Assembly: GCA_025774555.1 (NCBI GenBank)
Contig: JALGVT010000007.1
Coordinates: 17,327-81,326, forward strand
Direction of reading: 5' to 3'
Source of the DNA: a candidate division LCP-89 bacterium
Lineage (GTDB): Bacteria; Electryoneota; B3-LCP
DNA: 64,000 bases
This document shows positions 1 through 64,000 of the stretch, piece by piece. A model generated the notes under the pieces. The model worked only from the letters and a program-made list of their open reading frames with translations, did not search any database and was not told the DNA's origin. Numbering within the stretch: position 1 is the first letter of the stretch; each line of letters begins with the position of its first letter. Position numbers and translations under genes: made by a program.

Positions 1-69
1 CTTGCCCGAAATATACCGCCAAACAAGGAAGTGCGCTTTTCTCATTAAATAAACAATGCGGAGGTTAAC

Positions 70-1773
70 ATGAGAAGCTACGGTTGCATTGTCCTGGTGA
101 TCCTCTTAATCCTCTCCCACCTGTCTATCGCAGGCAATGCGAAAACAAACGATCCTCAGACCGACATCGTCAGTTGGACAACGGGCGCGAATATGCCCAC
201 TTCACGGTATGCTGCCGTAACCGGTTGCGCCTTCGGCTATATGTTCGTCGCGCAGGGCGCCATCACCAATACCTTCATGCCCTTCCATACAGCCGTATGT
301 GAACGGTACGATATTGTCAACGATACCTGGAGCAACATGAATCCCGCCCCGACGGCACGCAGAGCGATGGGGCTGGGCCAGGTCCAGGTCGGCGACGTCA
401 TGTATTCAGTGGGCGGCATAACGGGAATGAACATGTACACCGGCGCCAACGAAGCCTATGACATGGGCGGAAATGCCTGGACCGTGTTAGCTCCCTGCAC
501 CCCCCGCGCCGCGCATGGAGCCGGCACAGCATTCTGGATCAACTCTCACGTTTATGTCTTCGGAGGAATCGATGCAACAGGAGCTTTGTTGACATCGACA
601 GAGCGTTATGATATCTTTGCCAATTTCTGGGGACCGGTTGCTCCACTCCCCGTCGCGACCGCCAATTGCGCGGGAGCCAGTTTGAACAATAAAATCTACT
701 GCATCGGAGGCGATACTGGCGGGGGAATGACGTCGGCAGCCTGGGTTTACGATCCCGCCTGGGACACCTGGTCAGCGATTGCCAACCTTCCCGCTCCGCG
801 CAGGTATTGCACCGCGGTAGGCGATCCGACAGGCAACAGAGTCTATGTGTTCGGCGGTGAGATCGCGGGATCATTTACAGCTTCAGTGCTTTCATACGAT
901 CCTACCACCGATATATGGGTGGATGAAGGGAATATGCCGGGAGCCCGGGGATGGGCGGCTTGTGGTCAGGATTACAATGGATATGGATATGTTTTTGGTG
1001 GCGGATCGGGGATTGTCATGGTCCCTAATTTCAATAATAATACTTGGATTGGTCAGTTTCCGCCGAGTATGGCCGTCGATATCACCTACGTTTCCGGTTC
1101 TCCCGTCCCGGCAAATGGAGGGAACATCAACTTTGACATCTACATCGCAAATACCAGTATGTCCGCGCTGGCTTTCGACGCCTGGCTGGATATCGTCTAT
1201 CAGGGTGGAGCGCCGTCAACCGTGGTGCTTCGGTCGTTTACTAACTACCTTCCGGGTTGGGCGATTAACCGGCCCAACATGTACTATCCCATTTCCGGGA
1301 GTTACGCCGGAGGGAATTATGACATGTATGTCCGTGTGGGCTCCAATCCGAATGTCATCTGGGCGCAGGACAGCTTCGCCTTCACGAAATCCGGCGCCGC
1401 TGAAGCAGGTATTCCTTTTATACCCTTCAAAACCACAGCACCTTTCCCTGATCCATTTGGTGAGATAGATAAGGGTGAGGGCTTGGCAGGGCGAGGAGAC
1501 CTCGCCCCTACGGAATTTGCTCTGCATGGGGCGTATCCCAATCCGTTCAATCCTTCAACGTCTATCTCATTTGACCTGCCTGAATCCTGTCATCTAAGTC
1601 TGACAATCTACGATTTACAAGGACGAGTAGTTGCTGAGTTAGTTGATGGTGTTAGGGATGCTGGCACTCATGAAATAAACTGGAATGCTTCAGGAATGGC
1701 ATCAGGTTTGTATTTCTACCGTCTTGAGGCAGGAGAATTCACCGCGTCAGGGAAGATGGTGCTGATGAAGTGA
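70..1773 (+). CDS. Secreted Kelch/beta-propeller-like protein with conserved pre-CTD module and T9SS (Por) C-terminal sorting domain
   Basis: RBS ggagg 6 nt upstream; N-terminal signal peptide; VYVFGG/IYCIGG Kelch-like motifs; C-terminal ...YPNPFNPSTSISF...GKMVLMK matches the T9SS CTD consensus; ~190-aa pre-CTD module shared with 22318..24279 and 29877..32810. Confidence 0.75.
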   Translation: MRSYGCIVLVILLILSHLSIAGNAKTNDPQTDIVSWTTGANMPTSRYAAVTGCAFGYMFVAQGAITNTFMPFHTAVCERYDIVNDTWSNMNPAPTARRAMGLGQVQVGDVMYSVGGITGMNMYTGANEAYDMGGNAWTVLAPCTPRAAHGAGTAFWINSHVYVFGGIDATGALLTSTERYDIFANFWGPVAPLPVATANCAGASLNNKIYCIGGDTGGGMTSAAWVYDPAWDTWSAIANLPAPRRYCTAVGDPTGNRVYVFGGEIAGSFTASVLSYDPTTDIWVDEGNMPGARGWAACGQDYNGYGYVFGGGSGIVMVPNFNNNTWIGQFPPSMAVDITYVSGSPVPANGGNINFDIYIANTSMSALAFDAWLDIVYQGGAPSTVVLRSFTNYLPGWAINRPNMYYPISGSYAGGNYDMYVRVGSNPNVIWAQDSFAFTKSGAAEAGIPFIPFKTTAPFPDPFGEIDKGEGLAGRGDLAPTEFALHGAYPNPFNPSTSISFDLPESCHLSLTIYDLQGRVVAELVDGVRDAGTHEINWNASGMASGLYFYRLEAGEFTASGKMVLMK

Positions 1774-1786
1774 CAGTCGAGCAGAC

Positions 1787-1851
1787 TGTCATCCTCCGAC
1801 CTGTCGGGGGATCCAAGTTGTGTAGGGGCGCACGGCTGTGCGCCCTTTTTT
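1787..1851 (+). terminator. 3' element: tgtcatcc motif + hairpin (cctccgac/gtcggggg) + GTAGGGGCGCAC-GGCT-GTGCGCCC hairpin + T6; rho-independent terminator-like
   Basis: perfect GC-rich stem followed by tttttt; member of the GTAG-headed palindrome family seen after other T9SS genes. Confidence 0.6.
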
Positions 1852-1854
1852 CAA

Positions 1855-1901
1855 CCCCCCTTTCTTTTTCAAGGGGAGATTAAGGGGGGATCTGTTTTAG
1901 G
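1855..1901. repeat. Repeat family R (cccccc-T-rich-caagggg..taaggggggatctgttttagg), copy 1
   Basis: near-identical ~45-nt motif recurs at 35826..35879 and partially at 58875..58895. Confidence 0.6.
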
Positions 1902-2137
1902 AGCGATTCCCGCCGCGCTTCGCTTGCGGGAATGACAGAAAATCACCATCGAATATACCGCAATAAGGAAGATAATTTTGCTGAAATAGGGGCTGCCATC
2001 ATCCGCGTTCGCCTGTAAATCTTCGACATCCAGGGATGCAATGTAGGGACGAGGCGTGCCTCGCCTTCTGCGCCGACCCGCATATTCTATTCTCTTCGGG
2101 AATTGCTTGAATTACTGCTTCCGGTTCATTATATTTT

Positions 2138-2683
2138 GTGATGATCAATCTTGAACTGATAGCCGTTGCCATTGCGCTGGGATGCGATGCTTTTTCGGTG
2201 GCGATTGGGGTGGGGGCGCTGGGTTTGACCAAACGCCGCATCTTTCGTCTCTCCTGGCACTTCGGGCTGTTCCAGTTTTTCATGCCGCTGATCGGATTGG
2301 GCATCGGGCAGACTGCCGCCGGAATCATCGGCAGAAGCGGACACTTGATCGCCGCCGCCTGCCTCGCCGCTATCGGTATCAACATGATCAGACAGGCGCT
2401 GAGTAAGCGCAAATCCAGACGCGACAAGGTCGATCCAACGAAAGGCTGGCAGCTTATCATCCTGTCCGTTTCAACCTCAATCGATGCGCTGATCGCCGGA
2501 TTCGGGCTGGGGCTTATGGGAGTGCATGTCCTGTTTTCCTGCATAGTTATCGGCATTACCGCAGGGATCATGACGATGATCGGAATGTTGATCGGCGCGG
2601 GAGCATCCGCCACTCTGGGGAAAGGTGCGGAGATCTTCGGCGGGGTTGTACTGACCGTACTGGCAGTCATATTTCTGATATAG
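2138..2683 (+). CDS. mntP: Manganese efflux pump MntP (DUF204 family)
   Basis: 181 aa, 6 TM helices, internal repeat, N-terminal AIALGCDAFSVAIG motif characteristic of MntP. Confidence 0.75.
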   Translation: MMINLELIAVAIALGCDAFSVAIGVGALGLTKRRIFRLSWHFGLFQFFMPLIGLGIGQTAAGIIGRSGHLIAAACLAAIGINMIRQALSKRKSRRDKVDPTKGWQLIILSVSTSIDALIAGFGLGLMGVHVLFSCIVIGITAGIMTMIGMLIGAGASATLGKGAEIFGGVVLTVLAVIFLI

Positions 2684-2715
2684 ATTCTTCCACGGAAACG
2701 TAATTAATAACATAG

Positions 2716-3864
2716 ATGGACATGAAATTAGCTGATCGTTATCTTAAACTTCCACCCTATCTCTTCGCAGGGTTAGAGCAGAAAACGGCAGCGATGAAAG
2801 CCGCCGGAGTCGATCTGATCGACCTCGGAATAGGAGATCCCGACCTGCCACCGCCCGCATTTTTCGTCGCTTCGATGCACAGACATCTGGACGATGCCGA
2901 TACTCACCTCTACCCCACCAGCCAGGGCGATCCCGCGGTGCGCCGAGTAATCGCTGAATGGTTCAAGAATCGCTTCGGCGTAACCTTAGACCCTGATAGG
3001 GAGATATGTGTGCTCATCGGCGCCAAGGAGGGATTGGCGAATTTCTCACGAATAATCGTGAATCCCGGCGAAAAGGTCGCCGTTCCTGATCCAGCTTATC
3101 CGGTTTATGCTCAAGCAGGAGCGATACTTAACGACGCCGAACCGGTCCGTCTGCCTCTCGACCCTGAAAAAGGCTTTATTCCCGATATATCCGCGGCAGA
3201 AGGATGTCGAATACTGTATCTAAATTACCCAAACAACCCGACTGGAGCTACCGCCCCTGATGAATTTTTCGATGAAGTTGCCGCCTTTGCTGAGAACCAT
3301 CCCGATACTGCCGTAGTACAGGACGCCGCCTATTCAGAGATGACTTTCGGCGGTTACCGATCCCCCTCGCTGCTGCAGTTCACGCGAAAAGCGATAGAGT
3401 TTCATTCCATATCGAAGCTGTTCAACGCTACCGGCTTCAGAGTGGGCTTCGCCGTTGGCAGCGCTTCATTGATCAAACCGCTGACAGCGTTAAAAACGCA
3501 ATTCGATTCGGGCGCGCCGCTTTTTATCCAGAGAGCCATGGCTGACGGCTTAACGCGATACGATGGAGCCACTCCCCCCCCGAAGATCATTCAAAACCTG
3601 AGAGAATACGAAAAGCGACGCTTACTCGTTGAAGATGGATTGGAATGGCTCGGCTGGGACGTGCTTAAATCGAAGGCTACGTTCTTCGTCTGGGCAAAGG
3701 TTGGCGATGACGAGCTGCCTGTCGTCAACGCCGCGATTGGTAAAGGCGTGGTGTTAACACCCGGCAGCGGTTTCGGGAAATCCGGAACAGGATATGTGCG
3801 CCTGGCGTTATGTCAACCTTATGACCGCATTGAAGAGGCAGTTGAGCGGTTAAAAGGGTTGTAA
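2716..3864 (+). CDS. Class I/II PLP aminotransferase, LL-diaminopimelate aminotransferase (DapL)-like
   Basis: LPPYLFAGLEQK...IDLGIGDPDLPPP N-terminus typical of DapL-type aminotransferases; SKLFNATGFRVGFAVG PLP-lysine region. Confidence 0.6.
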   Translation: MDMKLADRYLKLPPYLFAGLEQKTAAMKAAGVDLIDLGIGDPDLPPPAFFVASMHRHLDDADTHLYPTSQGDPAVRRVIAEWFKNRFGVTLDPDREICVLIGAKEGLANFSRIIVNPGEKVAVPDPAYPVYAQAGAILNDAEPVRLPLDPEKGFIPDISAAEGCRILYLNYPNNPTGATAPDEFFDEVAAFAENHPDTAVVQDAAYSEMTFGGYRSPSLLQFTRKAIEFHSISKLFNATGFRVGFAVGSASLIKPLTALKTQFDSGAPLFIQRAMADGLTRYDGATPPPKIIQNLREYEKRRLLVEDGLEWLGWDVLKSKATFFVWAKVGDDELPVVNAAIGKGVVLTPGSGFGKSGTGYVRLALCQPYDRIEEAVERLKGL

Positions 3865-4017
3865 CTGTATTTGCGCGGATCTTTAGTATAAAAATAACTG
3901 GGTCATTCAGGCTGTCCAAGAATATAGATTTGTGTGTCGTTGCACGCCCTCGTGCGACGAAATAACAAGTACTTAACAGTCAGACGGGGGCGTCTGACTG
4001 CACGATTATATAAACAA

Positions 4018-4046
4018 GCCCGGGTCATTTTGCCCGGGTTTGTTTT
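4018..4046 (+). terminator. Rho-independent terminator (gcccggg-tcatttt-gcccggg + T-tract), between convergent genes; preceded by two more hairpins at 3937..3960 and 3979..4002
   Basis: perfect 7-bp GC stem followed by tttgtttt. Confidence 0.6.
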
Positions 4047-4077
4047 ATCATGAAAAATCGCGCATTCTCTGCTGTCA

Positions 4078-4341
4078 TCACTTCATTCTCAGTTCAGGTG
4101 TGTACGTTTTGTAAGGTGTGTCGGGCCATTCATCGAACACACGCTCAGGTGACTCGTATTGGAAAGGAGACGTGGGCCATTCTTCAGGATGCGATAACAG
4201 ATATTTCCCGATAATCGGCAGTATGAAAAAAGCCTTTTCCTGTTTTGCCGTCTTCGCCGAAGCAACCCCCATGGAGACAGTGCCCAGTGCGAAGAAGGCG
4301 ACCAGCATCAGTGTTGCCAGTTTCATAATAACCTCCAGCAC
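4078..4341 (-). CDS. Small hypothetical secreted protein
   Basis: 87 aa, N-terminal signal peptide (MKLATLMLVAFFALGTVSMGVASA). Confidence 0.35.
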   Translation of the reverse strand: MLEVIMKLATLMLVAFFALGTVSMGVASAKTAKQEKAFFILPIIGKYLLSHPEEWPTSPFQYESPERVFDEWPDTPYKTYTPELRMK

Positions 4342-4549
4342 GTAGTTAATTTAATGCCTCCTGTCCACTAATTAGGCAAATGACATGCCAATAGTGTAAC
4401 TATCGCAATAACAATATAATACTGCGAACTTACCCACATAATTATTACGTGTTGCTACGCTTAAATTAAAGCTCTATTGTTGAAATCTATCAGAACGCTA
4501 CAACGGAATGTTCAAAACAGATCAAGTTTGTTAAGAATGTTTTTGTGGT

Positions 4550-5965
4550 TTATCTGGTGGGATGTTCTAAGGGTTCAGCGTGGATCAAGGCTCGGGATAA
4601 TTCGGGGATGGTTCTGCACAGTTCGTCTTCCAGTTCGGTCGTCTTCAGATGGACTTCTCGGACGGGAAGATCAGCGGGAAAGAGACAATGCATAGTGGCG
4701 GCAAGTCTGCCGGAATCATCATTCAGGAATATCTCATGGCATCTCCCCTCACCAAGAAAACGTTCGCAGACTGACTTAATTTTTTCTGTGATGTCTGGTC
4801 TGTCCAATCTAACGGTTTCCAGGTGTTGATGAAAACCGCCAGTTTCTTCAATGTGAATTTGTACTGATTTAATCTCATAATATTGATGCAAGAGTTTCAT
4901 TTCCAGGTCAGTCGCCAGTTTATGCGCATCACCCAATGTCTTATCGCCGGATACTTCGAGGTGTAGTTCCGCGATATATTGATGTCCGTCACGAAGCAGT
5001 GTGAGATGGTGTGCTTGAAATCCCTCGGAGTTGATGAAGTGAAGAATGCCTATATCGAGGGATTCATGGCGGTGCGCAGCCGGATTCATGTGAACCACAA
5101 CGTCCAGACCACTGATTTGCTGGCTCAATTTTCTCTCCAGAATGCGCGCAACATCGTGAGCTTCACTAAAAGAGAGAGTCCGGTCTATAGCCACCCGCAG
5201 ATCCGCAAAGATATTGGATCCTGACCTTCTCAATCGCAGTTTATCAATGGATAGGACTCCTGCTTCCGGTAAGACAACCTCGCGAATCTGCTGAATATAT
5301 TCTTCGGGGACGCGGTCGATCAGAATGTCCAGATTCTTCTTACCGAGACGAATTGCTAAGACACCAACCCAGATTGCGATCAGTAAAGCAGCGATAGCAT
5401 CCGCACGCGGATACCCCAGCGCTACGGCAGCTAAACCAACAATAACCAGACTTGAACTCAAGATATCTGAATAGAAGTGGATAGCGTCAGCTTCCAACGC
5501 CTGAGATTGATATTTTTTAGCGGTCCGCATCAAGGCACGGTAGCGATAAAAGTCCACGATAATAGCCAGCAGCAAGACCATGAAACTATAGATTGTGATC
5601 CGAGGGATTTCGACCGGGCTGGTCAACCTTGTAATAGCTTCCGAAAGAATCCAAAAGCAGGCAGCTAAAAGAAGAGCGGCTTCAAAAAGAGCTGAAAGAC
5701 TCTCGATCTTGCCGTGACCGTAATGGTGAGTCGCATCGGCGGGACGGTCAGCCGCTTTAACAGATAGAGCGGTGATCAGCGAAGCGAGAAAATCGAGTCC
5801 GGAATGAGCTGCTTCAGCCAGAAGCGCTAAAGACCCTGTCAGTATCCCAACAACTGCTTTTATAGCAATCAGAAAGAGAGATGCCCCGACGGAAATCAGG
5901 GCTACCTTTATCTTCTCAAAACCGCTTGAGACAGCATCGTTTTCGGAAGCACTGCGGTGCGTCAT
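4550..5965 (-). CDS. Cation diffusion facilitator (CDF) family metal efflux transporter with three tandem C-terminal cytoplasmic domains
   Basis: 6 TM helices, HYGHGKIESL motif; three successive CDF-CTD-like segments; start set at ATG 5965 because it forms an ATGA overlap with the stop of the upstream ORF (ORF-track start 5983 is an alternative). Confidence 0.7.
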   Translation of the reverse strand: MTHRSASENDAVSSGFEKIKVALISVGASLFLIAIKAVVGILTGSLALLAEAAHSGLDFLASLITALSVKAADRPADATHHYGHGKIESLSALFEAALLLAACFWILSEAITRLTSPVEIPRITIYSFMVLLLAIIVDFYRYRALMRTAKKYQSQALEADAIHFYSDILSSSLVIVGLAAVALGYPRADAIAALLIAIWVGVLAIRLGKKNLDILIDRVPEEYIQQIREVVLPEAGVLSIDKLRLRRSGSNIFADLRVAIDRTLSFSEAHDVARILERKLSQQISGLDVVVHMNPAAHRHESLDIGILHFINSEGFQAHHLTLLRDGHQYIAELHLEVSGDKTLGDAHKLATDLEMKLLHQYYEIKSVQIHIEETGGFHQHLETVRLDRPDITEKIKSVCERFLGEGRCHEIFLNDDSGRLAATMHCLFPADLPVREVHLKTTELEDELCRTIPELSRALIHAEPLEHPTR

Positions 5966-6282
5966 AGAAAATTCTCTTCCCATTCAATATCTTCTAAAAT
6001 AACCTCTTCACCTTCGGATTCATCCCAGATAGCCATAGGATTGACATACGATATCCAGTCAAGGAAATCATCGCGCCCTGAAAATCGATCGAGAAACCGA
6101 TAAATCATGCTCACATCGACTTCCATAATGTGCGGCGGTAATTGAGATCCCCGAAGGAGGCTATAATCGACGTCAGCGCCATTCTCCTCAGCCCAGTCTG
6201 CCATCATCCGCTTGAGCGTCCACCAATATTCACCAAAATTGACATAGGCTTCGGGATGCAACAATAGACCTTCCAGGATCAC
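5962..6282 (-). CDS. Hypothetical acidic protein, translationally coupled to the CDF transporter
   Basis: 106 aa; stop TGA overlaps the ATG of the downstream CDF gene. Confidence 0.35.
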   Translation of the reverse strand: MILEGLLLHPEAYVNFGEYWWTLKRMMADWAEENGADVDYSLLRGSQLPPHIMEVDVSMIYRFLDRFSGRDDFLDWISYVNPMAIWDESEGEEVILEDIEWEENFL

Positions 6283-6622
6283 GCCGAAATCCAGATCGGA
6301 AGCTGTATTGGTTGTTTTTTCCAGCGGTATACACTCCCATTATTTTTTAATAATGTAATAATCCCTTTATAGCTTGTCAAGTAAAATAATAAAGCAATGA
6401 GGGTGCGATGCTGCATTGTCATTGCCAAGGCAAAACAGAATTATCTTAATTCTCTAAATTCTTAGACATTCTATTTCATTGGGCTCCTCGCATGGGTTTC
6501 CACTCGTGGCTAATAATGGGTTCATCCTACGAAGGGGCTGTCTTTCTGACCTGCGGGATTATTCAGATCCCTGAAGGAGATCACCTACGGGCAGCTTTGG
6601 ATGGAAATCCATGGTGATTTTC

Positions 6623-6661
6623 GTCGGGGTTGGGGACACCATAAGCGGAGCCGACCACCGG
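6623..6661. repeat. Expanded P2-type REP-like palindrome (gtcggggttggggacacca..gcggagccgaccacc)
   Basis: homologous to the in-frame element at 53049..53092; lies in a 500-bp ORF-free intergenic region. Confidence 0.5.
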
Positions 6662-6759
6662 TTATGGAGGAAGTAACTGCTGGAGTCGAGAAAGTGAACG
6701 ACCACCCACTATGGAGATGTAGAGGCTGCTGTTAACAAAATAGAGTTAATCTCACATAA

Positions 6760-6801
6760 AGCAAAGAGGCTAACCCGTTGGATCAGCCTCTTCTTACTTT
6801 T
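6760..6801. terminator. Bidirectional rho-independent terminator (gaggctaacccgttggatcagcctc) after pilC
   Basis: 25-nt hairpin flanked by T-rich runs on both strands. Confidence 0.55.
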
Positions 6802-6817
6802 ATTTCTGTTTATACGC

Positions 6818-8068
6818 CTATAATCCATGCTGTACTGCCATACCGAGGTAGAAGATTGGCAAGTAGAGTGAGATAATGACAACCAGAACGACGGAACCGA
6901 TCAGCACAATCAGCAGCGGTTCGATCAAGGAAGTCAATCTTTCAACGATAGCATCGACCTGTTTTTCGTAGAAGTCGCCGGCTTTCATCAGCAGAGCGTC
7001 TATCTCACCGGTCTCTTCTCCTGTGGCGGCGAGCTGCACTAGCGTCGGTGGGAACACCTGTGATTTCTTCATGGCTACGGATATGGCGAAACCGTCCTTT
7101 ATCAGTACCTTAGATTCTCTGATTCCCTTCTCGACGACTTTATTGCCAACGACTTTCTGAATTTGTGTCAGTGAATCCAACACGGGCACACCAGCTCCCA
7201 GAAGAATACCGAAGGTTTTTGAGAACTTGTTCATGATAGAGTTGCTAAGCAGTGTGCCGAATACCGGGAATTTGAGTTTAATCGAGTCGAAGGCTAATCC
7301 GCCTTTTTCGGTCATGGAAATAATCCAGAGCAGAACAACGATTCCGAAGATGATGGCTGCTGAAAGCAGGAAGTTTTCCGATATTAATTGTGAGACAGCA
7401 ATTAATGTTCTAGTGGCTATAGGAAGCTTAGCGCCAAATTTTGCATACACATCCTGGAAAAGCGGCACGATAAAGACTAACAATACTGTCAGGATCAATG
7501 CAAGGAAGCAAATCGAAAAGACCGGATATGCCATTGCTGAAACAACCTTACGCCTGGTTTCAGCAATCGTTTCGAGGTAGTTTGACAGTTGTTCTAACGT
7601 TACGTGCAATGAACCGGAGATTTCGCCTGCGCGCACCAGCGCGACGTAAAGGTTGGAGAAAACACCTGGATGATTTGCCATGGCATCCGACAGCGCCATC
7701 CCCTTCTTCAGATCGTTGCTCACCTGCGCCAGGACTTTACGGAATTTCTTATTCTTCTCCTCAATCATCAAGTTTGCTACGGATTTCTCTAGCGTTAATC
7801 CGGCAGAGAACATGGTCGCAAGCTGTCTTGTAAAGAATACCAGGATATTCAGTGGAACGCGTGTCCGCAGTTTAAAGAAGAAGAGGTTGACCTGCTCAGG
7901 AATTGTGAGTCTTTCAGCCTGGAACTGGGATTTGACCTCACGGATGGAGATAATATCCGCTCCTTTTTTACGAAGGCTCTCCATCGCCGATTCAACGGTA
8001 GCGGAACGGATATAATCCTCTAAGCGGTTCCCAGCTTCGTCCTTGATTACATATGCAAAATTCGGCAT
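6818..8068 (-). CDS. pilC: Type IV pilus inner-membrane platform protein PilC (GspF family)
   Basis: 416 aa, two GspF repeats, three TM segments; adjacent to pilB. Confidence 0.85.
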   Translation of the reverse strand: MPNFAYVIKDEAGNRLEDYIRSATVESAMESLRKKGADIISIREVKSQFQAERLTIPEQVNLFFFKLRTRVPLNILVFFTRQLATMFSAGLTLEKSVANLMIEEKNKKFRKVLAQVSNDLKKGMALSDAMANHPGVFSNLYVALVRAGEISGSLHVTLEQLSNYLETIAETRRKVVSAMAYPVFSICFLALILTVLLVFIVPLFQDVYAKFGAKLPIATRTLIAVSQLISENFLLSAAIIFGIVVLLWIISMTEKGGLAFDSIKLKFPVFGTLLSNSIMNKFSKTFGILLGAGVPVLDSLTQIQKVVGNKVVEKGIRESKVLIKDGFAISVAMKKSQVFPPTLVQLAATGEETGEIDALLMKAGDFYEKQVDAIVERLTSLIEPLLIVLIGSVVLVVIISLYLPIFYLGMAVQHGL

Positions 8069-8084
8069 GCAGTCTCCTAAGAAG

Positions 8085-9821
8085 CTACACTTCGGTCACT
8101 GTGGAACGAAGAACTTCACTGATAGTTGTAATTCCCTGTTCTATCTTCATGATACCAGCTTCCCTCAAGGTAACCATACCGTGTTCCATGGCAAGCTCGC
8201 GGATATCTTCCTGATTCTTGTTGTCGAAAACGTACCGTCGGATATTTTGACGCATTTCGAGCATTTCAAAGATTCCGATTCGTCCGTAGAATCCTGTTCC
8301 CCGGCAACGATTACAACCTTTACCCCTGTAATATTTAATAGCTCTGCCGCGCTCATTGTTTAACCCCAGGGCTTCAAGGTCTTCAGTTCTGGGCTGATGC
8401 TCTTCTTTACATTTCAAACATATCCGCCGCACCAGACGCTGCGCCATAATCAGGTTTAAACATGATCCCACCAAGAATGGCGGCACACCGATATCTATCA
8501 AACGGGTGATTGTCGATGGCGCATCGTTGGCGTGCAGGGTTGTGAAGACCAGATGACCGGTGAGCGAGAATTTAACGGCGATATCAGCCGTTTCTGCGTC
8601 GCGGATTTCACCGATCAGCATTTTATCGGGGTCCTGACGAAGAATGCTTCGAAGCGCAGCCGAAAAGGTAAGTCCAATATTTGCTTTCACCTGCACCTGA
8701 TTGATTCCATCGAGGTGATATTCGACCGGATCTTCAACTGTGGTAATGTTGTCATCCGGGCTTTTAATCTCTTTTAAAGCTGCGTACAATGTTGTCGATT
8801 TACCTGAACCAGTTGGACCGGAGATAATCAGCATCCCATAAGGCTGAATGATCCAACGTCTGAAAATCTTCAGCATTTCAGGTTCAAAACCGAGGGTTTC
8901 GAGAGTCATAGCAAAGCCGGTCTTATCCAGCAGACGCATCACTATCTTTTCGCCGTTCACTGTTGGCAAAATACTTACGCGGACGTCCACTTCCTTCCCC
9001 GGAGCTTTGATTGTGAACCTGCCATCCTGCGAGAGACGTTTTTCAGCGATATTCAGACGGGATAGAATTTTTATCCTTGAGATGATCCCCGAATGAGCCG
9101 ATTTCGGCGGCGTCATGACCTCTTGCAATACGCCGTCGATGCGAAACCTGATGGAGACGTTATGATCCTGCATCTCAACGTGAATATCGGTGGCGCGCTC
9201 TTTCAAAGCGTCAGCCATCATCATATTACAGAGCTTGACAATGGGCGCATCGTCGATTCCGACCTGAGTCTTGGACATATCGACCAAGCCCTCTTCCTCA
9301 TCTTCGGATTCGGTGAAGAACTGCAGATCGCCGAAGACTTCAGAAACCTCGTCTGCTTGCCGGATACGAATATAAAGCTCTTCAATAGCCGCATTAATGG
9401 CATTTTTCGTGGCAAGCGCCGGCTCTATTTCAAGGTTGGTTAGATTCCGAAGTCCATCGATAGCTACAATATCGTCCGGGTCTGCCATTGCCACCTTCAA
9501 AACAGAATCATCCGAAGCAGCGGGGATAAGAATATGTTCAGCGGCGAATGGCTCCGGAACAAGACTCACAATCGCCTCGGGTATCTCGAGCAGTTTTTCG
9601 GCGTTAATGAAGGGTATCCCCATCTGTTTTGCCAATGCAAGCGCTACGTGTTCTTCGATGGCAAATCCGAGAGTCACAAGGATTTTGCCCAGTTTGCCTT
9701 TCTTTTCCTTCTGTTCATTCAGGCTCTGTCTGAGCTGATCCTCCGAGATAAAGCCTTCATTCAGGAGAATTTCACCCAGCTTTTTAAACTGCGGATTGTA
9801 GTTATTTTCAGCGAACATCAA
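8085..9821 (-). CDS. pilB: Type IV pilus assembly ATPase PilB (GspE family)
   Basis: N-terminal GSPII_E-N domain, Walker A GPTGSGKST, C-terminal tetracysteine (CLKCK...CNRCRGTG) motif. Confidence 0.9.
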   Translation of the reverse strand: MMFAENNYNPQFKKLGEILLNEGFISEDQLRQSLNEQKEKKGKLGKILVTLGFAIEEHVALALAKQMGIPFINAEKLLEIPEAIVSLVPEPFAAEHILIPAASDDSVLKVAMADPDDIVAIDGLRNLTNLEIEPALATKNAINAAIEELYIRIRQADEVSEVFGDLQFFTESEDEEEGLVDMSKTQVGIDDAPIVKLCNMMMADALKERATDIHVEMQDHNVSIRFRIDGVLQEVMTPPKSAHSGIISRIKILSRLNIAEKRLSQDGRFTIKAPGKEVDVRVSILPTVNGEKIVMRLLDKTGFAMTLETLGFEPEMLKIFRRWIIQPYGMLIISGPTGSGKSTTLYAALKEIKSPDDNITTVEDPVEYHLDGINQVQVKANIGLTFSAALRSILRQDPDKMLIGEIRDAETADIAVKFSLTGHLVFTTLHANDAPSTITRLIDIGVPPFLVGSCLNLIMAQRLVRRICLKCKEEHQPRTEDLEALGLNNERGRAIKYYRGKGCNRCRGTGFYGRIGIFEMLEMRQNIRRYVFDNKNQEDIRELAMEHGMVTLREAGIMKIEQGITTISEVLRSTVTEV

Positions 9822-9907
9822 TTTGTTTTCATCCTTATCTGCATAAGAAATCAGCCTGCCGATTCAAACTTGTAAATAGCAAGTCAGGTTCTTAGAATAC
9901 ACGTTAT

Positions 9908-11668
9908 CTATTTTACGTTTATGGTTACCACCAGAAGCCAGAGCGTCGCAAATTGAGTTATTACGAGCATAACGTCCTTGTAAGCCTTCCAGTAATTCTT
10001 TTCCGCCTTTTCAGGAATAAAGATGGTATCCCCTTCCTCAATAATGGTATGGTCAGGCTTCAACCACTTCCCTGAAACAGCTTTTATCACTCGTATCTTT
10101 GATTTATGGGCATTCCAGGAGAAACCGCCCGATCTTTCGATGTAGTATGTGTATGGCATCCCCGGTATAAAGGTGACTATTCCCGGATGATCCACTTGAC
10201 CGGTGACCTTCACAGCGACAGTTATCGGAGGAACCTCCAGAACGTCTCCATCTCTGAGAAGAACATTCTGGGTGGAATCATTCGCAAACAATAAAGTAAA
10301 AAGATCAACGACTACTTGACCGGATTTTTCGCGGCTTTTATTTTTATAATACTGAAACTCGATCTGTTTCATATCTGCGACTGGCGTTAGTTTCAATCGC
10401 TGGTATTCAAGATCAACGAGTTCGATACCGAGCTTCCGTGTCAGCGTCGCCTCTTTCAAACTAGCATTCAGGGTAACTCCCCCCGCTTTGTTGATAATAT
10501 CAAGAACTGAAGTGCCCTCTTCAGCAACCGGATAAAAGCCCGGTTTCATAAATTCGCCGCGTAATTCCACCTGGTGACGTGGATGGTAGTTTGGGATTGA
10601 ACGGATATAGATCCGATCATCGGGAAAAATCTCATTTCTCAACACTTCGGGGTCATTCAAGTCTATAAATATAGTGTGAAAAGCCGCTTCACTCCCTATA
10701 AAGCGCGTTATTTCAACAGAATCTCTTTGAGCACCCTGCGTAGTGCCGCCAGCCAGCAGCAGGACTGTTTCCAGATCATCGCCCTGCAGATGTTCAATGA
10801 TTCCCTGATGATTCACCGCTCCGTATATGCCAACAACGCCAGTATTTGGATTCAGCGGTGGAATCAGAAGGAAATCTCCGTCCTGCAGGTAAGGGTTGCC
10901 TTTATGCAGTCCGGCTCGAAGAAACAGCATCAGATCAACGTTCTCTTTTACGCCGTCTTTATGAATTAACTGAGCACGCCTGGCAGAATAACTGGGTAAT
11001 TTAGATATCTTCTCCTCTTCCTCCTCTACCATTTCAGCGACGGATTTAACCTTGCTTTGCTCCTCTTGTTCCTGGCGTCTGGTTGGGTTATAGAAGCCCC
11101 CTGCCCTCGCTAAAATTGAAACAACACGATCAGCGCCCGTCATGTTATAAGTGCCCGGCGCCCAAACCATACCGCCGACCGATGCTTTGAAGTTTCGCAG
11201 TTCGAGCAGCGAAATTGTCACCGTACCGGCTTGATAACGATTTGAAGCTGTGTCAATGATCTCTTTCTTTATGTCCGCCAGATATTTCCCTCGAGTATCG
11301 AAGATTCCGAGGGAACGCAGACGAAGAATTCCGTCTGCTCCGATGCGCGCCAGTATTTGATCCTCGACCTCACCCATCACGTACACTACGATGAGGTCTC
11401 CGGGTCCCAATCGATACTCTTCGGGATCAATTGCGCCTTCAAGGGATTGCGATTCTGTGAGCAGTTCTTCTCTGAGGAGTTGATGTAAAGGTCCTTCCAA
11501 AGGATCAACACCAACTTGCGGTACTGATTCCAGTGGATAGAACTCCTCCGACTTCTTGATCTCCTGCGCTTCGATCTCAAACTGTGGGAAAAACGCGAAA
11601 TAGAACAGGGTAATCCATGACAGACACCCTGTTCTGAGTAAAACTCGCAATTTTTTTGGTCCACTCAT
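9908..11668 (-). CDS. Polysaccharide export protein, Wza/KpsD-like (Poly_export + multiple SLBB domains)
   Basis: YRLGPGDLIVVYV Poly_export motif followed by at least four SLBB-like ...PG.Y......L..AGG repeats; N-terminal signal/TM. Confidence 0.6.
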   Translation of the reverse strand: MSGPKKLRVLLRTGCLSWITLFYFAFFPQFEIEAQEIKKSEEFYPLESVPQVGVDPLEGPLHQLLREELLTESQSLEGAIDPEEYRLGPGDLIVVYVMGEVEDQILARIGADGILRLRSLGIFDTRGKYLADIKKEIIDTASNRYQAGTVTISLLELRNFKASVGGMVWAPGTYNMTGADRVVSILARAGGFYNPTRRQEQEEQSKVKSVAEMVEEEEEKISKLPSYSARRAQLIHKDGVKENVDLMLFLRAGLHKGNPYLQDGDFLLIPPLNPNTGVVGIYGAVNHQGIIEHLQGDDLETVLLLAGGTTQGAQRDSVEITRFIGSEAAFHTIFIDLNDPEVLRNEIFPDDRIYIRSIPNYHPRHQVELRGEFMKPGFYPVAEEGTSVLDIINKAGGVTLNASLKEATLTRKLGIELVDLEYQRLKLTPVADMKQIEFQYYKNKSREKSGQVVVDLFTLLFANDSTQNVLLRDGDVLEVPPITVAVKVTGQVDHPGIVTFIPGMPYTYYIERSGGFSWNAHKSKIRVIKAVSGKWLKPDHTIIEEGDTIFIPEKAEKNYWKAYKDVMLVITQFATLWLLVVTINVK

Positions 11669-11738
11669 AATGGGTACTTTCCTGCCTCCTTATTACTATA
11701 ACACTCGAAAACTGCGAGCGGGTTTCCATCGAGTGAAA

Positions 11739-13163
11739 CTATTCTTCGTTCTCTTCCTCTGCCATGAAGACAACTTTGGGAGCAGTTCTATCAGTTCCAT
11801 CAATCAAAGGAGCGGCATCGGATAAATATTTGTCCTTCGTTTCTTGCAACGTTTCAGGAATCTCGCCACCGGGATTATCCGCCGATAGTATTCTGGGTGT
11901 GATTTGAATGATCAGATCGGTTTTCTTGATATTCTCGCTTTTGTGGCGGAAGAGACCGCCAATGATGGGAAGGTCGCCCAGGAACGGGAATTTATGATTT
12001 GTAACCTTCGTGTTGACACCGATCAGACCTGCAATAATGATTGACTGACCATCTTTGACTCGAACAGTGGTAGTCGAGGTACGACGCGTGACCCAGGGGA
12101 TATTCGTAGTGGTTCCGATCAACTGGAATACGTTGCTCACTTCAGGCGTTATCTCTGTCGTGATATATCCATCCGTATTGACATTCGGTCTAATTTCCAG
12201 TTTGATTCCGACTTCTTCTTTATACACTTGAACCTGTCCGCCCACGCCTCCTGCTGAGAGGATATAAGGAATCACGTCCACAACCTTCAGGATAGCGGTG
12301 CGGTTATTCATGGTTGCAATCTTGGTGTTTGCTAATACTTCTGCACGATTGTTTTTAATCAACCAGTCGAGTGTCACCTGGAATACGGTTGGCTGGCGAG
12401 CCATATAGCCTGCATCGAGGAAACCTTCAACTGGATAGAAATCTAATTCATCGGGCAATTCACGATACCTTGCCGCTTCGGGAACTAAGCTGGGCGTTCC
12501 GTATTCATCAGGTCCCATTTCGACGAATGAGGTGTTCAATTGAGCAAGTTTACCCCAGTCGATACCTAATTCCTCTTCATCCTCGACTGCAACCTCGATC
12601 AAGGTCGCTTCGAGCATGATCTGGAGAGCCGGCTTATCTACTTTTGCTATGACGTTCAGAATTTCGGCAATTACTTTGGGGCTGGTGATAACCAACAGAT
12701 TGTTGCCTGTGATGTCCACATTCACCTTCGCATTGAAATCACTCAGCAGGCTTTGCACGTCGGTAGCCAGTGCATACTGCAATTCAATAACGTATGAAGA
12801 GAGTCCAACTTCTTGCTTCAGTTTTTTAGCATCTGCGACGAGGAAAGAATTGCCAATTGTTTCGTAGGATAAACCTGCGGCGCGCACGACGAGGTTCATC
12901 GCCTGCTCAATCGGTGTATTCCGAAGGTGGACAGAGACCCTTTCTTCCTTGTTCACGCCGGGACCGGTTACGATATTGTATCCGCTCTCTTCAGCAAGGA
13001 TAGCTAAGATTGACGGCAGAAAGGCGTCTTCGGCATCGATGGTGACGAGTTTCTCCAAGCCAGCTTGTGATTCCGCGGCTTCGGGCTCTTCAACTTCTCC
13101 TGCAAAAGCGGCAGGCAGACTTGCGAAAAGGATGACCACTAAGATTGTAATCATTCTGTGCAT
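11739..13163 (-). CDS. pilQ: Type IV pilus secretin PilQ (GspD/secretin family)
   Basis: signal peptide, N0/N1-like domains, C-terminal secretin core ending ...FPFLGDLPIIGGLFRHKSENIKKTDLIIQITPRIL. Confidence 0.85.
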   Translation of the reverse strand: MHRMITILVVILFASLPAAFAGEVEEPEAAESQAGLEKLVTIDAEDAFLPSILAILAEESGYNIVTGPGVNKEERVSVHLRNTPIEQAMNLVVRAAGLSYETIGNSFLVADAKKLKQEVGLSSYVIELQYALATDVQSLLSDFNAKVNVDITGNNLLVITSPKVIAEILNVIAKVDKPALQIMLEATLIEVAVEDEEELGIDWGKLAQLNTSFVEMGPDEYGTPSLVPEAARYRELPDELDFYPVEGFLDAGYMARQPTVFQVTLDWLIKNNRAEVLANTKIATMNNRTAILKVVDVIPYILSAGGVGGQVQVYKEEVGIKLEIRPNVNTDGYITTEITPEVSNVFQLIGTTTNIPWVTRRTSTTTVRVKDGQSIIIAGLIGVNTKVTNHKFPFLGDLPIIGGLFRHKSENIKKTDLIIQITPRILSADNPGGEIPETLQETKDKYLSDAAPLIDGTDRTAPKVVFMAEEENEE

Positions 13164-13232
13164 AAGATTCTCCCAGAATTGATATCACCCCGGTTTTACG
13201 GGGCAGAGAAGCGACGCTTCTCCTGAAATGGT

Positions 13233-13817
13233 TTAAAAATTTCCGTTTGCTGGTGTACTGCTTATTTCTCCGACCGTGATAGGACCTTCCATCAGGCTCT
13301 TCTCATATTCGATCGTTTCTTGTGATTTCTCGGTATAAAGTTCGAGAGTCTCACCAGGGCTTCTCAGAGTCACACACTTCGGACCGATATCGATCACTTT
13401 ATAATCACCGATATCGTCGCCGATGCGTAAGACTTTAGATCTACCCTCATGCTTTATAACAGCAGCCGGTTCTGCGCCTATTACGGTGCAGGAGAGGCGC
13501 ATTTCACGCTGTGATTCTAGGCTTTCTGTGAATCCGAGCTTCGCCAGGAATCGTTTCCCCTGAATAACCTGCGATAATTCCAGCGGATCGTCTTCAATTT
13601 CAAAGGTATATTCCATCCGATCCCTGAGTTCAGCTTCTAATTTCTCAATTGTCGCTCGGAGCTGCGGATCCTCGGATCCCATGGCTTGCCGTTCTATAGC
13701 TTCCTGGTATTCGCGTACCTTAACTCCCATCTGATAGACGTTATACCCCATATATCCTGCGATAATCAGCAACAGAATAATCAGGACGCTCCATAACAAT
13801 CGTTCGCGTTCTTTCAT
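13233..13817 (-). CDS. PilP-like pilus assembly lipoprotein/periplasmic protein (hypothetical)
   Basis: position between pilO and pilQ, single N-terminal TM, coiled-coil then beta-rich C-terminus. Confidence 0.4.
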   Translation of the reverse strand: MKERERLLWSVLIILLLIIAGYMGYNVYQMGVKVREYQEAIERQAMGSEDPQLRATIEKLEAELRDRMEYTFEIEDDPLELSQVIQGKRFLAKLGFTESLESQREMRLSCTVIGAEPAAVIKHEGRSKVLRIGDDIGDYKVIDIGPKCVTLRSPGETLELYTEKSQETIEYEKSLMEGPITVGEISSTPANGNF

Positions 13818-13831
13818 TGATGCTCCAGAAC

Positions 13832-14386
13832 TTAATTTCTTTTGATCAGCGTCAAAGTGGAGATTTCCATTTCAATAACGTGATCTTCAGGATCCCTTGC
13901 CCCTTTATATCCCTGCGCCTTTCTGAAGCCGTTATCCACATTAAAGGATTCCACAGTTACCAACCGTTCGGACTTTTCGAGTTTGGTTACAAGTTTACCA
14001 AACTCTTCATACGAACAATCGATGATTAAGGCATAGGGTGTTTTAATATGATCGACCTGAGTCCGCCTCCGTTTAGGTTCGATAGCGATCAGCTTGATCT
14101 CGAGTTCTGCTAAAACCCCGGTAACGTAATTTAAGAAAGGCATGGAAGCGTCTTCAGCCAGAGAATCTTTAGTAGAAAGCGCCAGATTCCTCTCGATCAA
14201 CTTGGCGACCAGATCCATCTCCTGCGCGATGATTTCCGCCGAAATCAATCTCTCGTTTTTAACTTTAATCTCACGATCCAGTCTGCTGATATTTTCAGGG
14301 ATACCGAGATAGACCAAATTATAATAGACCCAGAATCCTCCCCCGAAGATAACTGCGATCAAGATCAGGATCAAAATCTTTTTCAT
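13832..14386 (-). CDS. pilO: Type IV pilus assembly protein PilO
   Basis: N-terminal TM + coiled coil + C-terminal alpha/beta domain; synteny pilM-N-O-P-Q. Confidence 0.6.
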   Translation of the reverse strand: MKKILILILIAVIFGGGFWVYYNLVYLGIPENISRLDREIKVKNERLISAEIIAQEMDLVAKLIERNLALSTKDSLAEDASMPFLNYVTGVLAELEIKLIAIEPKRRRTQVDHIKTPYALIIDCSYEEFGKLVTKLEKSERLVTVESFNVDNGFRKAQGYKGARDPEDHVIEMEISTLTLIKRN

Positions 14387-14429
14387 ATATTCCTCAAAGC
14401 TTCAGAAAATCGCTCTTTGATTATGTTGA

Positions 14430-15041
14430 CTAAGTGCCTGCTTTTCCAGTAGAGCTCTTGGCGAACTTGTTGGATTTTTCTATGGCACAGGTAATGGTTA
14501 TAGAGAGGATTTCCTGTGTTTCGATTTTAACTCGATGTGATTGACTGAAACGGATATTGGAAAACTCCCTGTAGAAGAAAGGCGTAGTTTTCAGCACATT
14601 CATGAGTTCGCTGACTTTATCGAATTCTTTTTCATCAGACATAATTTTGGAAATCGCCTTGATGCGAAGCTGCTTGTTATTGTATTCAAGCAATGTGATG
14701 ACGACGTCCTGGGGAAGGATCTCCGCCAACGCCTTAATTTTGTGCGCCCACAGAAAACGTTCTTTCTCCATGCGGGTCAGAGTGAGGACGTCATTCTTGG
14801 AGATATTTTTACCCGTCCTCTCCAGTTCGTCGAGGCGGCGGTCGATCTCAGCAATTTTCTGCTCTTTTTGATCGATAATGCGACATAGTTCCTGATGATT
14901 GCCGAATGCGTAAAGAGCAAGGAAGGCAAAGATCACTAAGAACGCACCTATAATGATGCGTTCGCGCCGCTTACGCCAGCGGGCTTCCCGTTCAGCGAGA
15001 CCTTCAGATTTGTTCAGGTTGATCGAAAAAACTTTGACCAT
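14430..15041 (-). CDS. pilN: Type IV pilus assembly protein PilN
   Basis: single TM after short cytoplasmic N-terminus, coiled coil; synteny. Confidence 0.6.
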   Translation of the reverse strand: MVKVFSINLNKSEGLAEREARWRKRRERIIIGAFLVIFAFLALYAFGNHQELCRIIDQKEQKIAEIDRRLDELERTGKNISKNDVLTLTRMEKERFLWAHKIKALAEILPQDVVITLLEYNNKQLRIKAISKIMSDEKEFDKVSELMNVLKTTPFFYREFSNIRFSQSHRVKIETQEILSITITCAIEKSNKFAKSSTGKAGT

Positions 15042-15046
15042 AACGA

Positions 15047-16111
15047 TTACTCCGCTCGAAGCGCCAGACCAACAGCAACGGCTAATTGAGATCCTTCATG
15101 AATCTCTTTGCCTGCTGTATCCAATGCAGCGCAGGGGTTGTATGTTGAAACCGGGAGGTTGAATTTCTTTTCAAAAAACTCGATAAGACCGGGCATATAA
15201 GCAGATCCACCGGTGAGTAGGATATTCTGGAAATAGGACTCTCCGGATTCCTTGACATAGTATCTTAATGATCGATTGATTTCGTCGCCGAGTTTGTCCA
15301 ATGCGCTCTTTTCTGCAAGATGAAGCCCTTTATCCCCGTTTGCTTGAACCAGAGGAAGGTCAGGGCTTAATCCATGGGAAGCTTTTATCTTTTCGGCTTT
15401 GTTATAATCTAAACCATATCTTTTCATCAGTTCTTGCGTAAACGCCCAGCCTGCGATGGGGATATCGCGCGTGAAGAAGAAGCTACGCCTGCCCAGAGCC
15501 GTAAGGGTTGTCTTGCGGCATCCGATCGTTAGAGATATAGTGACGCCGTCTTCCGGCAGGTCGTTTTGCGTGATGTACGAATTCAGCACTGCCATCTGAT
15601 CGATGTCAACAACTCCAGGGCGCAGTTCGATATCGCGCAGCATTTCCACATGATTCTCAAAATACTTGCGCGTTGCCGCGACTAAGAGAACGCGAACTTT
15701 ATCGGGTTCGGTGGGATCGTCACCCAGGATTTGAAAATCCACTATGGAATCACTGCCATCTAAGGGGAGGTGCTTTCTAGCTTCAAGCAGGAGGGAGGAA
15801 TCCATTTCTTCATCGGTCATTTGAATGGATTTGATCTCCTTCGCGGAAACAGCCTGTCCTCCTATGGCTGAAGCTAAATGTTTCACTTTACGGGGCGTTT
15901 GACCCAGATTTGTGAAAGCCGAAAGCATCCTGGGAACGACGACTGATCTTTTCGGTCCTTCAGGATCGAAGGATTCATCCGATCCATATAGTTGGAAAAC
16001 GCCGTGTTTGCTAAGCCGGTGACCCTGACTCGTTTTTTCAAGCACAGCAATCTTGATGCTGTGCGAACCGATGTCGAGTCCGACGCGCGGTTGACTGCCG
16101 AGTTTTATCAT
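15047..16111 (-). CDS. pilM: Type IV pilus assembly protein PilM (actin-like ATPase fold)
   Basis: 354 aa, GLDIGSHSIKIAVLE N-terminus typical of PilM/FtsA fold. Confidence 0.85.
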   Translation of the reverse strand: MIKLGSQPRVGLDIGSHSIKIAVLEKTSQGHRLSKHGVFQLYGSDESFDPEGPKRSVVVPRMLSAFTNLGQTPRKVKHLASAIGGQAVSAKEIKSIQMTDEEMDSSLLLEARKHLPLDGSDSIVDFQILGDDPTEPDKVRVLLVAATRKYFENHVEMLRDIELRPGVVDIDQMAVLNSYITQNDLPEDGVTISLTIGCRKTTLTALGRRSFFFTRDIPIAGWAFTQELMKRYGLDYNKAEKIKASHGLSPDLPLVQANGDKGLHLAEKSALDKLGDEINRSLRYYVKESGESYFQNILLTGGSAYMPGLIEFFEKKFNLPVSTYNPCAALDTAGKEIHEGSQLAVAVGLALRAE

Positions 16112-16269
16112 GTTTCCAGACTAAAAAAGATAATAGTTATGACTCATACAGGGGAGGCTTTCTATTGTATATAAAGCCTCTTCCGCTTATTATTATTTAC
16201 ACGATTGATGTACTTGATGCGCGTTCTGATATATGGTCTCTGGAAGCACCGTATGCCGGAGAAAACCGA

Positions 16270-17826
16270 CTAACGTTTGTCTCCCCAGCTTACGATTTGG
16301 AAGTGGGCGTGACCCTCTTCATCCGTTGCCTTGATAAAGTAGGGAGGTGTTATATAGCTCAACCGATCATCAAAATGATAGTCCTTGCCGTAACCCGTTC
16401 CGCCGTGATTGGAACGATGAACATAGCCTCTCCGACGCTGTGAAACAGCGCCCCAAAGGTGGATATCACCGCGCTCATCCGGTGAAGTTGGACTGGGACC
16501 ACCATATTCATAAGCTCCTGTGTACCATTCCCAGATAGTGGGATCGGGAGTAGTCCCGCCGTCTGCTTCGTTCTGATCTTCAAATGAAAAGCTGCCCCAG
16601 TATTGATATTCCTCTAACGCTTCATTCCCCAGGGCGACCATTGCAGCGGTGATAATGATATCCTGACCAAAGAAACGATTTTCCCTGCCGTTTTCCCAGG
16701 TATTGGCAATGGTGATATTACTTTCCGAAACTATACCCAATATGTCTGTATAACCGCCGGTCGTATCGTTGAATTCGCCGGTTATCCGGTCGGCGAACCA
16801 GTACCTGATATCATCTATAAGGCGGATACAATGTAACCCAAAATTCTGGGTAGGGTCGGGGGTGATGGGATGCCCCATAGCGCCCACTGTGACACAGCCT
16901 TTAACTTCACCAGCCAGTTCAAGATACCCATTAACGAAGATGGCGTCCCAGGCGGGTACTCCTCCAAATGCTACTGGTCCAGCAGAACTATCGAAAGGCA
17001 TTCCAGCATTCCATCTGTACATCTTCCAGCCACTTTGCCCTTCAAATATCAGCCGATGGAAAAATGCACCATTCTCACTATCAAAGTACTGCCCCATTGC
17101 GTTGGCGGCTTCGCGGATATCTGTTGCTTCCGTGGGTAGAAATATTTCCCTGTAATTGAAGACAGGCTCAACGTGAAATTCAGGACTGGCATTAATCAGA
17201 TTGAAAGCCGACGCGCAGGTGGTTACCTTGTCATAAAAGACGGGGTTTTCCATGATAGTTATGACATCGTTGGAGTGCACCCAACCTTCCAGGGTATCCT
17301 CATGCCAGAATTTGATGACTTCGCCGAAGGGGGTGGTTTCGTTGTCTGTCAGATAAAAATAATTAGCAAGGTCGTTTATCCCCACTTTTATCGTCATGGT
17401 ATCGGTAACCATGGCGTCATTGCCTTCGTAGTCTTTGAATTTCACCTTGCCGACAGCCCTGTAATCGAGGAAATTAAAGTCGCCATAAACGGTGCTCTTC
17501 TGGTTAATATCAGGCATGCGCCAGACTTCTGCGGTGGCAATAGCCTGCCCGGAGGAATTTACAAGGACTGAGATTCCCAGCGATTGTTCTTCACGAGGCA
17601 TGTTGAAATAATCCAGCGCCCTTAATTCCTTAAATCCCAAATCCATGATCCCGGCGTGTGCGGCATAATATGCTTGCAGCTTATGCTTCTCAAACATAGC
17701 CTCCCAGCCTTCATCAGCGCCCCATTTCATATAGCCCAAACCGGTGAAAATGAGAAGCCCCACCATAACGATAGCGAAATACTGGAAGAATCCGTCATCT
17801 TTCTGCATCTTTTTGATTGCTTTCAT
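16270..17826 (-). CDS. Hypothetical membrane-anchored pilus-associated protein (PilX/PilY1-position)
   Basis: 518 aa, N-terminal TM, located between minor pilins and pilM. Confidence 0.35.
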   Translation of the reverse strand: MKAIKKMQKDDGFFQYFAIVMVGLLIFTGLGYMKWGADEGWEAMFEKHKLQAYYAAHAGIMDLGFKELRALDYFNMPREEQSLGISVLVNSSGQAIATAEVWRMPDINQKSTVYGDFNFLDYRAVGKVKFKDYEGNDAMVTDTMTIKVGINDLANYFYLTDNETTPFGEVIKFWHEDTLEGWVHSNDVITIMENPVFYDKVTTCASAFNLINASPEFHVEPVFNYREIFLPTEATDIREAANAMGQYFDSENGAFFHRLIFEGQSGWKMYRWNAGMPFDSSAGPVAFGGVPAWDAIFVNGYLELAGEVKGCVTVGAMGHPITPDPTQNFGLHCIRLIDDIRYWFADRITGEFNDTTGGYTDILGIVSESNITIANTWENGRENRFFGQDIIITAAMVALGNEALEEYQYWGSFSFEDQNEADGGTTPDPTIWEWYTGAYEYGGPSPTSPDERGDIHLWGAVSQRRRGYVHRSNHGGTGYGKDYHFDDRLSYITPPYFIKATDEEGHAHFQIVSWGDKR

Positions 17827-17847
17827 GACCGCCTCACCAGGTTTTCA

Positions 17848-18522
17848 TCAATTGAGCGCTTCGATATAATTCTTCAAAAAGGTTGATATCCGATACTCCT
17901 TAATTAGAGTGTTATCCTTATTCGAGCCGCTCTGGGCAACATCTTCACCTCTGCGGTACTCAATAGTAAGATAAACCTCTGCCATAGATCTACTGAACAC
18001 ATCACCCAGATTCGGGTAGGTTTGAGTCCACGGCTTGTAGTAAAACTCCTTTATGCGGAAATCATGCTTATTTTTCCACCCGGGCGGCGGAAAACCATCT
18101 CTGCCGCGCGTTATATATGTATAGAATTCTTCAGGCGCGGCATTCGACTGTGCCATCATCACACCCACGGACGCATCCGCTGAAAAATTGTAGAAAACTG
18201 TATCAACAGTACTGGTTTCATAGACGTCAGAGCTAATTACTTTTATGGTAAAATAGCTGATGCCATTGGTGGGACCGCCGGTAATCTCAATGCCGACGCG
18301 CATTAAGCTGTCTATATTGGAAAGCACGTCGTTGGCGTATTGATCGACAACTCGAATAGCCCAGGACCGATCCATCCACTCTCGGAAAGAGAGCGTTGAA
18401 ACAGTAAATCCGAGGAAAATCAGCGAGATCAGAACGACTGATATCGTCGCTTCCAACAGCGTCCATCCCGAATCGCTTCTGACGCCGTTTTTTTTGGTAT
18501 TATGATCTGTCTGGTTCTTCAT
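17848..18522 (-). CDS. Minor pilin/pseudopilin (prepilin-type N-terminal domain)
   Basis: SGWTLLEATISVVLISLIFLG resembles prepilin cleavage/methylation motif G/FTLxE + hydrophobic helix. Confidence 0.55.
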   Translation of the reverse strand: MKNQTDHNTKKNGVRSDSGWTLLEATISVVLISLIFLGFTVSTLSFREWMDRSWAIRVVDQYANDVLSNIDSLMRVGIEITGGPTNGISYFTIKVISSDVYETSTVDTVFYNFSADASVGVMMAQSNAAPEEFYTYITRGRDGFPPPGWKNKHDFRIKEFYYKPWTQTYPNLGDVFSRSMAEVYLTIEYRRGEDVAQSGSNKDNTLIKEYRISTFLKNYIEALN

Positions 18523-18524
18523 TG

Positions 18525-19052
18525 TTAAAACCGGGCGCTGACATAGGTGCTTAAGGAGACTTCATTGCCATTGTTCTTGGAGAAACTCTGACCGTCCGGC
18601 TCATCCCATTCTGCATATACGGTAATAGTCCAGTAAGCCACTACGGGGTCACCGCTTTCGTTGCTCTGGTTGGGATCAATCACGGGAGTTATCGCTGATT
18701 TGGACAGCCAGACCCTGAATGGGGGATTATATTCCCCTTCATTGTCATCAATCAAGATGCCGCCGTAATGCGTCTTCGGTGCGAATTCATCGGGGGTCAT
18801 GGTAGTGTTCATGTAGATGCGCCCCACCCAATATTCCAGTTCCTGCTGGACTATTCGCATAACCTGCTGCTTGTGCATGTCAGTATCAAGCATGCGGTTA
18901 CCGAAGAAGAGTGAATGCGCCATGATAGCAGCTGCAGCCATCAGCATCACGAAGGTAACTATCGCGTCCATAAAGGTTATCCCATCATCGCGTTTGGCGA
19001 TGCGGAAAAGACGCGTCGGGAATACTGTGATTTTCGGGATGATGCGTTTCAC
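18525..19052 (-). CDS. Minor pilin/pseudopilin (PilV/PilW-like)
   Basis: DGITFMDAIVTFVMLMAAAAI N-terminal pilin-like hydrophobic helix; position in pilin operon. Confidence 0.45.
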   Translation of the reverse strand: MKRIIPKITVFPTRLFRIAKRDDGITFMDAIVTFVMLMAAAAIMAHSLFFGNRMLDTDMHKQQVMRIVQQELEYWVGRIYMNTTMTPDEFAPKTHYGGILIDDNEGEYNPPFRVWLSKSAITPVIDPNQSNESGDPVVAYWTITVYAEWDEPDGQSFSKNNGNEVSLSTYVSARF

Positions 19053-19103
19053 AATAAATCTTATTCGGATTCTGTGGATCTACTAACACCGGTCTGGAAA
19101 GCA

Positions 19104-20168
19104 TTAACCAGCTAAGTTGACTTCAAACAGCTTGGGATTTTCCGCAACGTGCTTTGCTACATCCCGGTCAATCACACCTTTATGCAGAAGTCTCATCAGA
19201 TCCTGATCCAGACTCTGCATACCAACTTTACCACTGGATTGGATCACTGAAGGAATCTGATAGATTTTATCTTCACGGATCAGATTTCTGACGGCGGTAT
19301 TTCCGATCATGATTTCCATAGCGGCGATACGACCGTTGCCATCCTTCAATGGAAGCAGCTTCTGGGCGATGACCGCTTCCAGCGATTCCGCCAGCATCGA
19401 ACGCACCTGCGTCTTCTGTGATGAGGGGAAGATATCGATGATACGGTCAATAGTCTTGGCTGCGCTGGAAGTGTGCAGCGTCGCCAGTACCAGGTGTCCG
19501 GTTTCAGCGGCTGTCAAAGCTAATGCAATAGTTTCAAGATCACGCATTTCACCGACGAGGATGACATCGGGATCTTCGCGCAGAGCCGCGCGCAGAGCAT
19601 TAGCAAAGGAGTGCGTGCTGGCGCCGAGTTCTCTCTGGTTAATAAGACAGTTACGGGTAGAATGGAAGAACTCAACAGGGTCCTCTATCGTAATGATATG
19701 GAGTTCCTTATACTCGTTGATATAGTCCACCATAGTCGCAAGCGTGGTGGATTTTCCACTACCAGTAGGTCCAGTCAGCAGGATAAGCCCGCGATCTCGG
19801 AGCGCCAGTTCCTTCATTATTTCGGGCAAGCCCAGCTCTTCGAAGGTTCTGATCTCTGTAGGGATCGTCCGGAATACTGCCGCAATACCCTGTATCTGCT
19901 GGAAGACATTAACACGGAAACGTGCTATGTCTCCCAGTTTGTACGAGAAGTCTAACTCCTTGACCTCTTCGAACCGTTCCAACTGCGGCTCACTCAGCAC
20001 AGGGAACACCAGTTTTTCCATCATCTCCTGATCCATCATGGGAAGCGCGAGTTTGCGCATCGTCCCATGTACGCGGATCATGGGAATAGACCCGGTGGAA
20101 ATATGGAGGTCGGATGCACCCTGATCAACAGCGAAATTCAGCAGCTGGTTAATGTCCTGGATTGCCAA
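19104..20168 (-). CDS. pilT: Twitching motility retraction ATPase PilT
   Basis: 354 aa, Walker A GPTGSGKSTT, Asp box, PilT-specific AIRNLIRE-like motif (AVRNLIRE). Confidence 0.9.
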   Translation of the reverse strand: MAIQDINQLLNFAVDQGASDLHISTGSIPMIRVHGTMRKLALPMMDQEMMEKLVFPVLSEPQLERFEEVKELDFSYKLGDIARFRVNVFQQIQGIAAVFRTIPTEIRTFEELGLPEIMKELALRDRGLILLTGPTGSGKSTTLATMVDYINEYKELHIITIEDPVEFFHSTRNCLINQRELGASTHSFANALRAALREDPDVILVGEMRDLETIALALTAAETGHLVLATLHTSSAAKTIDRIIDIFPSSQKTQVRSMLAESLEAVIAQKLLPLKDGNGRIAAMEIMIGNTAVRNLIREDKIYQIPSVIQSSGKVGMQSLDQDLMRLLHKGVIDRDVAKHVAENPKLFEVNLAG

Positions 20169-20195
20169 AACGTTCTGATCTCCGTTGGTAGCTAA

Positions 20196-20633
20196 CTAAA
20201 TCTCGCCTGTATCTGAGGGAAGACCATAACCGCTGAATCTGCCTTCTTTTACATTGTAGATAACGATTTCTCCGGCTCCACCCTTCATCTTCTCAGTAGA
20301 AGTACCCATGATCTGATCAAGCTGATCGTTAGATCCTACAATCTGGAACTCCCACTGGTCGAGGGTTGACAAATCGATGGTCAGGTACTCTTCATCTTCC
20401 AGAACCTGGACATCGGTCGGGTACTCGCCCTTATCCTGATAATACATTTTGGCAGAGTTGTAAATCGCGCCGATAGTTGATTGCGGATCAGCCGCTCTCG
20501 CGCCCTTGACATACTGTATGTAGATCGGCACCGAAATAGCAGCAAGAATTGCCACGATGACCACCACAATCAGAACTTCGATTAGTGTGAAGCCTGCATC
20601 CCTCTTCAGAAATCTTTGCAACATGTTACTCAC
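20196..20633 (-). CDS. pilA: Type IVa major pilin PilA
   Basis: leader ...KRDAG|FTLIEVLIVVVIVAILAAI with Glu5; 145 aa. Confidence 0.85.
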   Translation of the reverse strand: MSNMLQRFLKRDAGFTLIEVLIVVVIVAILAAISVPIYIQYVKGARAADPQSTIGAIYNSAKMYYQDKGEYPTDVQVLEDEEYLTIDLSTLDQWEFQIVGSNDQLDQIMGTSTEKMKGGAGEIVIYNVKEGRFSGYGLPSDTGEI

Positions 20634-20792
20634 CTCATTAAGCGTTGGTACAAATTTGATATATCATAGTATAATATAATATTTTTTTTGTAAAAAGCAA
20701 CAACAGAATTAAATAAAAACGATTTAACGGGAAATAAAATTTAGATGAGAGTATTACGATCTTAAAAGAAGGAAATCAAGCAATTATTGTAC

Positions 20793-20822
20793 CAAAAAAG
20801 AGCCGTGATTTTACGGCTCTTA
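20793..20822 (-). terminator. Rho-independent terminator after anti-sigma gene (agagccgtaaaatcacggctct + T6 on minus strand)
   Basis: 9-bp stem hairpin followed by tttttt on the minus strand. Confidence 0.55.
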
Positions 20823-20862
20823 CATAGAAAAAAAGTGTAAACTACTGCAAGGACATCAGCAA

Positions 20863-21366
20863 TTACGCAATAGTTGCACTTATCTTCGCAATGCTTTCAC
20901 CATTTGCCATAGTCCCCAACATAGTACAGTTCCAGTAATCAAAAGATTCAGCGCCACAATCCGATTGAGTGATTTGATTGATTTCCTCTACATTAGAGAA
21001 GAGGTCTATTTGTTCGAAGAAAGCAACGATCTTCTCTTTGAGGTTATTTATGGCTGGGGAAGCGTACTTACCGACCATTATACCAAAGAAAGTAACCAGC
21101 AACCCCACACCGAGCGCACTGATCCAGTCGGGCAGCAGACCGGCAAAACGGAGTTTCGGCAGGTCCTCCATGACCTCCTCAAGGAATCCTTCCGGCGCTT
21201 TCAAAATTTCCTGTCCGCGCAGCAGGGCGGCGAGAGTTCTCTCTTCTTCGAGGGTCGCCCGGCATTTGTCACAAACATCCAGATGCTCTTCTAATTTCTG
21301 TCGTGCAGCATCCGTTAATTCACCGTCCAGATAATCTTCGAGAAGCTGCCGGTCAGAGCATTTCAT
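20863..21366 (-). CDS. Anti-sigma factor, zinc-finger (ZAS-like) with one TM
   Basis: HLDVCDKCRATLEE zinc-finger motif, TM segment, 4-nt overlap with the upstream ECF sigma gene. Confidence 0.6.
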   Translation of the reverse strand: MKCSDRQLLEDYLDGELTDAARQKLEEHLDVCDKCRATLEEERTLAALLRGQEILKAPEGFLEEVMEDLPKLRFAGLLPDWISALGVGLLVTFFGIMVGKYASPAINNLKEKIVAFFEQIDLFSNVEEINQITQSDCGAESFDYWNCTMLGTMANGESIAKISATIA

Positions 21367-21947
21367 GGTGAAGTACTCCGAGTTTTCAGGTACATGTCCG
21401 CATTCCTCCTCATCTGTTCACGCGCACGATGCAGATATGCTTTTATGGTTCCTACAGGGTGCCCAAGCACTGCTGATATCTCTTTGCAATCGAGATCCTG
21501 GATATAAAACAGGACAACTATCGACCGGTACGCCGGGGGAAGTTCTTTAATCAATTTTTCCACCAGGTCTCGTTTTTCAAGTGTGGTTTCGATGTTCTCC
21601 GATTTAATACCAGCCGGCTTTACTTTATCTAACTCGATCTGCTCATATTGGTCAACCGGTTTACTCTTTTGCCTGAGTTCGCTCAGACAGGCGTTCACAG
21701 TAATGCGATAAAGCCAGCTTGAAAACTTACTTTGCCCTTTAAATCTGGAAATTGCCCTCCAGGCGCGAATGAACGCTTCTTGTGCTGTATCCTTAGCACG
21801 ATCGGGATCTCCCATCGTGCGGCAGGCAAGATTATATACCTGATCCTGATAGATTTGAACCAGTTCACCGAATGCATCGCGATCCCCCTCCTTAGCGCGC
21901 TGTATTAATGTATCCTCCGGAGAGGGTATCTGTTTATCGGGCGTCAT
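21363..21947 (-). CDS. RNA polymerase ECF-type sigma-70 factor
   Basis: region 2 (YQDQVYNLACRTMGDPDRAKDTAQEAFIRAW) and region 4 HTH (DLDCKEISAVLGHPVGTIKAYLHRAREQM). Confidence 0.85.
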   Translation of the reverse strand: MTPDKQIPSPEDTLIQRAKEGDRDAFGELVQIYQDQVYNLACRTMGDPDRAKDTAQEAFIRAWRAISRFKGQSKFSSWLYRITVNACLSELRQKSKPVDQYEQIELDKVKPAGIKSENIETTLEKRDLVEKLIKELPPAYRSIVVLFYIQDLDCKEISAVLGHPVGTIKAYLHRAREQMRRNADMYLKTRSTSP

Positions 21948-22270
21948 CTGTTTGTAAGACTCTTCGATAAAGGAAAAGGTTACATTGGATTGGTTTCTGG
22001 TGTGAAATCATCTGTTTACCCTTTTCATCATCCAGCCTGGAGATTGACCTTCTATCTCTCCTAGTGTCAGCATCTGACCGATCCGATGCTATAAATTAAG
22101 CACAAAAACCTGAAATGACAAGAAATAAATGAAGGGATTTACAAGTGAATCGATTAGACATGCTGTTTTTTATTAAGGAATTATGACATTTTTTCATCAA
22201 TCGTCAAATTATTGACATATCACTGGTTTTTCTATTGATCTTCGACCTCTTATTCCTTATATTATAAGGG

Positions 22271-22299
22271 TTGACAAATACCAGCATAAAAGCCATAAT
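22271..22299 (+). promoter_or_regulatory. Putative sigma70 promoter (TTGACA-17-CATAAT) for 22318 gene
   Basis: consensus -35 and -10 hexamers with 17-nt spacer. Confidence 0.4.
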
Positions 22300-22317
22300 C
22301 AACTGCGGAAATTTATA

Positions 22318-24279
22318 TTGACCAGATCGATCATCACAGCGATAATCTGCTTGATTACCCTTTCATACTCTCTGTTCGCCCAAACTATCATCCCCGGCGG
22401 TGAGGTTTATGGCACCTGGACAGCGGATGGTTCTCCCTACCTTATTGAAGGTGAAATAAATGTCCTTGAGATGCATTCGCTCACTATTACACCCGGTGTT
22501 GAAGTCATATTCCAAGGCTTTTATGAGTTCTTTATCGAAGGGATTCTCGATGCGTCAGGCGTTGAAAACGATTCGATCTTGTTCACCGCAGCCGACAGCA
22601 GCGCAGGTTGGGGCGGCATTACCTTCTTGAGTCAGCAGGAAGAAAGTTCACTGACATATTGTATCATACAGCACGGGCGGATGGGCAGCATCACTAATCA
22701 CGGAGGCGGCATTACCTGCAGCTATTCCAGCCCAACGATCAGGCACTGCTCCTTCAGATGGAATCACGTCGGCGCATATGGCGGCGCCATTTACTGCTTC
22801 CACTCCGAGGCAGTCATTTTAAACTGTGTCTTCACACATAACAGCGCAGGACATGGCGGCGGCATTCATAGTTTGAATTCTGATCCAACCATTACTGACT
22901 GTTCTTTCACTGATAATTGGGCTGCTGATTATGGCGGAGGCATTTACTGCTATATCTCCAATGCTGTAATATCGGGATGCACCCTTACCGAAAACAGCGC
23001 AAGTAATGGCGGCGGCATTTTTTGCAGGGCAGGTTCGGACGCAACCATATCAAACTGTGTGATTCGTGGAAATATCGCTATTACGGGTGGAGCCATTCAC
23101 TGCAATCTCTCCAACCCGACTTTTGAGAACTGCCTTATTGAGAACAATATCGCTGAAGAGGGCGGCGGTATTTACTGCTGGGTAGGTTCACAACCGAATA
23201 TATTGAACTGTTCCATTATCGGGAACAGCGCAACACTCAATGGGGGCGCTATCGTCTGTGAAGATTCATCCGGTATCAATGTTATCAACTCTACAATTTG
23301 GGATAATTCATCCCTGCAGATATACCCCGAAAATCTGCGAGTCCAATACTGCGACGTTCAGGAAGGATATGCAGGAAACGGCAATATCAATGCAGATCCC
23401 TTGTTCATTTCAGGACTGGGAGGCGATTACTATTTAAGTCAACTCATTGCCGGTCAAGCTCAGCAGAGCCCCTGCGTGGATGCAGGAAATCCGTCATCGG
23501 CAGTGATCTACGGAACGACGCGCACAGATGGCGTTCAGGATCAGGGGATCGTCGATATGGGTTATCATTATAGCGCATCTGTGACTTATCCTGACATGCA
23601 AATCATCCTCAGTTACCTTTCCGGTTCGCCCGTTCCTGCGGGTGGCGGGAATATCTACTTCGACGTCTATGCTGAAAACGCCGGATTGACGCCGTTGACC
23701 TTCGACGCCTGGCTGGAGATAGCCTATGAGGGTGGGACTCCTACGACGGTAGTGCAGCGGCACTTTGTCAACTATCAGCCGGATTGGGCGATCAACCGTC
23801 CCGGTATCTGGTACCCGGTGCCGGGCAGTTACGCTGCCGGCAACTACACTTTCATTGGCAAAGTGGGCGTTCATCCAGCAGTTGCATGGGATGAGAGCGG
23901 TTTCCCGTTTGTTAAATCCGGAACCGATTACATTGCAGGGTTTATACCGTGGGCACCGGACGGAGTGCCCAATCCGTTTGATAAAATTCAGAAGGGCGAC
24001 GCGCGCGTCGTACCTACGGAGTTGGTGTTGTTGGGAGCGTACCCCAATCCCTTCAATCCGACGACAACTATCAGCTATCAGCTTTCAGCGCTCAGCTTTG
24101 TGAATATGACGGTCTACGATATATCGGGAAGATTTGCTGTAGAGTTAGTCAAAGGCTGGAGAGATGCGGGTATGCATGAGGTGACGTTTGATGCGTCTGA
24201 TTTGGCGTCGGGGATATATATCTACCGCATGGAAGCAGGAGAGTTTGTGGCATCGGGGAAGATGCTGTTACTAAAATAG
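22318..24279 (+). CDS. Secreted right-handed parallel beta-helix repeat protein with pre-CTD module and T9SS C-terminal sorting domain
   Basis: TTG start, signal peptide, >10 NxxxxGGGI(Y/F)C PbH1-like repeats, C-terminal YPNPFNPTTTISYQLS...GKMLLLK. Confidence 0.8.
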   Translation: MTRSIITAIICLITLSYSLFAQTIIPGGEVYGTWTADGSPYLIEGEINVLEMHSLTITPGVEVIFQGFYEFFIEGILDASGVENDSILFTAADSSAGWGGITFLSQQEESSLTYCIIQHGRMGSITNHGGGITCSYSSPTIRHCSFRWNHVGAYGGAIYCFHSEAVILNCVFTHNSAGHGGGIHSLNSDPTITDCSFTDNWAADYGGGIYCYISNAVISGCTLTENSASNGGGIFCRAGSDATISNCVIRGNIAITGGAIHCNLSNPTFENCLIENNIAEEGGGIYCWVGSQPNILNCSIIGNSATLNGGAIVCEDSSGINVINSTIWDNSSLQIYPENLRVQYCDVQEGYAGNGNINADPLFISGLGGDYYLSQLIAGQAQQSPCVDAGNPSSAVIYGTTRTDGVQDQGIVDMGYHYSASVTYPDMQIILSYLSGSPVPAGGGNIYFDVYAENAGLTPLTFDAWLEIAYEGGTPTTVVQRHFVNYQPDWAINRPGIWYPVPGSYAAGNYTFIGKVGVHPAVAWDESGFPFVKSGTDYIAGFIPWAPDGVPNPFDKIQKGDARVVPTELVLLGAYPNPFNPTTTISYQLSALSFVNMTVYDISGRFAVELVKGWRDAGMHEVTFDASDLASGIYIYRMEAGEFVASGKMLLLK

Positions 24280-24422
24280 CAGTTAGCAGTTGGCTGTTAG
24301 CCGTTAGTTTGGGCGATCTTAGGATTGCCCATTTACCTATATAACGTTTGATTTTTATCAGTACGTGCGTTATATTGGGATGAAGTTCATCTACATGAAA
24401 TTTGATAAGGCAGGAGGATAAG

Positions 24423-25559
24423 TTGAATCTGTTAAATATTGGTGTGATTGCTAAATCTCAAAAGGAGAATGAACGGAGAGTTCCCATTCATCCGAATCAA
24501 CTGGAATGGATACCGGAAGAGATTCGCAGGTATCTCACATTCGAATACGGCTACGGAGTGCCATTCGGCGTCAATGATAATAAATTGGCTGGACTGTCCG
24601 GAGGATTGGCTGACAGGGAACAGATACTGAAAGAAGCGGACGTTGTACTGATATCCAAGCCACTAATAAAAGACTTTCAGTCCATCAAACAGAATGGTGT
24701 TCACTGGGGATGGGCGCATGTGGTTCAGCATACGGACCGAGCCCAGGTGGCAATAGATAACAAGCTGACATTGATCACCTGGGAATCGATGAACACATGT
24801 ACTCCTTCAGGCAGGCTGTCACACATCTTTTATAAGAACAACGAAATCGCAGGTTACGCGGGAGTTATGCATGCACTTAGCTTAACCGGATCAGATGGGC
24901 ACTATGGTCCGCGCCGCAAGGCGGTCGTCATCCATTTTGGATCCGTCAGCCACGGCGCCATTCACGCTCTACAGGGCAGGGGAATTCACGATATTTATGT
25001 CTACATAACAAACCCGATTGAAATGATCATAAACCAGGTGCCTGGAGTTTATTACCGACAGATTATAAAGGATGATTTTGACCAACTTCACGTCCAGAAT
25101 GAAGACGGTTCGGAAAAACCCTTGATCGACGATCTTTCTGAGGCTGATATAATCGTCAACGGGATCATGCAGGATACCGACAATCCCCTGATTTTCGTAC
25201 ACGAAAACGAAATTGATCGTTTGAAACCGGGAGCGCTGATTATTGATATCAGTTGCGACGAAGGGATGGGATTCTCGTTTGCCAAACCGACTACGTTCGA
25301 TAACCCAATGTTCATGGTAGAAGACATCCACTATTACGCAGTTGATCATACACCATCGTACCTCTGGAACAGCGCCTCCTGGGAAATATCGAAAAGCCTG
25401 ATTCCCTTTCTACCGACAGTGATGAAGGGACCTGAAGCCTGGGATCAAGACGAGGTGATTCAAAAGGCGATTGAGATACGTTCCGGTGAAGTTAAAAATG
25501 AGAAGATTCTGAACTTCCAGAACAGATCACCTGAATATCCACATCTTGTGATGGGGTAA
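24423..25559 (+). CDS. AlaDH/PNT-family NAD(P)-dependent dehydrogenase (saccharopine dehydrogenase / carboxyethyl-ornithine synthase-like)
   Basis: LNIGVIAKSQKENERRVPIHP N-terminus like alanine dehydrogenase; DISCDEG...NP segment like lysine-forming saccharopine dehydrogenase; start placed at TTG 24423 after AGGAGGA RBS (ORF-track start 24402). Confidence 0.5.
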   Translation: MNLLNIGVIAKSQKENERRVPIHPNQLEWIPEEIRRYLTFEYGYGVPFGVNDNKLAGLSGGLADREQILKEADVVLISKPLIKDFQSIKQNGVHWGWAHVVQHTDRAQVAIDNKLTLITWESMNTCTPSGRLSHIFYKNNEIAGYAGVMHALSLTGSDGHYGPRRKAVVIHFGSVSHGAIHALQGRGIHDIYVYITNPIEMIINQVPGVYYRQIIKDDFDQLHVQNEDGSEKPLIDDLSEADIIVNGIMQDTDNPLIFVHENEIDRLKPGALIIDISCDEGMGFSFAKPTTFDNPMFMVEDIHYYAVDHTPSYLWNSASWEISKSLIPFLPTVMKGPEAWDQDEVIQKAIEIRSGEVKNEKILNFQNRSPEYPHLVMG

Positions 25560-25577
25560 TTCATAAAGGAGGACACA

Positions 25578-27812
25578 ATGCGTCGTTTGATGATAATCTC
25601 CTTGCTTCTGATAGCTATATCCGCTTTTGCCCGTACAATCGACGACACCTACCACATGGGTTCAGCCGTCTTTGCCGGGGATTTCTACGATGTACTGTAC
25701 CACAACGGCTATGTCTGGATCGCCGACGGCGAGCAGGTCTATTCCGGAAACGTGAAGATCATGGACGTTTCCGATCCGGAAAATCCGTTCGTAGCGGCTC
25801 ATATCTCATACACAGACGGCTCTGCATTCCGGTTGGATGCTGAGGGCGATCTATTATTCGTCTCGGTCAAAGGGCACGGGGTGAAAATCTATAACGTCAG
25901 CGCCCCCCTCTTCCCTCTCTTTGTTGGTGAGTACACTGCAACCGAAACAATCAATGACATGGATGTTTTAGGTGATCTGCTCTGCGTCTTGGGCACGCAG
26001 ACGGGTCTTTCTATCCTGAACATCATCAATCTTTCAAATATCCAGACACTTTCACAGACAGCGATTTCAGGCAGCCGTTATTCACTGGCGGTAACCTCGG
26101 ACAGCCTGCTGAGCGTCGCCTCCGGTGCGACGGGACTTCAAATATTTACCATTGCCGATCCCGTCGCGCCGCGTCTTCTGGATACCGTCACCCTGGATCA
26201 GAAGACTTTCCACGACGTGGTCTGCAATGACACACACGCCTACGCCGTTTACCGCCGAACCATGATCAACAGCGGCGGATTTGCAGTAATAGACATCTCA
26301 AATCCTCCCAATTTCACTGTTTTAGCACAGCCTATAACCTTTGGGGTCGATCCTTTTCCAGACAACGGCTTATACCTGGCAGGAGATACTCTCTTTTTCG
26401 CTGCTACGCAGGGCGGATTCGGCGTGTGGAATATATCCGAACCTGAAAATCCATCGCGTTACGGCGGCTGGGGAGGAGCGGCTTTACCCGGGATTGTGGC
26501 GCGCTGGTCAACGAGGTGCACTTTCGGTGGAGGTTTTGCCTATAATATCTCCCCTGACCGCCTCCTGACGGATACAAAAAACGAAGCCTGTGTTTTCGAC
26601 CTATCCGACTTGACCGATCCACACCCTATCGGATTCTACGACGTTACAGACTGGGTAAAAGACGCGGTGGGATCAGGTGATTATGCCTATGTTGCTTCCG
26701 GCTCGGATGGTTTGCTGGTCGTAGATATTTCAGACCTGGAGAATCCGGTCATCGTTGGAGGCGAGGAACAGCACTTTATCAACTTGTCAGGCAGTAGTGT
26801 CCTGTATGAAAACGGTTACGCCTATGTCAGCGGCGGGTGGGTCGCCCTGAAGATATTCGATGTCATAAACCCTGAAAATCCCACTGTAGTCTCGACAGTC
26901 AATGAAGGTTGGGCATCCTACCGTGATATGGATAAACAGGATAGCCTGATTGCCGTTGTGGGGACGGGAATATCACCATCGCCGCCCGGCTGGTTAAGCA
27001 TCATTAACGTTACGGATGTTGCCAGCCCCCAGTGGATGGGGTATATCAATCTCGACGTCGGCGTTCACGGTATCGACCTAGTTGACACACTGGCTTTTAT
27101 TGGATACGCCGACGGTTTAGGAGTGTTGGATATCAGCATCCCGAATAATCCGGTATTGATAAGCTCGTATGATACCGGCGAAGGCGGGCAAGATGTGGTG
27201 GTAAGGGATAATATCGCTTTCGTGGCAGATCAATCCAACGGTCTGGTAATTCTGGACGTCAGCGATCCTTTCGATCCCCGTCCGATTTCATCACTGGACA
27301 CGCCCGGCTGGGCGATGGAATTCGAATTGGTCGGTGACTCTATATATGTAGCCGATTCAACAGCGCTGGTAATCATAGATGTATCAGATCTGCAAAACCC
27401 GGCAGTTGCCGATATTGTTCCGGTGCTGGGTTTCGCCCAAGGAATATCCGTTGATGATGGCCGCATATTCCTCTGTGATAATTACGGCTTTCACATCTAT
27501 ACACACGAATGGCTGGGTATAGCAGAGACAGGCGGAATATCTCAAATGCCAGTTGCATTTAATGTAAATTGTCATCCCAATCCCTTCAATCCGATCACAG
27601 CTATCAGCTTTCAGCTTTCAGCGGTCGGCTATGTGAATCTGGCGGTTTACGATGCTCAGGGGAGGCAGGTTGCTGAACTTATCAACGGCTGGCGGAATGC
27701 GGGTGTGCATGAAGTCACCTTCGATGCCTCGAATCTGGCGTCAGGTTTATATATCTACCGCTTGCAGGCAGATGACTTCACTGCCACCGGCAAGATGGTG
27801 CTGATGAAATAA
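25578..27812 (+). CDS. Secreted LVIVD-repeat beta-propeller protein with T9SS C-terminal sorting domain
   Basis: RBS aaggagg; signal peptide; repeated LVVVDISDLENP / LVILDVSDPFDP / LVIIDVSDLQNP LVIVD motifs; C-terminal HPNPFNPITAISFQLS...GKMVLMK. Confidence 0.8.
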   Translation: MRRLMIISLLLIAISAFARTIDDTYHMGSAVFAGDFYDVLYHNGYVWIADGEQVYSGNVKIMDVSDPENPFVAAHISYTDGSAFRLDAEGDLLFVSVKGHGVKIYNVSAPLFPLFVGEYTATETINDMDVLGDLLCVLGTQTGLSILNIINLSNIQTLSQTAISGSRYSLAVTSDSLLSVASGATGLQIFTIADPVAPRLLDTVTLDQKTFHDVVCNDTHAYAVYRRTMINSGGFAVIDISNPPNFTVLAQPITFGVDPFPDNGLYLAGDTLFFAATQGGFGVWNISEPENPSRYGGWGGAALPGIVARWSTRCTFGGGFAYNISPDRLLTDTKNEACVFDLSDLTDPHPIGFYDVTDWVKDAVGSGDYAYVASGSDGLLVVDISDLENPVIVGGEEQHFINLSGSSVLYENGYAYVSGGWVALKIFDVINPENPTVVSTVNEGWASYRDMDKQDSLIAVVGTGISPSPPGWLSIINVTDVASPQWMGYINLDVGVHGIDLVDTLAFIGYADGLGVLDISIPNNPVLISSYDTGEGGQDVVVRDNIAFVADQSNGLVILDVSDPFDPRPISSLDTPGWAMEFELVGDSIYVADSTALVIIDVSDLQNPAVADIVPVLGFAQGISVDDGRIFLCDNYGFHIYTHEWLGIAETGGISQMPVAFNVNCHPNPFNPITAISFQLSAVGYVNLAVYDAQGRQVAELINGWRNAGVHEVTFDASNLASGLYIYRLQADDFTATGKMVLMK

Positions 27813-27830
27813 AATACAACGGAGGATAGA

Positions 27831-29492
27831 ATGCGTAACACCGTCATTTCCATTCTCATACTGGGCGTGTTGACCGTTACGGGTAACTCCCAGACTATCG
27901 TCCCCGGTGGACCTGTGTCCGGGACCTGGACACAGGCGGGATCGCCCTACTTGATCGAAGGGGAAATTACCATCCCCGATGGAGAGACATTGAACGTAGC
28001 TCCTGCTGTGGAAGTCATTTTTCAGGGGCATCATAAGTTCATCGTTAATGGATACCTGGAAGCCACCGGGACAGCAGAGGATTCGATTATATTCACAGCA
28101 GCAGATACGAGCGAAGGCTGGCACGGCATTCGGTTCAACCATGCTCCTGATAGCAGCCACTTAATATTCTGCATCGTTCAATATGGTTATGCCACAGGGA
28201 GTGATCCTGAAGATTGGGGTGGTGGAATCCATATCTATAACTCAAATCCAGTCATTAGCCACTGCTTAATTGAGAGGAATTCGGCTGTGGTTGGCGGCGG
28301 GATTTGCTGCTGGTATTCCAATCCCACCATCGAAAACTGCATTATCAGCGAGAACACGGCTACGGGCGTCGGCGCCGTAGCTGGCGGTATTTATGGTTGG
28401 GAATCCAACCCAACCATCAATCAGTGTGTCATCACCGGGAATTTCGGCGGGGGAATCTACTCCTATGAGTCTGCTAACCCAATCATCAGTCAATGCACTA
28501 TTACCTGGAACGCCGGAGGGATTTATTGCAATGACTCTAGCCCAACCATTTCAAACTGCACGATTATTGGGAATTCGGCTAGTGATGCCGGAGGCGGGAT
28601 CACCTGTGCCTGGGGTTGCAACTCGATCATTTCTAACTGCATTATCAGCGGGAATTCGTCCATAAATGTTGGCGGCGGAATCGGCTGCTGGGATTCTGCC
28701 CCGACCATCGAAAACTGCACCATCAGTGGGAATTCAACTGGTATAGGTGGCGGTGGAATTTACTGCGAGCATGAACACGGCCCGACGATTGTGAATGTAA
28801 TTGTAGAAGGTAACATTGGAAATGGAGGCATTTACTTCAATGATTCCCCAAATGTGACTATCACCTACGGGGATTTTTACAACAACGAAGGGAGTAGTTT
28901 TATAGGAAATACCATACCTGCATATTTAGGTGAAATCGTAGCCATTAACACCAACGGCGATTCGTGTGACATTTTCTTCAATATCTACGAGGATCCATTG
29001 TTCGTTAACGAACCCTTAAGCGACTATCATCTCTCACCGGACTCTCCCTGTATAGACGCCGGGAATCCTTTTGTGCAATACAACGACCCGGAAGACCCTC
29101 TAACCCCCGGATATGCCCTCTGGCCAGCACAGGGAACGATCCTGAATGATATGGGAAACTCTGGAGGGCCTGGAGCAAGGGATTGGGTCGTAGGAATCAA
29201 GAAGAACCCCAGCTCGAGATCTGTGCCTTCTATTTTTAATTTACAGCAAAACTACCCCAATCCCTTTAATCCCTCGACGGTTCTCAGTTATCAGCTGTCA
29301 GTGGTCAGCAATGTTACCCTGTCGGTTTACGATGTGTCGGGGCGGAAGGTGGCCGAACTGGTGGATGGCTGGAGGGATGCGGGGCAATACGAGGTTACTT
29401 TCGATGCTTCCCACCTCCCTTCAGGTATCTATTTCGCTCGGCTGACGGCTGGAGATTTCACCTCTACTGGCAAGATGATTCTTATGAAATAA
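27831..29492 (+). CDS. Secreted parallel beta-helix repeat protein with T9SS C-terminal sorting domain
   Basis: paralogous N-terminus to 22318 gene (IVPGGPVSGTWTQAGSPYLIEGEI), GGGI(Y/C)C repeats, CTD YPNPFNPSTVLSYQLS...GKMILMK. Confidence 0.8.
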   Translation: MRNTVISILILGVLTVTGNSQTIVPGGPVSGTWTQAGSPYLIEGEITIPDGETLNVAPAVEVIFQGHHKFIVNGYLEATGTAEDSIIFTAADTSEGWHGIRFNHAPDSSHLIFCIVQYGYATGSDPEDWGGGIHIYNSNPVISHCLIERNSAVVGGGICCWYSNPTIENCIISENTATGVGAVAGGIYGWESNPTINQCVITGNFGGGIYSYESANPIISQCTITWNAGGIYCNDSSPTISNCTIIGNSASDAGGGITCAWGCNSIISNCIISGNSSINVGGGIGCWDSAPTIENCTISGNSTGIGGGGIYCEHEHGPTIVNVIVEGNIGNGGIYFNDSPNVTITYGDFYNNEGSSFIGNTIPAYLGEIVAINTNGDSCDIFFNIYEDPLFVNEPLSDYHLSPDSPCIDAGNPFVQYNDPEDPLTPGYALWPAQGTILNDMGNSGGPGARDWVVGIKKNPSSRSVPSIFNLQQNYPNPFNPSTVLSYQLSVVSNVTLSVYDVSGRKVAELVDGWRDAGQYEVTFDASHLPSGIYFARLTAGDFTSTGKMILMK

Positions 29493-29504
29493 ATCCCTCA
29501 GAAT

Positions 29505-29563
29505 TGTCATTCCGGGCGACGAACCGGGATCCGGTAGGGGCAACGCGTGCGTTGTCCTTTTTT
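29505..29563 (+). terminator. 3' element: tgtcattcc motif + GTAGGGGCAACGCGTGCGTTGTCC hairpin + T6
   Basis: same architecture as 1787..1851. Confidence 0.55.
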
Positions 29564-29876
29564 GTCTGTCTGCCGTCAATAATAAAATAATTCGATTTAG
29601 TGAAATATTTATCTTGTTTTCGTATGACATTTTACATATATTAATAGGATAAGTCATCTTTCAATTTGGTTTACCCGCTCAACTGGATTGAATTTTGCTT
29701 GTTACAATAAGATAAATGAGTGATATATCCACTCGTGAGATCGGTGTCGAACGCATCGGATGATGCCGAATCATGGTAATATCGAAGTAACTGCCACCGT
29801 GAAAGATACCGATATGAACTTGATGACAATAACATTAAAGGATAAATAACTGGAAAGAACTCAATCAGGAGGTGTT

Positions 29877-32810
29877 ATGAGAAGTTGCCTGCTTGCACTG
29901 TTTTGTGCATTGATTGCATTACCCGTAATTGCTGCTCCGGTGACTACCGCCGATCAAGCAGTAGATAAAATGGAAAAAATGGCTCTGCCTGACGGTAAAG
30001 ATGAAGTCATTCTTCAGGTGTGGGGTCCGGTTCCTGCCGGGACGGAAGTTCTGGGATGCAGTGAACACGTGATGACAACTCCCGCAGATGGGTACGTTAT
30101 CTTCATCGATGACTACCCGACCGCAAACCTGTTCCACCCGGTGCGCTATGCTTTCGTGAGTTCGGGTACCGGCGAGGTTACGGTTGTCGACGCGTCAAGT
30201 CCACCTGAGAATTATGCTGATTACGAAAGAATAGAGACGCGTATCTGGAACCAGCTATCCGCTCTTGAAAACCGCAGAGCGCCCAAGCCCGCCGCACCGC
30301 ACGAACCCATTGACAGCGACCGCTGGGCAGTTTTAATGAACGGCGGACACGATTCAGGCAACAACCATATCCGGTACTGGAACGATCTGTCGAATATCTA
30401 TATGGCTTTGAATGCGGTGTACGGTTTTGCTGATGACCACATCATCGTGCTCTGTTCTGACGGCTTGAATCCCGCGCCGGATCAATCGAACGGGCAGAAT
30501 TCCGATCCGGATTTGGACGGCGATGGCGATGATGACATCATGTTCCAGTGCGATCTGGCAAACGTGGATGCGGTATTCGCCAATCTGGTGACGACACTGG
30601 TGCCAGAAGATAAACTGTTCATATTTTCTACAGATCATGGCAGCAGCGATGGTGGCTGGAGCACTCATTTCAACCTCTGGAACCATGAAGAGCTGTTGGA
30701 TTCGCATTTCGCGTCTCTGCTGGCAGCCCTGCCCCAGTGTGAAGTCATCTGTACATTCGAACCCTGCTTTTCAGGCGGATTCTTAGATGACGTGGTCGTT
30801 CCTCCAGGACCGATAGTCGCTTCCTCCTCCTGCAGACATGATGAATATTCCTGGGCAATGCCGCCGGACTATATGTACGACACCTATGTATTTCACTGGA
30901 CAGCGGCAGTCAAGGGGGAAGACGCTTATGGTGTCGTCGTGGATGCTGATTACAACAGCGACGGCGTAGTTACCATGGACGAAGCGTTCATCTATGCCGA
31001 AATACATGATACTTCAGATGAAGAACCGCAATATGGCGACTATCCCGTTGGCATCGGGGCAGGGATTTCACTCTGGCCCACAGGAACGGGACCATTCCTG
31101 GTGGTGGCGGATAAGGAATTCGACGATATCGGCGGCAACAACAACGGCGCTCCGGATCCGGGTGAAACAGTGTCGATGTTGGTGACTTTGTCCAATGTCG
31201 GAAATGGAATAGCGGAAAACATTACCGGTACCCTTACAACAACAGATCCCTACTTGACAGTAACACAGAATTATGCCACATATCCGGATTTAGGGCAGTT
31301 TGAGCAGGGACAGGGAACACCCGAATATATGCTAGATATAAGTAGCGCCTGCCCGCAGGGTCAAAGCGTTGTCTGCGATATGCACATTACCGCTAACGGC
31401 GGCTACGAGAACGACGTGGTCGTGAGCTTCACAGTCGGAGACCCGGTGTACGATCCGTGCGGACCGGACAGTTACGGTTATATGGCGTACGACCCCTTCG
31501 ATGAACCGGAATTCCCGGTGTACGAATGGGTGGAAATCTGCGCTGATTCGGGTGGACCCGGGACGCTGGTCAACTTCACAATGGACGATGAAACCTTCCA
31601 ATTTGACCTGCCCTTCGATTTTCAGTATTACGGGCAGTCGTTCACGCGTTACACCATTGCGGCGAATGGCTGGATCGGTATGGGCGATATTCTAGAAGAC
31701 GATTACAGCAATTCCGGCATCCCTGACAGCGATGGACCGAACGGAATGATAGCGCTTTACTGGGAAGATCTGTCGCCGCAAAGAGTCAATTCGGGCAGAG
31801 TGTGGAACTGGTACGATGAAACCGATCACATGCTGATCGTGGAATACAACCACATCGAACAATACGCGCCGACGGGTTCGTTCGAGACCTTCCAAGTGAT
31901 CCTGCTGGATCCCGATTACTATCCAACTGGCACCAATGACGGACGCATAATATTCCAGTACAAAGATATGTCGGCGACCGCGCAGACTGAAGGAACTGTC
32001 GGCATTGAAAATCCCGGCGAAACGATAGGGTTGGAGTATCTCTACGACGGGTCGTATGATCTCCATGCATCGCAGATCAGGAATGAGATGGCGATTCTAT
32101 TCACCACGGTGGGCAGTGTGCCGGAAATGACTATCGCTCTGACCTATGTATCCGGATCGCCGGTTCCTGCCGGTGGCGGGAATATCTACTTCGACGTGTA
32201 TGTCGAAAACGCCGGATTGACGCCGTTGAGCTTCGATGCCTGGCTGGAGATAGTCTACGAGGGTGGCACGCCCAGTACGGTCGTGATGCGCTCCTTTACT
32301 AATTACCAACCCGGTTGGACGATCAACCGTCCCAATATGTTCTTCCCGGTGCCGGGCAGTTACGCCTCCGGCAATTACACCTTCACCGGCAAAGTCGGCG
32401 TTCACCCTTCAGTCGTCTGGGATGAGAGTGGTTTCCCGTTTGTTAAATCCGGGACCGATTACGTTGCAGGGTTTATACCGTGGGTGCCGGACGGTGTGCC
32501 CAACCCGTTTGATGAGATTGACAAGGGCGACGCACGCGTCGCCCCTACGGAGTTCACACTATTGGGCGCGTATCCCAATCCCTTTAATCCTACAACAGCT
32601 ATCAGCTATCAGCTTTCAGCGGTCAGTCTCGTAAACCTATCGGTTTACGATATATCTGGAAGAAAAGTAGCGGAACTGGTAGACGGTTGGAGAAATGCGG
32701 GTGTGCATGAGGCGACGTTTGATGCTTCTGATCTCGCTTCCGGCATCTACATCTACCGCATTGAAGCAGGTGATTTCAGTGCGGTGAGGAAGATGGTGTT
32801 GGTGAAATAA
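29877..32810 (+). CDS. Secreted caspase-fold cysteine peptidase (C25 gingipain-like) with pre-CTD module and T9SS C-terminal sorting domain
   Basis: RBS aggagg; signal peptide; FSTDHGSS (His) and CTFEPCFSGGF (Cys) dyad in gingipain/clostripain order; C-terminal 200 aa ~85-90% identical to 22318 gene module; CTD ...GIYIYRIEAGDFSAVRKMVLVK. Confidence 0.6.
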   Translation: MRSCLLALFCALIALPVIAAPVTTADQAVDKMEKMALPDGKDEVILQVWGPVPAGTEVLGCSEHVMTTPADGYVIFIDDYPTANLFHPVRYAFVSSGTGEVTVVDASSPPENYADYERIETRIWNQLSALENRRAPKPAAPHEPIDSDRWAVLMNGGHDSGNNHIRYWNDLSNIYMALNAVYGFADDHIIVLCSDGLNPAPDQSNGQNSDPDLDGDGDDDIMFQCDLANVDAVFANLVTTLVPEDKLFIFSTDHGSSDGGWSTHFNLWNHEELLDSHFASLLAALPQCEVICTFEPCFSGGFLDDVVVPPGPIVASSSCRHDEYSWAMPPDYMYDTYVFHWTAAVKGEDAYGVVVDADYNSDGVVTMDEAFIYAEIHDTSDEEPQYGDYPVGIGAGISLWPTGTGPFLVVADKEFDDIGGNNNGAPDPGETVSMLVTLSNVGNGIAENITGTLTTTDPYLTVTQNYATYPDLGQFEQGQGTPEYMLDISSACPQGQSVVCDMHITANGGYENDVVVSFTVGDPVYDPCGPDSYGYMAYDPFDEPEFPVYEWVEICADSGGPGTLVNFTMDDETFQFDLPFDFQYYGQSFTRYTIAANGWIGMGDILEDDYSNSGIPDSDGPNGMIALYWEDLSPQRVNSGRVWNWYDETDHMLIVEYNHIEQYAPTGSFETFQVILLDPDYYPTGTNDGRIIFQYKDMSATAQTEGTVGIENPGETIGLEYLYDGSYDLHASQIRNEMAILFTTVGSVPEMTIALTYVSGSPVPAGGGNIYFDVYVENAGLTPLSFDAWLEIVYEGGTPSTVVMRSFTNYQPGWTINRPNMFFPVPGSYASGNYTFTGKVGVHPSVVWDESGFPFVKSGTDYVAGFIPWVPDGVPNPFDEIDKGDARVAPTEFTLLGAYPNPFNPTTAISYQLSAVSLVNLSVYDISGRKVAELVDGWRNAGVHEATFDASDLASGIYIYRIEAGDFSAVRKMVLVK

Positions 32811-32819
32811 AATCTACCA

Positions 32820-32931
32820 TGTCATTCCGGCTTGTCCGGAGTCAGACATGGTTCATCCATCAGATACCCGGAAAGCGGGTATGACGGATGAACATAATAC
32901 GGTGGGTGATCCAAACGGGTCACCCTTTTTT
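32820..32931 (+). terminator. 3' element: tgtcattcc motif + two hairpins + terminator (gggtgatccaaacgggtcaccc + T6)
   Basis: stem-loops read directly; T-tract 32926..32931. Confidence 0.55.
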
Positions 32932-33040
32932 ACCCCTCTTTTTAAGAGGGATATGCTCGTCATTTTGTCAGGTCTTGTCCGTCGGCTAACGGATATGGCC
33001 CGACGCAACAGGTAATAATGTGGTATGGTTGAAAAAAAGC

Positions 33041-33069
33041 TTGACTTTTCGAAAAAAAACTCTTATATT
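33041..33069 (+). promoter_or_regulatory. Putative sigma70 promoter (gcTTGACTtttc-17-TATATT) followed by perfect palindrome cttaccccccggggggtaag (33082..33100)
   Basis: shares GCTTGACTTTC motif with promoters at 45150 and 47694. Confidence 0.45.
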
Positions 33070-33193
33070 ACTGTTAAGTTACTTACCCCCGGGGGGTAAG
33101 TCGATATTAAAAAACTTTATAACTCTTAAACTTCCACAGTATTTATTTCACGGATATTATATAAATAATCCAATACTGAATTCTTAATGACAG

Positions 33194-35778
33194 TTGAAAA
33201 AGGGGGTACAGATGAAAAAGACGAGTTTAGCATTACTGCTATGTACGCTGATAGCAGGACTGGGTTATACTCAGAATATCAGCGGACCGCAATCAGGGAC
33301 GCTCGGACCGGGAACCTACATTGTCGTAGGCGACATTTCTGTCCCGGCGAGTCAGACCCTGACGATTGTGCCGGGAACCTCGTTCCTGCACAACGGCGCC
33401 TGGAGATGGGATATCTCCGGAACGTTGAATGCTGAAGGGACCGAATCCGACAGTATTTACTTCATCCGACAGAATCCGACAGCCGCTAATCGCTGGAAGA
33501 GTATCCGCTTCCAGTCGGGCGCGTCCAGCGCGAGCACACTGGATTACTGCGTCATCGACAACTGTAACATCCCCAGCGGATCGTCCTACAATGACAAGGG
33601 CGGCGGTATCTATTCCAATGGTGTGTCCATAACGGTTACCAACAGCAGGATATCCAATTGCGATGCTTACTGGGATGGCGGCGGCATTTAAACTGCCTGA
33701 TCGTGGATAACACCGCTACATCCGGCGCTAATGGTGGCGGTATTTACCTGAACAACTCAGATGGAGCGTTCATCGCCTACAATGTAATTGCACGTAACTC
33801 TGCAACCGGCACGTGAGGCACCTGTGGAGGTGGCGGGATCCGCTGCTACAACTCAGATGCTGTAATTGCCTACAATCAGATTTACGACAACACTTCCGTG
33901 TACTACGGCGCTGGTGTATTAATCTACGGATGCACTCCGAATGTAGTTAATAACACCATCACACAGAACAGGTGCACATCCACATCTACGTCCGCAAAAG
34001 GTGGCGGGACCTATGCTGCAAGTGGAAGCCTTGCCGGTCGCAACAACATCATTTACAACAACATTGCCACGACCAATCCAGAAACCTATGGAACTGTCAA
34101 TGTCACCTATTCGTGCTGCTCGACAGTTTTGACCGGAACGGGCAACATCACAGATGATCCGATGTTTGAAGACGATTTCAACCTGACCTGGGGATCGCCC
34201 TGCATCAATACCGGCGATCCGAATGCTCCTTTAGATCCTGATGGAACCCGCGCCGACATGGGCGCGCTCTACTTCCACATGGGACCCGGCTTCGAGGAAC
34301 GTCCTGATGAACCGACCGATTTCACGGTTTCGCACAACAACGCGCTGTTGACGGCTACGCTCGATTGGACTAATCCAAGCATGACTGTCGGCGGCAGCAC
34401 ACTGACGGAGTTGACAGGCGTTCTCGTCTATCGAGATGAAGCGTTAGTTGATGACGTCACCGACGTTGTCATCGGCGCTCCGTACAGCTATGACGACACC
34501 ACGGTTCCGGTCGCGGGTATTTACGATTACGTGATTGTGCCTTACAACTCCTACGGTGAAGGTCTGGATGCGGATGCGTCTGCCTGGATTGGATTGGACA
34601 CGCCAGCAGAAGCGCAAAATGCCGCAGCCTTCCCGCATTGGGGTTATGAACTGAGCTGCTTTTTGACATGGGAGAATCCGTTGGTTGGTGAACATGGCGG
34701 GTATTGGCCCCAAGGAAGTTACCTCGGTCAAAAGGTATATCGTGACGATGTGGAAATAGCTGATTTAGCGGGAAGTAATAACTACTACACCGATGCAACC
34801 ATCCCGGAAACAGGGTTTTACACGTACAGCATATCCTATTATAACGAAACCGGAGAAGGTGTGGTTGTCGATTGCGATCCGGCTCCTGTCTATGTGGGTA
34901 TGCCGCAATTTGAGCAGATTCCGTATGACTGGGTCGAAATCAGCGTAATTGGGACGAATACCGGCGTCACCGGCGACGATCAGACTCTGGGACCGTTTAA
35001 CATCGGCTTCAATTTCCCCTTCTACAACGAAGAAGAATTTAACCGTGTCTGGATCTGTTCAAACGGCTGGATGTCCTTCCAGTTAACCACTTCAACGGCG
35101 TACACTAACGCGGCAATTCCCAACGGGCAGACTCCCAATAATCTGCTGTGCCCCTACTGGGATGACTTGACTCCGTACACAGGCAGCGGGATCTACTATT
35201 ATCATGACGTCGCCAATGAGCGTTTCATCGTTCAGTACGACGATGTGCCGCACTATAGCACAGGCGGATCATATACATTTGAAGTGATCTTATACACCGA
35301 TGGAAAGATCGACTTTATGTACAATGAAATGATCCACGGCACGGCAAATTCCGCGACAGTTGGATGCGAAAACGCTGCAGGAGACGAGGGACATCAGGTG
35401 ACGTATAACGGTTCCGGTCCCCTTAACCCTGAAAACGAAATGGGAATACGTCTCTATGTTGCCGCGGAACCGCCCACTGACGTTACCACTGACCCGGGAT
35501 TGGAAACGACGCCGGATGAATTCGCATTATATCAAGCGTATCCCAACCCCTTTAATCCGACGACAGCTATCAGCTATCAGCTTGCAGCGAGTAGCCTTGT
35601 CAACCTGACAGTCTACGACATCGCAGGGCGAAAGGTGGCTGAGCTGGTCAACGGCTGGCGGAATGCAGGTATGCATGAAGTCAACTTCGATGCATCTAAC
35701 CTGGCATCAGGCATATACCTCTATCGCCTGAGTGCCGGTGATTTCACTGCATCCGGCAAAATGGTGCTGATGAAGTAA
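33194..35778 (+). pseudogene. Disrupted beta-helix / T9SS-CTD cargo gene (frameshift ~33688 and in-frame TGA at 33814..33816)
   Basis: ORF 33194..33691 ends within GGGIY repeat; beta-helix repeats continue in the -1/+2 frame (LNCLIVDNTATSGANGGGIYLNN...), interrupted by TGA, then continue as ORF 33898..35778 ending in T9SS CTD. Confidence 0.55.
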
Positions 35779-35825
35779 GGTAAAACTAAAAACTTAGAAC
35801 TCAAAACTTAAAAAATACCCCCCAG

Positions 35826-35879
35826 CCCCCCTTTTTTTCAAGGGGGGAGTAAGGGGGATTTGTTTTAGGGACAGCCCCG
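35826..35879. repeat. Repeat family R copy 2
   Basis: gccccccTTTTTTTCAAGGGGGGAGTAAGGGGGATTTGTTTTAGG matches 1855..1901. Confidence 0.6.
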
Positions 35880-35929
35880 GAAAAAACAAACATCAATTGA
35901 AAAATTAATTTCGGATTAGCAAATATTCC

Positions 35930-35959
35930 TTGACAAAGCGCAAATTTTGTGTTATACTA
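35930..35959 (+). promoter_or_regulatory. Putative sigma70 promoter (TTGACA-18-TATACT) for 36006 gene
   Basis: consensus hexamers. Confidence 0.45.
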
Positions 35960-36005
35960 TATTCCAACTCACACCTTGTGATTTTACTAACCGTGGAGGT
36001 TTACC

Positions 36006-37523
36006 ATGTCGAAGCTAATTACTTTCTTCATCGCTTTCGCGATATTGATCCCTTCTTCCTTTGCTGCAACGATTCATGTCCCCGGGAATTATGCCACAAT
36101 ACAAGCTGGTGTAAACGCAGCAGCCAATGGTGATACCGTACTTGTTGGACCGGGAACGTACACCGAAAGCGTTACCATTCAGAACGTTACCATCCATCTT
36201 CTTACCTCAAACGGACCGGACGCGACCAAGATTATAAGAACCGGCTCCGGATTGATCAGCTGTCTGACCGTCTATACATCTTCTGAAATCAGAGGTTTCA
36301 CGCTTGAGCGATCTGGCGCGTATTTGACGGCTGCTACACTCCAGGTTCTCGATGGAAGCCCGCTCGTTCATCACAATCTCATCAAATGTATCGCAGAAGG
36401 TGTGATCTGCGTGGAGATTGCAGGATCCGGCTCGCCTCAATTTCTGAACAATACTCTGTATGGATTGGATGATGACTTCAATTACGGATTCAAAGTCACT
36501 TCATCGGCAGTCTGCCCGACGATAAAAAACAACATCGTCTACTTGAATCCTTCGATTTTCGGGCCGGAATACGGTATTTACAATCAGGCTGGCGCCGCCA
36601 TCATTCATACGTACAATGATTTCTACCAATGCACTTTATCCGGAACCTCTCTGGGGTTGGGTGAGATTCAAACCAATCCACTGTTTGTCGGGGGAAGTCC
36701 GTACTCCTATCACCTTCAATCAAACTCCCCCTGCATTGACACGGGAGTCCCTATATTTACCGACCCGGACTTCACGCGAAGCGACATGGGATGCTTCTAT
36801 TATGATCAGGGCACATTATCCGTCAATGTAACCGTAACCCTGACACCGGATACCATTCCTGTGCAGATTCCTGCTTCTGGAGGTAGTTTTGACTATAACA
36901 TCGCCGTTGCGAACCCTGAAGCCTTCTCGGTTCCAGCTAATGTGTGGTTTATGATAACTCTTCCGAGCGGTGTGTTGTGGGGCCCTATACAGAACCCAAT
37001 TAACGTGAACCTAAATGCTGGTTTTAGCGGCAATCGTGACAGGACCCAATTTATACGAGGCTCCATATCGCCAGGCAGCTATACTTATCACGCGTATATC
37101 GGTCTTTACCCCGGCATAATCTGGGATCACTCCTGCTTTGGCTTTGAGAAATTGATCACCGGCGGTGAATCAGAAGTGTATGATTGGTACTGCACTGGTG
37201 AAAGCTTCGATGAGTGGCAGACTACACCTGAGATTGATATCTCAGCTGAATTTAACTTGCGAGGCGCGTACCCCAATCCCTTTAATCCCTCGACAGCTAT
37301 CAGCTATCAGCTTTCAGCGCTCAGCTTTGTGAACCTTGCTGTTTATGATCTATCGGGACGGAAAGTTGCCGAACTGGTCAATGGCTGGCGGGATATTGGC
37401 AGCCACGAAGTAACCTTTGACGCTTCTGATCTGTCATCCGGCATGTATTTGTACAAACTTCATGTGTCGGGGTCAGGGGTGATCCCGACTATTGATACCG
37501 GTAAGATGGTGCTTATGAAATAA
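36006..37523 (+). CDS. Secreted pectate-lyase-fold beta-helix protein with pre-CTD module and T9SS C-terminal sorting domain
   Basis: TIHVPGNYATIQAGVNAAANGDTVLVGPGTY N-terminus; CTD YPNPFNPSTAISYQLS...GKMVLMK. Confidence 0.8.
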   Translation: MSKLITFFIAFAILIPSSFAATIHVPGNYATIQAGVNAAANGDTVLVGPGTYTESVTIQNVTIHLLTSNGPDATKIIRTGSGLISCLTVYTSSEIRGFTLERSGAYLTAATLQVLDGSPLVHHNLIKCIAEGVICVEIAGSGSPQFLNNTLYGLDDDFNYGFKVTSSAVCPTIKNNIVYLNPSIFGPEYGIYNQAGAAIIHTYNDFYQCTLSGTSLGLGEIQTNPLFVGGSPYSYHLQSNSPCIDTGVPIFTDPDFTRSDMGCFYYDQGTLSVNVTVTLTPDTIPVQIPASGGSFDYNIAVANPEAFSVPANVWFMITLPSGVLWGPIQNPINVNLNAGFSGNRDRTQFIRGSISPGSYTYHAYIGLYPGIIWDHSCFGFEKLITGGESEVYDWYCTGESFDEWQTTPEIDISAEFNLRGAYPNPFNPSTAISYQLSALSFVNLAVYDLSGRKVAELVNGWRDIGSHEVTFDASDLSSGMYLYKLHVSGSGVIPTIDTGKMVLMK

Positions 37524-37534
37524 AACGCAGAATG

Positions 37535-37589
37535 TGTCATCCCGGACTAGATCCGGGATTGAGTAGGGGCGAGATCACCTCGCCCCTAC
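37535..37589 (+). repeat. 3' element: tgtcatcc motif + hairpin (tcccgga/tccggga) + P1-variant GTAGGGGCGAGATCACCTCGCCCCTAC
   Basis: perfect 12-bp GTAG-headed palindrome. Confidence 0.6.
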
Positions 37590-37684
37590 AAGTGAAAATA
37601 TACAGCCCGGTCATGTGCCGCACACAACCGGACAAGAGGATAAACGGCAAATATTAATAATCTCATAATTACTAGGGCAAGACC

Positions 37685-40600
37685 GTGAAAAAGATAATCG
37701 CTGTTACTATTGCGCTTTTATCGATGGCTGCAGTATCATACGCTATCACGCTTCATGTTCCAGGAGAATATCAGACCATTCAGGGTGCGGTTGATGCAGC
37801 TAACCATGGAGACACTGTACTCGTTGCCGCAGGAACCTATGAGGAGAGCGTCATCATTGAGGATGCTGCTATATGCCTCATGAGCGAGGATGGTGCGCGC
37901 GTTACCAGAATTATGGTGATGGGCAGCAGCAACGACCACGTTGTTGCAGTGCACAACTCTTCCGAGATTTCAGGCTTCTACCTTTATCGTGCTGCGTCTT
38001 ATTGGTCGGGCGCTTCACTCAAGGTGTACGATGGAAGTCCTTACGTCCATCACAACCTCATAGTATGTAATTCCGAAGGCGCATGCTGTGTTGAAATCGC
38101 CGGTTCTGGAACGCCCTTATTCCTTAACAATTCACTGGACTGCCCGGTAACTCCTGACGCTACTTATGCCTGGGGCTTTCATATCTCTTCAGCGGATGCT
38201 GTCCCGACCATGAAGAATAATATCGTACGCGCGCCTGACTGGGGATGGGATCCGGGTTATTGTATTTACAATCAGGCTTACGCAGATCTCAATCATACCT
38301 ACAACGATTACTACATCGGCACTCTGTACGGCACACAGCTTGGATTAGGCGAAATTCAGGAAAATCCGCTATGGGGCGGTGTATGGCCCTCATACGATCT
38401 GACGTCGAATTCACCCTGCATCGATGCTGGTATTCCTACCTTACTTGATCCCGATTCGACACGGAGCGATATGGGGTGTTTTTACTATCATCAAATAACC
38501 TACCCCCCAACCATCACATCAACACCCGATACGATGGGTTTCGCCGGTCTTCCGTATTCCTACCAATTAGTTTTTGATGCTAACCCGTTTCCAGAATTTG
38601 AATTGTTGACATATCCAGCAGGAATGACAGTTGATACTGCCGGTCTGATTGAGTGGAATATACCTGTCACTGCCGTGTACGATACCGTTGTCAGTGTGCG
38701 AGCCTACAATATCTTTGGTGAGGATTTGCAGGAATATCCCCTGCATGTTCTTGAAAATACCAACCATCCTCCAGAAATCACTACCTATTCACCATTAGTT
38801 CTGGACAGCCTGGATTATCGCGATGAAGTCGAATTCTCAATCACGGCGATCGATCCAGATCTCGATCCCTTGACCTATTCCTGGGAATTGAATGGTGAGG
38901 AGATATCTACTGATACGAGTTGTACGATCAGCTTTTCAGTACTTGGCAATAATGAACTCACAGCCCGTGTCTCCGATCCCTGGGAATCGGACAGCGTTAG
39001 TTGGCAGCCGTTTGTTCGGGGTACAGCTGTGAGTGGTAATGTGAGCGGCACCTGGATCAGTGCTGCGAGTCCGTACGTTGCCTCATCGGATATCACCATT
39101 CCAACCGGCGCTACACTCGTTATGGCGCCCGGTACAGTTCTATATCTCGGCGATAGTACTCATTTGATTGTACAGGGACACTTAGAGGTGGTGGGTGTTG
39201 AAGCCGACTCCGTTTATATACTAAAGGACGGGATGGCTTCCAGCGGCGGTGTCAGGCACGTCCAATCAGCTACATCTTCATCTTTGATTTCATATTGCAG
39301 AATTGAGGCTGGAAGCTGGTGTGTTTCAGCGGATAATGTTGGAGCCCAATCGATTGCAGTTTATAACAGCCATCTCCAGGCTGCCTATGGTATCCATACT
39401 GCGAATGTGGAAAACATTGAGGCGCGGGATTGCCGGATTATCGCCTTGAATACCGGTGTTTATTCATATTCTATAAATATAGTTACTGTTGTGGATTGTG
39501 AATTCAGCATAGGTAAAGGAGTCTATATTAATGGGGCATATAATGTACAAGTAATCAATAACGTATTTGACGTTAACAATATCGCAATCAGTGTGCATGG
39601 CGGGTCAAGTATCTGTCTTATTGAAGGTAATGAGATTCACACTTCGTATTATATCGGTATCGAAGCGTGGGGATGTCTGCAGGATATATTGCTGACGCGA
39701 AATATGCTCTACGTGGTAGGAACGCCTGCCTGGGATTCTTATGCATTCCATATTGTGGATAGCGACGTCGAAATCCTGAATAATACTGTCGTATTAGAAT
39801 ACCCGGGGCGAGTTGTCACTATCGGATCAACCTATGGATCGGTGAATGTTCGTAATAATATCATGTACGGTGCAGGGGGAGGACCTGCCATCTATGCCTA
39901 CGCTGTAAGTCCAAACAGTGTCATCGAATATAACGATTTTTTTGGATTCGATTCACTGTATTACCACGTCTCACCCGGCGAAGGTAATGTTACCGAAGAT
40001 CCTCTCTTTGTGGGCGGTGATCCGTATTCCTACGAATTGCAGGCGGGCTCACCCTGTATCGATGCAGGCGATCCAACCAGTCCGCCTGATCCGGATTACA
40101 CCAGGGCGGATATGGGTGCTTACTACTTCAATCAAGGATTTGCACCATCACTTGAAGTGAACCTGACACCTTATAATCCACCTGTTCAGGTACCGGCTTC
40201 CGGTGGAAATATCGATTTCAACATCGAAGCAGGCAATACCGGATCGAGCCTTGCTACTTTCAGTATCTGGTGTGATATTACACTTCCCAACGGTAACAGC
40301 TATGGGCCAGTGCTGGGTCCGCTTAGCGTCACAATGAATGCAGGGTGGAGTGCTGATCGTGATCGAATCCAACAGATTCCTGCGATTGCTCCGGCAGGTG
40401 TTTACAGTTACAGCGCCTACGTGGGGATCTACCCGGACATTGTGGCTGATATGGACAGTTTTGATTTCGAGAAGCTGACAACGGGTGATGGGCCGGTCGT
40501 TATCGGGTGGTTGAACAGTGGTGGAGATTTCGATCTCTGGATGGTGGGCACGCCTGATCTGATTCCCGCAGAATTTTCGTTAGAGACAGCCTATCCCAAT

Positions 40601-40831
40601 CCGTTCAATCCTACGACAATTTTAAATCTACAGTTGCCTGAAGCTGCTGACGTGAAACTACACGTCTATAACATCAGAGGCAGTCTGGTGGCAGTATTGA
40701 TAAATGGCTGGAGAGATGCGGGATCCCACGAAGTGGTATTCGATGGTTCGACTCTCTCTTCCGGTATCTACATCTATCGCCTGCAAGCCGGCGAACACCA
40801 CGAGGTCGGCAGGATGGTGCTGATGAAGTAA
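37685..40831 (+). CDS. Large secreted beta-helix protein (paralogue of 36006 gene) with T9SS C-terminal sorting domain
   Basis: GTG start, signal peptide, ITLHVPGEYQTIQGAVDAANHGDTVLVAAGTY, pre-CTD module homologous to 36006 gene, CTD YPNPFNPTTILNLQLP...GRMVLMK. Confidence 0.8.
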   Translation: MKKIIAVTIALLSMAAVSYAITLHVPGEYQTIQGAVDAANHGDTVLVAAGTYEESVIIEDAAICLMSEDGARVTRIMVMGSSNDHVVAVHNSSEISGFYLYRAASYWSGASLKVYDGSPYVHHNLIVCNSEGACCVEIAGSGTPLFLNNSLDCPVTPDATYAWGFHISSADAVPTMKNNIVRAPDWGWDPGYCIYNQAYADLNHTYNDYYIGTLYGTQLGLGEIQENPLWGGVWPSYDLTSNSPCIDAGIPTLLDPDSTRSDMGCFYYHQITYPPTITSTPDTMGFAGLPYSYQLVFDANPFPEFELLTYPAGMTVDTAGLIEWNIPVTAVYDTVVSVRAYNIFGEDLQEYPLHVLENTNHPPEITTYSPLVLDSLDYRDEVEFSITAIDPDLDPLTYSWELNGEEISTDTSCTISFSVLGNNELTARVSDPWESDSVSWQPFVRGTAVSGNVSGTWISAASPYVASSDITIPTGATLVMAPGTVLYLGDSTHLIVQGHLEVVGVEADSVYILKDGMASSGGVRHVQSATSSSLISYCRIEAGSWCVSADNVGAQSIAVYNSHLQAAYGIHTANVENIEARDCRIIALNTGVYSYSINIVTVVDCEFSIGKGVYINGAYNVQVINNVFDVNNIAISVHGGSSICLIEGNEIHTSYYIGIEAWGCLQDILLTRNMLYVVGTPAWDSYAFHIVDSDVEILNNTVVLEYPGRVVTIGSTYGSVNVRNNIMYGAGGGPAIYAYAVSPNSVIEYNDFFGFDSLYYHVSPGEGNVTEDPLFVGGDPYSYELQAGSPCIDAGDPTSPPDPDYTRADMGAYYFNQGFAPSLEVNLTPYNPPVQVPASGGNIDFNIEAGNTGSSLATFSIWCDITLPNGNSYGPVLGPLSVTMNAGWSADRDRIQQIPAIAPAGVYSYSAYVGIYPDIVADMDSFDFEKLTTGDGPVVIGWLNSGGDFDLWMVGTPDLIPAEFSLETAYPNPFNPTTILNLQLPEAADVKLHVYNIRGSLVAVLINGWRDAGSHEVVFDGSTLSSGIYIYRLQAGEHHEVGRMVLMK

Positions 40832-40842
40832 CACACAGAGTG

Positions 40843-40937
40843 TGTCATCCTGGACTTGATCCGGGATCCAGAAAATGTCGGAGTCGGGGACGACTCCGAC
40901 TACGGAGAGGTAGGGACGCACGCTGGTGCGCCTTTTT
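40843..40937. terminator. 3' element: tgtcatcc + hairpin + P2 palindrome (40877..40905) + GTAGGGACGCAC-GCTG-GTGCGCC + T5; bidirectional terminator with convergent leuC
   Basis: stem-loops and T-tract read directly. Confidence 0.55.
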
Positions 40938-40959
40938 ATTACGTCACTAATCTGACGAC

Positions 40960-42201
40960 TTATAATCCTGCTATCTCACCTTGCAGCGCTGACAACGCTG
41001 CTGTAACCGGAGAACAGAGGTAGGTCTCCCCCGCTCCCTGTTTGCCAGCGAAATTACGGTTGGAGGTCGATAGCTGCACTTCGCCTTTACCGGTCATCCC
41101 CACCTGCCCGGAAGCGCATCCCCCGCACCCGGCGCCAGTGATAATAGCTCCAGCATTGAAAAGGTCGTTCAGCAGGTCTTCTGCCAGCATCTGACGATAG
41201 ACTTCTCGCGTGGCGGGTACTATCTTCAACATCACACCTGAAGCGATTCTATTTCCGCGCAGGACATCAGCAACGGCGCGTATGTCCTCGATACGTCCGT
41301 TGGTACACGATCCAATGAATACCGAATCGATCTTTCTACCGGCAACTTCACGCACCGGCACCACGTTATCGGGACTGGGCGGGCAAGCGATCATCGGTTC
41401 TAAATTGGAAATGCCGATTTCGATGGTATCGACGTAATCTGCGCCATCATCCGCGATGAACGGCTTAATGCCCGATTTACCGCTTCTCTGCTCACAATAT
41501 TCGATCACCTCCATAGAAGGATAAATAAAGTAGCTGATTGCGCCTGTCTCCGTCGCCATCGAAGCCAAAGTTATGCGTCCGGAGAGGTTCAACGCATTGA
41601 CCGCTGCTCCTTCGATTTCAACGGCGCGCCCTAAAGCTCCAGCGGAACCGAGAGTGCCGACGAGTTTTAAGGTCAGGTCTCGTGGGGTGCAGTTTCCCGG
41701 CAGTTTTCCCTTGAAAATCACCTTCATCGTAGGCGGGACTTCAAACCAGGTTTTTCCCGCTTTAAAAATAAACGCTATATCCTGGTCGCCCATTCCCTGA
41801 CCGAAAGCTCCGATAGCGCCCATGATGTTGAAGTGGCTGTCAGTGCCGACGCCGGTGGCTCCGGGCCAGACCAGACCCTCTTCGATGGCGGTATGAGTGC
41901 CGATGCCGCGGTCCACGTCGAAGACTTTGATATCGTTCTCGCGGGCAAAACAGCGGCAGATATGCTGATTGTCCGCATAACCGATGGTGTTCGCCGGAGC
42001 GTTCGTATCGAAGGTGAAATAGGTCTTCGAAACGTCTCCAACCGGATCATCTGAGTAGTTTTTCTTCAGGTTTCCAACGACGTTGGCTCCACCGAAATCC
42101 CTTGCCGAACGGTAGTCTATATCCATCCAGACGATGTCGCCGGGTTTCGGATCGCTGCTGCTGTGAGCGCTGATGATTTTCTCAATTATTGTTTGTGGCA
42201 T
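40960..42201 (-). CDS. leuC: 3-isopropylmalate/homoaconitate dehydratase large subunit, short (archaeal-type) LeuC/HacA
   Basis: aconitase-family motifs GTDSHFNIMGAIGAFGQGMG, IGSCTNGRIEDI, STSNRNFAGKQG; 413 aa; no adjacent small subunit. Confidence 0.75.
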   Translation of the reverse strand: MPQTIIEKIISAHSSSDPKPGDIVWMDIDYRSARDFGGANVVGNLKKNYSDDPVGDVSKTYFTFDTNAPANTIGYADNQHICRCFARENDIKVFDVDRGIGTHTAIEEGLVWPGATGVGTDSHFNIMGAIGAFGQGMGDQDIAFIFKAGKTWFEVPPTMKVIFKGKLPGNCTPRDLTLKLVGTLGSAGALGRAVEIEGAAVNALNLSGRITLASMATETGAISYFIYPSMEVIEYCEQRSGKSGIKPFIADDGADYVDTIEIGISNLEPMIACPPSPDNVVPVREVAGRKIDSVFIGSCTNGRIEDIRAVADVLRGNRIASGVMLKIVPATREVYRQMLAEDLLNDLFNAGAIITGAGCGGCASGQVGMTGKGEVQLSTSNRNFAGKQGAGETYLCSPVTAALSALQGEIAGL

Positions 42202-42241
42202 AATAATTATTCAGATTTATTTATCTTTGTCATTTACTGGT

Positions 42242-42266
42242 GGGGCAGACATTCCTGTCTGCCTAT
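42242..42266 (+). repeat. RAYT-flanking hairpin (left copy)
   Basis: ggtggggcagacattcctgtctgcc. Confidence 0.6.
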
Positions 42267-42745
42267 TTGTCAGATTATCAGTATCTTGTATGCAAATATA
42301 AAGAGCAGAATATTCCTCTGGGACACTGCACAATTCTGCTTTTATAGGATTATTATAGATATAATTGAGTTTCTCTAGAAATTCGTTATAATCTCTTATG
42401 ATTCGATCAAAAGATTCATCCTGCCAGATTGAGCCTGTTTTACGACGAAGTTGATTGATTTTTCTTGCAGATACTCCCTTGATTCCTTTCATAATCCTAG
42501 AAAGAGGAAACTGCGTAAAAGGTGTAATAATAAGATGAACATGGTCTGGCATTATTACCGCAGCAGATAATCTGTAATATTTTTGATCTCCATTTAGTAT
42601 GTGATTTAACACCGCAACTCGCTCAGAATATGAGATATTATCGTGTTTAACTCGAAAGGTAATATAATAGGCAGCATCTTCAAGTATCCAATGTGGAAGC
42701 CTCCGATGGGCGATCTGAAAAACAGGTTTTTCAGTGGCAGACAAG

Positions 42746-42774
42746 AATGTCTGCCCCACCCTTTTCTTGGTTTC
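42746..42774 (-). repeat. RAYT-flanking hairpin (right copy, inverted)
   Basis: revcomp reads gggtggggcagacattcttgtctgccactg. Confidence 0.6.
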
Positions 42775-42854
42775 ATTCACCCAAGCCCCACCATTTCCTT
42801 GCTTTCAGCAATCCAATTCTCTGTTAATATAATTTCCTACTGCATTGTTACCTT

Positions 42855-43973
42855 TTATTTCCTCACCCAGTTCCTGAATTTCTGATAGCTGATGCTTGCG
42901 GTCAAATCAAAGCGGAGTTCATCGATAAAATCGACGTCGCTGCCGGGTTCATATTCGCGGACTACGTTCAGTCTTGCCCATTCGGGTCCAAGACCAATTC
43001 CGGTATATATGAACGAACGGTGCGCCTTATGATCTACTGACCAGCCAACGCGTCCACTAAACAGACAGTACAGATTCGCCTCAAAACCGAGGCGTGAGGT
43101 CCAGCCACCTTCATGGTCGCCTCCGCCCCATGCTTGAAAGAGCGCATCCGTGGCTTTGTTGTATCCACCGAGAGGATGATCCGGGTCGTCGCTCTTCTTG
43201 CGTGATACGAGTAGCTTCTGCAGTTGTGCGGCAACTCTGAAATCCCAGATTCGCCCCTCATAGACGCCCCATAAAATATCGCTGCGGAAGGTCTGGGGCA
43301 GCATTTCATAATCAGGCGAGTAATCATATTCAATTCTGCCGCCTAAGTTCTGAAATGCCAATCCAACGGCAATACCTCTCGAGAATGGTCTGCCGAATCT
43401 GAAACGTGGATCCCGCTTCCTGATTTCCGGTTTGCCTATCGTGATTTGTGGGAAAAGATTGCTGTAGACCGCTCCAAAATCAAAAGCCATCTTGTAGGAT
43501 TTTGACCAGGATTCGTTCAAAGGTGTAAACCCAGCCTTGCTGGTGGTGAGAATTTTAAAAGCCAACCCGAGTGACAGATCCACCCTCCTGGATGGTTTTC
43601 CCGCGATAATTAAAGCTGAACCTTCCTCATCAGGATAATCTGTTCCCTCGATACCCTGCCGGAAGTAATAGCTAAAGCCCAGGTATCCGAATTCGCTGTG
43701 CGCGCCGAAGATCACGTTGAAGTAATCGTAATTGGGACCTGAATGTGGATGCGGATTCAGATATGCCGATCCATTTAAATCAGCCGTCAATGCCTGAGCA
43801 GCGGGATTATACAGTCCGCCTGATGCATCTCCCAGCAGCGTTCCGCAGCCTCCCATACCGAGCGATCTCGCACCAGTTTCAAGCACAAGAATCTTCCCGG
43901 CGGTGTTAATGTCATACGACCAGGCTGGCAGGGAAAGCAATATACTGAATAGAATGACGAGGGGCTTTTTCAT
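42855..43973 (-). CDS. Outer-membrane beta-barrel protein, PorV(LptO)/FadL-like
   Basis: signal peptide; ETGARSLGMGGCGTLLGDASGGLYNPAA resembles the conserved N-terminal motif of PorV/FadL-type barrels; aromatic C-terminus ...FRNWVRK. Confidence 0.4.
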   Translation of the reverse strand: MKKPLVILFSILLSLPAWSYDINTAGKILVLETGARSLGMGGCGTLLGDASGGLYNPAAQALTADLNGSAYLNPHPHSGPNYDYFNVIFGAHSEFGYLGFSYYFRQGIEGTDYPDEEGSALIIAGKPSRRVDLSLGLAFKILTTSKAGFTPLNESWSKSYKMAFDFGAVYSNLFPQITIGKPEIRKRDPRFRFGRPFSRGIAVGLAFQNLGGRIEYDYSPDYEMLPQTFRSDILWGVYEGRIWDFRVAAQLQKLLVSRKKSDDPDHPLGGYNKATDALFQAWGGGDHEGGWTSRLGFEANLYCLFSGRVGWSVDHKAHRSFIYTGIGLGPEWARLNVVREYEPGSDVDFIDELRFDLTASISYQKFRNWVRK

Positions 43974-44776
43974 CAGGAAATATCCCTCTGCGCAGGACCG
44001 TCATATTCAAACGGAGGCGGTCCCAATTTTCGCATGGTTTTTTCACGAGTCCATTCTTCGATGACATGAGCGATCAAACCGGGAACGCGGCTGATGATGA
44101 AGAAGCCTTTGCCCAAGCGCCAGTCGAATCCCATCTCGCTGATGACCGCGGCAATAGCGCCGTCCACGTTCAGCGGAAGGTCTCTGCCGGAGGTACGTTC
44201 CAGCTCGTCCTGAACGGCTACAGCCAATTCGATGATCCTGCCCTTATATCCGATTCTTTCAGCGATTTCCAGCATCTTGACGGTGCGAGGATCCCGCTTA
44301 TGGATGCGGTGACCGTAACCGGGCATACGGATTTTCTTTTCCTTTAAATCGGCGACAAGCTGCACCGCCAGTTCTTCAGGCGTCCCCTCCTTTTGCACCC
44401 ATTCCTGTAGGATTTTCGCGCATTTTTCAATGGCTCCGCCGTGTGAATCGCCGATAGTCAGTACTCCGGCTGCGACGGCTGCGTTCAGGGAATTGCCTCC
44501 CGAGAAAACGGTGCGCGCGGCGAGATTCGAGGGCGGCGTGGGACCGTGATCGATCGATGAGACGAGCATCGCTTCTATCATTCTGCGCTGCTGGTTATCA
44601 GGAAGTTCGCCCTTGAGAATCAGATATATTACGTCGGAGAATGACAGATGCTCCATGATGTCGGCGATATCGTAGCCGCGCACTCGTATCTGACCGCCGC
44701 CGATATCGGTTATGGCAGTTTTCCAGGTTGGTTCTGACATGATTTCCTCTCTGAAATCCGTTAATTCCAGTTCCAA
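43973..44776 (-). CDS. Citrate synthase family short-form protein (citryl-CoA lyase-like)
   Basis: 267 aa; GYGHRIHK signature of the citrate synthase active site, homologous to the C-terminal domain of citrate synthase/ATP-citrate lyase. Confidence 0.55.
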   Translation of the reverse strand: MELELTDFREEIMSEPTWKTAITDIGGGQIRVRGYDIADIMEHLSFSDVIYLILKGELPDNQQRRMIEAMLVSSIDHGPTPPSNLAARTVFSGGNSLNAAVAAGVLTIGDSHGGAIEKCAKILQEWVQKEGTPEELAVQLVADLKEKKIRMPGYGHRIHKRDPRTVKMLEIAERIGYKGRIIELAVAVQDELERTSGRDLPLNVDGAIAAVISEMGFDWRLGKGFFIISRVPGLIAHVIEEWTREKTMRKLGPPPFEYDGPAQRDIS

Positions 44777-44967
44777 TCGTCGGATTCCTCCGATGGAGAC
44801 ACTTCGTGGTGGGAATCCGACCTATGGTTCTGTTCAATAATACGAAATTATGCGGCAAATTGCAAGTAAATTCCGCAGGGGAGTTGTACCCCGCCATAAA
44901 TGACGGGTTTACGAATAAACAAATCCTCTGAAGAGGGCTTCTTTCAAGGAATAAGTCGGATTCAGGG

Positions 44968-45068
44968 GAATCCAACCTACAAAAGCTGGATCACGGAAAA
45001 ACTCGGATTATTCGGATTGCGCGGATGAATGTTACGTGGTGGTAGGGGCGAGGTTACCTCGCCCCTAC
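44968..45068 (+). repeat. 101-bp direct repeat copy 1 (ends with P1 REP 45042..45068)
   Basis: ~95% identical to 47234..47334; flanks the 45262..47160 gene. Confidence 0.7.
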
Positions 45069-45149
45069 CATTACTACATGGAAAATGGTGATCGTAAGCG
45101 CGCACAGCATGCCGAATTCCAGATATCGGTCTATGGCAAAATATTGCGC

Positions 45150-45178
45150 TTGACTTTCTAAAAAGAAATAATTATATT
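45150..45178 (+). promoter_or_regulatory. Putative sigma70 promoter (attgcgcTTGACTttct-17-TATATT)
   Basis: same attgcgcttgactttct block as at 47686. Confidence 0.45.
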
Positions 45179-45261
45179 GCACGAGAAAAGCATTGCTTTT
45201 CATCCAGATAATAAATATATTTAGCAAACCCAAATCCGTCCCAACTAATTTGAGGTGCAAA

Positions 45262-47160
45262 ATGCAGAGACAACTCTACCTACTACTACTAATTCTTCTA
45301 ATCATTCCAACGCTCCTGATTGCTGCTCCAGCGAATGTAAGACCAATGTATCCCCTGCCGCCTATCTTCACCGGGCTTGAGGATGTGCCGGATAACATTC
45401 CAGTCGTTCATCCGCCCTATAATCTATCTGATATCGATGGTATCGACATATTGGGTGATACCGTCACAGTGGGCGACACCTGGTATGAATACCAGCATAA
45501 CGCTACGATCGGCAGACAGATCAGGTTAAGCGATGACGGTTACATTCACATGGTCTGGACCAAAGGTGAAGATGAACCATCCAACAACCGGCATATCTAT
45601 TACAACTACATCGATCCATCAGGTCAACAGGGTTGGCAAGGCAGTGGATATGCCGTAGAATCTTCACAACGCGGTGGTTTTACCAGCCTTGCAGTAGGCT
45701 GGGATGGCATCGCATTCCCGGCTTTTCACCAGGTTACAGGAACGAATGCTCACACAGCGGTCGCCACTGACTTCTTCCCCCATGCGGGAGCGTTCCTAGT
45801 TTATGAAATACCTTGGTACAACGGGCAAGACCTGGAATATATCTGGCCCAGAATTACGATGAAAACGGATGGTGAAATACTCGTCACCAGCGTAGGCAAC
45901 TCCGATCCCACGGGCGCTTCAGGCATGACCTGGTCAATGGGAACCTATGATCCTCTGACATACAGCATAAGTTATACTCCACAGATATTATGCGGACCTT
46001 TTACCCATATTTCTAATGAAGTCGGGGCATCGCGAGTGTCCAACCGAGTCGGTAGCGCTTACTGCGCACCGCTTGAAAACGACGTAGGTGGATGGGATGT
46101 CCACGCGATGATTGACAACGATGGTCTGGACTTGAATTTCGATAACTACTGGAACGTTACGAAGTTCATGGAGCCTGATCTCGCCTGGCTGCCGGATACT
46201 CTTATGGCTAATGCGGACACACTTCGAGCCTACTGTGACGTTTCCATGTTTTACGACATGGATGACTACTGCCACATCGCTTTCACAACCTGCCGCTGGT
46301 TTGAACTGGAAGGCGGTCTGGTTTATTGGAACGCTTCGCTGATCTGGCACTGGTCGGAACGCTGGCCCAACGATTATCATGTCATCGCAAACGCCTTTGA
46401 CCCAGATAGTTTTGTCGATTGCGGCGGTTGGAATTTCCGTGGTCAACGCCCGTCCCTTGGTCAGGATCCTGAAACCGGTTACCTCTATTGTATGTACCAG
46501 GAATTCGACGTCGATTCAACTGCGATTTCTCTGGGCGGTTGGCCCTCAGGCGAGGTTAAAATATCGGTTTCGACCGATAACGGCGCGACCTGGTCAGTGG
46601 GAACGAACATCACCAATACGGTTACACCAGAAAATGCTCCCCCAGGAGAATGCCTCTCTGAAGCGTATCCCTCTATGGCGGAAGTAGTTGACGGCAACTG
46701 TCATGTCCTGTATGTTCTCGACTTAGATGCAGGCGCATTCCTTCAGACTGAAGGAACCATTACACTTAATCCCATCATCTACCACAAAGTGCCGGTCGAT
46801 CTCATTCCGACGTCGCCGACAGTGGAGAACCTGACATTCCACGTGGCGCATACCGGACCGGTAGTATCGACAGAGCCGGAAGATGAAGCAAAACTAACGA
46901 AGTTTGCGCTACAGCAGAACAATCCCAATCCTTTCAATCCGAACACGACGATACAGTTTTCGCTGGAAACCATAAGCGATATCCGTCTATCGGTGTACAA
47001 TCTGAGGGGTGAGCTGATATCCACACTCGCTGATGGAGCTTTTTCAGCCGGGATACACACCATCGCTTTCGACGGCAGCCGTCTCTCTTCAGGCTTGTAC
47101 GTTTACCGTCTTGAAACGGAAGGCAAATGTCTCCAGAAGAAGATGCTGTTACTAAAGTAG
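45262..47160 (+). CDS. Secreted BNR-repeat protein with T9SS C-terminal sorting domain
   Basis: RBS gaggtg; signal peptide MQRQLYLLLLILLIIPTLLIAAPA; SVSTDNGATWSVG BNR motif; CTD NPNPFNPNTTIQFSLE...KKMLLLK (ORF-track start 45193 is upstream, in-frame). Confidence 0.65.
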   Translation: MQRQLYLLLLILLIIPTLLIAAPANVRPMYPLPPIFTGLEDVPDNIPVVHPPYNLSDIDGIDILGDTVTVGDTWYEYQHNATIGRQIRLSDDGYIHMVWTKGEDEPSNNRHIYYNYIDPSGQQGWQGSGYAVESSQRGGFTSLAVGWDGIAFPAFHQVTGTNAHTAVATDFFPHAGAFLVYEIPWYNGQDLEYIWPRITMKTDGEILVTSVGNSDPTGASGMTWSMGTYDPLTYSISYTPQILCGPFTHISNEVGASRVSNRVGSAYCAPLENDVGGWDVHAMIDNDGLDLNFDNYWNVTKFMEPDLAWLPDTLMANADTLRAYCDVSMFYDMDDYCHIAFTTCRWFELEGGLVYWNASLIWHWSERWPNDYHVIANAFDPDSFVDCGGWNFRGQRPSLGQDPETGYLYCMYQEFDVDSTAISLGGWPSGEVKISVSTDNGATWSVGTNITNTVTPENAPPGECLSEAYPSMAEVVDGNCHVLYVLDLDAGAFLQTEGTITLNPIIYHKVPVDLIPTSPTVENLTFHVAHTGPVVSTEPEDEAKLTKFALQQNNPNPFNPNTTIQFSLETISDIRLSVYNLRGELISTLADGAFSAGIHTIAFDGSRLSSGLYVYRLETEGKCLQKKMLLLK

Positions 47161-47233
47161 CCTTAAGACTCTAACAAAAAAGGGGCATGCGATGCATGCC
47201 TCTTTTTCTATTAGGTTGCTTGTCGGTTTCGGA

Positions 47234-47334
47234 GAATCCTACCTACAAAAGCTGGATCACGGATAAGATCGGATTATTCGGATTGCGCGGATGAATGTTG
47301 CGTGGTGGTAGGGGCGAGGTTACCTCGCCCCTAC
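47234..47334 (+). repeat. 101-bp direct repeat copy 2 (ends with P1 REP 47308..47334, followed by CTAC-rich tail)
   Basis: see copy 1. Confidence 0.7.
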
Positions 47335-47410
47335 CCCTACCACTACCATTACCACTGAGGATGGCTGCGCCACACAGGAATTAATCCTCTTACTGAGTGA
47401 CTTAAACGTT

Positions 47411-47506
47411 GCGTCAGGTCCTAAGCGCAGCGGAGACCTGACGCCGAAACGCTTGCAAATAAAAGTGTCAGGTCACATCCGTCAACCGACGGACAGGACC
47501 TGACAC
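47411..47506. repeat. Two P3-family hairpins (gcgtcaggtcc...ggacctgacgc and gtgtcaggtcacatccgtcaaccgacggacaggacctgacac) bracketed by 13-nt direct repeats actgagtgactt(a/c)a at 47392 and 47515
   Basis: second P3 copy at 58787..58822. Confidence 0.55.
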
Positions 47507-47693
47507 AACAGATAACTGAGTGACTTCACAGCAAAGCATCCCCACCAAATGGAACGATCCAATTATTAACAGCTTTCAGCAGCAATTATAAAATTTCTGC
47601 CGTTTCGGAAAAAAAGGTTTGCAAAATCAATAGAAATTTTGTAATTTTATAGTATAGAAATCCATTTAGCCCGGAGGTGCAAAAAATTGCGCT

Positions 47694-47721
47694 TGACTTT
47701 CTCACATAAAAGCCTTATACT
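47694..47721 (+). promoter_or_regulatory. Putative sigma70 promoter (attgcgcTTGACTttct-16-TATACT) for 47770 operon
   Basis: consensus hexamers; conserved upstream block. Confidence 0.45.
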
Positions 47722-47769
47722 ATTACCTAAGATGGAGATTGGTAACCTGAAGCCAACGAGGAGGCAGGT

Positions 47770-48777
47770 ATGCAGGTGAGAGATAACGAAACCCAACTAC
47801 TCTATGGATTATTCCAGGGGATATGTACCTGGGCCATGGAAAAAGGGTACAAAGACATCTCGGGGATGAAGAACCTCCTGAAACTGGCGATGGTTGACAC
47901 CTGCCGACAGAAGCATGCCGACAAGTCATCTTTTGCGACGCAGATGGCAATCGTCACCGATCTGGGCATTTCACTGCGAAACGTCCAGTACACGCTGAAA
48001 AGGCTGGAAGATCTGAAAGATATTTCCAGCGATTACGTCAAAATCCGCGAGATACAGAAGGAGATAACGGTCACTCTGCTGCGCGCGCCGCAAACGGATG
48101 AAGAGATCCTTGCTGAAGTTTCCTATCTCATCCATGCACCCCACGATCTGCAGAAACGGACTCTGCGAACAATCCTGACCGATATGGTGCAAAAGGGTGT
48201 TATCACCGCTGAAGTTGAAGATGGCATAACATCTTACAAAACGGAAAAATCACATGTCGACCTTTTCGACATGACCGATCTTTCCGCCCGAGTATCCGGG
48301 CTGCTCACGCACATTGACGTATTCAACCACACTGTGGGAAAACCAGTCTATAAAACCTTCCAGCTTGAAGAAGATCAGGCGAGGGGACTGCAGACTGCCA
48401 TCAACGAGTTTCTACGGGGCACAGGTAACGCTTTAGAACATGAATGCCGCGAGGCGAAAGAGGTGACCAAGCCCTATTATTTCTATCTGGGGAGCGCGCC
48501 GGTACCGGAAATGGAGCATCCACCGCCTTTGCCAGACGCAATACTGAAAGTAGTCCAGGCGCGTTTTGCTGATCCGGAATCAGCCTCGTTGCTGAGAAAT
48601 CACTGGTACCAGTTGACTCCGGCGAGCGCTAAAGCTGTCTTCAATGAAGTCAGCAGTTTCCTCAAGAGAGAGGGGGTATCTGCCATGAACAATGGAAATG
48701 CCGCGAAGAATGACCCGTTCGTTTTCTATTTTGGCATGGCGGATCGTCAATTAATGAAATCAGAAGAGGAGATATAA
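47770..48777 (+). CDS. Hypothetical cytoplasmic protein with N-terminal winged-HTH-like segment
   Basis: 335 aa; FATQMAIVTDLGISLRNVQYTLKRLEDL resembles a wHTH recognition helix; no recognisable catalytic motifs. Confidence 0.35.
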   Translation: MQVRDNETQLLYGLFQGICTWAMEKGYKDISGMKNLLKLAMVDTCRQKHADKSSFATQMAIVTDLGISLRNVQYTLKRLEDLKDISSDYVKIREIQKEITVTLLRAPQTDEEILAEVSYLIHAPHDLQKRTLRTILTDMVQKGVITAEVEDGITSYKTEKSHVDLFDMTDLSARVSGLLTHIDVFNHTVGKPVYKTFQLEEDQARGLQTAINEFLRGTGNALEHECREAKEVTKPYYFYLGSAPVPEMEHPPPLPDAILKVVQARFADPESASLLRNHWYQLTPASAKAVFNEVSSFLKREGVSAMNNGNAAKNDPFVFYFGMADRQLMKSEEEI

Positions 48778-48779
48778 TC

Positions 48780-49103
48780 ATGCTGCGGAAAAAAAGAATA
48801 TTACTCACTGTCTTTATCGGCTCGCTAACACTGCTCTTTATCATAGTACCTGCTTCGATGGCGAAAGACACCCGGATCCCGCCCAAGAATGACGAAACGT
48901 CTCTGGCACGCATCACAACCAGCACAGTTGAAATCGTTGAGGATTCCTTCTTCTTCAACCTCTGGCAGTTGCTGAACGGCAATAGTAACCATGATGTGAG
49001 AACGAATTATCTGAATTCAAAGGATAATCCCGGGCACGGCTCGTCTCCATATAAACCGTGCGGCGGCGAAAATGGGTGTATTATGATGACTGACAAACCG
49101 TGA
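48780..49103 (+). CDS. Small hypothetical secreted protein, translationally coupled to 47770 gene
   Basis: 107 aa, signal peptide, C-terminal CGGENGC. Confidence 0.35.
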   Translation: MLRKKRILLTVFIGSLTLLFIIVPASMAKDTRIPPKNDETSLARITTSTVEIVEDSFFFNLWQLLNGNSNHDVRTNYLNSKDNPGHGSSPYKPCGGENGCIMMTDKP

Positions 49104-49136
49104 TCTGATCCTAATAATAAATAGATAGTCGATTGA

Positions 49137-49168
49137 CAGAGTGAACCCCGGTTCACTCTGTTTTTTTT
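49137..49168 (+). terminator. Rho-independent terminator (cagagtgaaccccggttcactctg + T8)
   Basis: 10-bp stem + tttttttt. Confidence 0.7.
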
Positions 49169-49405
49169 GCTGAATAGTTTAACGCATTTAAATCGTGCAG
49201 GGATTGCCATAATCTCATTATTCTTAAGTAATTATATTCAAGCAGTACGATACTGGATAATGCACAATGTGCATAATCAATCTAGCGCTTATTCCGATCT
49301 GACAGCATTTATTATTTGAATTAATCTTGATAATACTGGCAGGTACAAATTTTGCTTAAGTATTTGTAAGTTACGAAAATAGAAACACTCAAAAAGGGGG
49401 TCATC

Positions 49406-51151
49406 ATGGTAATAAAGATATACGGTTTTTGTATGCGCGTATCAGCCCTCCTGATATTCGTTCTTACGGTTAGCTCTCCTTTATCCGCCCAGGTCATCGA
49501 AGAATGGGTTATAAGAGAAAACGGACGCGGCAACGGTCCGGATTATGCGAAGGATATAGTTATCGATCAAGATGGCAACATTATTGTTACCGGCTATTGC
49601 GATCGTTCGCTTCATCCTGATTGGGTTGACTATGATTTTGCCACAGCAAAATATGACAATTCCGGCAATACTATCTGGATTGCGCGTTATCCCGGTCTCG
49701 TTGACGAAAACGATAAAGCTTACGCGTTAGCCCTGGATGAAGCGGGCAACGTCTATGTGACCGGCGCTGGCAGCGGTCACGCTGATGATTACACTACGAT
49801 CAAATATAACTCCGATGGAGTTCAACAGTGGATGGCGCAATATACGAGTCCAGGCAATTACTATGATAAACCTAATGCGATAGCTGTGGACTCTGAAGGC
49901 AACGTCTACGTTACGGGATACAGTAACACGAGATCGTTCTATAATCACGATTACACCACTATTAAGTACAACTCCTCGGGTCAAGAGCAGTGGATAGCAA
50001 TTTATGATGGCACTGGCGGTGAAGATGATGAAGCGAAAGCAATTGTAGTTGACACAGACGGAAACGTCTACGTTACAGGTGATTGTTATGACGAGCATTT
50101 TTCCAACTACTGCATGACCATCAAGTATGATCCCGGGGGCAACAGAGTCTGGACAGCAGCTTACCATTTCCAGTTTGCCAACATAGGCTATGCCATAGCT
50201 GAAGATATGGTGCTGGACAACGCGGGCAACGTCTATATTGCCGGCTATCACGGTGATGAACGAGACTCCGAATTCCTCGTCGTGAAGTATGATTCGTTCG
50301 GCGTGGAACAGTGGGCTGAGCATATAAGTGCCAGCGGGGGCAGTTATGATTACTGTCATGCCATGACGATCGACGCTGACGCCAATCTGTACGTCACTGG
50401 TGAAGGATTCTGCAGTACCACAGATTATGTTACTATCAAACTTGATTCCGATGGAAATGTGGAGTGGATATCGTCATACGACGGGAACTGGGGTGGAGAT
50501 GATAGCGCGAACGATATAGTGGTAGATGCTGAAGGTAATGTCTACGTTACGGGAGAAAGTGAGATAGGGGCATATACTTACGAGTACGCTACTGTGAAGT
50601 ACGATCCCAACGGAGATGAAGAATGGGTTATGATTTATCCGGACAACTTGCCGGATTTCTATAGCAGCAGAGCCAGCGCTATTGCTATGGATAATGAAGG
50701 CAGCGTCTATGTTACCGGAAATTCCTATGTAGCTGAGACAAATTATGATTTTGCCACTGTAAAATACAGCCAGCCATCAGGGATAAAGGATAAAACCGTT
50801 ATCAGCGCCGAACCGTCGAAATTCAGCATAATCAGCGTTTATCCCAATCCATTCAACCCGGCAACAGTTATCAGCTTCGAGTTGCAAGCTGCAAGTTGGA
50901 TTAGATTGGATGTGTTTGGTATAAACGGGCGGAATGTAGGGACGGTAGGGGCGAGGTTACCTCGCCCCTACACGTCGGGGTCAGGGACGACCCCGACTAC
51001 GGGATTCTATCCCCCCGGCATGAACGCCATTACTTTCGATGGAACGGAGCTGACATCGGGGATATATATTTATCGACTTACTGCCGATAATGTGTCGGGG
51101 TCAGGGGCGACCCCGACTACGGCGAGTGGGAAGATAGTGCTGATTAAATAG
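49406..51151 (+). CDS. Secreted SBBP/beta-propeller repeat protein with T9SS C-terminal sorting domain interrupted in-frame by REP-like palindromes
   Basis: RBS aaggggg; signal peptide; ~8 repeats ...GN(V/I)YVTG...; CTD YPNPFNPATVISFELQ... then inserted VGARLPRPY/TSGSGTTPTT and VSGSGATPTTA segments encoded by P1/P2 palindromes; ends GKIVLIK. Confidence 0.7.
   Translation: MVIKIYGFCMRVSALLIFVLTVSSPLSAQVIEEWVIRENGRGNGPDYAKDIVIDQDGNIIVTGYCDRSLHPDWVDYDFATAKYDNSGNTIWIARYPGLVDENDKAYALALDEAGNVYVTGAGSGHADDYTTIKYNSDGVQQWMAQYTSPGNYYDKPNAIAVDSEGNVYVTGYSNTRSFYNHDYTTIKYNSSGQEQWIAIYDGTGGEDDEAKAIVVDTDGNVYVTGDCYDEHFSNYCMTIKYDPGGNRVWTAAYHFQFANIGYAIAEDMVLDNAGNVYIAGYHGDERDSEFLVVKYDSFGVEQWAEHISASGGSYDYCHAMTIDADANLYVTGEGFCSTTDYVTIKLDSDGNVEWISSYDGNWGGDDSANDIVVDAEGNVYVTGESEIGAYTYEYATVKYDPNGDEEWVMIYPDNLPDFYSSRASAIAMDNEGSVYVTGNSYVAETNYDFATVKYSQPSGIKDKTVISAEPSKFSIISVYPNPFNPATVISFELQAASWIRLDVFGINGRNVGTVGARLPRPYTSGSGTTPTTGFYPPGMNAITFDGTELTSGIYIYRLTADNVSGSGATPTTASGKIVLIK
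50945..50971 (+). repeat. P1 REP-like palindrome GTAGGGGCGAGGTTACCTCGCCCCTAC inside CDS (27 nt = 9 codons)
   Basis: identical to intergenic copies at 45042 and 47308. Confidence 0.8.
50974..51002 (+). repeat. P2 REP-like palindrome GTCGGGGTCAGGGACGACCCCGACTACGG inside CDS
   Basis: second copy inside same CDS at 51094..51122; intergenic variant at 40877..40905. Confidence 0.8.
51094..51122 (+). repeat. P2 REP-like palindrome (second intragenic copy)
   Basis: GTCGGGGTCAGGGGCGACCCCGACTACGG. Confidence 0.8.
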
Positions 51152-51225
51152 ATGGTTAAATAGAATGAAGGAAGAAAAAAGACAAGCCCGGGCTTGTCTT
51201 TTTCTTTATCCTAAAAATAATTCCC

Positions 51226-51254
51226 TTGACAAATGGGAAATATTACTTTATATT
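51226..51254 (+). promoter_or_regulatory. Putative sigma70 promoter (TTGACA-17-TATATT) for 51304 gene
   Basis: consensus hexamers. Confidence 0.45.
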
Positions 51255-51303
51255 AGCAGAAGAACCAAACCCGTTAACCAGATGTATCGAGGAGGTTATC
51301 ATA

Positions 51304-53121
51304 ATGCGCAGGTCTGTTCTGATCGTTTCATGTTTCAGTCTATTACTAATCGCTGCTTACAGTGAGGCACAGCCGCAAATCAGCGGACAGTTGAACGGCA
51401 CACTGCGAGCAGGGACGTACATTGTCGTTGGCGATATCGAAGTGGGGGTTACAGATTCATTAATTGTCGAGCCCGGCGTAACCTGTCTCTTCGACAGTAT
51501 TTTCAGCATCCGCATTTATGGATATCTGTACGCGGTCGGCACAGAGACTGACAGCATCATATTTCGTCCCAATGACGGAGTGGAAAGTTTCAACAGCATC
51601 ATCTTCCAGGACGGATCGTCTAACAACAGCGAACTTGGATACACATTCATAACCGGCGCCGCGGGAAGCGCCATCAACGCGTACTATGTCAACGTAACAA
51701 TTTCGCATTGCACGATTTCCGCAAACAGAGCCAACTGGGGCGGCGGGATATACTTTTCAAGCTCTAACGGCGTCATCTCTGATTGTGTCGTCACCGACAA
51801 TACCGCCATCCACAACGGTGGGGGCATTTACTGCACTCACTCCTCGCCAACCATTGAAAACTGCATTGTGCTGCAAAACTATTCCAATTATACTGGCGGT
51901 AACGGCAGCGGCAGGGGAGGCGGAGGTATATGCGCAAATCACGTTTCCAGTCCTTCTATAACGAACTGTATCGTTGATGATAACGTCACTGAGGCGAACG
52001 GCGGCGGCATTGCCGTTAATGACAATTCCAACGTGACTATTCTGAACTGCACGATGAACAACAACAGCGCCGACAGCAGCGGTGGGGGTCTTTACATCAG
52101 CGCCAACTGTACGCCTGTCGTCCGCAACTGTGAAATGCACTCCAATTCCACCGAGATGAACGGCGGGGGAATCTGCCTTGAAACCAACGTTCCGGCGATC
52201 ATTGATAGCTGCACCGTTCATTCGAACACAGCGGCTTGGAATGGCGGAGGGGTCGCTCTCCTGTACACCGATCCAGAAATCAGCCGCTGCGAAATTTATG
52301 ACAATGAGGCAACTCACGGCGGCGGTTTATATTCATTTAAAAATGATTCAACCGAGATCATCCACTGCACTTTCAGCGGTAACGACGCGTTGCAGCAGGG
52401 CGGCGGAGTAGAACTGGATAGCAGCAAGGTGCAGATCAGTAACACAATCGTCGAAGGAAGCACCGGCAATGGCGGAATACACTTTTCTGACTCGGACACG
52501 TCAACGGTGGCATACTGTGATTTCCACGATAATTTAAATGGTGATTTCACAGGAACGCCGCCGGCAAATTTAGGTATTATAACGACTGTCAATGCCAACG
52601 GCGATACCTGCGATGATTTCTTTAACATCTTCCTCGATCCGCTCTTCGTCGACCCCGTAAGCGGGGATTTCAATCTGCAGGAGAACTCGCCGTGCATTGA
52701 TGCGGGTGACCCGGAAAGTCCACAAGATCCTGACGGTACTGTTGCGGATATTGGTGTTCATTATTATGAGATCACCAGCATTCGAGATCAGCAGGAATCT
52801 CATCTGCCTGCGATGATTTCTGTATCAAATTACCCCAATCCCTTCAATCCCACCACCACCATCCGCTTTGATCTGCCGGTTGCCAGCCAGGTCAGGTTGG
52901 AGGTGTTTGATATTAATGGGCGGAATGTTACCAGCAGCCAGCCACCAGCAACCAGCAACTCTTACCCCCCCGGCAAGCAAGCCATCACCTTCGATGGATC
53001 GGGGCTGGCATCGGGAATATACATTTATCGACTTACTGCTGATAAATTGTCGGGGTCAGGGGCACCACAGGCGGAACCGACCACGACTACGGCGAGTGGC
53101 AAGATGGTGCTGATTAAATAG
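51304..53121 (+). CDS. Secreted parallel beta-helix repeat protein with T9SS C-terminal sorting domain carrying degenerate in-frame REP insert
   Basis: start at ATG 51304 after ggagg RBS (ORF-track start 51226); ISGQLNGTLRAGTYIVVGDI N-terminus paralogous to 33194 gene; GGGI(Y/C) repeats; CTD with low-complexity insert TSSQPPATSNS and expanded P2 at 53049..53092. Confidence 0.75.
   Translation: MRRSVLIVSCFSLLLIAAYSEAQPQISGQLNGTLRAGTYIVVGDIEVGVTDSLIVEPGVTCLFDSIFSIRIYGYLYAVGTETDSIIFRPNDGVESFNSIIFQDGSSNNSELGYTFITGAAGSAINAYYVNVTISHCTISANRANWGGGIYFSSSNGVISDCVVTDNTAIHNGGGIYCTHSSPTIENCIVLQNYSNYTGGNGSGRGGGGICANHVSSPSITNCIVDDNVTEANGGGIAVNDNSNVTILNCTMNNNSADSSGGGLYISANCTPVVRNCEMHSNSTEMNGGGICLETNVPAIIDSCTVHSNTAAWNGGGVALLYTDPEISRCEIYDNEATHGGGLYSFKNDSTEIIHCTFSGNDALQQGGGVELDSSKVQISNTIVEGSTGNGGIHFSDSDTSTVAYCDFHDNLNGDFTGTPPANLGIITTVNANGDTCDDFFNIFLDPLFVDPVSGDFNLQENSPCIDAGDPESPQDPDGTVADIGVHYYEITSIRDQQESHLPAMISVSNYPNPFNPTTTIRFDLPVASQVRLEVFDINGRNVTSSQPPATSNSYPPGKQAITFDGSGLASGIYIYRLTADKLSGSGAPQAEPTTTTASGKMVLIK
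53049..53092 (+). repeat. Expanded/degenerate P2 element inside CDS
   Basis: gtcggggtcaggggcaccacaggcggaaccgaccacgactacgg; homologous to intergenic 6623..6661. Confidence 0.6.
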
Positions 53122-53148
53122 CCGTTAGCCGTTGGCAGTTAGTGTTTA

Positions 53149-53175
53149 GTAGGGGCGAGGTAACCTCGCCCCTAC
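53149..53175 (+). repeat. P1-variant REP GTAGGGGCGAGGTAACCTCGCCCCTAC just after stop codon, convergent with AsmA-like gene
   Basis: perfect 12-bp palindrome. Confidence 0.75.
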
Positions 53176-53198
53176 TTTAATAAATATAAGTACTTATC

Positions 53199-56100
53199 TT
53201 ACAGGTTGGCTGTTACAGGTGTGTTTAAGAAGAACTTAAGGGGAACTCTCCCGAATGTTATCGACTTGCCCAAACCGATCAGGCGGGAGAGGATAAACAT
53301 ATCCAGTTTGGTGATGGGAGGCTTCAAGGGTATAATTGAAGTATAGACAAAATCGTCTTTGACGCCGAAGGTGAAGACTTTGACGCCCCATCCCCTTTTC
53401 AAGTAGCCGCGATAGGTCTGGATGGATGGATCGGTTTGATTCGGGTCCATAAAGCGGAGCAGGTTGTCTGCAACCTGTCTTCCAATGCGGGTAATGTCAA
53501 CGCTGCCTGCAAGGTCGAAGTGTCCATTTGGATTGATCCCCTGACCTGAGAATCTGGCGAAGGCAGATATCTGATTGTCTTCGCCTTTTTTCGCCTTCGA
53601 TTGACGAAGCAATGCAGTATTTATTTCATGCGCGCTGACTCGCATCCAGTACCCGATTGAATCCGGGATCATAACCGGAAAACTTACTTCAAATGCTCCT
53701 TTTAACACCCCGTCATAAGCATCCACCTTAAGCCCGGGAGATTCCAGTCGGTCCTGTTGAAAACTGATAATCCCTTCTAAATTGCTCACATTATAATCTG
53801 TATAGCGCAGCAGTCCGCAAGATACCGTTCCATAGGTTTTGTTCGCTGGAAAGAGGTGTTCATTGCTTGCAAATAGAACAGGGTCGCTGGACGTAGCATA
53901 GGTATCGGAATTAGCGCCGAAAGCAACGCCGTTCGAATCAATTACAAACGTCGTTTCATAGGGCATATACAGGTTCAAGTCTTCAAGTCTAAATTCATCT
54001 GCATAAGTAGCTGTCAGATTATTGCATTCTATCTCTCCGGTTAATTCATACTTTCCACTTTCTGAAAGCAGTAAATCACAAGCCAGTTCGCTTTCTCCCG
54101 CTAACTGCACCTCATTAGTGAGGTTGATCAGACTATCTGAGTGAAACTGCAGCCCCAACTTCGCCTGTCCCAGTATTTCTTCCTTACTGATCTTTAAGAT
54201 TACGTCACCGGAAGTTTCCAATCCAAGCTGTGACAGATTCGTTTGGAAGGAGACAGAGGCTTCCTGTTCCTCGAGATCGAAACTGCCATCCCAGCTCGCT
54301 TTGATCTGTCTGTAAGGTTTACTGCTGACCATCTCACTGACCAGTTTTCCAATCTCGATTTCGCCGCTCGACGACAGACAGTCCTTATTCCCGGCGAATG
54401 TGGAAGAGAATACGATTGAATCAACCGTAGATTTATAATAAGGCAGCTTTAAGGCGATATTTTCCGTATCGACGTCTATCTGATGATGAAACTCCGCTTT
54501 ATCGGGATTTAAGTTTCCAGATGCCTCGCCTGAAAAATGCAGATCGCCGGTCAGGATCAGATCGGTGAGGTTTTCAGGCAGCAAAGTATTAAACAGCGGG
54601 GCGATTTCGGTGAAATCAGCTTCCAAATCAAGCGAACTTATATCCCATGATCCATCGGTTTTGTAGGAGCAGACCAGGGAGGCATCTCCGTAAGGATCAA
54701 TTTCTACTTTTAACTCTTCAAACTTCAATTGACCAAAGTTTTCAGATAGGTTCCAGCGTGACTCGCTATGCGCCATCAGAGGCGGAATACTTACTGTATC
54801 AGTATCAATGCAGAGAGTCAAATCGGGGCACAACACCCCGATTCCCACTTCAATATCGTTTAAACCACGAAAAACAAAATCAGCCGCAGCTGACAGACTG
54901 CCGGATCCCCTATCCCGAACGAATTTATCCAATGGGAGATCCTTAATTGAACAGCCTCCGCGAATTGCCAGACCGGAGGATGCAAGTGGATCTTCTCTAT
55001 TCAAGCGTTTAATCTGTATATTTACGTCACCTTTTTGATCGCTTTGGAAGGGACCTTTTCCCGCCCAGCGCAATTCGACGTCGAGGTTCTCCAAGTCCTT
55101 ATCTGCGCTGGCAGTCAGCGATGATTTCAGATCGGTGATCACTAACGGTTCGGCGTCAATTCCCGTGGTTTCCACAGAACAGAGATAGGCGTCAGCGTCC
55201 AGTATGAAACTAATATTTTCTGCTGGATAAACAGCGCCGCGGTAAGATAGATCAAAATTAAAGCCCTGCGCTCGCAGGGGTAAAGAGCCGTGAGTTAAAC
55301 CAGCGTTAATTATTGCCAAGTTCACAACTGCTTCCAGTTCAGGATTCGCTCCCAGCATGGTTCCGGTCAGGAGCGAGTTTTCAATTCTGATCAATCCCGT
55401 AATATTAACATCATCAAGGATAGATTCCCAGCCGATCATCGATAAGAAACCGCGGATTATAGGAAGCCAATCATCGATAAAAACTTTTCCTTCATGAACC
55501 TGCAGATTCAAACGCGGATATCCCAGAATATCACCAATCTCAGCAGAAGCGACTAAGATTGTATCTCCTCCGAAAAGCAGCCTGATATCATCGATATTCA
55601 GATCATTGAAGTCTATCAGGTTAGCATTGGCAGATAATGCAATTTCCGATAAACTGAAATCATTGATGGCATTGTCGAGCAATACAGCGTTAAATTCCGG
55701 CAGGCATCGTAAAGCTATATTCAGAGATTTAAGCGCGGGATCAAGCGATCCCGTGGCGTTCAGGTTGAAATACGATCTCGAATTCAGGTTGAAAACATCG
55801 CTTATATATGCCAGGGTTATCGTGTCTTCTGAACCCAAGGTGAACTGCCCGGAATAATCGGTAGAATCTACGATATGGATTTGCTTCGCTTCAAGGAATA
55901 TTCCATTTAATTCGGTTTTAATAGTACCTTCAGTTGAATGAGCTGTAATCGCCGCTCTGGCATTTTCAACGGTCAGGTTATCGATTTCAAGCTTAATGGG
56001 TAAACTGAATCCGAAGGAGGGTTGTGTTACATCGTTGGAAGCTAATTGGATGACCGATTCTTTATCTGAATCGCGCGAAGACGAGTGTAGATCGGCGCTC

Positions 56101-56480
56101 TTCCCAGATTCGATTACATGATCATAAGTTACTTGGGGATTGACGATTGTGAGTCGTAGGATCACCAATTTCCGCTGGAATAATGGCAGCAGTCTATAAC
56201 GCAGGGAAATGCTCTCAATCGCGGCAATCCGCGCTCCTGTTGAGTCTTTCAGAGTGATCCCTTCGAGGCGCGTGTCACTGAGAAAATGAAAACTACCGTC
56301 CTCGATGTCAAGCTGCATACCGAGAGCGGCAGATACATTTTTTTCAATTTTGTGAATAATGAATGAATCAGGAAGGTATAACCGGCGACCGAGAATCAAG
56401 AAGAGAAATAGACAGAAGCCGATAATAAGCGCGTAGATAAATCTCTTTTTCCAGACTTTTCTCTCCATTACATTATCCAA
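53199..56480 (-). CDS. Large membrane-anchored AsmA/TamB-like protein (hypothetical)
   Basis: 1093 aa, single N-terminal TM, long beta-rich D/S/N/L-rich body; 22-nt gap to purL suggests co-transcription. Confidence 0.4.
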   Translation of the reverse strand: MDNVMERKVWKKRFIYALIIGFCLFLFLILGRRLYLPDSFIIHKIEKNVSAALGMQLDIEDGSFHFLSDTRLEGITLKDSTGARIAAIESISLRYRLLPLFQRKLVILRLTIVNPQVTYDHVIESGKSADLHSSSRDSDKESVIQLASNDVTQPSFGFSLPIKLEIDNLTVENARAAITAHSTEGTIKTELNGIFLEAKQIHIVDSTDYSGQFTLGSEDTITLAYISDVFNLNSRSYFNLNATGSLDPALKSLNIALRCLPEFNAVLLDNAINDFSLSEIALSANANLIDFNDLNIDDIRLLFGGDTILVASAEIGDILGYPRLNLQVHEGKVFIDDWLPIIRGFLSMIGWESILDDVNITGLIRIENSLLTGTMLGANPELEAVVNLAIINAGLTHGSLPLRAQGFNFDLSYRGAVYPAENISFILDADAYLCSVETTGIDAEPLVITDLKSSLTASADKDLENLDVELRWAGKGPFQSDQKGDVNIQIKRLNREDPLASSGLAIRGGCSIKDLPLDKFVRDRGSGSLSAAADFVFRGLNDIEVGIGVLCPDLTLCIDTDTVSIPPLMAHSESRWNLSENFGQLKFEELKVEIDPYGDASLVCSYKTDGSWDISSLDLEADFTEIAPLFNTLLPENLTDLILTGDLHFSGEASGNLNPDKAEFHHQIDVDTENIALKLPYYKSTVDSIVFSSTFAGNKDCLSSSGEIEIGKLVSEMVSSKPYRQIKASWDGSFDLEEQEASVSFQTNLSQLGLETSGDVILKISKEEILGQAKLGLQFHSDSLINLTNEVQLAGESELACDLLLSESGKYELTGEIECNNLTATYADEFRLEDLNLYMPYETTFVIDSNGVAFGANSDTYATSSDPVLFASNEHLFPANKTYGTVSCGLLRYTDYNVSNLEGIISFQQDRLESPGLKVDAYDGVLKGAFEVSFPVMIPDSIGYWMRVSAHEINTALLRQSKAKKGEDNQISAFARFSGQGINPNGHFDLAGSVDITRIGRQVADNLLRFMDPNQTDPSIQTYRGYLKRGWGVKVFTFGVKDDFVYTSIIPLKPPITKLDMFILSRLIGLGKSITFGRVPLKFFLNTPVTANL

Positions 56481-56502
56481 TTATCCATCAGTATGGATGC
56501 TT

Positions 56503-58749
56503 TCACTCAGCCGCCTGTGTCTGTTTGAACATCGCGGGCAGTGAAGAGAAATAGACTTCCTGCATCTTTGCAAGGTCGAGGTCGATTAAGCCGTCAATCT
56601 TCAAATGGTTTGAGCCTACCTTTCCGATATCCTTTGCATAGACCTCCATCGACGCCGCAAGAGCGAACAGATCATCGACATGTTTCACAGGAACAGATAG
56701 AATGATTCGCGAAGGCGTTTCCGCAAAAAGGAGATCAGTGGTGTGCAGGTCTCCCTGTTTGAGATTTACGACTGCTCCGAATCCGCTGCGATTATCTGAG
56801 ATACAGCATTCAGCCAGCGCCACCGCCAGACCGCCATCGCTGCAATCGTGCGCGGAATGGATCCAGCCCCGGTCGATGGCTTCACGAATACAATCCTGTG
56901 TGCGTTTTTCAAGATCGAGATCGAGCGCGGGAGCATCTCCGGCTATCACCTGATGCAGATGATAGAGATATTCGCTGCCACCCAGATCCGGCGCGGTTTT
57001 GCCGAGGAGAATGATTCTGTCACCTTCCTGCTGGAAATTAGAGCGAACCGCTTTATCGACGTTTTCGATGATTCCTACCATGCCGATAACTGGCGTGGGC
57101 AGGATCGATCCATCCTCTGACTCATTATAGAAAGAGACGTTTCCACCGGTAACCGGTGTATCGAATGCTCTGCAGGCTTCACCCATGCCCGCCACTGCTT
57201 CCTTGAAGAAATAGAAGGATTCGGGCTTATAGGGATTACCGAAGTTCAGACAGTTGGTGATGGCAATGGGTTCTGCGCCGGTACAGCTTACGTTTCTGGC
57301 AGCTTCCGCGACGGCTAACGCCGCCCCGCGACGCGGATTCAGATAGACGAAACGCGGGTTGCAATCCGTCGTCATGGCTATACCAATGTCAGTGCCTTTT
57401 ACTAAAAGAAGCGCGGCGTCGCCGCCGGGTCCGAAGACGGTATTGGTGCGCACTGTGGAATCGTATTGATCGGTCACCCAGGATTTGTCGCAGATATCAG
57501 GTGATGACAATAATTGCAACAGCACGGCATTCCAGTCGCGATCCTGACGGTAAGGCGACAAATCTGTTTCGTTGGTCTCATCGAGGTAGGCTGGTCTTTT
57601 GGATTCACGGTGATAGACCGGCGTTTCACCGCCCAGCGCCAGCGTTTGTGAAGGAATCTCGCAGACCTTCTCACCTCTGGAAAAGACCCGCATCAGACCA
57701 TCGTTTTTTACTTCACCAATTTGGGAATAGAGCAACTCCCAACGATCGAATATGGCTATTACCTCCTCTTCCCTGCCCTTCTTCACAACTGCCAGCATCC
57801 TCTCCTGGGATTCGGAGAGCAGTATCTCATAGGAAGACATGTTGTCTTCCCGCAGCGGTACTTTATCCAGATTTATCTCGATGCCGGCTTTACCGTGAGC
57901 GGACATTTCGGCGGAACTGCAGGTGATACCGGCGGCTCCCATATCCTGAATGCCGACCAGAGCGCCCGATTTCACGAGATCCAATGTGGCTTCCAGCAGC
58001 AGTTTCTCGGTGAAGGGATCGCCTACCTGAACGGAGCTACGTTTGGATTCGCTCTCTTCTGAGATCTCCTCGGAGGCGAAGGTGGCGCCATGAATACCGT
58101 CCCTGCCGGTGCGCGAACCGAAAATAAAAACCGGATTGCCTTCGCCTTCAGCTATAGCTGAGGCGATGCTGTCTTTCTTGACGATTCCCAAAGCCATGCA
58201 GTTGATAATAGGATTGCCGCTGTAACCGCTGTGGAAAACCACTTCACCGGCGATAGTTGGAATTCCCAGGCAGTTACCGTAATCGCCGATGCCTCGCACT
58301 ACACCATCCATCAGAAAGCGATTGCGCGGAACGTCCAGCGATCCAAAGTGCAGCGAATCTAAAGACGCTATGGGGCGCGCGCCCATGGTAAATATGTCCC
58401 GCATGATGCCTCCCACGCCGGTAGCCGCCCCCTGGTAAGGTTCGACCGCGCAGGGGTGATTGTGGGATTCGATCTTGAAGGCGACTGCTAAGCCGTGCCC
58501 AATGTCAACCAGACCGGCATTCTCTTCGCCAGCTTCAGCCAGCATACGCGGACTATTACGCGGCAGTTTCTTCAGTTCGGCGATGGAGTTTTTATAGCTG
58601 CAATGCTCAGACCACATCACGGAAAAAACGCCCAGTTCTGAGAAAGTCGGCGTGCGTCCGAGGATGTCGCATATACGGTCGTATTCTTCTTCATTCAGCC
58701 CGTGCTGCAGGGCTAAGTCTAAGTTGACGGGGGGCTGGGAATTGTTCAT
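56503..58749 (-). CDS. purL: Phosphoribosylformylglycinamidine synthase subunit PurL
   Basis: 748 aa; [13 protein letters not shown] and AIR-synthase-related tandem domains typical of PurL. Confidence 0.9.
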
Positions 58750-58786
58750 CGCTTGCTTCGTGGAATATTGTTGTATTCTATCTGCA

Positions 58787-58822
58787 TCAGGTCACATCCG
58801 TCAGCCGACGGACTAGACCTGA
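58787..58822. repeat. P3 hairpin copy 2 (tcaggtcacatccgtcagccgacggactagacctga)
   Basis: matches 47467..47504. Confidence 0.6.
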
Positions 58823-58874
58823 CGTAACAGGGAACATGTCTAATATACTTTTTAGAAGTGGAAAAAGCAAGCGG

Positions 58875-58895
58875 CAAGGGGGGAATCTGTTTTAG
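58875..58895. repeat. Partial repeat family R copy 3 (caaggggggaatctgttttag)
   Basis: matches cores of 1855..1901 and 35826..35879. Confidence 0.5.
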
Positions 58896-58909
58896 ACGAT
58901 GGGTTCAGA

Positions 58910-60613
58910 TCACATCTTCAAATCGCCATTCAAGGCATTCAAACCCATTTTAAGAGGTATGAGTGTCGCCACTACGCCCAGGGCGATGAATATTATCACC
59001 GAAGTGGTCCATTCAGACAATGGGAATACAGCCTGAAAGGTCATTGACTTATAATGCAGGTAGGTGGGCCAGGCAAAAATCGTAGTCATCATTATCATGA
59101 AAACCAGACTGATGAATATGCATAGCATTCCACCTGGAGAGTTGGCTATCTTCATGGGATTGCTCTGAGAAAAATCAGCGTGCAGCGCGCCCATCCCTAA
59201 AGATATAGCTGTCAGTGCGATAGTGATAATGAAGATGCACAGCAGGGATGCCTGGAGGAGCGCCGCATGGACGCCCAGAACCATGTTTCCGATGACCAGC
59301 ATCGATCCGGAGAGCGCAAAGAGGGGAATAAACGCCTGCCAGAATTTCGACCAGAGGAAGCTTTCCATGGCAAGTGGAGCTGATTTCAGTACCCAGAAGG
59401 TCTCGCCTTCCAGGCTGATGATTGGGAAGACAAAACGTCCAGCCAAAGCGGCGGTAAAAAAGCATGTATAGGAAAAATTGGCATAAAAGAGCAGCATCTG
59501 CCAGAAATCTCTCTGCACGTCAAAATATTGATTGATATTACAAACATTGATTACATAGAGCGCCCAGAAACCGAATAGAATAAACGCCTGCCCCCAACGC
59601 AGCGGATAGCGGCGGAACTCGAGAAAGTCTTTACGGAAAAGCGCTCGATAGATAGGCGATATCCACCGTTCGAGTGTCCAGAAGCTGATTTTAAAGAGAG
59701 CTGACGGTCTGCCTTTAGTTGGAGATCTGTCGCTCCCTTTTAACCAACTGCGATAATAGAGAAATTGACCCAGATTAAGTGTAACGATAGTCACCAAAGC
59801 AGACAACCCGAGCATGGTGATTATGACATGCCGGAACAGCTCCCAACGCACTTCCAAAATCGATAATAAACCGCGGGAAATCAGTCTGTGCGGCATAAGA
59901 GACAGTTCATGATAACTGCCTGATTCAAGGTATGATAAGAGATAGGCGGCTCCTCTGATACCGCGAGGCTGTTTGAAATAGAAAAAAGCGAAGATCAATG
60001 CAAGCGCAATTCCAAACGTCCAGACGCCCCACTGTAAGAGACGCCGGCGCGAAACGCCTCCAAATATCCACCTGATCAAGAGTGCTGTGGCAATACCCAA
60101 CGATCCGGAGATAATCACCAGAGGAAGCATCAATCCGGCGAATAGTAATAGGTAAATTTGCCAATGAACTTCAAAATAGACCGCATACGATAGAATAAAA
60201 GGAATCGTCAAGGCAATTAACGCCCACGAACTGAAAAGCATAATTTCAAAATACTTCACGATAAAAATCGTATTGTGCGATACCGGAAGCGACAATAGAA
60301 ATGAGAGCTCATCTTCCTTGTACAGCATGGACAGGGCAGACAGAGCGGTTGAAATGATCAACATCAGAAAGAACATCAGAAAAGCCAGTTCAAAAAATCT
60401 GGCAATAACCAATCTACCCAGTTCGGGAACTCCCATCAGGTAATCGAAAACGTAGAGATCGAAACGATAAATGAGGGCAGCGATGATGGTGATAATTAAA
60501 ACGGAGAACAGCATCCCCATGAGCCTTGATAGAGACATCCCTTTAAAAGCGCCGGAAAGATCGGCAAGTTTGAGGTCGAGGAGAAGGAGAAGTGATTTGA
60601 TTTCCCTCAGCAT
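58910..60613 (-). CDS. ABC-2-type exporter permease (multi-TM) cognate to adjacent ATPase
   Basis: 567 aa, >10 predicted TM helices, 7-nt overlap with ABC ATPase gene. Confidence 0.55.
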   Translation of the reverse strand: MLREIKSLLLLLDLKLADLSGAFKGMSLSRLMGMLFSVLIITIIAALIYRFDLYVFDYLMGVPELGRLVIARFFELAFLMFFLMLIISTALSALSMLYKEDELSFLLSLPVSHNTIFIVKYFEIMLFSSWALIALTIPFILSYAVYFEVHWQIYLLLFAGLMLPLVIISGSLGIATALLIRWIFGGVSRRRLLQWGVWTFGIALALIFAFFYFKQPRGIRGAAYLLSYLESGSYHELSLMPHRLISRGLLSILEVRWELFRHVIITMLGLSALVTIVTLNLGQFLYYRSWLKGSDRSPTKGRPSALFKISFWTLERWISPIYRALFRKDFLEFRRYPLRWGQAFILFGFWALYVINVCNINQYFDVQRDFWQMLLFYANFSYTCFFTAALAGRFVFPIISLEGETFWVLKSAPLAMESFLWSKFWQAFIPLFALSGSMLVIGNMVLGVHAALLQASLLCIFIITIALTAISLGMGALHADFSQSNPMKIANSPGGMLCIFISLVFMIMMTTIFAWPTYLHYKSMTFQAVFPLSEWTTSVIIFIALGVVATLIPLKMGLNALNGDLKM

Positions 60614-61347
60614 TCCTTTCCTTCCATCGGTTGCTGTTCTTCGGTTATGCGCAGGAAAGCAGCTTCAAGATTTGGATCGTTTTTCCCTTTTAATTCATCA
60701 AATGCGCCTACGGCTAATAGCTTGCCTTTCGAGATAATAGCCAGCCGACCGCACATCTCCTGTGCGATTGATAGGACATGCGTTGAAAAAAAGATGGTCA
60801 CACCTTCAGAGGCGCGTTTTTTCAAGATTTCCTTGAGTATTTTTGTCGATCTCGGATCCAATCCCAGCAGCGGTTCATCGAGAACAAGCAGAGGTGGATT
60901 ATGAATCAGAGCGGCTGCCATCGTAGTTTTCTGCCTCATTCCCTGCGAATAGCTTTCAATGCGTTCATCCAACCAGTCAGCCATGACCAGCAACTCAGAC
61001 AGTTCTTCGAGTCCCGGCTGGAAATCTGCGGGTCGCAGCAGATGCAGTTGCGCTTGAAATTCAATGAATTCTCTGCCTGAAAGACGTTCGTACATATAGG
61101 GCATATCAGGCACATAACCGATGGACTGCTTTGCCCACCTCGGTCTCACCGCCATATCCTCGCCGTTAATGACAACTTTCCCTTCAGTCGGCTGCAGAAT
61201 ACCGGTTATAAGGCGAATCGCCGTGGTCTTTCCCGCGCCGTTGGGTCCGAGAAAGCCGACTATTTCACCTTTTTCAACATGCAGATTCAGACTATCGACA
61301 GCTCTGACTCGGGCAAAGTCTTTGGTCAGGTTTTCCAGCTTGATCAT
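60607..61347 (-). CDS. ABC transporter ATP-binding protein
   Basis: Walker A GPNGAGKTT, signature LSGGMRQK-like (YSQGMRQK), Walker B LLVLDEP; start at ATG 61347 (MIKLENLTKDF); ORF-track GTG 61491 is a likely 5' over-extension. Confidence 0.85.
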   Translation of the reverse strand: MIKLENLTKDFARVRAVDSLNLHVEKGEIVGFLGPNGAGKTTAIRLITGILQPTEGKVVINGEDMAVRPRWAKQSIGYVPDMPYMYERLSGREFIEFQAQLHLLRPADFQPGLEELSELLVMADWLDERIESYSQGMRQKTTMAAALIHNPPLLVLDEPLLGLDPRSTKILKEILKKRASEGVTIFFSTHVLSIAQEMCGRLAIISKGKLLAVGAFDELKGKNDPNLEAAFLRITEEQQPMEGKEC

Positions 61348-61556
61348 CGAACTAAATGTTTTTCTGTATGGTAATGTGCTATATGAAAAAGAAATATACC
61401 ACACCTCTTTGACAAAGACAAGCGAAATATGATTGGAATTTGGGATCGGTGGGAGGATACGGCGGTAAGTAAAAGCATTTAACTGAAACACTAAAAAACT
61501 AATTTCGAGATTTCACTTGACACAGAATAAAAAATTAAGTAAATTGTTTGTTTATT

Positions 61557-61627
61557 TGGGCGGTCGTCCAATGGCAGGACGCATGGCTCTGGACCATGTA
61601 ATCGGGGTTCGAATCCCTGCCGTCCAG
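61557..61627 (+). tRNA. tRNA-Gln (anticodon CTG)
   Basis: cloverleaf folds: acceptor TGGGCGG/CCGTCCA with U1-A72 and G73 discriminator (Gln identity elements), D arm GTCC/GGAC, anticodon stem CATGG/CCATG with loop CTCTGGA, T arm CGGGG-TTCGAAT-CCCTG; CCA not encoded. Confidence 0.8.
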
Positions 61628-61724
61628 CACGGATATATAAGTATCATAAAATCAATATCATAAGGCACTAGCGCATAATCCGAAGGTCAAAGATTCAATC
61701 TTTCCTCCGTTGCTATATAAAAAT

Positions 61725-61760
61725 AGGGGCTTAGAAGCAATTCTAAGCCCCTATTTTTTT
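61725..61760 (+). terminator. Rho-independent terminator (aggggcttagaagcaattctaagcccct + T7) downstream of tRNA-Gln
   Basis: 11-bp stem followed by attttttt. Confidence 0.7.
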
Positions 61761-62177
61761 ATTTCCTTAAAATTCGATTTTCAACCGTGTTTCCCACCTT
61801 CTAAGTCGATCTCAACTAAAGATTGGAGCCTTGAAGCGAATTAATAATCAATTTATTCAGGTTCAATACCGACTTCCATGGTGTACTATAATTGCTACAC
61901 TAAAGCCTTGAATAATCGCAATAATGCAACTATAAGATTATCCGATGTTTCGATTGCGGTATATAATTGACTGTAAAATATGAATTAACAAATGATCTAT
62001 AATTTCATCCAAATGGCATCTATTTTGCGCTATCGTGTATAGAAATCAACTCAAGGACATGGTTTATCTCTTAGAGGGGTAACGACACCCAGGAAGAGTA
62101 GCAATATCTTCATCAAAAGACAGATGAAGCGCTGAAAAAGCAATTGAAGACATTATTCTTTAACTTGAACTGTAATT

Positions 62178-63200
62178 ATGCTTAGGGACATTTTTCAACA
62201 GAGCGTGATGATCACGAGCTTCATATTCATGATGATGCTCTTGATCGAATATCTCAATGTCTTAACACGCGGTAGCTGGCAGTGCCGTCTTCGCGAAAGT
62301 TATTGGGGGCAGTATCTGTTCGCCGCTCTGATGGGCGCTATTCCCGGCTGTTTGGGCGCTTTCACCGTCGTTTCGCTGTATGCCCATGGAATAGTAACGA
62401 TGGGGGCTTTAGTCACCGTAATGATCGCCACTAGCGGCGATGACGCTTTTGTGATGCTGGCGATGATACCCGATAAATTTATCCTGATTACGGTGATTCT
62501 CGCGGTAGTCGCCCTGGCAGCAGGGATGCTGACTGATGTGATATTCCACAGACATATTACCAGGAAAACAGCTAATTGTGACGGATTTACTCTTCACGAT
62601 AATAATGAATACACATGTTTCTCATCAAAGAATATCATTCCGCAACTCAAAGACTGCTCTCCGACTCGTGGATTTCTCTTTGTTTTCATAGCTGTTATAA
62701 CGCTATTCTTTATATTCGGTATCTTAGGACCAACAGAATGGAATTGGATCAGATTTACTTTGGTACTAGTCTCTCTATTCGGTCTGTTCATTGTCATTAC
62801 TGTGCCTGATCACTTTCTGGAGGAGCATCTCTGGGATCATGTAACCAAGCGCCACCTCCCTAAGATTTTTCTGTGGACCTTCGGTGCGCTGCTGTTCCTG
62901 GCTTACCTATCCCAGTATATAGATGTGGAATCGTGGATTCAAAAGAGCCAATTTGTTGTACTCGTTTTAGCTTGCTTAATTGGACTTATTCCTGAATCTG
63001 GACCCCATCTGATATTTGTTACAATGTATGCCCAGGGAATACTGCCATTGAGCGTGTTGTTGGCAAGTTCAATTGTCCAGGACGGCCACGGCATGCTTCC
63101 GATGTTAGCTCATTCCAGAAAAGGCTTTATCTTCGTAAAGGTTATAAACCTCATAGTAGGTCTGATGATTGGATTTCTCGGGTTTTGGTGCGGCTGGTAA
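62178..63200 (+). CDS. Hypothetical polytopic membrane protein with internal duplication (possible metal exporter-like)
   Basis: 340 aa, ~10 TM helices; N- and C-halves share IPGCLGAF.../IPESGPHLIF... repeat. Confidence 0.4.
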   Translation: MLRDIFQQSVMITSFIFMMMLLIEYLNVLTRGSWQCRLRESYWGQYLFAALMGAIPGCLGAFTVVSLYAHGIVTMGALVTVMIATSGDDAFVMLAMIPDKFILITVILAVVALAAGMLTDVIFHRHITRKTANCDGFTLHDNNEYTCFSSKNIIPQLKDCSPTRGFLFVFIAVITLFFIFGILGPTEWNWIRFTLVLVSLFGLFIVITVPDHFLEEHLWDHVTKRHLPKIFLWTFGALLFLAYLSQYIDVESWIQKSQFVVLVLACLIGLIPESGPHLIFVTMYAQGILPLSVLLASSIVQDGHGMLPMLAHSRKGFIFVKVINLIVGLMIGFLGFWCGW

Positions 63201-63218
63201 AAAATGGAGTCTTAAGCA

Positions 63219-64000
63219 ATGTTCACATATGGTCCAGTACCATCCAGACGATTGGGGCGTTCACTGGGGGTGAGCCTCATCCCACCTAAGACGTGCTCGT
63301 ATTCCTGTGTTTACTGTCAGTTAGGCAGGACGAATCGTCTTCAATTAAAAAGAGAGAGCTTTTTCCCCAAGGAAGAAGTACTTTCAGAAATCGAGAGACA
63401 ATTAGCGAATGCTGAAGTGGATTTTATCACCTTTGTGGGAGATGGCGAACCGACTTTATCGGCAGATCTGGGTTGGTTAATCAGAAAATGCAAGGAATCT
63501 ACGAGTAAACAGGTAGCTGTCATTACAAACGGATCTCTCCTATTCAAATCCGATGTGAGGAAGGATTTGCTAGAAGCGGACATCGTGATTCCCAGTTTGG
63601 ATGCAGGGACCGAGGAAATATTTAGGAGAATAAACCGTCCTCATGGCACGAGTAAATTTGATGCTATGCTTCAGGGTCAGGTGGATTTCCGGAATCAGTA
63701 CCATGGTCAGATTTGGTTGGAAGTCATGCTCGTCCATGGTATGAATGATACTGAATCCGCGCTCCAAGATATTCACACTGCCATTAATCGGATTGAGCCT
63801 GATAGAGTTTACATCATCACACCAATTCGACCGCCAGCCGAACCTTGGGTTATGCCTCCCCTGGCTGAAAGAATCCTCAGGGCGCAAGAAATTCTGGGAC
63901 AGCCAGTCACCTTCGACAATATTGAATCAGGCGCTTTCGGACTTAATGCCTTTATCAATGCTCGGGAAGCCATTTTGGAGATCGGCTCCCGTCATCCTCT
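63219..64000 (+). CDS. Radical SAM domain protein (3'-truncated by window end)
   Basis: MFTYGPVPSRRLGRSLGVSLIPPKTCSYSCVYCQ with CxxxCxxC 4Fe-4S/SAM motif; ORF open to position 64000; not in ORF track because no stop. Confidence 0.7.
   Translation, partial: MFTYGPVPSRRLGRSLGVSLIPPKTCSYSCVYCQLGRTNRLQLKRESFFPKEEVLSEIERQLANAEVDFITFVGDGEPTLSADLGWLIRKCKESTSKQVAVITNGSLLFKSDVRKDLLEADIVIPSLDAGTEEIFRRINRPHGTSKFDAMLQGQVDFRNQYHGQIWLEVMLVHGMNDTESALQDIHTAINRIEPDRVYIITPIRPPAEPWVMPPLAERILRAQEILGQPVTFDNIESGAFGLNAFINAREAILEIGSRHP

Follow-up and report, generated by a model that had tools for sequence, protein, structure and literature searches.

Hairpins following T9SS cargo genes belong to two described families of small palindromic repeats

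The hairpins that follow five T9SS cargo genes in the window (the entire 64-kb stretch of DNA analysed here) are new members, and only that, of already described families, the CGTC/TGTC NTS-like repeats and the GTAG REPs. They very probably form a BIME/NIME-like mosaic of two unrelated REP families, piled up 3' of a variable T9SS cargo cluster; the finding is an ordinary one, since the element is a patchwork of two known kinds of small-hairpin repeat. Judging by its sequence, the first module, with a TGTC tag, a 7-9 bp stem started by AT, a short loop and a C(C/T)A tail, is a CGTC/TGTC-tagged REP (SRM) of the Neisseria dRS3/NTS type. By the same token, the second, a GT(A/G)G tag followed by a G-rich stem, belongs with the GTAG-tagged REPs that RAYT (REP-associated tyrosine transposase) enzymes process. 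The first-pass annotation had described a single conserved structured element, a view that does not hold for two independent repeat superfamilies that are each also found alone.

A motif search of the 64-kb window confirmed the five annotated TGTCATYC positions near stop codons, all on the + strand (1787, 29505, 32820, 37535, and 40843; copies A to E). The window contains 12 occurrences of this motif versus 5.7 expected, a number reached by none of 100 shuffles. The motif is indeed close to the stop codon, at distances of 13, 12, 9, 11, and 11 nt for copies A to E, respectively, rather than the 10-60 nt given previously. All five upstream ORFs (ending at 1773, 29492, 32810, 37523, and 40831) carry the Pfam domain Por_Secre_tail, and all five copies are in the sense orientation relative to the upstream T9SS gene. 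Such repeats generally sit just past stop codons (published REPs are found <20 bp from ORF 3' ends, and head-to-head dimers and intragenic copies have likewise been described), which accounts for their location here; the spacing in the window is tighter than in other phyla.

The arms of the first hairpin match their earlier description. Copy A (1785..1818, + strand; 16.9 bits, E 0.04 with the family model R1) follows the Kelch T9SS gene 70-1773 and consists of the TGTC tag, the arms ATCCTCCGA and TCGGGGGAT around a cctg loop, and a CCA tail. Its inverted partner A' (1900..1939, - strand; 20.1 bits, E 0.006, and structural scan) has the TGTC tag, the arms ATTCCCGC and GCGGGAAT around a 12-nt loop, and a tail C, and forms a head-to-head dimer with copy A at 1787-1937; the inverted gggaatgacag reported at 1941-1951 is present, albeit at 1928-1938. 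Copy B (29503..29536, + strand; 19.3 bits, E 0.0098) follows the beta-helix T9SS gene 27831-29492. Copy C (32818..32847, + strand; 12.4 bits, E 0.57, and structural scan), with a degenerate tail, follows the C13-peptidase T9SS gene 29877-32810 and is paired into a dimer with the inverted C' (32858..32888, - strand), which was recognized by the structural scan and reads CGTC, ATACCCG-ctttc-CGGGTAT, and C; C' is graded weak because it scores only 9.9 bits (E 2.5) with R1. The suggestion of a MITE-like bounded unit thus survives in spirit, as A and C are TGTCAT...ATGACA head-to-head dimers. Copies D (37533..37565, + strand; 38.1 bits; tail C changed to T) and E (40841..40873, + strand; 43.4 bits; near-canonical TGTCATCCTGGACTTGATCCGGGATCCAG), both part of the R1 training alignment, follow T9SS genes 36006-37523 and 37685-40831, respectively. 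R1 matched these five copies and two inverted partners and nothing else in the window. The published SRM regular expression exactly matches one copy of the five (copy B) and, with one mismatch allowed, three of them, including A and E.

CGTC/TGTC REPs have been described as having 8-9 bp stems that open with complementary AT, 4-5 nt loops and a CCA tail, and as forming head-to-head dimers; they are equivalent to dRS3 (Di Nocera, De Gregorio and Rocco 2013, PMC3733652). The Neisseria NTS is CGTCATTCCCGCGMAVGCGGGAATCYRG, and GIY-YIG Ssn nucleases cleave the NTS-like "Ssn-related motif" in its single-stranded form (Chenal 2025, PMC11893778). In the Ssn systems studied elsewhere, binding depends on the C that follows the palindrome and cleavage on the GTC tag, with the DNA cut a few nucleotides 5' of that tag. 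The window copies resemble the CGTC-1 to -4 repeats (including dRS3, NTS, and SRM) in the unpaired (C/T)GTC tag, the A-T and T-A pairs opening the stem, the stem and loop lengths of most copies, the C(C/T)A tail with the C required for SsnA binding, the head-to-head dimers, the location <20 bp past ORF ends and the covarying stems, and copies D and E are nearly identical to the cross-phylum consensus TGTCATCCCGGACTTGATCCGGGATCCA. The GTC tag is kept in all seven window SRMs and the tail C in six. The differences include the host, a member of the FCB group that has not been cultured and is closest, among named relatives, to LCP-89 and Zixibacteria MAGs; the degeneration of several copies (7-bp stems in B, C, and C', long loops of 8 or 12 nt in B and A', one tail C lost); and an extra CAGA(A/G/C)(T)(G) that all but one of the five sense copies have immediately 5' of the tag.

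The canonical form of the first hairpin, TGTCATYCYGGA-N3-7-TCCGGGAT, was found at no fewer than 120 loci across many phyla, mostly as TGTCAT...ATGACA dimers among the matches listed, and at one locus a GIY-YIG ORF lies between two copies. The covariation, previously and rightly interpreted as selection on the hairpin, is strong in an alignment of 78 family members picked by their flanks only, in which stem positions pair in 90.9% of cells versus 71% in shuffles, both-sided change occurs at 7 of 8 stem pairs, and compensatory cells number 124 versus 36. By analogy with other systems, these hairpins would be bound as ssDNA by small GIY-YIG Ssn endonucleases and could spread or persist either singly or as head-to-head dimers, and those of the second module would be processed by RAYT tyrosine transposases. 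The 64-kb window contains no cd10448-type GIY-YIG (Ssn) gene, and Ssn is thus a putative partner of the first module in this organism. Because Ssn and RAYT read the tag and the hairpin shape, the stems can be expected to diverge through compensatory substitutions and the tags to stay constant, which would produce the covariation observed. The covariation is best explained by such ssDNA hairpin recognition, and no RNA role for secretion genes needs to be invoked.

The second hairpins belong to a larger population: GTAGGGRC occurs 18 times in the window versus 2.0 expected, and there are ∼16 GT(A/G)G-headed hairpins. A GC-rich hairpin follows every TGTCATYC copy. It was said to begin with GTAGGG(G/A)C, which holds for four of the five (1822, 29534, 37563, and 40910), the second hairpin of copy C (32902) starting instead with GGTGGGTG; the T-tracts reported for four of them (from 1846, 29558, 32926, and 40933), but not for copy D, were all found. 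The terminator-like hairpins with T-tracts, all on the + strand, are the GTAG-tagged, REP-like GTAGGGGCGCAC-ggct-GTGCGCCC (1822..1851) and GTAGGGGCAACG-cgtg-CGTTGTCC (29534..29565), the GTGG-headed GGGTGATCC-aaac-GGGTCACCC (32902..32931), and the GTAGGGAC-headed hairpin (40910..40937). The GTAG REP after copy D (37563..37589, no strand assigned) is a perfect palindrome, GTAGGGGCGAG-atcac-CTCGCCCCTAC. Copies C and E have further hairpins between the two modules, including the second-class GTAG REP GTAGTCGGAGTCG-tccc-CGACTCCGAC (40877..40903, - strand), which recurs at 50974-51000 and 51094-51120. The unstranded 27-nt GTAG REP GTAGGGGCGAGGTTACCTCGCCCCTAC is found upstream (45042..45068) and downstream (47308..47334) of T9SS gene 45193-47160, in frame within the CTD of T9SS gene 49406-51151 (50945..50971), and, with the loop base A, 27 nt past the stop of T9SS gene 51226-53121 (53149..53175). 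Its exact sequence is present on >120 metagenome contigs, with RAYT-like genes on 17 of the 120 matches listed.

At a distance of 1.3 kb from copy E, NCBIfam NF047646 (84.5 bits, E 6e-24; equivalog cut-off 80) and Pfam Y1_Tnp (38.5 bits) identify a RAYT gene (42217..42780, - strand). Its 5' end is overlapped by the REP GTGGGGCAGACA-ttct-TGTCTGCCAC (42734..42759, - strand) and its 3' end by an inverted copy of it (42240..42264, + strand), a REPtron arrangement. Like the GTAG REPs of known REPtrons, REPINs, and BIMEs (Nunvar 2010, PMC2817692; Bertels and Rainey 2011, PMC3116915; Di Nocera 2013), the window repeats have a GTAG/GTGG tag, G-rich 8-13 bp stems, short loops, many copies, inverted REPs at both RAYT gene ends, mosaic clusters with other repeats, and in-frame intragenic copies. 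Unlike those, they include at least three stem classes under one tag (GTAGGGGC, GTAGTCGGGGTC, and GTGGGGCAGACA); the RAYT-flanking class, with a GTGG tag and a distal stem unlike the GTAGGGGC copies, differs from the abundant one; and a T-run replaces the closing CTAC in some copies. The arrays also resemble Neisseria NIMEs and E. coli BIMEs, as small palindromic repeats interleaved in intergenic regions by genes for surface or secreted proteins, but they mix CGTC-type with GTAG-type repeats and hold few copies each (2-4). In-frame insertion of 8-20 residues into surface loops without breaking the ORF is shared with Rickettsia palindromic elements (RPE) and other intragenic REPs. RPE-4 and RPE-6 have been equated with CGTC REPs (Di Nocera 2013, PMC3733652), whereas the intragenic copies of the window are of the GTAG type and lie in the C-terminal sorting domains of T9SS genes and in the preceding linkers.

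The window SRMs all adjoin T9SS genes (5 of 11, versus 0 of 26 other genes; Fisher p = 0.001, or p = 0.07 among + strand genes of this one 64-kb window), and GTAGGGGC-type and class-2 GTAG REPs are all in or beside T9SS genes, save for the two that overlap RAYT. A tolerated niche alone does not fully account for this adjacency. The host might use the repeats as cassette boundaries, with ssDNA cleavage shortening incoming homologous DNA, as proposed for the Neisseria NTS, and thereby modulating how T9SS cargo genes and the C-terminal sorting domains they encode recombine, undergo gene conversion or turn over. This is consistent with the same-orientation SRMs on both sides of genes 29877-32810 and 37685-40831 (an "NTS-gene-NTS" layout), the four extra genes of the cargo cluster compared with relatives, the in-frame REPs in CTD loops and linkers, and the precedent of NTS around Neisseria surface-antigen genes (PMC11893778). 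Such a role is nevertheless unlikely: the association comes from a single window, that window has no Ssn gene (cd10448-type GIY-YIG), none of 12 CTD genes on other contigs is followed by an SRM and one by the 27-mer, and purely selfish elements would also accumulate in variable regions.

A structured 3' UTR RNA of T9SS cargo mRNAs, acting in stability, termination or translational control, is a very improbable reading and is largely refuted. It could draw on the five sense copies 9-13 nt past the stop, the G-U pairs in stems A, B, C, and E and the T-tract hairpins after four copies, and stop-proximal REPs, within ∼15 nt of the stop codon, can reportedly reduce translation in E. coli (work of Liang, Rudd and Deutscher in 2015). 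However, all five composites fold as separate adjacent hairpins, without co-folding of the modules; modelled as ssDNA, copies A, C, D, and E are far more stable than their shuffles (z between -4.8 and -7.9), and copy B is not (z -0.9). No Rfam family matched, and SsnA is inactive on RNA (PMC11893778). The repeats are missing after 6 of the 11 window T9SS genes and at the C13-peptidase T9SS gene and neighbouring cargo genes of two relatives, where orthologous T9SS genes have plain hairpins in their place; they are therefore regarded as lineage-specific gains. A restriction to T9SS genes fails beyond the window: the hairpins occur independently of one another and of such genes, inside ORFs, beside tRNA genes, and within RAYT-like genes, and genomes with the first include those of Proteobacteria, CPR, Treponema, and Nitrospira, among others, many of them from phyla not known to use T9SS.

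The least probable reading, a conventional MITE (a DDE-type IS deletion derivative with TGTCAT...ATGACA TIRs, mobilised in trans as dsDNA), fits the inverted ends of 1787-1937 and 32820-32888 but not the three singletons among the five copies, the dimer ends without a target-site duplication visible on direct reading, the mutually unrelated dimer interiors, the window without a DDE transposase gene beside such ends, or the covarying, self-folding stem of each "TIR," which suits REPs recognized as ssDNA and not DDE TIRs.

A mosaic of two REP families leaves room for side effects on the adjoining genes. The four GTAG/GTGG hairpins with T-tracts look like intrinsic terminators, so the earlier terminator reading stands for these but not for copy D. 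They share with Rho-independent terminators a GC-rich hairpin followed by at least five T, and differ in carrying a GT(A/G)G REP tag, dispensable for a terminator. Such hairpins could serve as the genes' own terminators, and, once transcribed, may shield mRNA 3' ends.

The TGTCATYC-headed hairpins noticed in the first-pass annotation (copies A to E, at 1787, 29505, 32820, 37535 and 40843 on the plus strand) do follow five genes for T9SS cargo proteins. They begin 13, 12, 9, 11 and 11 nt, respectively, past the stops of the ORFs that end at 1773, 29492, 32810, 37523 and 40831, and all five of these ORFs encode the C-terminal sorting domain (CTD; Pfam Por_Secre_tail), which is found in 11 genes of the window. 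The hairpin arms vary among the copies with their complementarity kept, and CAGA(A/G/C)(T)(G) precedes the tag in four of the five sense copies. The window contains 12 matches to TGTCATYC, versus 5.7 expected, and 18 to GTAGGGRC, the head of the second hairpin, versus 2.0 expected. Folded as single-stranded DNA, four of the five composites of the two hairpins are much better than their shuffles (z-scores from -4.8 to -7.9), with a z-score of -0.9 for copy B. The T-tracts lie where they were first placed. The GTAGGG(G/A)C head ascribed to the second hairpin is present in four copies, copy C being headed instead by GGTGGGTG, and the inverted motif close to copy A spans 1928-1938, rather than 1941-1951. 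The feature is real. Its reading as a 3' element dedicated to T9SS genes lacks support; the two hairpins are new members of two known superfamilies of repeats.

The first hairpin has the anatomy of the CGTC-tagged REPs, which carry the tag CGTC or TGTC, stems of 8 to 9 bp starting with complementary AT, loops of 4 to 5 nt (loop variants are also on record) and CCA tails, form head-to-head dimers, and correspond to dRS3, RPE-4 and RPE-6 (Di Nocera et al. 2013, PMC3733652). The NTS of Neisseria, CGTCATTCCCGCGMAVGCGGGAATCYRG, includes dRS3, and related repeats, the SRMs, are found on either side of ssn genes in various phyla (Chenal et al. 2025, PMC11893778). SsnA, a small GIY-YIG nuclease, binds and cuts the NTS solely as single-stranded DNA; it requires the GTC tag for cleavage, and its binding depends critically on the C that follows the palindrome; strand-specific binding and cleavage of single-stranded DNA have been demonstrated for the Neisseria and Wolbachia enzymes (PMC11893778). 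The CGTC-tagged REPs of 2013 and the NTS-like SRMs of 2025 are the same superfamily, and copies A to E fit its anatomy. Together with the inverted partners of copies A and C on the minus strand (A', 1900-1939, and C', 32858-32888), there are seven SRMs in 64 kb, all of them intergenic and five of them 9 to 13 nt past stop codons; A and C each form a head-to-head dimer, and copies B, D and E stand alone. All seven have TGTC or CGTC immediately 5' of the stem and stems that begin with AT, 8 to 9 bp long in A, A', D and E and 7 bp long in B, C and C'. Five copies have loops of 4 to 5 nt; the loop of B is 8 nt and that of A' 12 nt long. The palindrome is followed directly by C in six of the seven (T in copy D), and by the full CCA tail in A and E. 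The GTC tag, the cleavage determinant of SsnA, is thereby retained in 7/7 copies and the binding-determinant C in 6/7.

The published SRM pattern, HGTCWYN(0-2)YYVSBRHN(0-5)WNVSBRGN(0-2)RNCYNB, matches copy B alone exactly and three of the five sense copies with at most one mismatch, at which level it is hardly enriched in the window (15 versus 7.5). This pattern being too strict at zero mismatches and too loose at one, a covariance model of the first hairpin (R1), built from 54 cross-phylum copies plus D and E, was used in an unfiltered search instead. The scores of E (43 bits) and D (38 bits) are high by construction, both being in the training set; the inverted copy at 1900-1939 scored 20.1, B 19.3, A 16.9 and C 12.4 bits, and the inverted partner at 32858-32888 was a weak match. 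In the window, R1 recognized nothing beyond copies A to E and their two inverted partners.

The covariation of the stem persisted when more copies were aligned. Among 78 family members chosen by their flanks and loop ends, not by pairing, the 8-bp stem is paired at 90.9%, versus 71% in shuffles and 21 to 44% with the partner slid, and 7 of the 8 pairs change on both sides, giving 124 compensatory cells versus 36 in shuffles; all six inner pairs are formed in 61 of the 81 flank-chosen candidates. The supposed restriction of the hairpin to T9SS genes did not survive a scan of one genome per species, in which TGTCATYCYGGA-N3-7-TCCGGGAT was found in at least 120 loci. The matches listed include Beta- and Alphaproteobacteria, CPR, Fibrobacter, Treponema (Spirochaetes), Nitrospira, Elusimicrobia, Ignavibacteria, Zixibacteria and others, and among them the SRM family is mostly found in phyla not known to use T9SS. 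The usual cross-phylum layout is an inverted pair, TGTCAT-hairpin-ATCCATG ... CATGGAT-hairpin-ATGACA. Both REP superfamilies are reported to lie mainly downstream of ORFs, mostly less than 20 bp from the 3' end, with some copies intragenic (Di Nocera et al. 2013, PMC3733652), so the position of the window copies near stop codons follows a known rule in its direction. In other phyla, the TGTC side lies within 20 nt of the end of a frame of at least 100 codons in 23 of 129 copies, and the opposite side in 6 of 129; this asymmetry is not taken as a sign of function, because the tags face outward in head-to-head dimers and the <20-bp rule has already been published. Searches against Rfam, at the gathering threshold on the whole window and with E-values up to 5 on the 29.4- to 41-kb segment, recovered nothing but a tRNA and chance-level matches. 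The window encodes no ssn gene of the cd10448 GIY-YIG type detectable by a motif scan or by tblastn with a GIY-YIG ORF of a betaproteobacterial MAG (locus L058), an ORF located there between two SRMs.

The second hairpin belongs to the GTAG-tagged REPs, which are defined by a terminal GTAG (with GTRG and GTGG as accepted variants), a stem of 6 to 13 bp and a short loop. The window contains about 16 hairpins headed by GTAG or GTGG, their stems 8 to 13 bp and their loops 3 to 5 nt long. The 27-mer GTAGGGGCGAGGT-N-ACCTCGCCCCTAC is found in four exact copies, at 45042, 47308, 50945 and 53149, and in a near copy at 37563; a class-2 GTAG REP, GTAGTCGGrGTCG..., is found at 40877, 50974 and 51094. The exact 27-mer is also present in at least 120 metagenome contigs, and 17 of the 120 fetched loci contain RAYT-like genes. 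A literature search with 9-mers of the GTAGGGGC hairpin returned solely unrelated primer and probe matches. A tyrosine transposase of the REP-associated type (RAYT) is encoded in the window itself, by an ORF at 42217-42780 on the minus strand (NF047646, 84.5 bits with a cut-off of 80; Pfam PF01797, Y1_Tnp, 38.5 bits) that lies between leuC/hacA-like and PorV-like genes. Inverted GTGGGGCAGACA hairpins (42734-42759 and 42240-42264) overlap both ends of this ORF, and no further copy of this hairpin type was found within the window. Judged by sequence, the RAYT gene and its inverted hairpins are a candidate REPtron; the only features that might link this RAYT to the abundant GTAGGGGC class are the common tag and G-run. 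Four of the five second hairpins (1828-1841, 29536-29559, 32904-32925 and 40917-40930) match the pattern of a GC-rich hairpin followed directly by a T-run, as in a terminator, and that of copy D has no T tail.

Ten or more divergent RAYT-like genes of various metagenomes (L122, L123 [609-635], L127, L129, L132, L146, L169, L194, L223, L233 and L237) carry the exact 27-mer in frame, encoding GRGEVTSPL, always at the same position: a loop of variable length that separates the HUH motif (MPNHxHGII) from the 'AYFKYQSTK' segment. These transposase-like genes, with a hairpin of their own target type inside the ORF, match NF047646 with E-values of 1e-13 to 1e-16; the sample is biased, the loci having been fetched by the 27-mer.

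In the window, 5 of the 11 T9SS genes, and none of the 26 others, are followed by an SRM (Fisher p = 0.001); limited to genes on the plus strand, the association has p = 0.07. None of the 12 CTD genes on other fetched contigs is followed by an SRM. The nearest relatives are MAGs of the LCP-89/Zixibacteria type with 63 to 79% amino-acid identity; the C13-peptidase T9SS gene recurs at their syntenic loci, together with further cargo genes that end in ...KMVLMK*. Two such loci, L245 and L247, contain neither an SRM nor a GTAGGG REP after the C13-peptidase gene or the neighboring T9SS cargo genes, which are followed there by plain hairpins. SRMs are also missing from the syntenic housekeeping loci L241, L242 and L244, which shows just that the repeats are not ubiquitous. 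In L245 (7995-10000) and L247 (7973-10000), genes for a pilin, an anti-sigma factor and an ECF sigma factor are followed directly by the C13-peptidase gene; in the window (20205-29876), four additional genes (22318-29492), three of them for T9SS cargo and one AlaDH-like, come before the peptidase. Genes have been gained in the cargo cluster, and the repeats, absent from the orthologous T9SS loci of the relatives, are lineage-specific additions to this variable cluster.

The tight spacing of 9 to 13 nt, the common CAGA and, in the window, the confinement to the T9SS cluster leave some small room for a host role of the repeats in the turnover of cargo genes. By analogy, in this uncultured FCB-group bacterium, CGTC-type hairpins targeted by an Ssn and GTAG-type hairpins targeted by a RAYT might not be mere tolerated junk: they might delimit T9SS cargo genes and decorate their sorting domains in frame, with a nuclease or transposase acting on single-stranded DNA to drive or gate how secreted-protein cassettes are shuffled, gained and lost. 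Such a system, which we consider improbable, would correspond, in a non-proteobacterial host, to the NTS clusters around Neisseria surface antigens; a T9SS link that held across the genome, and not just locally, would point to a role of ssDNA-hairpin nucleases in the turnover of secreted-protein repertoires well beyond Neisseria. A structured 3'-UTR RNA specific to T9SS genes is made very unlikely by the spread of the first hairpin over at least 120 loci in many phyla, its absence at the relatives' orthologs and the 0/12 count at CTD genes elsewhere. Nor do the two hairpins make up a single unit: their spacing varies between -3 and 63 nt and other repeats intervene, each is found alone elsewhere, and the composites fold as independent neighboring hairpins. 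As to the MITE-like bounded unit hinted at first, copies A and C are indeed head-to-head dimers, and a DDE-type MITE is very unlikely, as inverted ends are present in only 2/5 copies and a direct reading revealed no flanking direct repeat.

The hairpins are thus best described as members of the CGTC- and GTAG-tagged REP superfamilies, here interleaved within the same intergenic arrays. Going by the enzymes in the cited papers, the SRM hairpins would be recognized and cleaved as single-stranded DNA by an Ssn, and the GTAG REPs would be processed by a RAYT; the preference for the 3' ends of ORFs is likewise on record there. The covariation would then reflect enzymes that read a fixed tag and the shape of a hairpin, and the genome can be expected to encode an Ssn, of which the SRM copies probably are, or were, substrates. 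The copies with T-runs may terminate transcription, and the hairpins may stabilize the 3' ends of mRNAs. A covarying hairpin after one class of genes can mimic a regulatory RNA; its assignment to genome-wide palindromic repeats removes this false lead and adds an LCP-89/Zixibacteria-like lineage to the known hosts of the NTS-like/SRM repeats and of GTAG REPs accompanied by a RAYT.

Some of the repeats are located inside T9SS genes. In the gene at 49406-51151, the 27-mer and a class-2 REP (50936-51000) are inserted in frame in the CTD loop after 'GINGRN', adding about 20 residues (VGTVGARLPRPYTSGSGTTPTT), and another class-2 REP (51094-51120) precedes 'ASGKIVLIK*', adding about 8 residues; the ORF remains open. 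The same 27-mer is found in the same CTD loop of a metagenome gene (L199, 1052-1078). Such in-frame GTAG REPs in T9SS sorting domains amount to an RPE-like decoration of secretion signals. Half-palindromes at 1488-1511 and 32521-32548 encode the linker before 'PTEF..YPNPFNP' in the genes at 70-1773 and 29877-32810, respectively.

Two further repeats accompany T9SS genes. An identical 29-nt direct repeat, GGATTATTCGGATTGCGCGGATGAATGTT, is found at 45005-45033 and 47271-47299, in each case 8 nt 5' of a 27-mer REP. Its copies flank the T9SS gene at 45193-47160 and may be parts of a larger composite repeat; in L237, the 27-mer is preceded by a similar sequence, '...cggatgaat'. The repeat CCCCCCTTT(C)TTTTTCAAGGGG(A/G)G..TAAGGGGG, which forms a hairpin of a C-run and a G-run with a T-run in between and may be a bidirectional terminator, is found at 1855-1888 and 35825-35857, in the 3' regions of the T9SS genes at 70-1773 and 33898-35778, with a shorter version at about 32932-32950. 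The syntenic region of a relative, on a 480-kb contig, also contains a Cas12f1-like/TnpB ORF (L244, 386-1726; Pfam Cas12f1-like_TNB), which is unrelated to the repeats.

Follow-up and report, generated by a model that had tools for sequence, protein, structure and literature searches.

Two unrelated T9SS cargo genes of a candidate division LCP-89 bacterium share a tail of a widespread, unnamed type, probably through a single old copying event

NCBIfam choice-of-anchor domains are defined by the C-terminal sorting signals that they adjoin on varied proteins. In RgpB of P. gingivalis, and likewise in Kgp and PPAD, a seven-strand sandwich of the Ig-like kind is followed by a disordered linker and the T9SS CTD; a role as spacer or insulator has been suggested for this sandwich (the IgSF domain) in RgpB (PMC4804311). 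In rgpA, kgp, and hagA, non-catalytic C-terminal modules are shuffled by recombination among T9SS cargo genes within a single genome (PMC13390158). RbmA, secreted into the biofilm matrix of Vibrio cholerae, consists of two domains and binds exopolysaccharide (PMC5605196). Here we describe a tail with the RgpB layout in a window of 64,000 nucleotides from a candidate division LCP-89 bacterium (contig JALGVT010000007.1, positions 17,327 to 81,326); coordinates below are those of the window, and all features named lie on its + strand. The tails of genes 22318 and 29877 probably go back to a single, old copying of a module that is widespread and unnamed. In the account that we prefer and consider probable, a T9SS cargo tail was copied once, likeliest from 29877 to 22318, after an earlier module swap in the C13 gene 29877, and the module would serve as a spacer.

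Ten genes of the window passed the T9SS CTD thresholds, while an eleventh (49406), also counted as cargo in a previous interpretation made from the letters alone (the sequence-only reading), stayed below them. No T9SS component genes were identified among the scanned window ORFs. By analogy, the CTD would direct export across the outer membrane. The head of gene 22318-24279 (22318..23595) consists of a right-handed beta-helix/PMP-repeat region with a cap, has Pfam Chlam_PMP and NosD matches, and, as far as aa ~392, shares 41% identity with the gene 27831 head. That of gene 29877-32810 (29877..32126) comprises a C13 (legumain-like) peptidase (aa 1-403) and a NIDO-like middle domain (aa 404-747), the latter found also on M28 and S8 peptidase heads at 62-77% identity. 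The label "C25-peptidase-like," given to this gene earlier, has to be replaced: Pfam returned Peptidase_C13 (34.1 bits, cutoff 22.8) and no match to Peptidase_C25, and the orthologues of the gene are also annotated PF01650 (precomputed). Both N-termini are hydrophobic and signal-peptide-like, as judged by eye on the translations. The two heads, outside the shared repeat, are unrelated, as had been assumed, with no blastp match upstream of aa 413/737.

The 3' ends of the two genes form a direct repeat. In blastn, 23620-24278 aligned with 32151-32809 at 80.9% identity over 659 nt (E 3e-178; register 23620↔32151, offset 8,531), where chance would yield no such match. The repeat (~660 bp, ~81% overall, in genes 8.5 kb apart) runs through the CTD up to the stop codons, and beyond either end the identity falls at once to ~30%. 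The tail is a single block, from a domain boundary to the stop codon. The sequence-only reading had called this module near-identical in the two genes; the long direct repeat is real, but at silent sites the copies differ considerably (pS 0.40-0.54). The reading had also paired the copies 19 nt out of register, which leaves an ungapped identity of 24%: the partner of 23590..24065 is 32121..32596, not ~32140..32615. In place of its 85-90% DNA identity we measured 83.4% for 23620-24065 or 81.5% for 23590-24065, and the module end that it set at ~24065 is passed by the repeat, which extends at 75% identity over the whole CTD as far as the stop codon.

Three parts make up the tail. The pre-CTD module, a 112-aa seven-strand beta-sandwich of type 1, lies at 23596..23931 in gene 22318 (copy A, aa 427-538; profile E 5e-73) and at 32127..32462 in gene 29877 (copy B, aa 751-862), and the copies are 81% identical in both amino acids and nucleotides (pS 0.43, dN 0.12). 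The linker that follows (copy A, 23932..24042, aa 539-575, Pro/Gly/Asp-rich; copy B, 32463..32573, aa 863-899, predicted to be disordered, with pLDDT <50 at model residues 142-157) has 81% aa identity and a pS of 0.40. The T9SS type A CTD (copy A, 24043..24279, aa 576-653 plus stop; copy B, 32574..32810, aa 900-977 plus stop) is 76% identical in amino acids with a pS of 0.54 and ends on the last residue of either protein; it scored 37.9 bits in gene 22318 and 47.6 bits in gene 29877 against TIGR04183 (cutoff 23), and 35 and 39.6 bits, respectively, against PF18962 (cutoff 27).

The module occurs elsewhere in the window as well. A third type-1 tail follows the Kelch-propeller head of gene 70-1773 (1069..1770: module 1069-1404, linker 1405-1536, CTD 1537-1770; profile E 4e-67); its module is 54-61% identical to copies A and B in amino acids (pS 0.64-0.69; blastn, 72% over 245 nt), and the more diverged copy suspected in this gene is thus confirmed. 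The modules noticed ahead of the CTD in genes 36006-37523 and 37685-40831 proved to be homologous and very diverged (25-33% aa). Their type-2 tails span 36828..37520 (module 36828-37163, linker, CTD 37272-37520; profile E 1e-64) and 40151..40828 (module 40151-40486, linker, CTD 40595-40828; profile E 1e-62). The module of gene 36006 is 25-28% identical to the type-1 modules, falls into the type-2 clade of the tree, and is 46% identical to that of gene 37685. All five module-bearing genes carry TIGR04183/PF18962. The family as a whole numbers 2,932 representatives at E<=1e-3; in 152 of 159 proteins the module lies a median of 5 aa upstream of the CTD, and it precedes a CTD in 78 ORFs from 39 loci as well.

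Neither Pfam nor NCBIfam describes this domain: for the five window modules Pfam held no usable family even at E<=10, and no NCBIfam model matched the module, choice-of-anchor models included (choice_anch_Q and choice_anch_B match heads of genes in the window). The literature searched describes neither this module nor any T9SS cargo from LCP-89 or Zixibacteria. The only significant PDB sequence match was to the FnIII domains of RbmA (E 5e-5). PF22021 (RbmA-like_FnIII) hit the gene-70 copy alone, below its gathering score (13.4 bits versus 27; E 0.07), and gave no match at E<=10 in the other four window copies. AlphaFold modeled the module with a pLDDT of 90 and, for module plus CTD of copy B, returned two sandwiches of 7 + 7 strands and a disordered linker (pLDDT <50). 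The module is an RbmA/FnIII-like seven-strand beta-sandwich, belonging to a large family without a name; by analogy with RgpB, it would fold independently and act as a spacer or stalk parting the head from the CTD.

Since the two genes have no homology outside the repeat, the divergence of orthologues at silent sites served as the yardstick for that of the pair. All relatives compared were metagenome-assembled and distant, none of them from the same genus. The pS between the modules of genes 22318 and 29877 was 0.43, while that between the module of 29877 and its closest orthologue, P0161, was 0.75, and conserved neighboring genes had a pS of 0.70-0.81 to their orthologues in L041. Judged by these silent sites, the common ancestor of copies A and B postdates the divergence of this lineage from its closest sequenced relatives. 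Their dN was 0.12-0.16 and their dS ~0.6-1.0, and a dN/dS of ~0.2 indicates purifying selection on both. The CTD had a higher pS than the module, but the difference was not significant on these counts. Mismatches were spread evenly along the repeat (chi-square over 8 bins, p = 0.40), and a GENECONV-style fragment permutation test gave P = 0.14, so that neither mosaic tracts nor a conversion signal was found in the pair. The even divergence, the substantial dS, and the ω of ~0.2 fit one block copy rather than ongoing gene conversion. The CTD part is less clearly a unique pair, since the CTD of gene 22318 is about as near to that of gene 25578 (dS 0.92, against 1.01 to the CTD of 29877).

The most serious alternative, which we nevertheless regard as unlikely, is that gene conversion among cargo tails is repeated and ongoing, the window pair being simply the latest one converted. 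It would account for the fact that for 37 of 64 modules the best partner is another module of that genome, where sample sizes would predict ~9, and for LCP-89 CTDs that are up to 82-90% identical on modules just 52-71% identical. The same clustering is, however, equally expected from lineage-specific duplication, as the sampled genomes are distant from one another, and in the JBPLZN assembly the same-genome pairing has a bootstrap of only 27%. Ongoing conversion would also fit a 27-mer at the CTD start that recurs with at most one mismatch (0 occurrences expected) at 24064..24090, 27597-27623, 32595-32621, 35563-35589, and 37293-37319; the sequence-only reading had rightly seen these CTD codons recur almost verbatim, though in six genes instead of five. 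The 27-mer sits in a block of ~40 nt whose silent sites are conserved inside this genome but not between genomes (codon identity of 0.67-1.0 versus 0.3-0.55), and fragment tests on the block were significant (P<0.0005 for genes 22318 and 36006; 0.001-0.0015 for two other pairs). These tests are confounded by peptide conservation, as no other peptide motif is more conserved than the one this block encodes. The pair itself, with its pS of 0.40-0.54 and evenly spread mismatches, speaks against conversion, as does the third type-1 copy, which in the same genome has kept a pS of 0.64-0.69; with the type-2 copies at 25-33% aa, the copies of this genome are not homogenized. One trait expected of gene conversion is present, the two paralogues of this genome being more alike (pS 0.43) than module orthologues of different genomes (0.75). 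Ongoing concerted evolution of the pair, as first proposed, nevertheless finds no support.

The single-copy account draws further on the history of gene 29877, of which we compared 24 full-length orthologues. In 22 of these the module is only 23-34% identical to that of 29877, and all 21 of the 22 that were placed in the tree belong to the different deep subtype, type 2. The tree has two clades, with a bootstrap of 100% for type 1 and 81% for genes 22318 and 29877 together. The breakpoints of the replacement fall at aa ~745, a domain boundary, and at ~890, the CTD start. The series supports an in-place replacement of module and linker by another subtype: the original type-2 module and linker of the C13 gene would have given way to a type-1 module while the CTD was kept. 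The CTD of gene 29877 is 59-70% identical to those of the type-2-module orthologues, so it was probably inherited vertically.

As a separate observation on the middle domain, gene 29877 is slightly nearer to M28/S8 proteins than to type-2 C13 orthologues at aa ~550-700, whereas at aa 400-500 it is nearer to the latter, in sequences that come from different genomes; the contrast is only suggestive of a crossover inside this domain.

The later step would have been the copying of module, linker, and CTD, once and most likely from 29877 to the beta-helix gene. Gene 22318 probably took its tail from this neighbor, because two syntenic relatives lack the segment in which it lies. This lineage-specific segment (22318..29492; ~7.9 kb with intergenic flanks) holds genes 22318, 24402 (AlaDh/PNT-like), 25578, and 27831 between an ECF sigma gene and the C13 gene, and in L041 and L047 the C13 gene directly follows the sigma gene. 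A foreign origin of the segment was considered and set aside, its GC content and composition profile being unremarkable.

The direction of copying is the most likely one but is not proven. Pairwise identities are symmetric, and a 22318-type tail overwriting that of gene 29877, by conversion between homologous type-1 tails, would yield identical figures. We hold this reversal to be quite improbable, even though the linker and CTD of P0161 are only 47-50% identical to those of 29877, as if the tail of 29877 had been replaced. The module of 29877 fits P0161 (0.71) as well as its head (0.74) and middle domain (0.72) do, and with the CTD of 29877 close to those of distant orthologues, it is the P0161 CTD that is the outlier. 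Moreover, the module of 29877 is nearer than that of 22318 to every outgroup, the longer branch being that of 22318, the gene inside the segment missing from both syntenic relatives. Given the P0161 linker and CTD, copying from 29877 to 22318 does require that the tail changed at least once more in one of the lineages.

Recombinational shuffling of a cassette, as the sequence-only reading had it, is borne out in part: the block copy and the module swap among orthologues support movement of the tail between unrelated heads. A fixed pre-CTD-plus-CTD unit is not supported, because module and CTD identities across 64 tails are nearly uncorrelated (Spearman 0.10) and the older swap left the CTD behind. 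A more far-reaching interpretation, to which we give little credence, is that the tail is a built-in exchange socket whose homologous flanks let module-plus-linker units and whole heads be exchanged among cargo genes by homologous recombination, regularly diversifying the secretome of these FCB-group bacteria. The upstream flank would be the middle domain common to the C13, M28, and S8 protease genes (62-77%), and the downstream one the CTD-start block of ~40 nt, with its silent sites conserved within a genome, where the older module replacement has its 3' breakpoint. Were this so, the module would be more than a passive spacer and would have a specific role, such as RbmA-like glycan binding or being recognized by the secretion machinery. 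Least credible by far is that the two tails have no recent common origin and are kept alike by strong purifying selection acting on a shared domain of ancient descent: a dN/dS of ~0.2 and the old, widespread family agree with it, but selection at the protein level leaves silent sites unpreserved, and these differ far less in the pair (pS 0.43) than in module orthologues (0.75) or neighboring genes (0.70-0.81).

Three other pairs were rejected as parallels. The L023 pair has a 100%-identical module, but the head is also 100% identical over 500 aa; it represents a whole-gene duplicate or assembly artefact and is therefore uninformative on tail exchange. P0130 and P0109 (module 73%, CTD 82%), considered as a case of concerted evolution, are positional orthologues in two syntenic genomes and thus reflect internal domain gain or loss. 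P0161-P0016 of the JBPLZN assembly failed as a second-genome replicate (bootstrap 27%, pS 0.65).

An old single copy of a widespread module is an ordinary case of domain shuffling, and the finding serves mainly annotation and evolutionary bookkeeping. Thousands of predicted T9SS cargo proteins from uncultured phyla of the FCB group contain the domain, for which Pfam and NCBIfam have no model; such a model would improve the domain parsing of these large secreted proteins. The C13 orthologue series shows cleanly, with sharp breakpoints, how a domain was swapped in place for a paralogue 25-30% identical to it. T9SS heads, spacers, and sorting signals have separate histories, and tail similarity is therefore unfit for inferring cargo function.

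No new mechanism is revealed, the layout being known already from the IgSF-linker-CTD terminus of gingipains. The AlphaFold model of the cargo C-terminus shows the same tandem of two sandwiches and a disordered linker; RgpB and gene 29877 are both clan CD cysteine peptidases with a sandwich-linker-CTD terminus, and in both the two domains lack a fixed mutual orientation (here in the AlphaFold model). By analogy with RgpB, the sandwich would present the disordered linker for sortase processing. The likeness is one of layout and fold; no homology in sequence between the RgpB IgSF domain and the module was seen. The linker is ~37 aa long here versus 9 in RgpB, and the module represents a distinct, unnamed family found on many unrelated heads in uncultured FCB-group phyla. 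The FnIII domains of RbmA have the same fold but do not form a tail ahead of a T9SS signal. The adhesin repeats of gingipains and hemagglutinin are nearly identical and actively recombining, whereas the copy described here is old (dS ~0.6) and free of mosaic structure. Like the choice-of-anchor domains, the module adjoins a sorting signal on varied heads.

The window carries a run of secreted-protein genes (named here by their first nucleotide), ten of which score above the curated cutoffs for the type A C-terminal sorting domain (CTD) of type IX secretion (T9SS; TIGR04183 / PF18962), along with an eleventh cargo gene (49406-51151) whose CTD score lies slightly below threshold. A pre-CTD module is carried by five of the eleven, type 1 by genes 70, 22318, and 29877 and type 2 by genes 36006 and 37685. 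The three parts of the tail were delimited by alignment and a profile from these five copies, and the repeat block comprises a 112-aa core, a linker of ~37 aa, and a 78-aa CTD. AlphaFold2 modelled the core as a seven-strand β-sandwich (pLDDT 90), and the core plus CTD as two sandwiches with a joining segment of pLDDT below 50.

The repeat shared by the beta-helix gene 22318 (22318-24279; copy A) and the peptidase gene 29877 (29877-32810; copy B) is real. In a self-BLAST of the window, 23620-24278 matched 32151-32809 with 80.9% identity over 659 nt (E, 3e-178) at an offset of 8,531 nt; the coordinates paired in the sequence-only reading implied 8,550, which is 19 nt out of register and gives an ungapped identity of 24%. 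In the correct register, the two copies were ~31% identical directly upstream of the block, 83.4% over the pre-CTD part (copy A, 23620-24065), 75.2% over the CTD (24066-24279), and ~29% directly 3' of the stop codon. The ~480-bp module described earlier is thus shared but does not end there, since the repeat takes in the entire 3' end through the stop codon, and the identities are slightly lower than the 85 to 90% claimed. The heads of the two genes are unrelated, as had been stated; the head of gene 29877, labelled C25-like, turned out in a domain search to be C13-like (legumain family), and the 27-mer ACAGCTATCAGCTATCAGCTTTCAGCG, ascribed to six genes, was found in five (at most one mismatch).

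We then compared the two copies part by part using Nei-Gojobori counts, in which the numbers of silent sites are small. Amino acid identity, silent-site difference (pS), and dN were 81%, 0.43, and 0.12 for the core, 81%, 0.40, and 0.12 for the linker, and 76%, 0.54, and 0.16 for the CTD, with dN/dS of ~0.2 across the shared tail. Mismatches were spread evenly along the repeat (eight bins, chi-square P = 0.40), and a GENECONV-style permutation test detected no unusually long shared fragment in this pair (P = 0.14), so that the block looks like a single, uniformly diverged unit, neither a patchwork of conversion tracts nor recent. For calibration we used two relatives, both, like all the relatives available, distant metagenome assemblies: locus L041 (GCA_011040515.1), syntenic with window 18292-21947 over six genes (48 to 90% amino acid identity), and P0161 (GCA_054018255.1), the closest full-length orthologue of gene 29877. 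Silent sites were saturated against L041 (pS, 0.70 to 0.81 for three of the six neighbouring genes and the C13 head), and the module pS between P0161 and gene 29877 was 0.75. Set against the 0.40 to 0.54 of the pair, these values show that the common ancestor of the two window tails postdates the divergence of these relatives. The repeat best fits one old copying event, in which a three-part T9SS tail was copied from one neighbouring gene to the other, in a setting of pervasive domain shuffling among these cargo genes.

Ongoing concerted evolution, by repeated gene conversion among the cargo-gene tails, seems unlikely. For 37 of 64 modules the best partner lay in the same genome (~9 expected), but lineage-specific duplication predicts such clustering equally well, the genomes being so distant. 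The best hint of short-tract homogenisation is a ~40-nt block at the beginning of the CTD (…CCC AAT CCC TTY AAT CC… ACA GCT ATC AGC TAT CAG CTT TCA GCG), whose silent sites are conserved across five window genes, even between genes with different module types. Codon identity at same-residue sites in it was 0.67 to 1.0 within this genome versus 0.3 to 0.55 between genomes, and fragment tests gave P values from <0.0005 to 0.0015 for three gene pairs; this stretch also encodes the best-conserved peptide motif, however, so the fragment test is confounded. An older module swap has its 3' breakpoint at the same place.

As to the direction of the single copying event, the simplest history, and the one we favour, is that the tail would have passed from gene 29877 to gene 22318, the β-helix gene acquiring it from the neighbouring C13 gene. 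This is favoured because the module of gene 29877 matches that of P0161 (0.71) on a par with the head (0.74) and middle domain (0.72), its CTD is 59 to 70% identical to those of the type 2 orthologues, its module is nearer than that of gene 22318 to every tested outgroup, and in the two syntenic relatives, L041 and L047, the C13 gene directly follows the ECF sigma gene, whereas in the window 7.9 kb (22318-29492) separates the two. The head of gene 22318 is a paralogue of that of gene 27831 (41% identical), which joins its CTD directly, without a module. Given the same evidence, the reverse event, with a 22318-type tail overwriting that of gene 29877, is improbable. Amid this lineage-specific insertion of cargo genes, between genes 22318 and 25578, lies a cytoplasmic-looking alanine dehydrogenase/PNT-like gene (24402-25559).

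An older event emerged from the ~25 full-length relatives of gene 29877 (958 to 1,028 aa, 42 to 70% identity), LCP-89 and Zixibacteria among them. Over 24 orthologues divided into parts, identity to gene 29877 fell smoothly from 0.74 to 0.56 for the C13 head and from 0.72 to 0.28 for the middle domain, while for the module it was 0.71 in P0161, 0.49 in P0166, and 0.23 to 0.34 in the remaining 22, including some with a head and middle domain 70 to 73% identical. Neighbour-joining trees of the 112 module residues had two deep clades (type 1 bootstrap, 100%; median between-type identity, 0.28), with 21 C13 orthologues in the type 2 clade. In sliding windows against these, identity was 0.65 to 0.8 up to aa ~740, 0.16 to 0.37 over the module and linker, and again 0.5 to 0.7 from the CTD start. 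From this sharp drop, together with the two-clade tree, we infer that in an ancestral C13 gene the module and linker were replaced in place by a type 1 unit, with the CTD retained. Such a clear in-place type switch within one orthologue series is new here.

The proposal of a fixed pre-CTD-plus-CTD export cassette did not hold up, module and CTD identity being nearly uncorrelated over 64 tails (Spearman, 0.10); P0140, for example, is 68% identical to gene 29877 in the C13 head and 73% in the CTD, yet only 31% in the module. The NIDO-like middle domain, module, and CTD of gene 29877 (~575 aa) are 58 to 67% identical to those of C13-, M28-, or S8-headed proteins (P0033, P0192 to P0195, and P0203), so the catalytic head appears exchangeable on a common stalk; identity to the M28- and S8-headed proteins is 62 to 67%, and the S8-headed group holds both module types. 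Judged by these identities, heads, middle domains, modules, and CTDs have partly separate histories. The C13 head (29877-31085) is also ~60% identical to hundreds of proteins of ~610 to 650 aa, most with PKD domains; one of this group, P0213, with no PKD domain listed, is labelled a Thermoplasmatales archaeon, a possible sign that the protease head has moved between archaea and bacteria. Genes 36006 (505 aa) and 37685 (1,048 aa) are tandem paralogues sharing N-terminal and tail regions and differing by an internal beta-helix block of ~540 aa. At the equivalent position, two syntenic genomes have a short (P0130; L040, 10001-11512) and a long (P0109; L046, 6363-9476) form, so this block was gained or lost between orthologues.

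Several other features of the window were recorded. A perfect 27-nt palindrome, GTAGGGGCGAGGTTACCTCGCCCCTAC (12-bp stem, 3-nt loop), which resembles REP or MITE elements, occurs at 45042-45068, 47308-47334, 50945-50971, and 53149-53175. Three copies are intergenic; the other lies in frame within the CTD of gene 49406, encoding VGARLPRPY, and may account for the sub-threshold score of that CTD. The palindrome is included in a ~123-nt intergenic repeat (44955-45077 and 47222-47343; 91% identical) on either side of gene 45193-47160; as RNA, the repeat has a better fold than shuffled controls have (z = -2.96). The CTDs of genes 49406 and 51226 (51008-51151 and 52963-53121) form a separate close pair (~78 to 80% nucleotide identity; dS, ~0.49), with Thr/Pro/Gly-rich insertions that the other window CTDs lack. 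Genes 70 and 33898 are each followed, immediately 3' of the stop codon, by a ~50-nt stretch (1852-1901 and 35823-35869; 86% identical), which may be a common terminator or what remains of a longer 3' region that was copied. Gene 33898-35778 opens mid beta-helix with a start that is not signal-peptide-like, and just 5' of it, in a different frame, is a 165-aa ORF (33194-33691) with no Pfam match; 33194-35778 is probably a frameshifted gene, pseudogene or assembly error.

Profile scans of Pfam and NCBIfam returned no model covering the core; RbmA-like_FnIII reached 13.4 bits (threshold, 27) in a single copy only. When 1.84 billion cluster representatives were searched exhaustively with the profile, 2,932 proteins matched at E ≤ 1e-3, and 1,573 still did so at E ≤ 1e-10. 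A T9SS CTD was detectable in 152 of 159 module proteins examined, starting a median of 5 aa past the end of the profile match. Uncultured FCB-group MAGs among the species-representative genomes carry the module in multiple copies (candidate division LCP-89, Zixibacteria, Calditrichaeota, Tariuqbacter, and several "bacterium" bins), and 39 loci and the window together have 78 ORFs that bear it behind heads of varied size, almost always immediately 5' of the CTD. This module family, widespread yet without a name, is likewise new here.

The closest studied analogue of the window tail is the IgSF-linker-CTD tail of RgpB, in which a disordered linker joins two independent sandwiches, the Ig-like domain and the CTD, the IgSF domain has been proposed as a spacer or insulator, and motifs of both domains are thought to steer CTD processing (PMC4804311). 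By analogy, the module would act as a spacer or insulator; polysaccharide binding as in RbmA (PMC5605196) would be a reasonable alternative. Like the window genes, the gingipains and hemagglutinins are T9SS cargo among which shuffling of non-catalytic modules is already known (PMC13390158).

Follow-up and report, generated by a model that had tools for sequence, protein, structure and literature searches.

Eleven genes in the window, the 64-kb stretch of DNA analysed here, code at their 3' end for a T9SS C-terminal domain (CTD) of type A; a region of this composition is of an ordinary kind. The CTD-bearing ORFs open at 70, 22318, 25578, 27831, 29877, 33898, 36006, 37685, 45193, 49406, and 51226, and the proteins are built from a Sec signal peptide, a variable head and the CTD (Table 1). 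The first-pass annotation had counted the same eleven, and ten of them exceed both curated cut-offs (Pfam PF18962, 27 bits; NCBIfam TIGR04183, 23 bits), with scores of 32-40 and 31-48 bits, respectively. The exception is the SBBP gene, whose CTD scores just below the thresholds (22.1 and 20.9 bits) because palindromic repeats are inserted in-frame within it. In all eleven proteins the motifs PNPFNP, GxYxYRL, and GKMVLxK can be aligned at the extreme C-terminus, and by inspection every cargo protein has a hydrophobic, signal-like N-terminal segment.

Table 1. Cargo genes, neighboring genes and REP palindromes (window positions; genes are named in the text by their start)
Position	Strand	Feature	Remarks
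70..1773	+	Kelch beta-propeller cargo gene	Kelch families; PF18962 37.2 bits, TIGR04183 39.0 bits
1488-1511		GTAG REP, in-frame, pre-CTD linker of gene 70	encodes GRGDLAPT
1822..1846	+	GTAG REP and T-run	49 nt past gene 70 stop codon
20863-21366	-	Zinc-finger-type anti-sigma factor	anti-sigma models E 7e-9
21363-21947	-	ECF sigma factor	TIGR02937 107.6 bits; divergent to 22318
22318..24279	+	Beta-helix / PMP-repeat cargo gene, CTD	
23994-24017		Degenerate REP, pre-CTD linker of gene 22318	encodes KGDARVVPTE
24402..25559	+	AlaDH/PNT-family dehydrogenase-like gene	non-cargo
25578..27812	+	LVIVD beta-propeller cargo gene, CTD	
27831..29492	+	Right-handed beta-helix cargo gene, CTD	
29534..29557	+	GTAG REP and T-run, terminator-like	42 nt past gene 27831 stop codon
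29877..32810	+	Clan CD peptidase (Pfam C13) cargo gene, CTD	
32524-32548		REP, in-frame, pre-CTD linker of gene 29877	encodes KGDARVAPTE
33194..35778	+	Disrupted beta-helix CTD gene	frameshift near 33690, in-frame TGA 33814-33816
36006..37523	+	CTD cargo gene, head without firm HMM assignment	NosD E 0.004
37466-37492		Degenerate REP-B, in-frame, CTD beta6-beta7 loop of gene 36006	encodes SGSGVIPT
37563..37589	.	REP-A-like palindrome	40 nt past gene 36006 stop codon
37685..40831	+	Beta-helix cargo gene, CTD	1048 aa
40877..40932	.	Facing GTAG REP pair after gene 37685	second (40910-40932) then T-run, terminator-like
40960..42201	-	Aconitase / isopropylmalate-isomerase large-subunit family	backbone; relatives 78-83% identical (aa)
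42217..42780	-	REP-associated tyrosine transposase (RAYT)	NF047646 84.5 vs cut-off 80
42855..43973	-	PorV/PorQ-family 14-strand outer-membrane barrel	backbone; start overlaps citryl-CoA lyase stop
43973..44776	-	Citryl-CoA lyase-like	backbone; relatives 82-91% identical (aa)
45040..45070	.	REP-A palindrome upstream of 45262	inside 113-nt repeat D7
45262..47160	+	CTD cargo gene, weak BNR-like head	ORF opens 45193; signal-peptide Met 45262
47307..47335	.	REP-A palindrome	downstream of 45262, upstream of 47770
47770..48777	+	Conserved wHTH-like protein, 335 aa	non-cargo, backbone
49433..51151	+	SBBP beta-propeller cargo gene	ORF opens 49406
50945-50971, 50974-51000		REP-A and REP-B in SBBP gene CTD, in-frame	replacing strand beta4
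51094-51120		Second REP-B of SBBP gene CTD, in-frame	beta6-beta7 loop
51304..53121	+	Beta-helix cargo gene, CTD	ORF opens 51226
53049-53090		Degenerate REP-B	CTD beta6-beta7 loop of gene 51304
53148..53176	.	REP-A palindrome between convergent genes	28 nt past gene 51304 stop codon
53199..56480	-	DUF748/AsmA-like envelope protein, 1093 aa	backbone; right-hand cargo slot boundary

The heads carried by these tails are heterogeneous, as had been proposed, and the LVIVD, Kelch, and SBBP assignments are supported by HMM matches. Six beta-helix heads had been claimed: four (22318, 27831, 37685, and 51226) match Beta_helix, NosD, or Chlam_PMP models, the 36006 head reaches only the marginal NosD E-value listed in Table 1, and the sixth belongs to a broken gene. 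The latter spans 33194-35778 as a single gene, and its N-terminal fragment shares 59% identity with a Beta_helix protein of L115; the ten other cargo genes are intact. The head described as C25-like matches Peptidase_C13 and not C25, and the BNR head comes down to one Asp-box and a sub-threshold BNR_4 match.

As no T9SS core gene (PorK/L/M/N, SprA/Sov, PorU) lies within the 64-kb window, we infer T9SS secretion from the CTD together with the PorV-like outer-membrane protein (OMP) encoded at 42855. An AlphaFold2 model of this OMP has 14 strands (pLDDT 78), and its top Foldseek matches are the PorV structures of F. johnsoniae (8gl6_F, E 2e-15; 6h3i_F, E 2e-12; TM about 0.7), whereas FadL follows at E 2e-6 and a TM of about 0.45. 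A profile of the OMP family matches PorV 6h3i_F at E 6e-7. By its modeled fold, the protein thus most closely resembles PorV, as first annotated, though it falls under both NCBIfam cut-offs (60.7 vs 90; 28.7 vs 250), has no Pfam match and is encoded next to no porU. The same facts could be read otherwise, with the CTDs as Ig-like modules (FlgD_ig or Por_Secre_tail-like) that serve another anchoring or export route in a lineage lacking T9SS. The core genes missing from the 64 kb and the sub-threshold scores of the PorV-like protein would agree with this, as would sub-threshold FlgD_ig matches overlapping the CTDs and several reviews that still call T9SS Bacteroidota-specific. We nevertheless hold it unlikely: ten genes pass both TIGR04183 and PF18962, the domain invariably forms the very C-terminus, its final strand being the canonical K/R-rich one, and the best structural match of the OMP is, by a wide margin, PorV of the T9SS translocon. 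Moreover, according to one review T9SS is present in the FCB superphylum, and T9SS has been reported from BLAST searches in Chlorobi, Fibrobacteres, and Ignavibacteriae.

The one unusual feature of the region is the palindromes that lie just after the secretion tails and sometimes in-frame within them. GTAG-hairpin REPs gave 19 matches in the 64-kb window against 1.4 ± 1.05 expected from shuffles, and all of these matches are in or beside cargo genes and nowhere else. Nine extragenic REP loci fall in about 4.4 kb of intergenic DNA flanking cargo, and there are none in the about 4 kb of remaining intergenic DNA in the window. They form stable hairpins 10-150 nt past cargo stop codons; the fold z-scores of the 3' UTRs are -4 to -6.5 in five of six regions, and four end in U-runs. 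The hairpins are probably terminators or 3' stabilizers. The confinement of GTAG REPs to cargo genes, both as 3' hairpins and as in-frame CTD or linker segments, is a new observation, although it may reflect no more than that each cargo gene is a transcription unit of its own, with space on either side. Some extragenic copies lie in duplicated DNA, as repeat D7 recurs at 47231-47343. The RAYT, correctly named in the first-pass annotation, has on either side a GTGG-tagged hairpin, the two in inverted orientation (REP-C: 42244-42263, 42736-42755), and a RAYT remnant occupies the identical backbone position in LCP-89 (L115), which is what vertical inheritance of a domesticated RAYT would predict.

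The in-frame copies have counterparts elsewhere. In L017 and L121, from another organism, the same 27-nt REP-A is found at the corresponding site of the CTD and in the same frame, within intact ORFs of 708 and 747 aa; the element is 27/27 identical, whereas its 120-nt flanks are merely 51-72% identical. Other REP types encode the corresponding CTD segment in LCP-89-like proteins, and the VGVGLAPT of P0038 corresponds to a REP flanking a Y1 transposase in L115. The exact 27-nt REP-A is present in genomes of many phyla; however, a metagenome scan found the exact CTD::REP-A junction in only three contigs, each of them carrying the L043 gene, which makes the in-frame case a rare one. One ancestral insertion, kept uniform through gene conversion, could account for the REP-carrying CTD subfamily. 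In the AlphaFold2 model of a decorated CTD the seven strands are kept, the REP-coded residues 45-59 have pLDDT < 50 and the second REP insert is the beta6-beta7 loop; judged from this model, the proteins appear to tolerate in-frame REPs as disordered inserts in loops. It is improbable that genes 49433, 51304, and 36006 are instead decaying pseudogenes whose palindromes mark inactivation, a reading favored by the SBBP gene scores and by the one clearly broken cargo gene of the array. All three ORFs run intact from the signal peptide through the terminal KxVLxK, the inserts preserve the reading frame as they do in L017 and L121, the modeled sandwich is retained, and the CTDs of 51226 and 36006 are still above the cut-offs.

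Upstream of cargo genes, the promoter sequences that match best have the form TTGACA-N17-TATAnT. Matches of at least 10/12 precede five of the eleven (22318, 33194, 36006, 45262, and 51304), where most had been said to have their own promoter; one such match also precedes the non-cargo gene 47770, and gene 49433 has a weaker CTGACA match 300 nt upstream. Totals modestly exceed those of shuffled sequences (31 vs 24.2 ± 4.6; 35 vs 24.1 ± 4.7). The extended block said to be shared by three promoters, GCTTGACTTTC, is exact at two positions (45148 and 47691), both of which belong to intergenic duplications (repeats D7 and D13), and has one mismatch at the third (33039). From its spacing, gene 24402 appears to head an operon with 25578 and 27831 (18-nt spacers, GGAGG). 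The ribosome-binding sites are GGAGG, and, together with the sigma-70-like promoters, they fit the non-Bacteroidetes FCB lineage suggested earlier, the nearest named homologues being in candidate division LCP-89 and Zixibacteria. The ECF sigma/anti-sigma pair is indeed divergent to 22318, across a 370-bp intergenic region, and this adjacency is what the proposed link between the pair and the cargo genes consists of. That the cargo genes form its regulon is very unlikely: their promoters best match the form above, GAAC-N15-18-CGT is absent upstream of all cargo genes and of the sigma gene itself, and there is no ECF gene near the cargo genes in L115-L125.

The cargo genes fill the intergenic slots of a backbone whose order is ABC transporter, PurL, DUF748/AsmA-like protein, wHTH protein, citryl-CoA lyase, PorV-like OMP, RAYT, and aconitase large subunit, and which is syntenic in LCP-89, Zixibacteria, and further relatives. 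Eight non-cargo genes, among them 24402, 40960, 42217, 42855, 43973, 47770, and the small ORF 48780, are interleaved within 22318-53121, so neither "tandem" nor "island" describes the array. The PorV-like gene and the RAYT, taken to punctuate the island, are backbone genes that accompany citryl-CoA lyase and aconitase also in the cargo-free neighborhoods of L116 and L124, and the wHTH-like gene lies near the lyase-OMP pair in relatives also. In L116 the DUF748-lyase gap is 56 bp and there is no CTD gene within 21 kb, and Zixibacteria L124 has, in this order and with no cargo between, OMP, lyase, PDDEXK protein, wHTH, DUF748, PurL, and ABC. The window holds one cargo gene in the lyase-wHTH slot and two in the wHTH-DUF748 slot, L125 two and one, respectively, with full-length orthologues of gene 45262 (52-58% identical) in the same slot; content varies by lineage from zero to seven cargo genes. 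Largely refuted, and in our view extremely improbable, is a horizontally acquired 30-kb island of T9SS cargo whose mobility gene would be the RAYT: cargo is dense (11 of about 41 genes), there is a gene of a transposase family and cargo content varies among relatives, but the stretch is without integrase or direct-repeat boundary, the interleaved housekeeping genes are syntenic and 75-91% identical in relatives, the RAYT keeps its position in LCP-89, a uniform GC content (45-53% across the whole window) means that the region is not a compositional island, and the CTD DNA copies are only 62-79% identical to one another, hence there was no recent en-bloc spread.

Heads have been swapped on shared C-terminal stalks, as between the 29877 protein and a C25-peptidase CTD protein of L118 (C-terminal 590 aa 59% identical, heads different), and therefore the array expanded locally, through gene gain, duplication, and the shuffling of domains, and not by import of a mobile island. 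We consider it likely that this is an ordinary chromosome of an uncultivated FCB-superphylum bacterium in which T9SS-type cargo genes, lodged in backbone slots and grown locally, are exported by T9SS and were colonized by REPs. Sigma-70-type promoters would drive the cargo genes, either one at a time or as short operons; the proteins would be exported by Sec, their CTD then recognized by the T9SS translocon, and a PorV-family barrel, possibly the 42855 OMP, would take them over, releasing them or leaving them surface-attached after CTD removal. The GTAG REPs, elements handled by RAYT transposases, would have colonized the cargo genes.

The cargo proteins share with the type A cargo of Bacteroidota (P. 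gingivalis gingipains; F. johnsoniae RemA and ChiA) the signal peptide, variable head and C-terminal Ig-like domain, the last of about 80 aa with PNPFNP, GxYxY, and KxxLxK motifs and passing TIGR04183 and PF18962 scores, as well as adhesin-like beta-helix, propeller, and clan CD peptidase heads. They differ in their LCP-89/Zixibacteria-like host, in sigma-70-type promoters and GGAGG in place of Bacteroidetes-type signals, in the T9SS core not being observed in the window, and in the REP-encoded loop insertions of some CTDs. With PorV of F. johnsoniae (Fjoh_1555; PDB 6H3I and 8GL6, chain F), a FadL-like T9SS shuttle, the OMP shares a 14-strand barrel of equal size (Foldseek TM 0.69-0.74), yet identity is just 19-20%, the NCBIfam PorV and PorV/PorQ thresholds are not reached, and its gene overlaps citryl-CoA lyase and is unpaired with porU. 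As in "REPtrons" (GTAG REPs, Di Nocera et al., 2013, PMC3733652; REPINs, Bertels and Rainey, 2011, PMC3116915), the palindromes are GTAG-tagged and 24-31 nt long and the RAYT lies between an inverted hairpin pair; as in the GTAG REPs, they are mainly directly downstream of unidirectional or convergent ORFs. Intragenic in-frame REPs are also known in the GTAG superfamily (Di Nocera et al., 2013), where replication and repair genes were highlighted, whereas here they lie in a single protein module, the T9SS CTD with its linker. Rickettsia palindromic elements (cited in PMC3733652) are likewise in-frame palindromic selfish DNA tolerated as surface peptide segments; the element family and host differ, and the insertions described here are within a secretion signal domain.

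A type A C-terminal sorting domain (CTD) closes 11 ORFs of the 64-kb window, as revealed by ORF translation and by scans with the Pfam and NCBIfam models, and the first-pass annotation had indeed counted eleven genes with a Por secretion CTD. Ten of these domains pass both curated cut-offs, with 32-40 bits for PF18962 (cut-off 27 bits) and 31-48 bits for TIGR04183 (cut-off 23 bits). The CTD of the SBBP gene (49406) stays under both, at 22.1 and 20.9 bits, respectively, because of the in-frame repeats inserted in it; low CTD scores, which had been named as an argument against the proposal, are thus confined to this gene. When the last 125 aa were aligned, the motifs PNPFNP, GxYxYRL and GKMVLxK were present in 11/11, with the domain reaching the stop codon. 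The N-termini of all the cargo proteins, judged by eye, are signal-peptide-like, with a positive charge followed by a hydrophobic stretch.

Coordinates of the features of the window (cargo ORFs by their start)
Feature	Position	Head or remark
Cargo ORF	70	Kelch
Cargo ORF	22318	Chlam_PMP/NosD beta-helix
Cargo ORF	25578	LVIVD
Cargo ORF	27831	Beta_helix
Cargo ORF	29877-32810	Peptidase_C13, not C25
Cargo ORF	33898	
Cargo ORF	36006	
Cargo ORF	37685	Beta_helix
Cargo ORF	45193 (signal-peptide Met 45262)	one Asp-box, sub-threshold BNR_4 match
Cargo ORF	49406 (49433)	SBBP
Cargo ORF	51226 (51304)	Beta_helix
Pilus/T2SS-like cluster	6818-20168	minus strand
REP-C pair	42244-42263, 42736-42755	inverted, flanking the RAYT
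PorV-like OMP	42855-43973	
Citryl-CoA lyase-like gene	43973-44776	minus strand
ORF 47770	47770-48777	335 aa
Small ORF	48780-49103	
tRNA	61557	sole tRNA
GCTTGACTTTC block	45148, 47691, 33039	exact at the first two, one mismatch at 33039
REP-A	37563, 45040, 47307, 50945, 53148	27-nt palindrome
REP-B	50974, 51094	
REP-B, degenerate	37466, 53049	
REP-B, related copy	40877	
TGTCATYCYGG	1787, 29505, 32820, 37535, 40843	10-14 nt after a cargo stop codon
TCAGGTC...GACCTGA palindromes	32968-33016, 47416-47516, 58787-58835	inner CCGTC..GACGG
CCCCTTTCTTTTTCAAGGGGAGATTAAGGGGG element (D14)	1857-1888, 35826-35857	84% identity

The heads are as heterogeneous as had been claimed, and the Kelch, LVIVD, SBBP and four beta-helix assignments (22318, 27831, 37685 and 51226) were recovered by HMM. 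The peptidase head of 29877 had been taken for C25-like and falls in another family, and for the proposed BNR head there are one Asp-box and a sub-threshold BNR_4 match at 45193. Two more beta-helix proteins had been placed at 36006 and 33194; the former has no significant head family in the Pfam/NCBIfam scans, and the latter gene is broken. This cargo gene (33194-35778) is split into three ORFs, first by a frameshift or short deletion near 33690 and then by a TGA within the reading frame at 33814-33816, after which the CTD frame resumes; it represents a pseudogene or else an error of assembly. Selenocysteine at the TGA was rejected because the same gene carries the frameshift or deletion near 33690.

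The region consists of T9SS-type cargo genes in a non-Bacteroidota lineage of the FCB group. The cargo proteins would be exported by Sec, their CTD would be recognised by a T9SS, the cargo would be handed over to a PorV-family barrel, and the CTD would then be removed. HMM scans of the 64-kb window gave no SprA/Sov, PorK/L/M/N or PorU, and Foldseek matches of the CTD model were uninformative, being only generic Ig-like sandwiches at E > 0.001. Until the core genes are found, a role of these CTD-like domains outside a T9SS has to be considered; we regard it as quite improbable. Our literature search found no paper linking a T9SS with Zixibacteria.

The candidate for the barrel is the outer-membrane protein (OMP) at 42855, described in the first-pass annotation as PorV/FadL-like. 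Against the NCBIfam PorV/PorQ family NF033709 it scores 60.7 bits (E 1.8e-16; cut-off 90) and against the PorV equivalog NF033710 28.7 bits (cut-off 250), and no Pfam family matches at E <= 0.01. A profile of 27 homologues matches F. johnsoniae PorV (6h3i_F, E 6e-7). The AlphaFold2 model (pLDDT 78, pTM 0.78) has 14 long strands, and its two best Foldseek matches are PorV proteins of the T9SS translocon (8gl6_F, E 2e-15; 6h3i_F, E 2e-12; TM 0.69-0.74), whereas FadL-family barrels match at E about 2e-6 and TM about 0.45. The OMP thus resembles PorV in fold, with scores under the curated thresholds for family membership; the PorV-like part of the earlier description holds to this extent, and the gene itself is part of a conserved backbone and not of an island.

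Pairing of porV with porU in the genome is seen in many Bacteroidota. No porU lies beside the OMP gene in the window or in seven related loci, where its neighbours are a citryl-CoA lyase gene and a RAYT or aconitase gene. Homologues of the OMP (n = 33, 43-65% identity) include proteins of candidate division LCP-89 B3_LCP and of a Zixibacteria MAG. The start of the OMP gene overlaps the stop of the citryl-CoA lyase-like gene. This overlap, with an aconitase-family large subunit nearby, recurs in every relative examined (comparison loci L115, L116, L118, L120, L124 and L125), and the metabolic neighbours are 78-91% identical in the relatives vs only 46-65% for the OMP.

It had also been claimed that most cargo genes have their own TTGACA/TATAnT promoter. 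Matches to TTGACA-N16-18-TATAAT at 10 or more of 12 positions are located directly upstream of five of the 11 (22318, 33194, 36006, 45262 and 51304) as well as of 47770, which is not a cargo gene, and the total in the region is only modestly above that in shuffles. The extended block GCTTGACTTTC, said to be common to three promoters, is exact in two of them, where the intergenic DNA that holds it is duplicated (repeats D7 and D13). GGAGG ribosome-binding sites precede most genes of the cargo region. Genes 25578 and 27831 come after gene 24402 at spacings of 18 nt and seem to form an operon with it; 24402 itself, an AlaDH/PNT-family dehydrogenase-like gene, apparently heads this operon (24402-29492, with GGAGG), an odd pairing of a cytoplasmic enzyme with secreted proteins.

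The ECF sigma/anti-sigma pair was correctly recognised, with 107.6 vs 42.9 for TIGR02937, ZAS-type matches for the anti-sigma factor and a 4-nt overlap of the two genes. Adjacency only speaks for ECF control of the cargo, the pair adjoining the cargo genes; however, a search of the sequences upstream of the cargo genes of the window gave no ECF-type promoter motif, which argues against such control. A type IV pilus or T2SS-like cluster also adjoins the sigma pair. HMMs support its secretin, SLBB/Poly_export protein and DUF4900 protein, and PilB-, PilC- and PilT-like ATPase/platform genes, PilM/N/O-like genes and pseudopilins were recognised from sequence alone. The DUF748 protein at 53199 matches weakly a Leptospira-type GspN model.

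Repeat finding and a hairpin scan revealed small palindromes around the cargo genes: REP-A, GTAGGGGCGAGGTTACCTCGCCCCTAC, and REP-B, GTCGGGGTC-N6-GACCCCGAC-TAC with a GTAG tag on the other strand. Hairpins tagged with GTAG give 19 matches (13 loci) vs 1.4 +/- 1.05 expected from 30 dinucleotide shuffles. Every match lies in or beside a cargo gene, and there is none in 2.1-22.3 kb and 53.2-64 kb despite a similar amount of intergenic DNA. The extragenic REPs are located 28-150 nt past cargo stop codons. In predicted folds, the cargo 3' regions form two or three strong hairpins (z-scores of -4 to -6.5 in 5/6), U-runs end four of the six, and terminator scans mark the same sites. The REP hairpins would probably act as terminators or 3' stabilisers. 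The motif TGTCATYCYGG has 8 matches in the window vs 0.76 expected, and five of them follow cargo genes; it opens a hairpin that forms, with the following GTAG REP, a common 3' module. REPs directly 3' of CTD genes occur also in five comparison loci (L115, L120, L070, L041 and L092).

As REPs are usually lineage-specific, identical copies across phyla were unexpected. GTAGGGGCGAGGTWACCTCGCCCCTAC, the exact 27-nt REP-A palindrome, is present in at least 114 stretches of GTDB genomes, with unrelated flanks between loci; among the matches listed, the hosts are Poribacteria, Chloroflexota/Anaerolineae, Zixibacteria, Acetothermia, Planctomycetota, Latescibacterota, Calditrichota, a CPR Uhrbacteria MAG, a Phormidium cyanobacterium, Nitrospiria and Thermodesulfobacteriota. 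The window has a further palindrome family, TCAGGTC...GACCTGA, one copy of which matches positions 3196-3286 of the LCP-89 locus L115 with 80% identity, and the CCCCTTTCTTTTTCAAGGGGAGATTAAGGGGG element downstream of two cargo genes.

The REP-associated tyrosine transposase (RAYT) announced by the first-pass annotation is present (84.5 vs 80 for NF047646; 38.5 vs 23 for PF01797, Y1_Tnp). Its flanks hold the only two copies of REP-C in the window, GGCAGACA-N4-TGTCTGCC with outer arms GGTGGGGC / GCCCCACC. REP-A, REP-B and the other dispersed REPs belong to other GTAG types, and the window does not contain their RAYTs. In L115, a RAYT remnant syntenic with that of the window is flanked by inverted REP-B copies, one identical to a window copy and one with a single-base difference.

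Within genes of the window, all REP copies are in-frame. Genes 70 and 29877 carry one in the linker before the CTD, and gene 22318 a degenerate one; in the CTD of the SBBP gene, REP-A and REP-B encode VGARLPRPYTSGSGTTPT where the beta4 strand is usual; and the beta6-beta7 loop of 49433, 51304 and 36006 carries REP-coded SGSG..PT. An AlphaFold2 model of the SBBP CTD keeps the seven strands, with pLDDT < 50 for the REP-coded residues 45-59 and the second insert as a hairpin loop, and in-frame REPs would be tolerated as loop insertions. In L017 and L043, both from another MAG, and in the JGI metagenome contigs L121-L123, REP-A comes after the same NGRN codons and is read in the same frame, and it is 27/27 identical between those genes vs 51-72% in the 120-nt flanks. 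When metagenomes were scanned for the exact NGRN::REP-A junction, three contigs were recovered, all with the same gene as L043, and in-frame REP-A is thus not common in the collection scanned. CTDs of LCP-89 and relatives carry other palindrome-encoded peptides there (VGFGESDL, VGARHAS and VGVGLAPT), the last being the translation of the REP that flanks a Y1 transposase in L115. The REP-bearing cargo genes are unlikely to be pseudogenes, because the REP-bearing ORFs are intact here and in other organisms (708 and 747 aa).

We tentatively propose, as a rather doubtful reading, that GTAG REPs mobilised by RAYTs would preferentially land or be retained at four fixed positions around the CTD module: in the linker before the CTD, in the beta3-beta5 segment, in the loop between beta6 and beta7, and 10-50 nt past the stop codon. 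In LCP-89-like bacteria, these selfish repeats would then repeatedly remodel the secretion signal, and they may contribute to CTD exchange between cargo genes. Inverted REPs lie on either side of the CTD of gene 70, at 1488 and 1822. The idea that flanking REPs mobilise a CTD cassette was rejected, since the DNA copies of the CTD share only 62-79% identity and give no sign of recent mobilisation. With REP inserts, a genuine CTD can score under the HMM thresholds, and automated cargo counts would be too low in REP-rich genomes. REP-decorated CTDs also constitute a natural insertion experiment on which loops may tolerate extra sequence, which would be useful for engineering T9SS signals if secretion is confirmed.

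The contigs of the OMP homologues and of the ORF 47770 homologues, compared by tblastn and BLASTP, share a backbone of ABC ATPase, ABC_tran_2, PurL, DUF748/AsmA-like, 335-aa wHTH-like, citryl-CoA lyase, OMP and aconitase-family large subunit genes. In L116 the gap between the DUF748 and lyase genes is 56 bp, with no CTD gene in 21 kb, and the same stretch of the Zixibacteria locus L124 has no cargo genes. The lyase-wHTH slot holds two cargo genes in L125 and one in the window, and the wHTH-DUF748 slot one and two, respectively; beyond the aconitase gene there are two in L120 and seven in the window. For gene 45262, L125 holds full-length orthologues (52-58% identity) in the corresponding slot, and the remaining cargo genes match relatives through their tails only. 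Over a C-terminal stalk of 590 aa plus CTD, the 29877 protein is 59% identical to a C25-peptidase CTD protein of L118 (3412-7536), and the clan CD heads on this stalk differ, C13-like in the former and C25 with a propeptide in the latter, a clear case of head replacement. Judging from these comparisons, the varying slot content, the tail-only matches and the head swap show that cargo genes were gained and duplicated locally, and their heads shuffled, at fixed slots.

By synteny, the PorV-like gene and the RAYT, said to punctuate an island, and ORF 47770 are backbone members. A horizontally transferred island of 30 kb was rejected, as GC content is uniform (45-53% over the entire window), no integrase is present in the window, and syntenic backbone genes are interleaved with the cargo. 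Cargo arrays can grow in fixed backbone slots without island transfer. The Rfam search of the window gave tRNA-Gln only. ORF 47770 has a weak winged-helix match and homologues with 44-71% identity in LCP-89, Zixibacteria and other relatives (P0109-P0144), mostly a few genes from the lyase-OMP pair and as two paralogues in LCP-89; some JGI records name them PadR- or HxlR-type regulators, and a PHROGs search gave no match. No similarity was detected between the small ORF downstream and the small gene that L125 has at this position.

The first-pass annotation was largely right in its observation and partly right in its interpretation. Dense type A CTD cargo with a PorV-like barrel is here documented in a candidate lineage outside Bacteroidota, an example that bears on the reach of the T9SS within the FCB superphylum. 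In five of the 11 cargo proteins (22318, 27831, 33194, 49433 and 51304), Gln directly follows the likely cleavage site, judged by eye, as in AQTI, SQTI, TQNI, AQVI and AQPQ, respectively. This N-terminal Gln recalls the 'Q-rule' of Bacteroidetes, which is reportedly not valid across the whole FCB group (PMC5837995). Earlier work has described GTAG-tagged REPs, their placement downstream of ORFs, their association with RAYTs and, occasionally, copies inserted in-frame within genes (PMC3733652). Our literature search found no description of a concentration of REPs in a secretion-signal module, and the notable addition to the known systems is REPs that flank the cargo genes and lie, in places, in-frame within the CTD.
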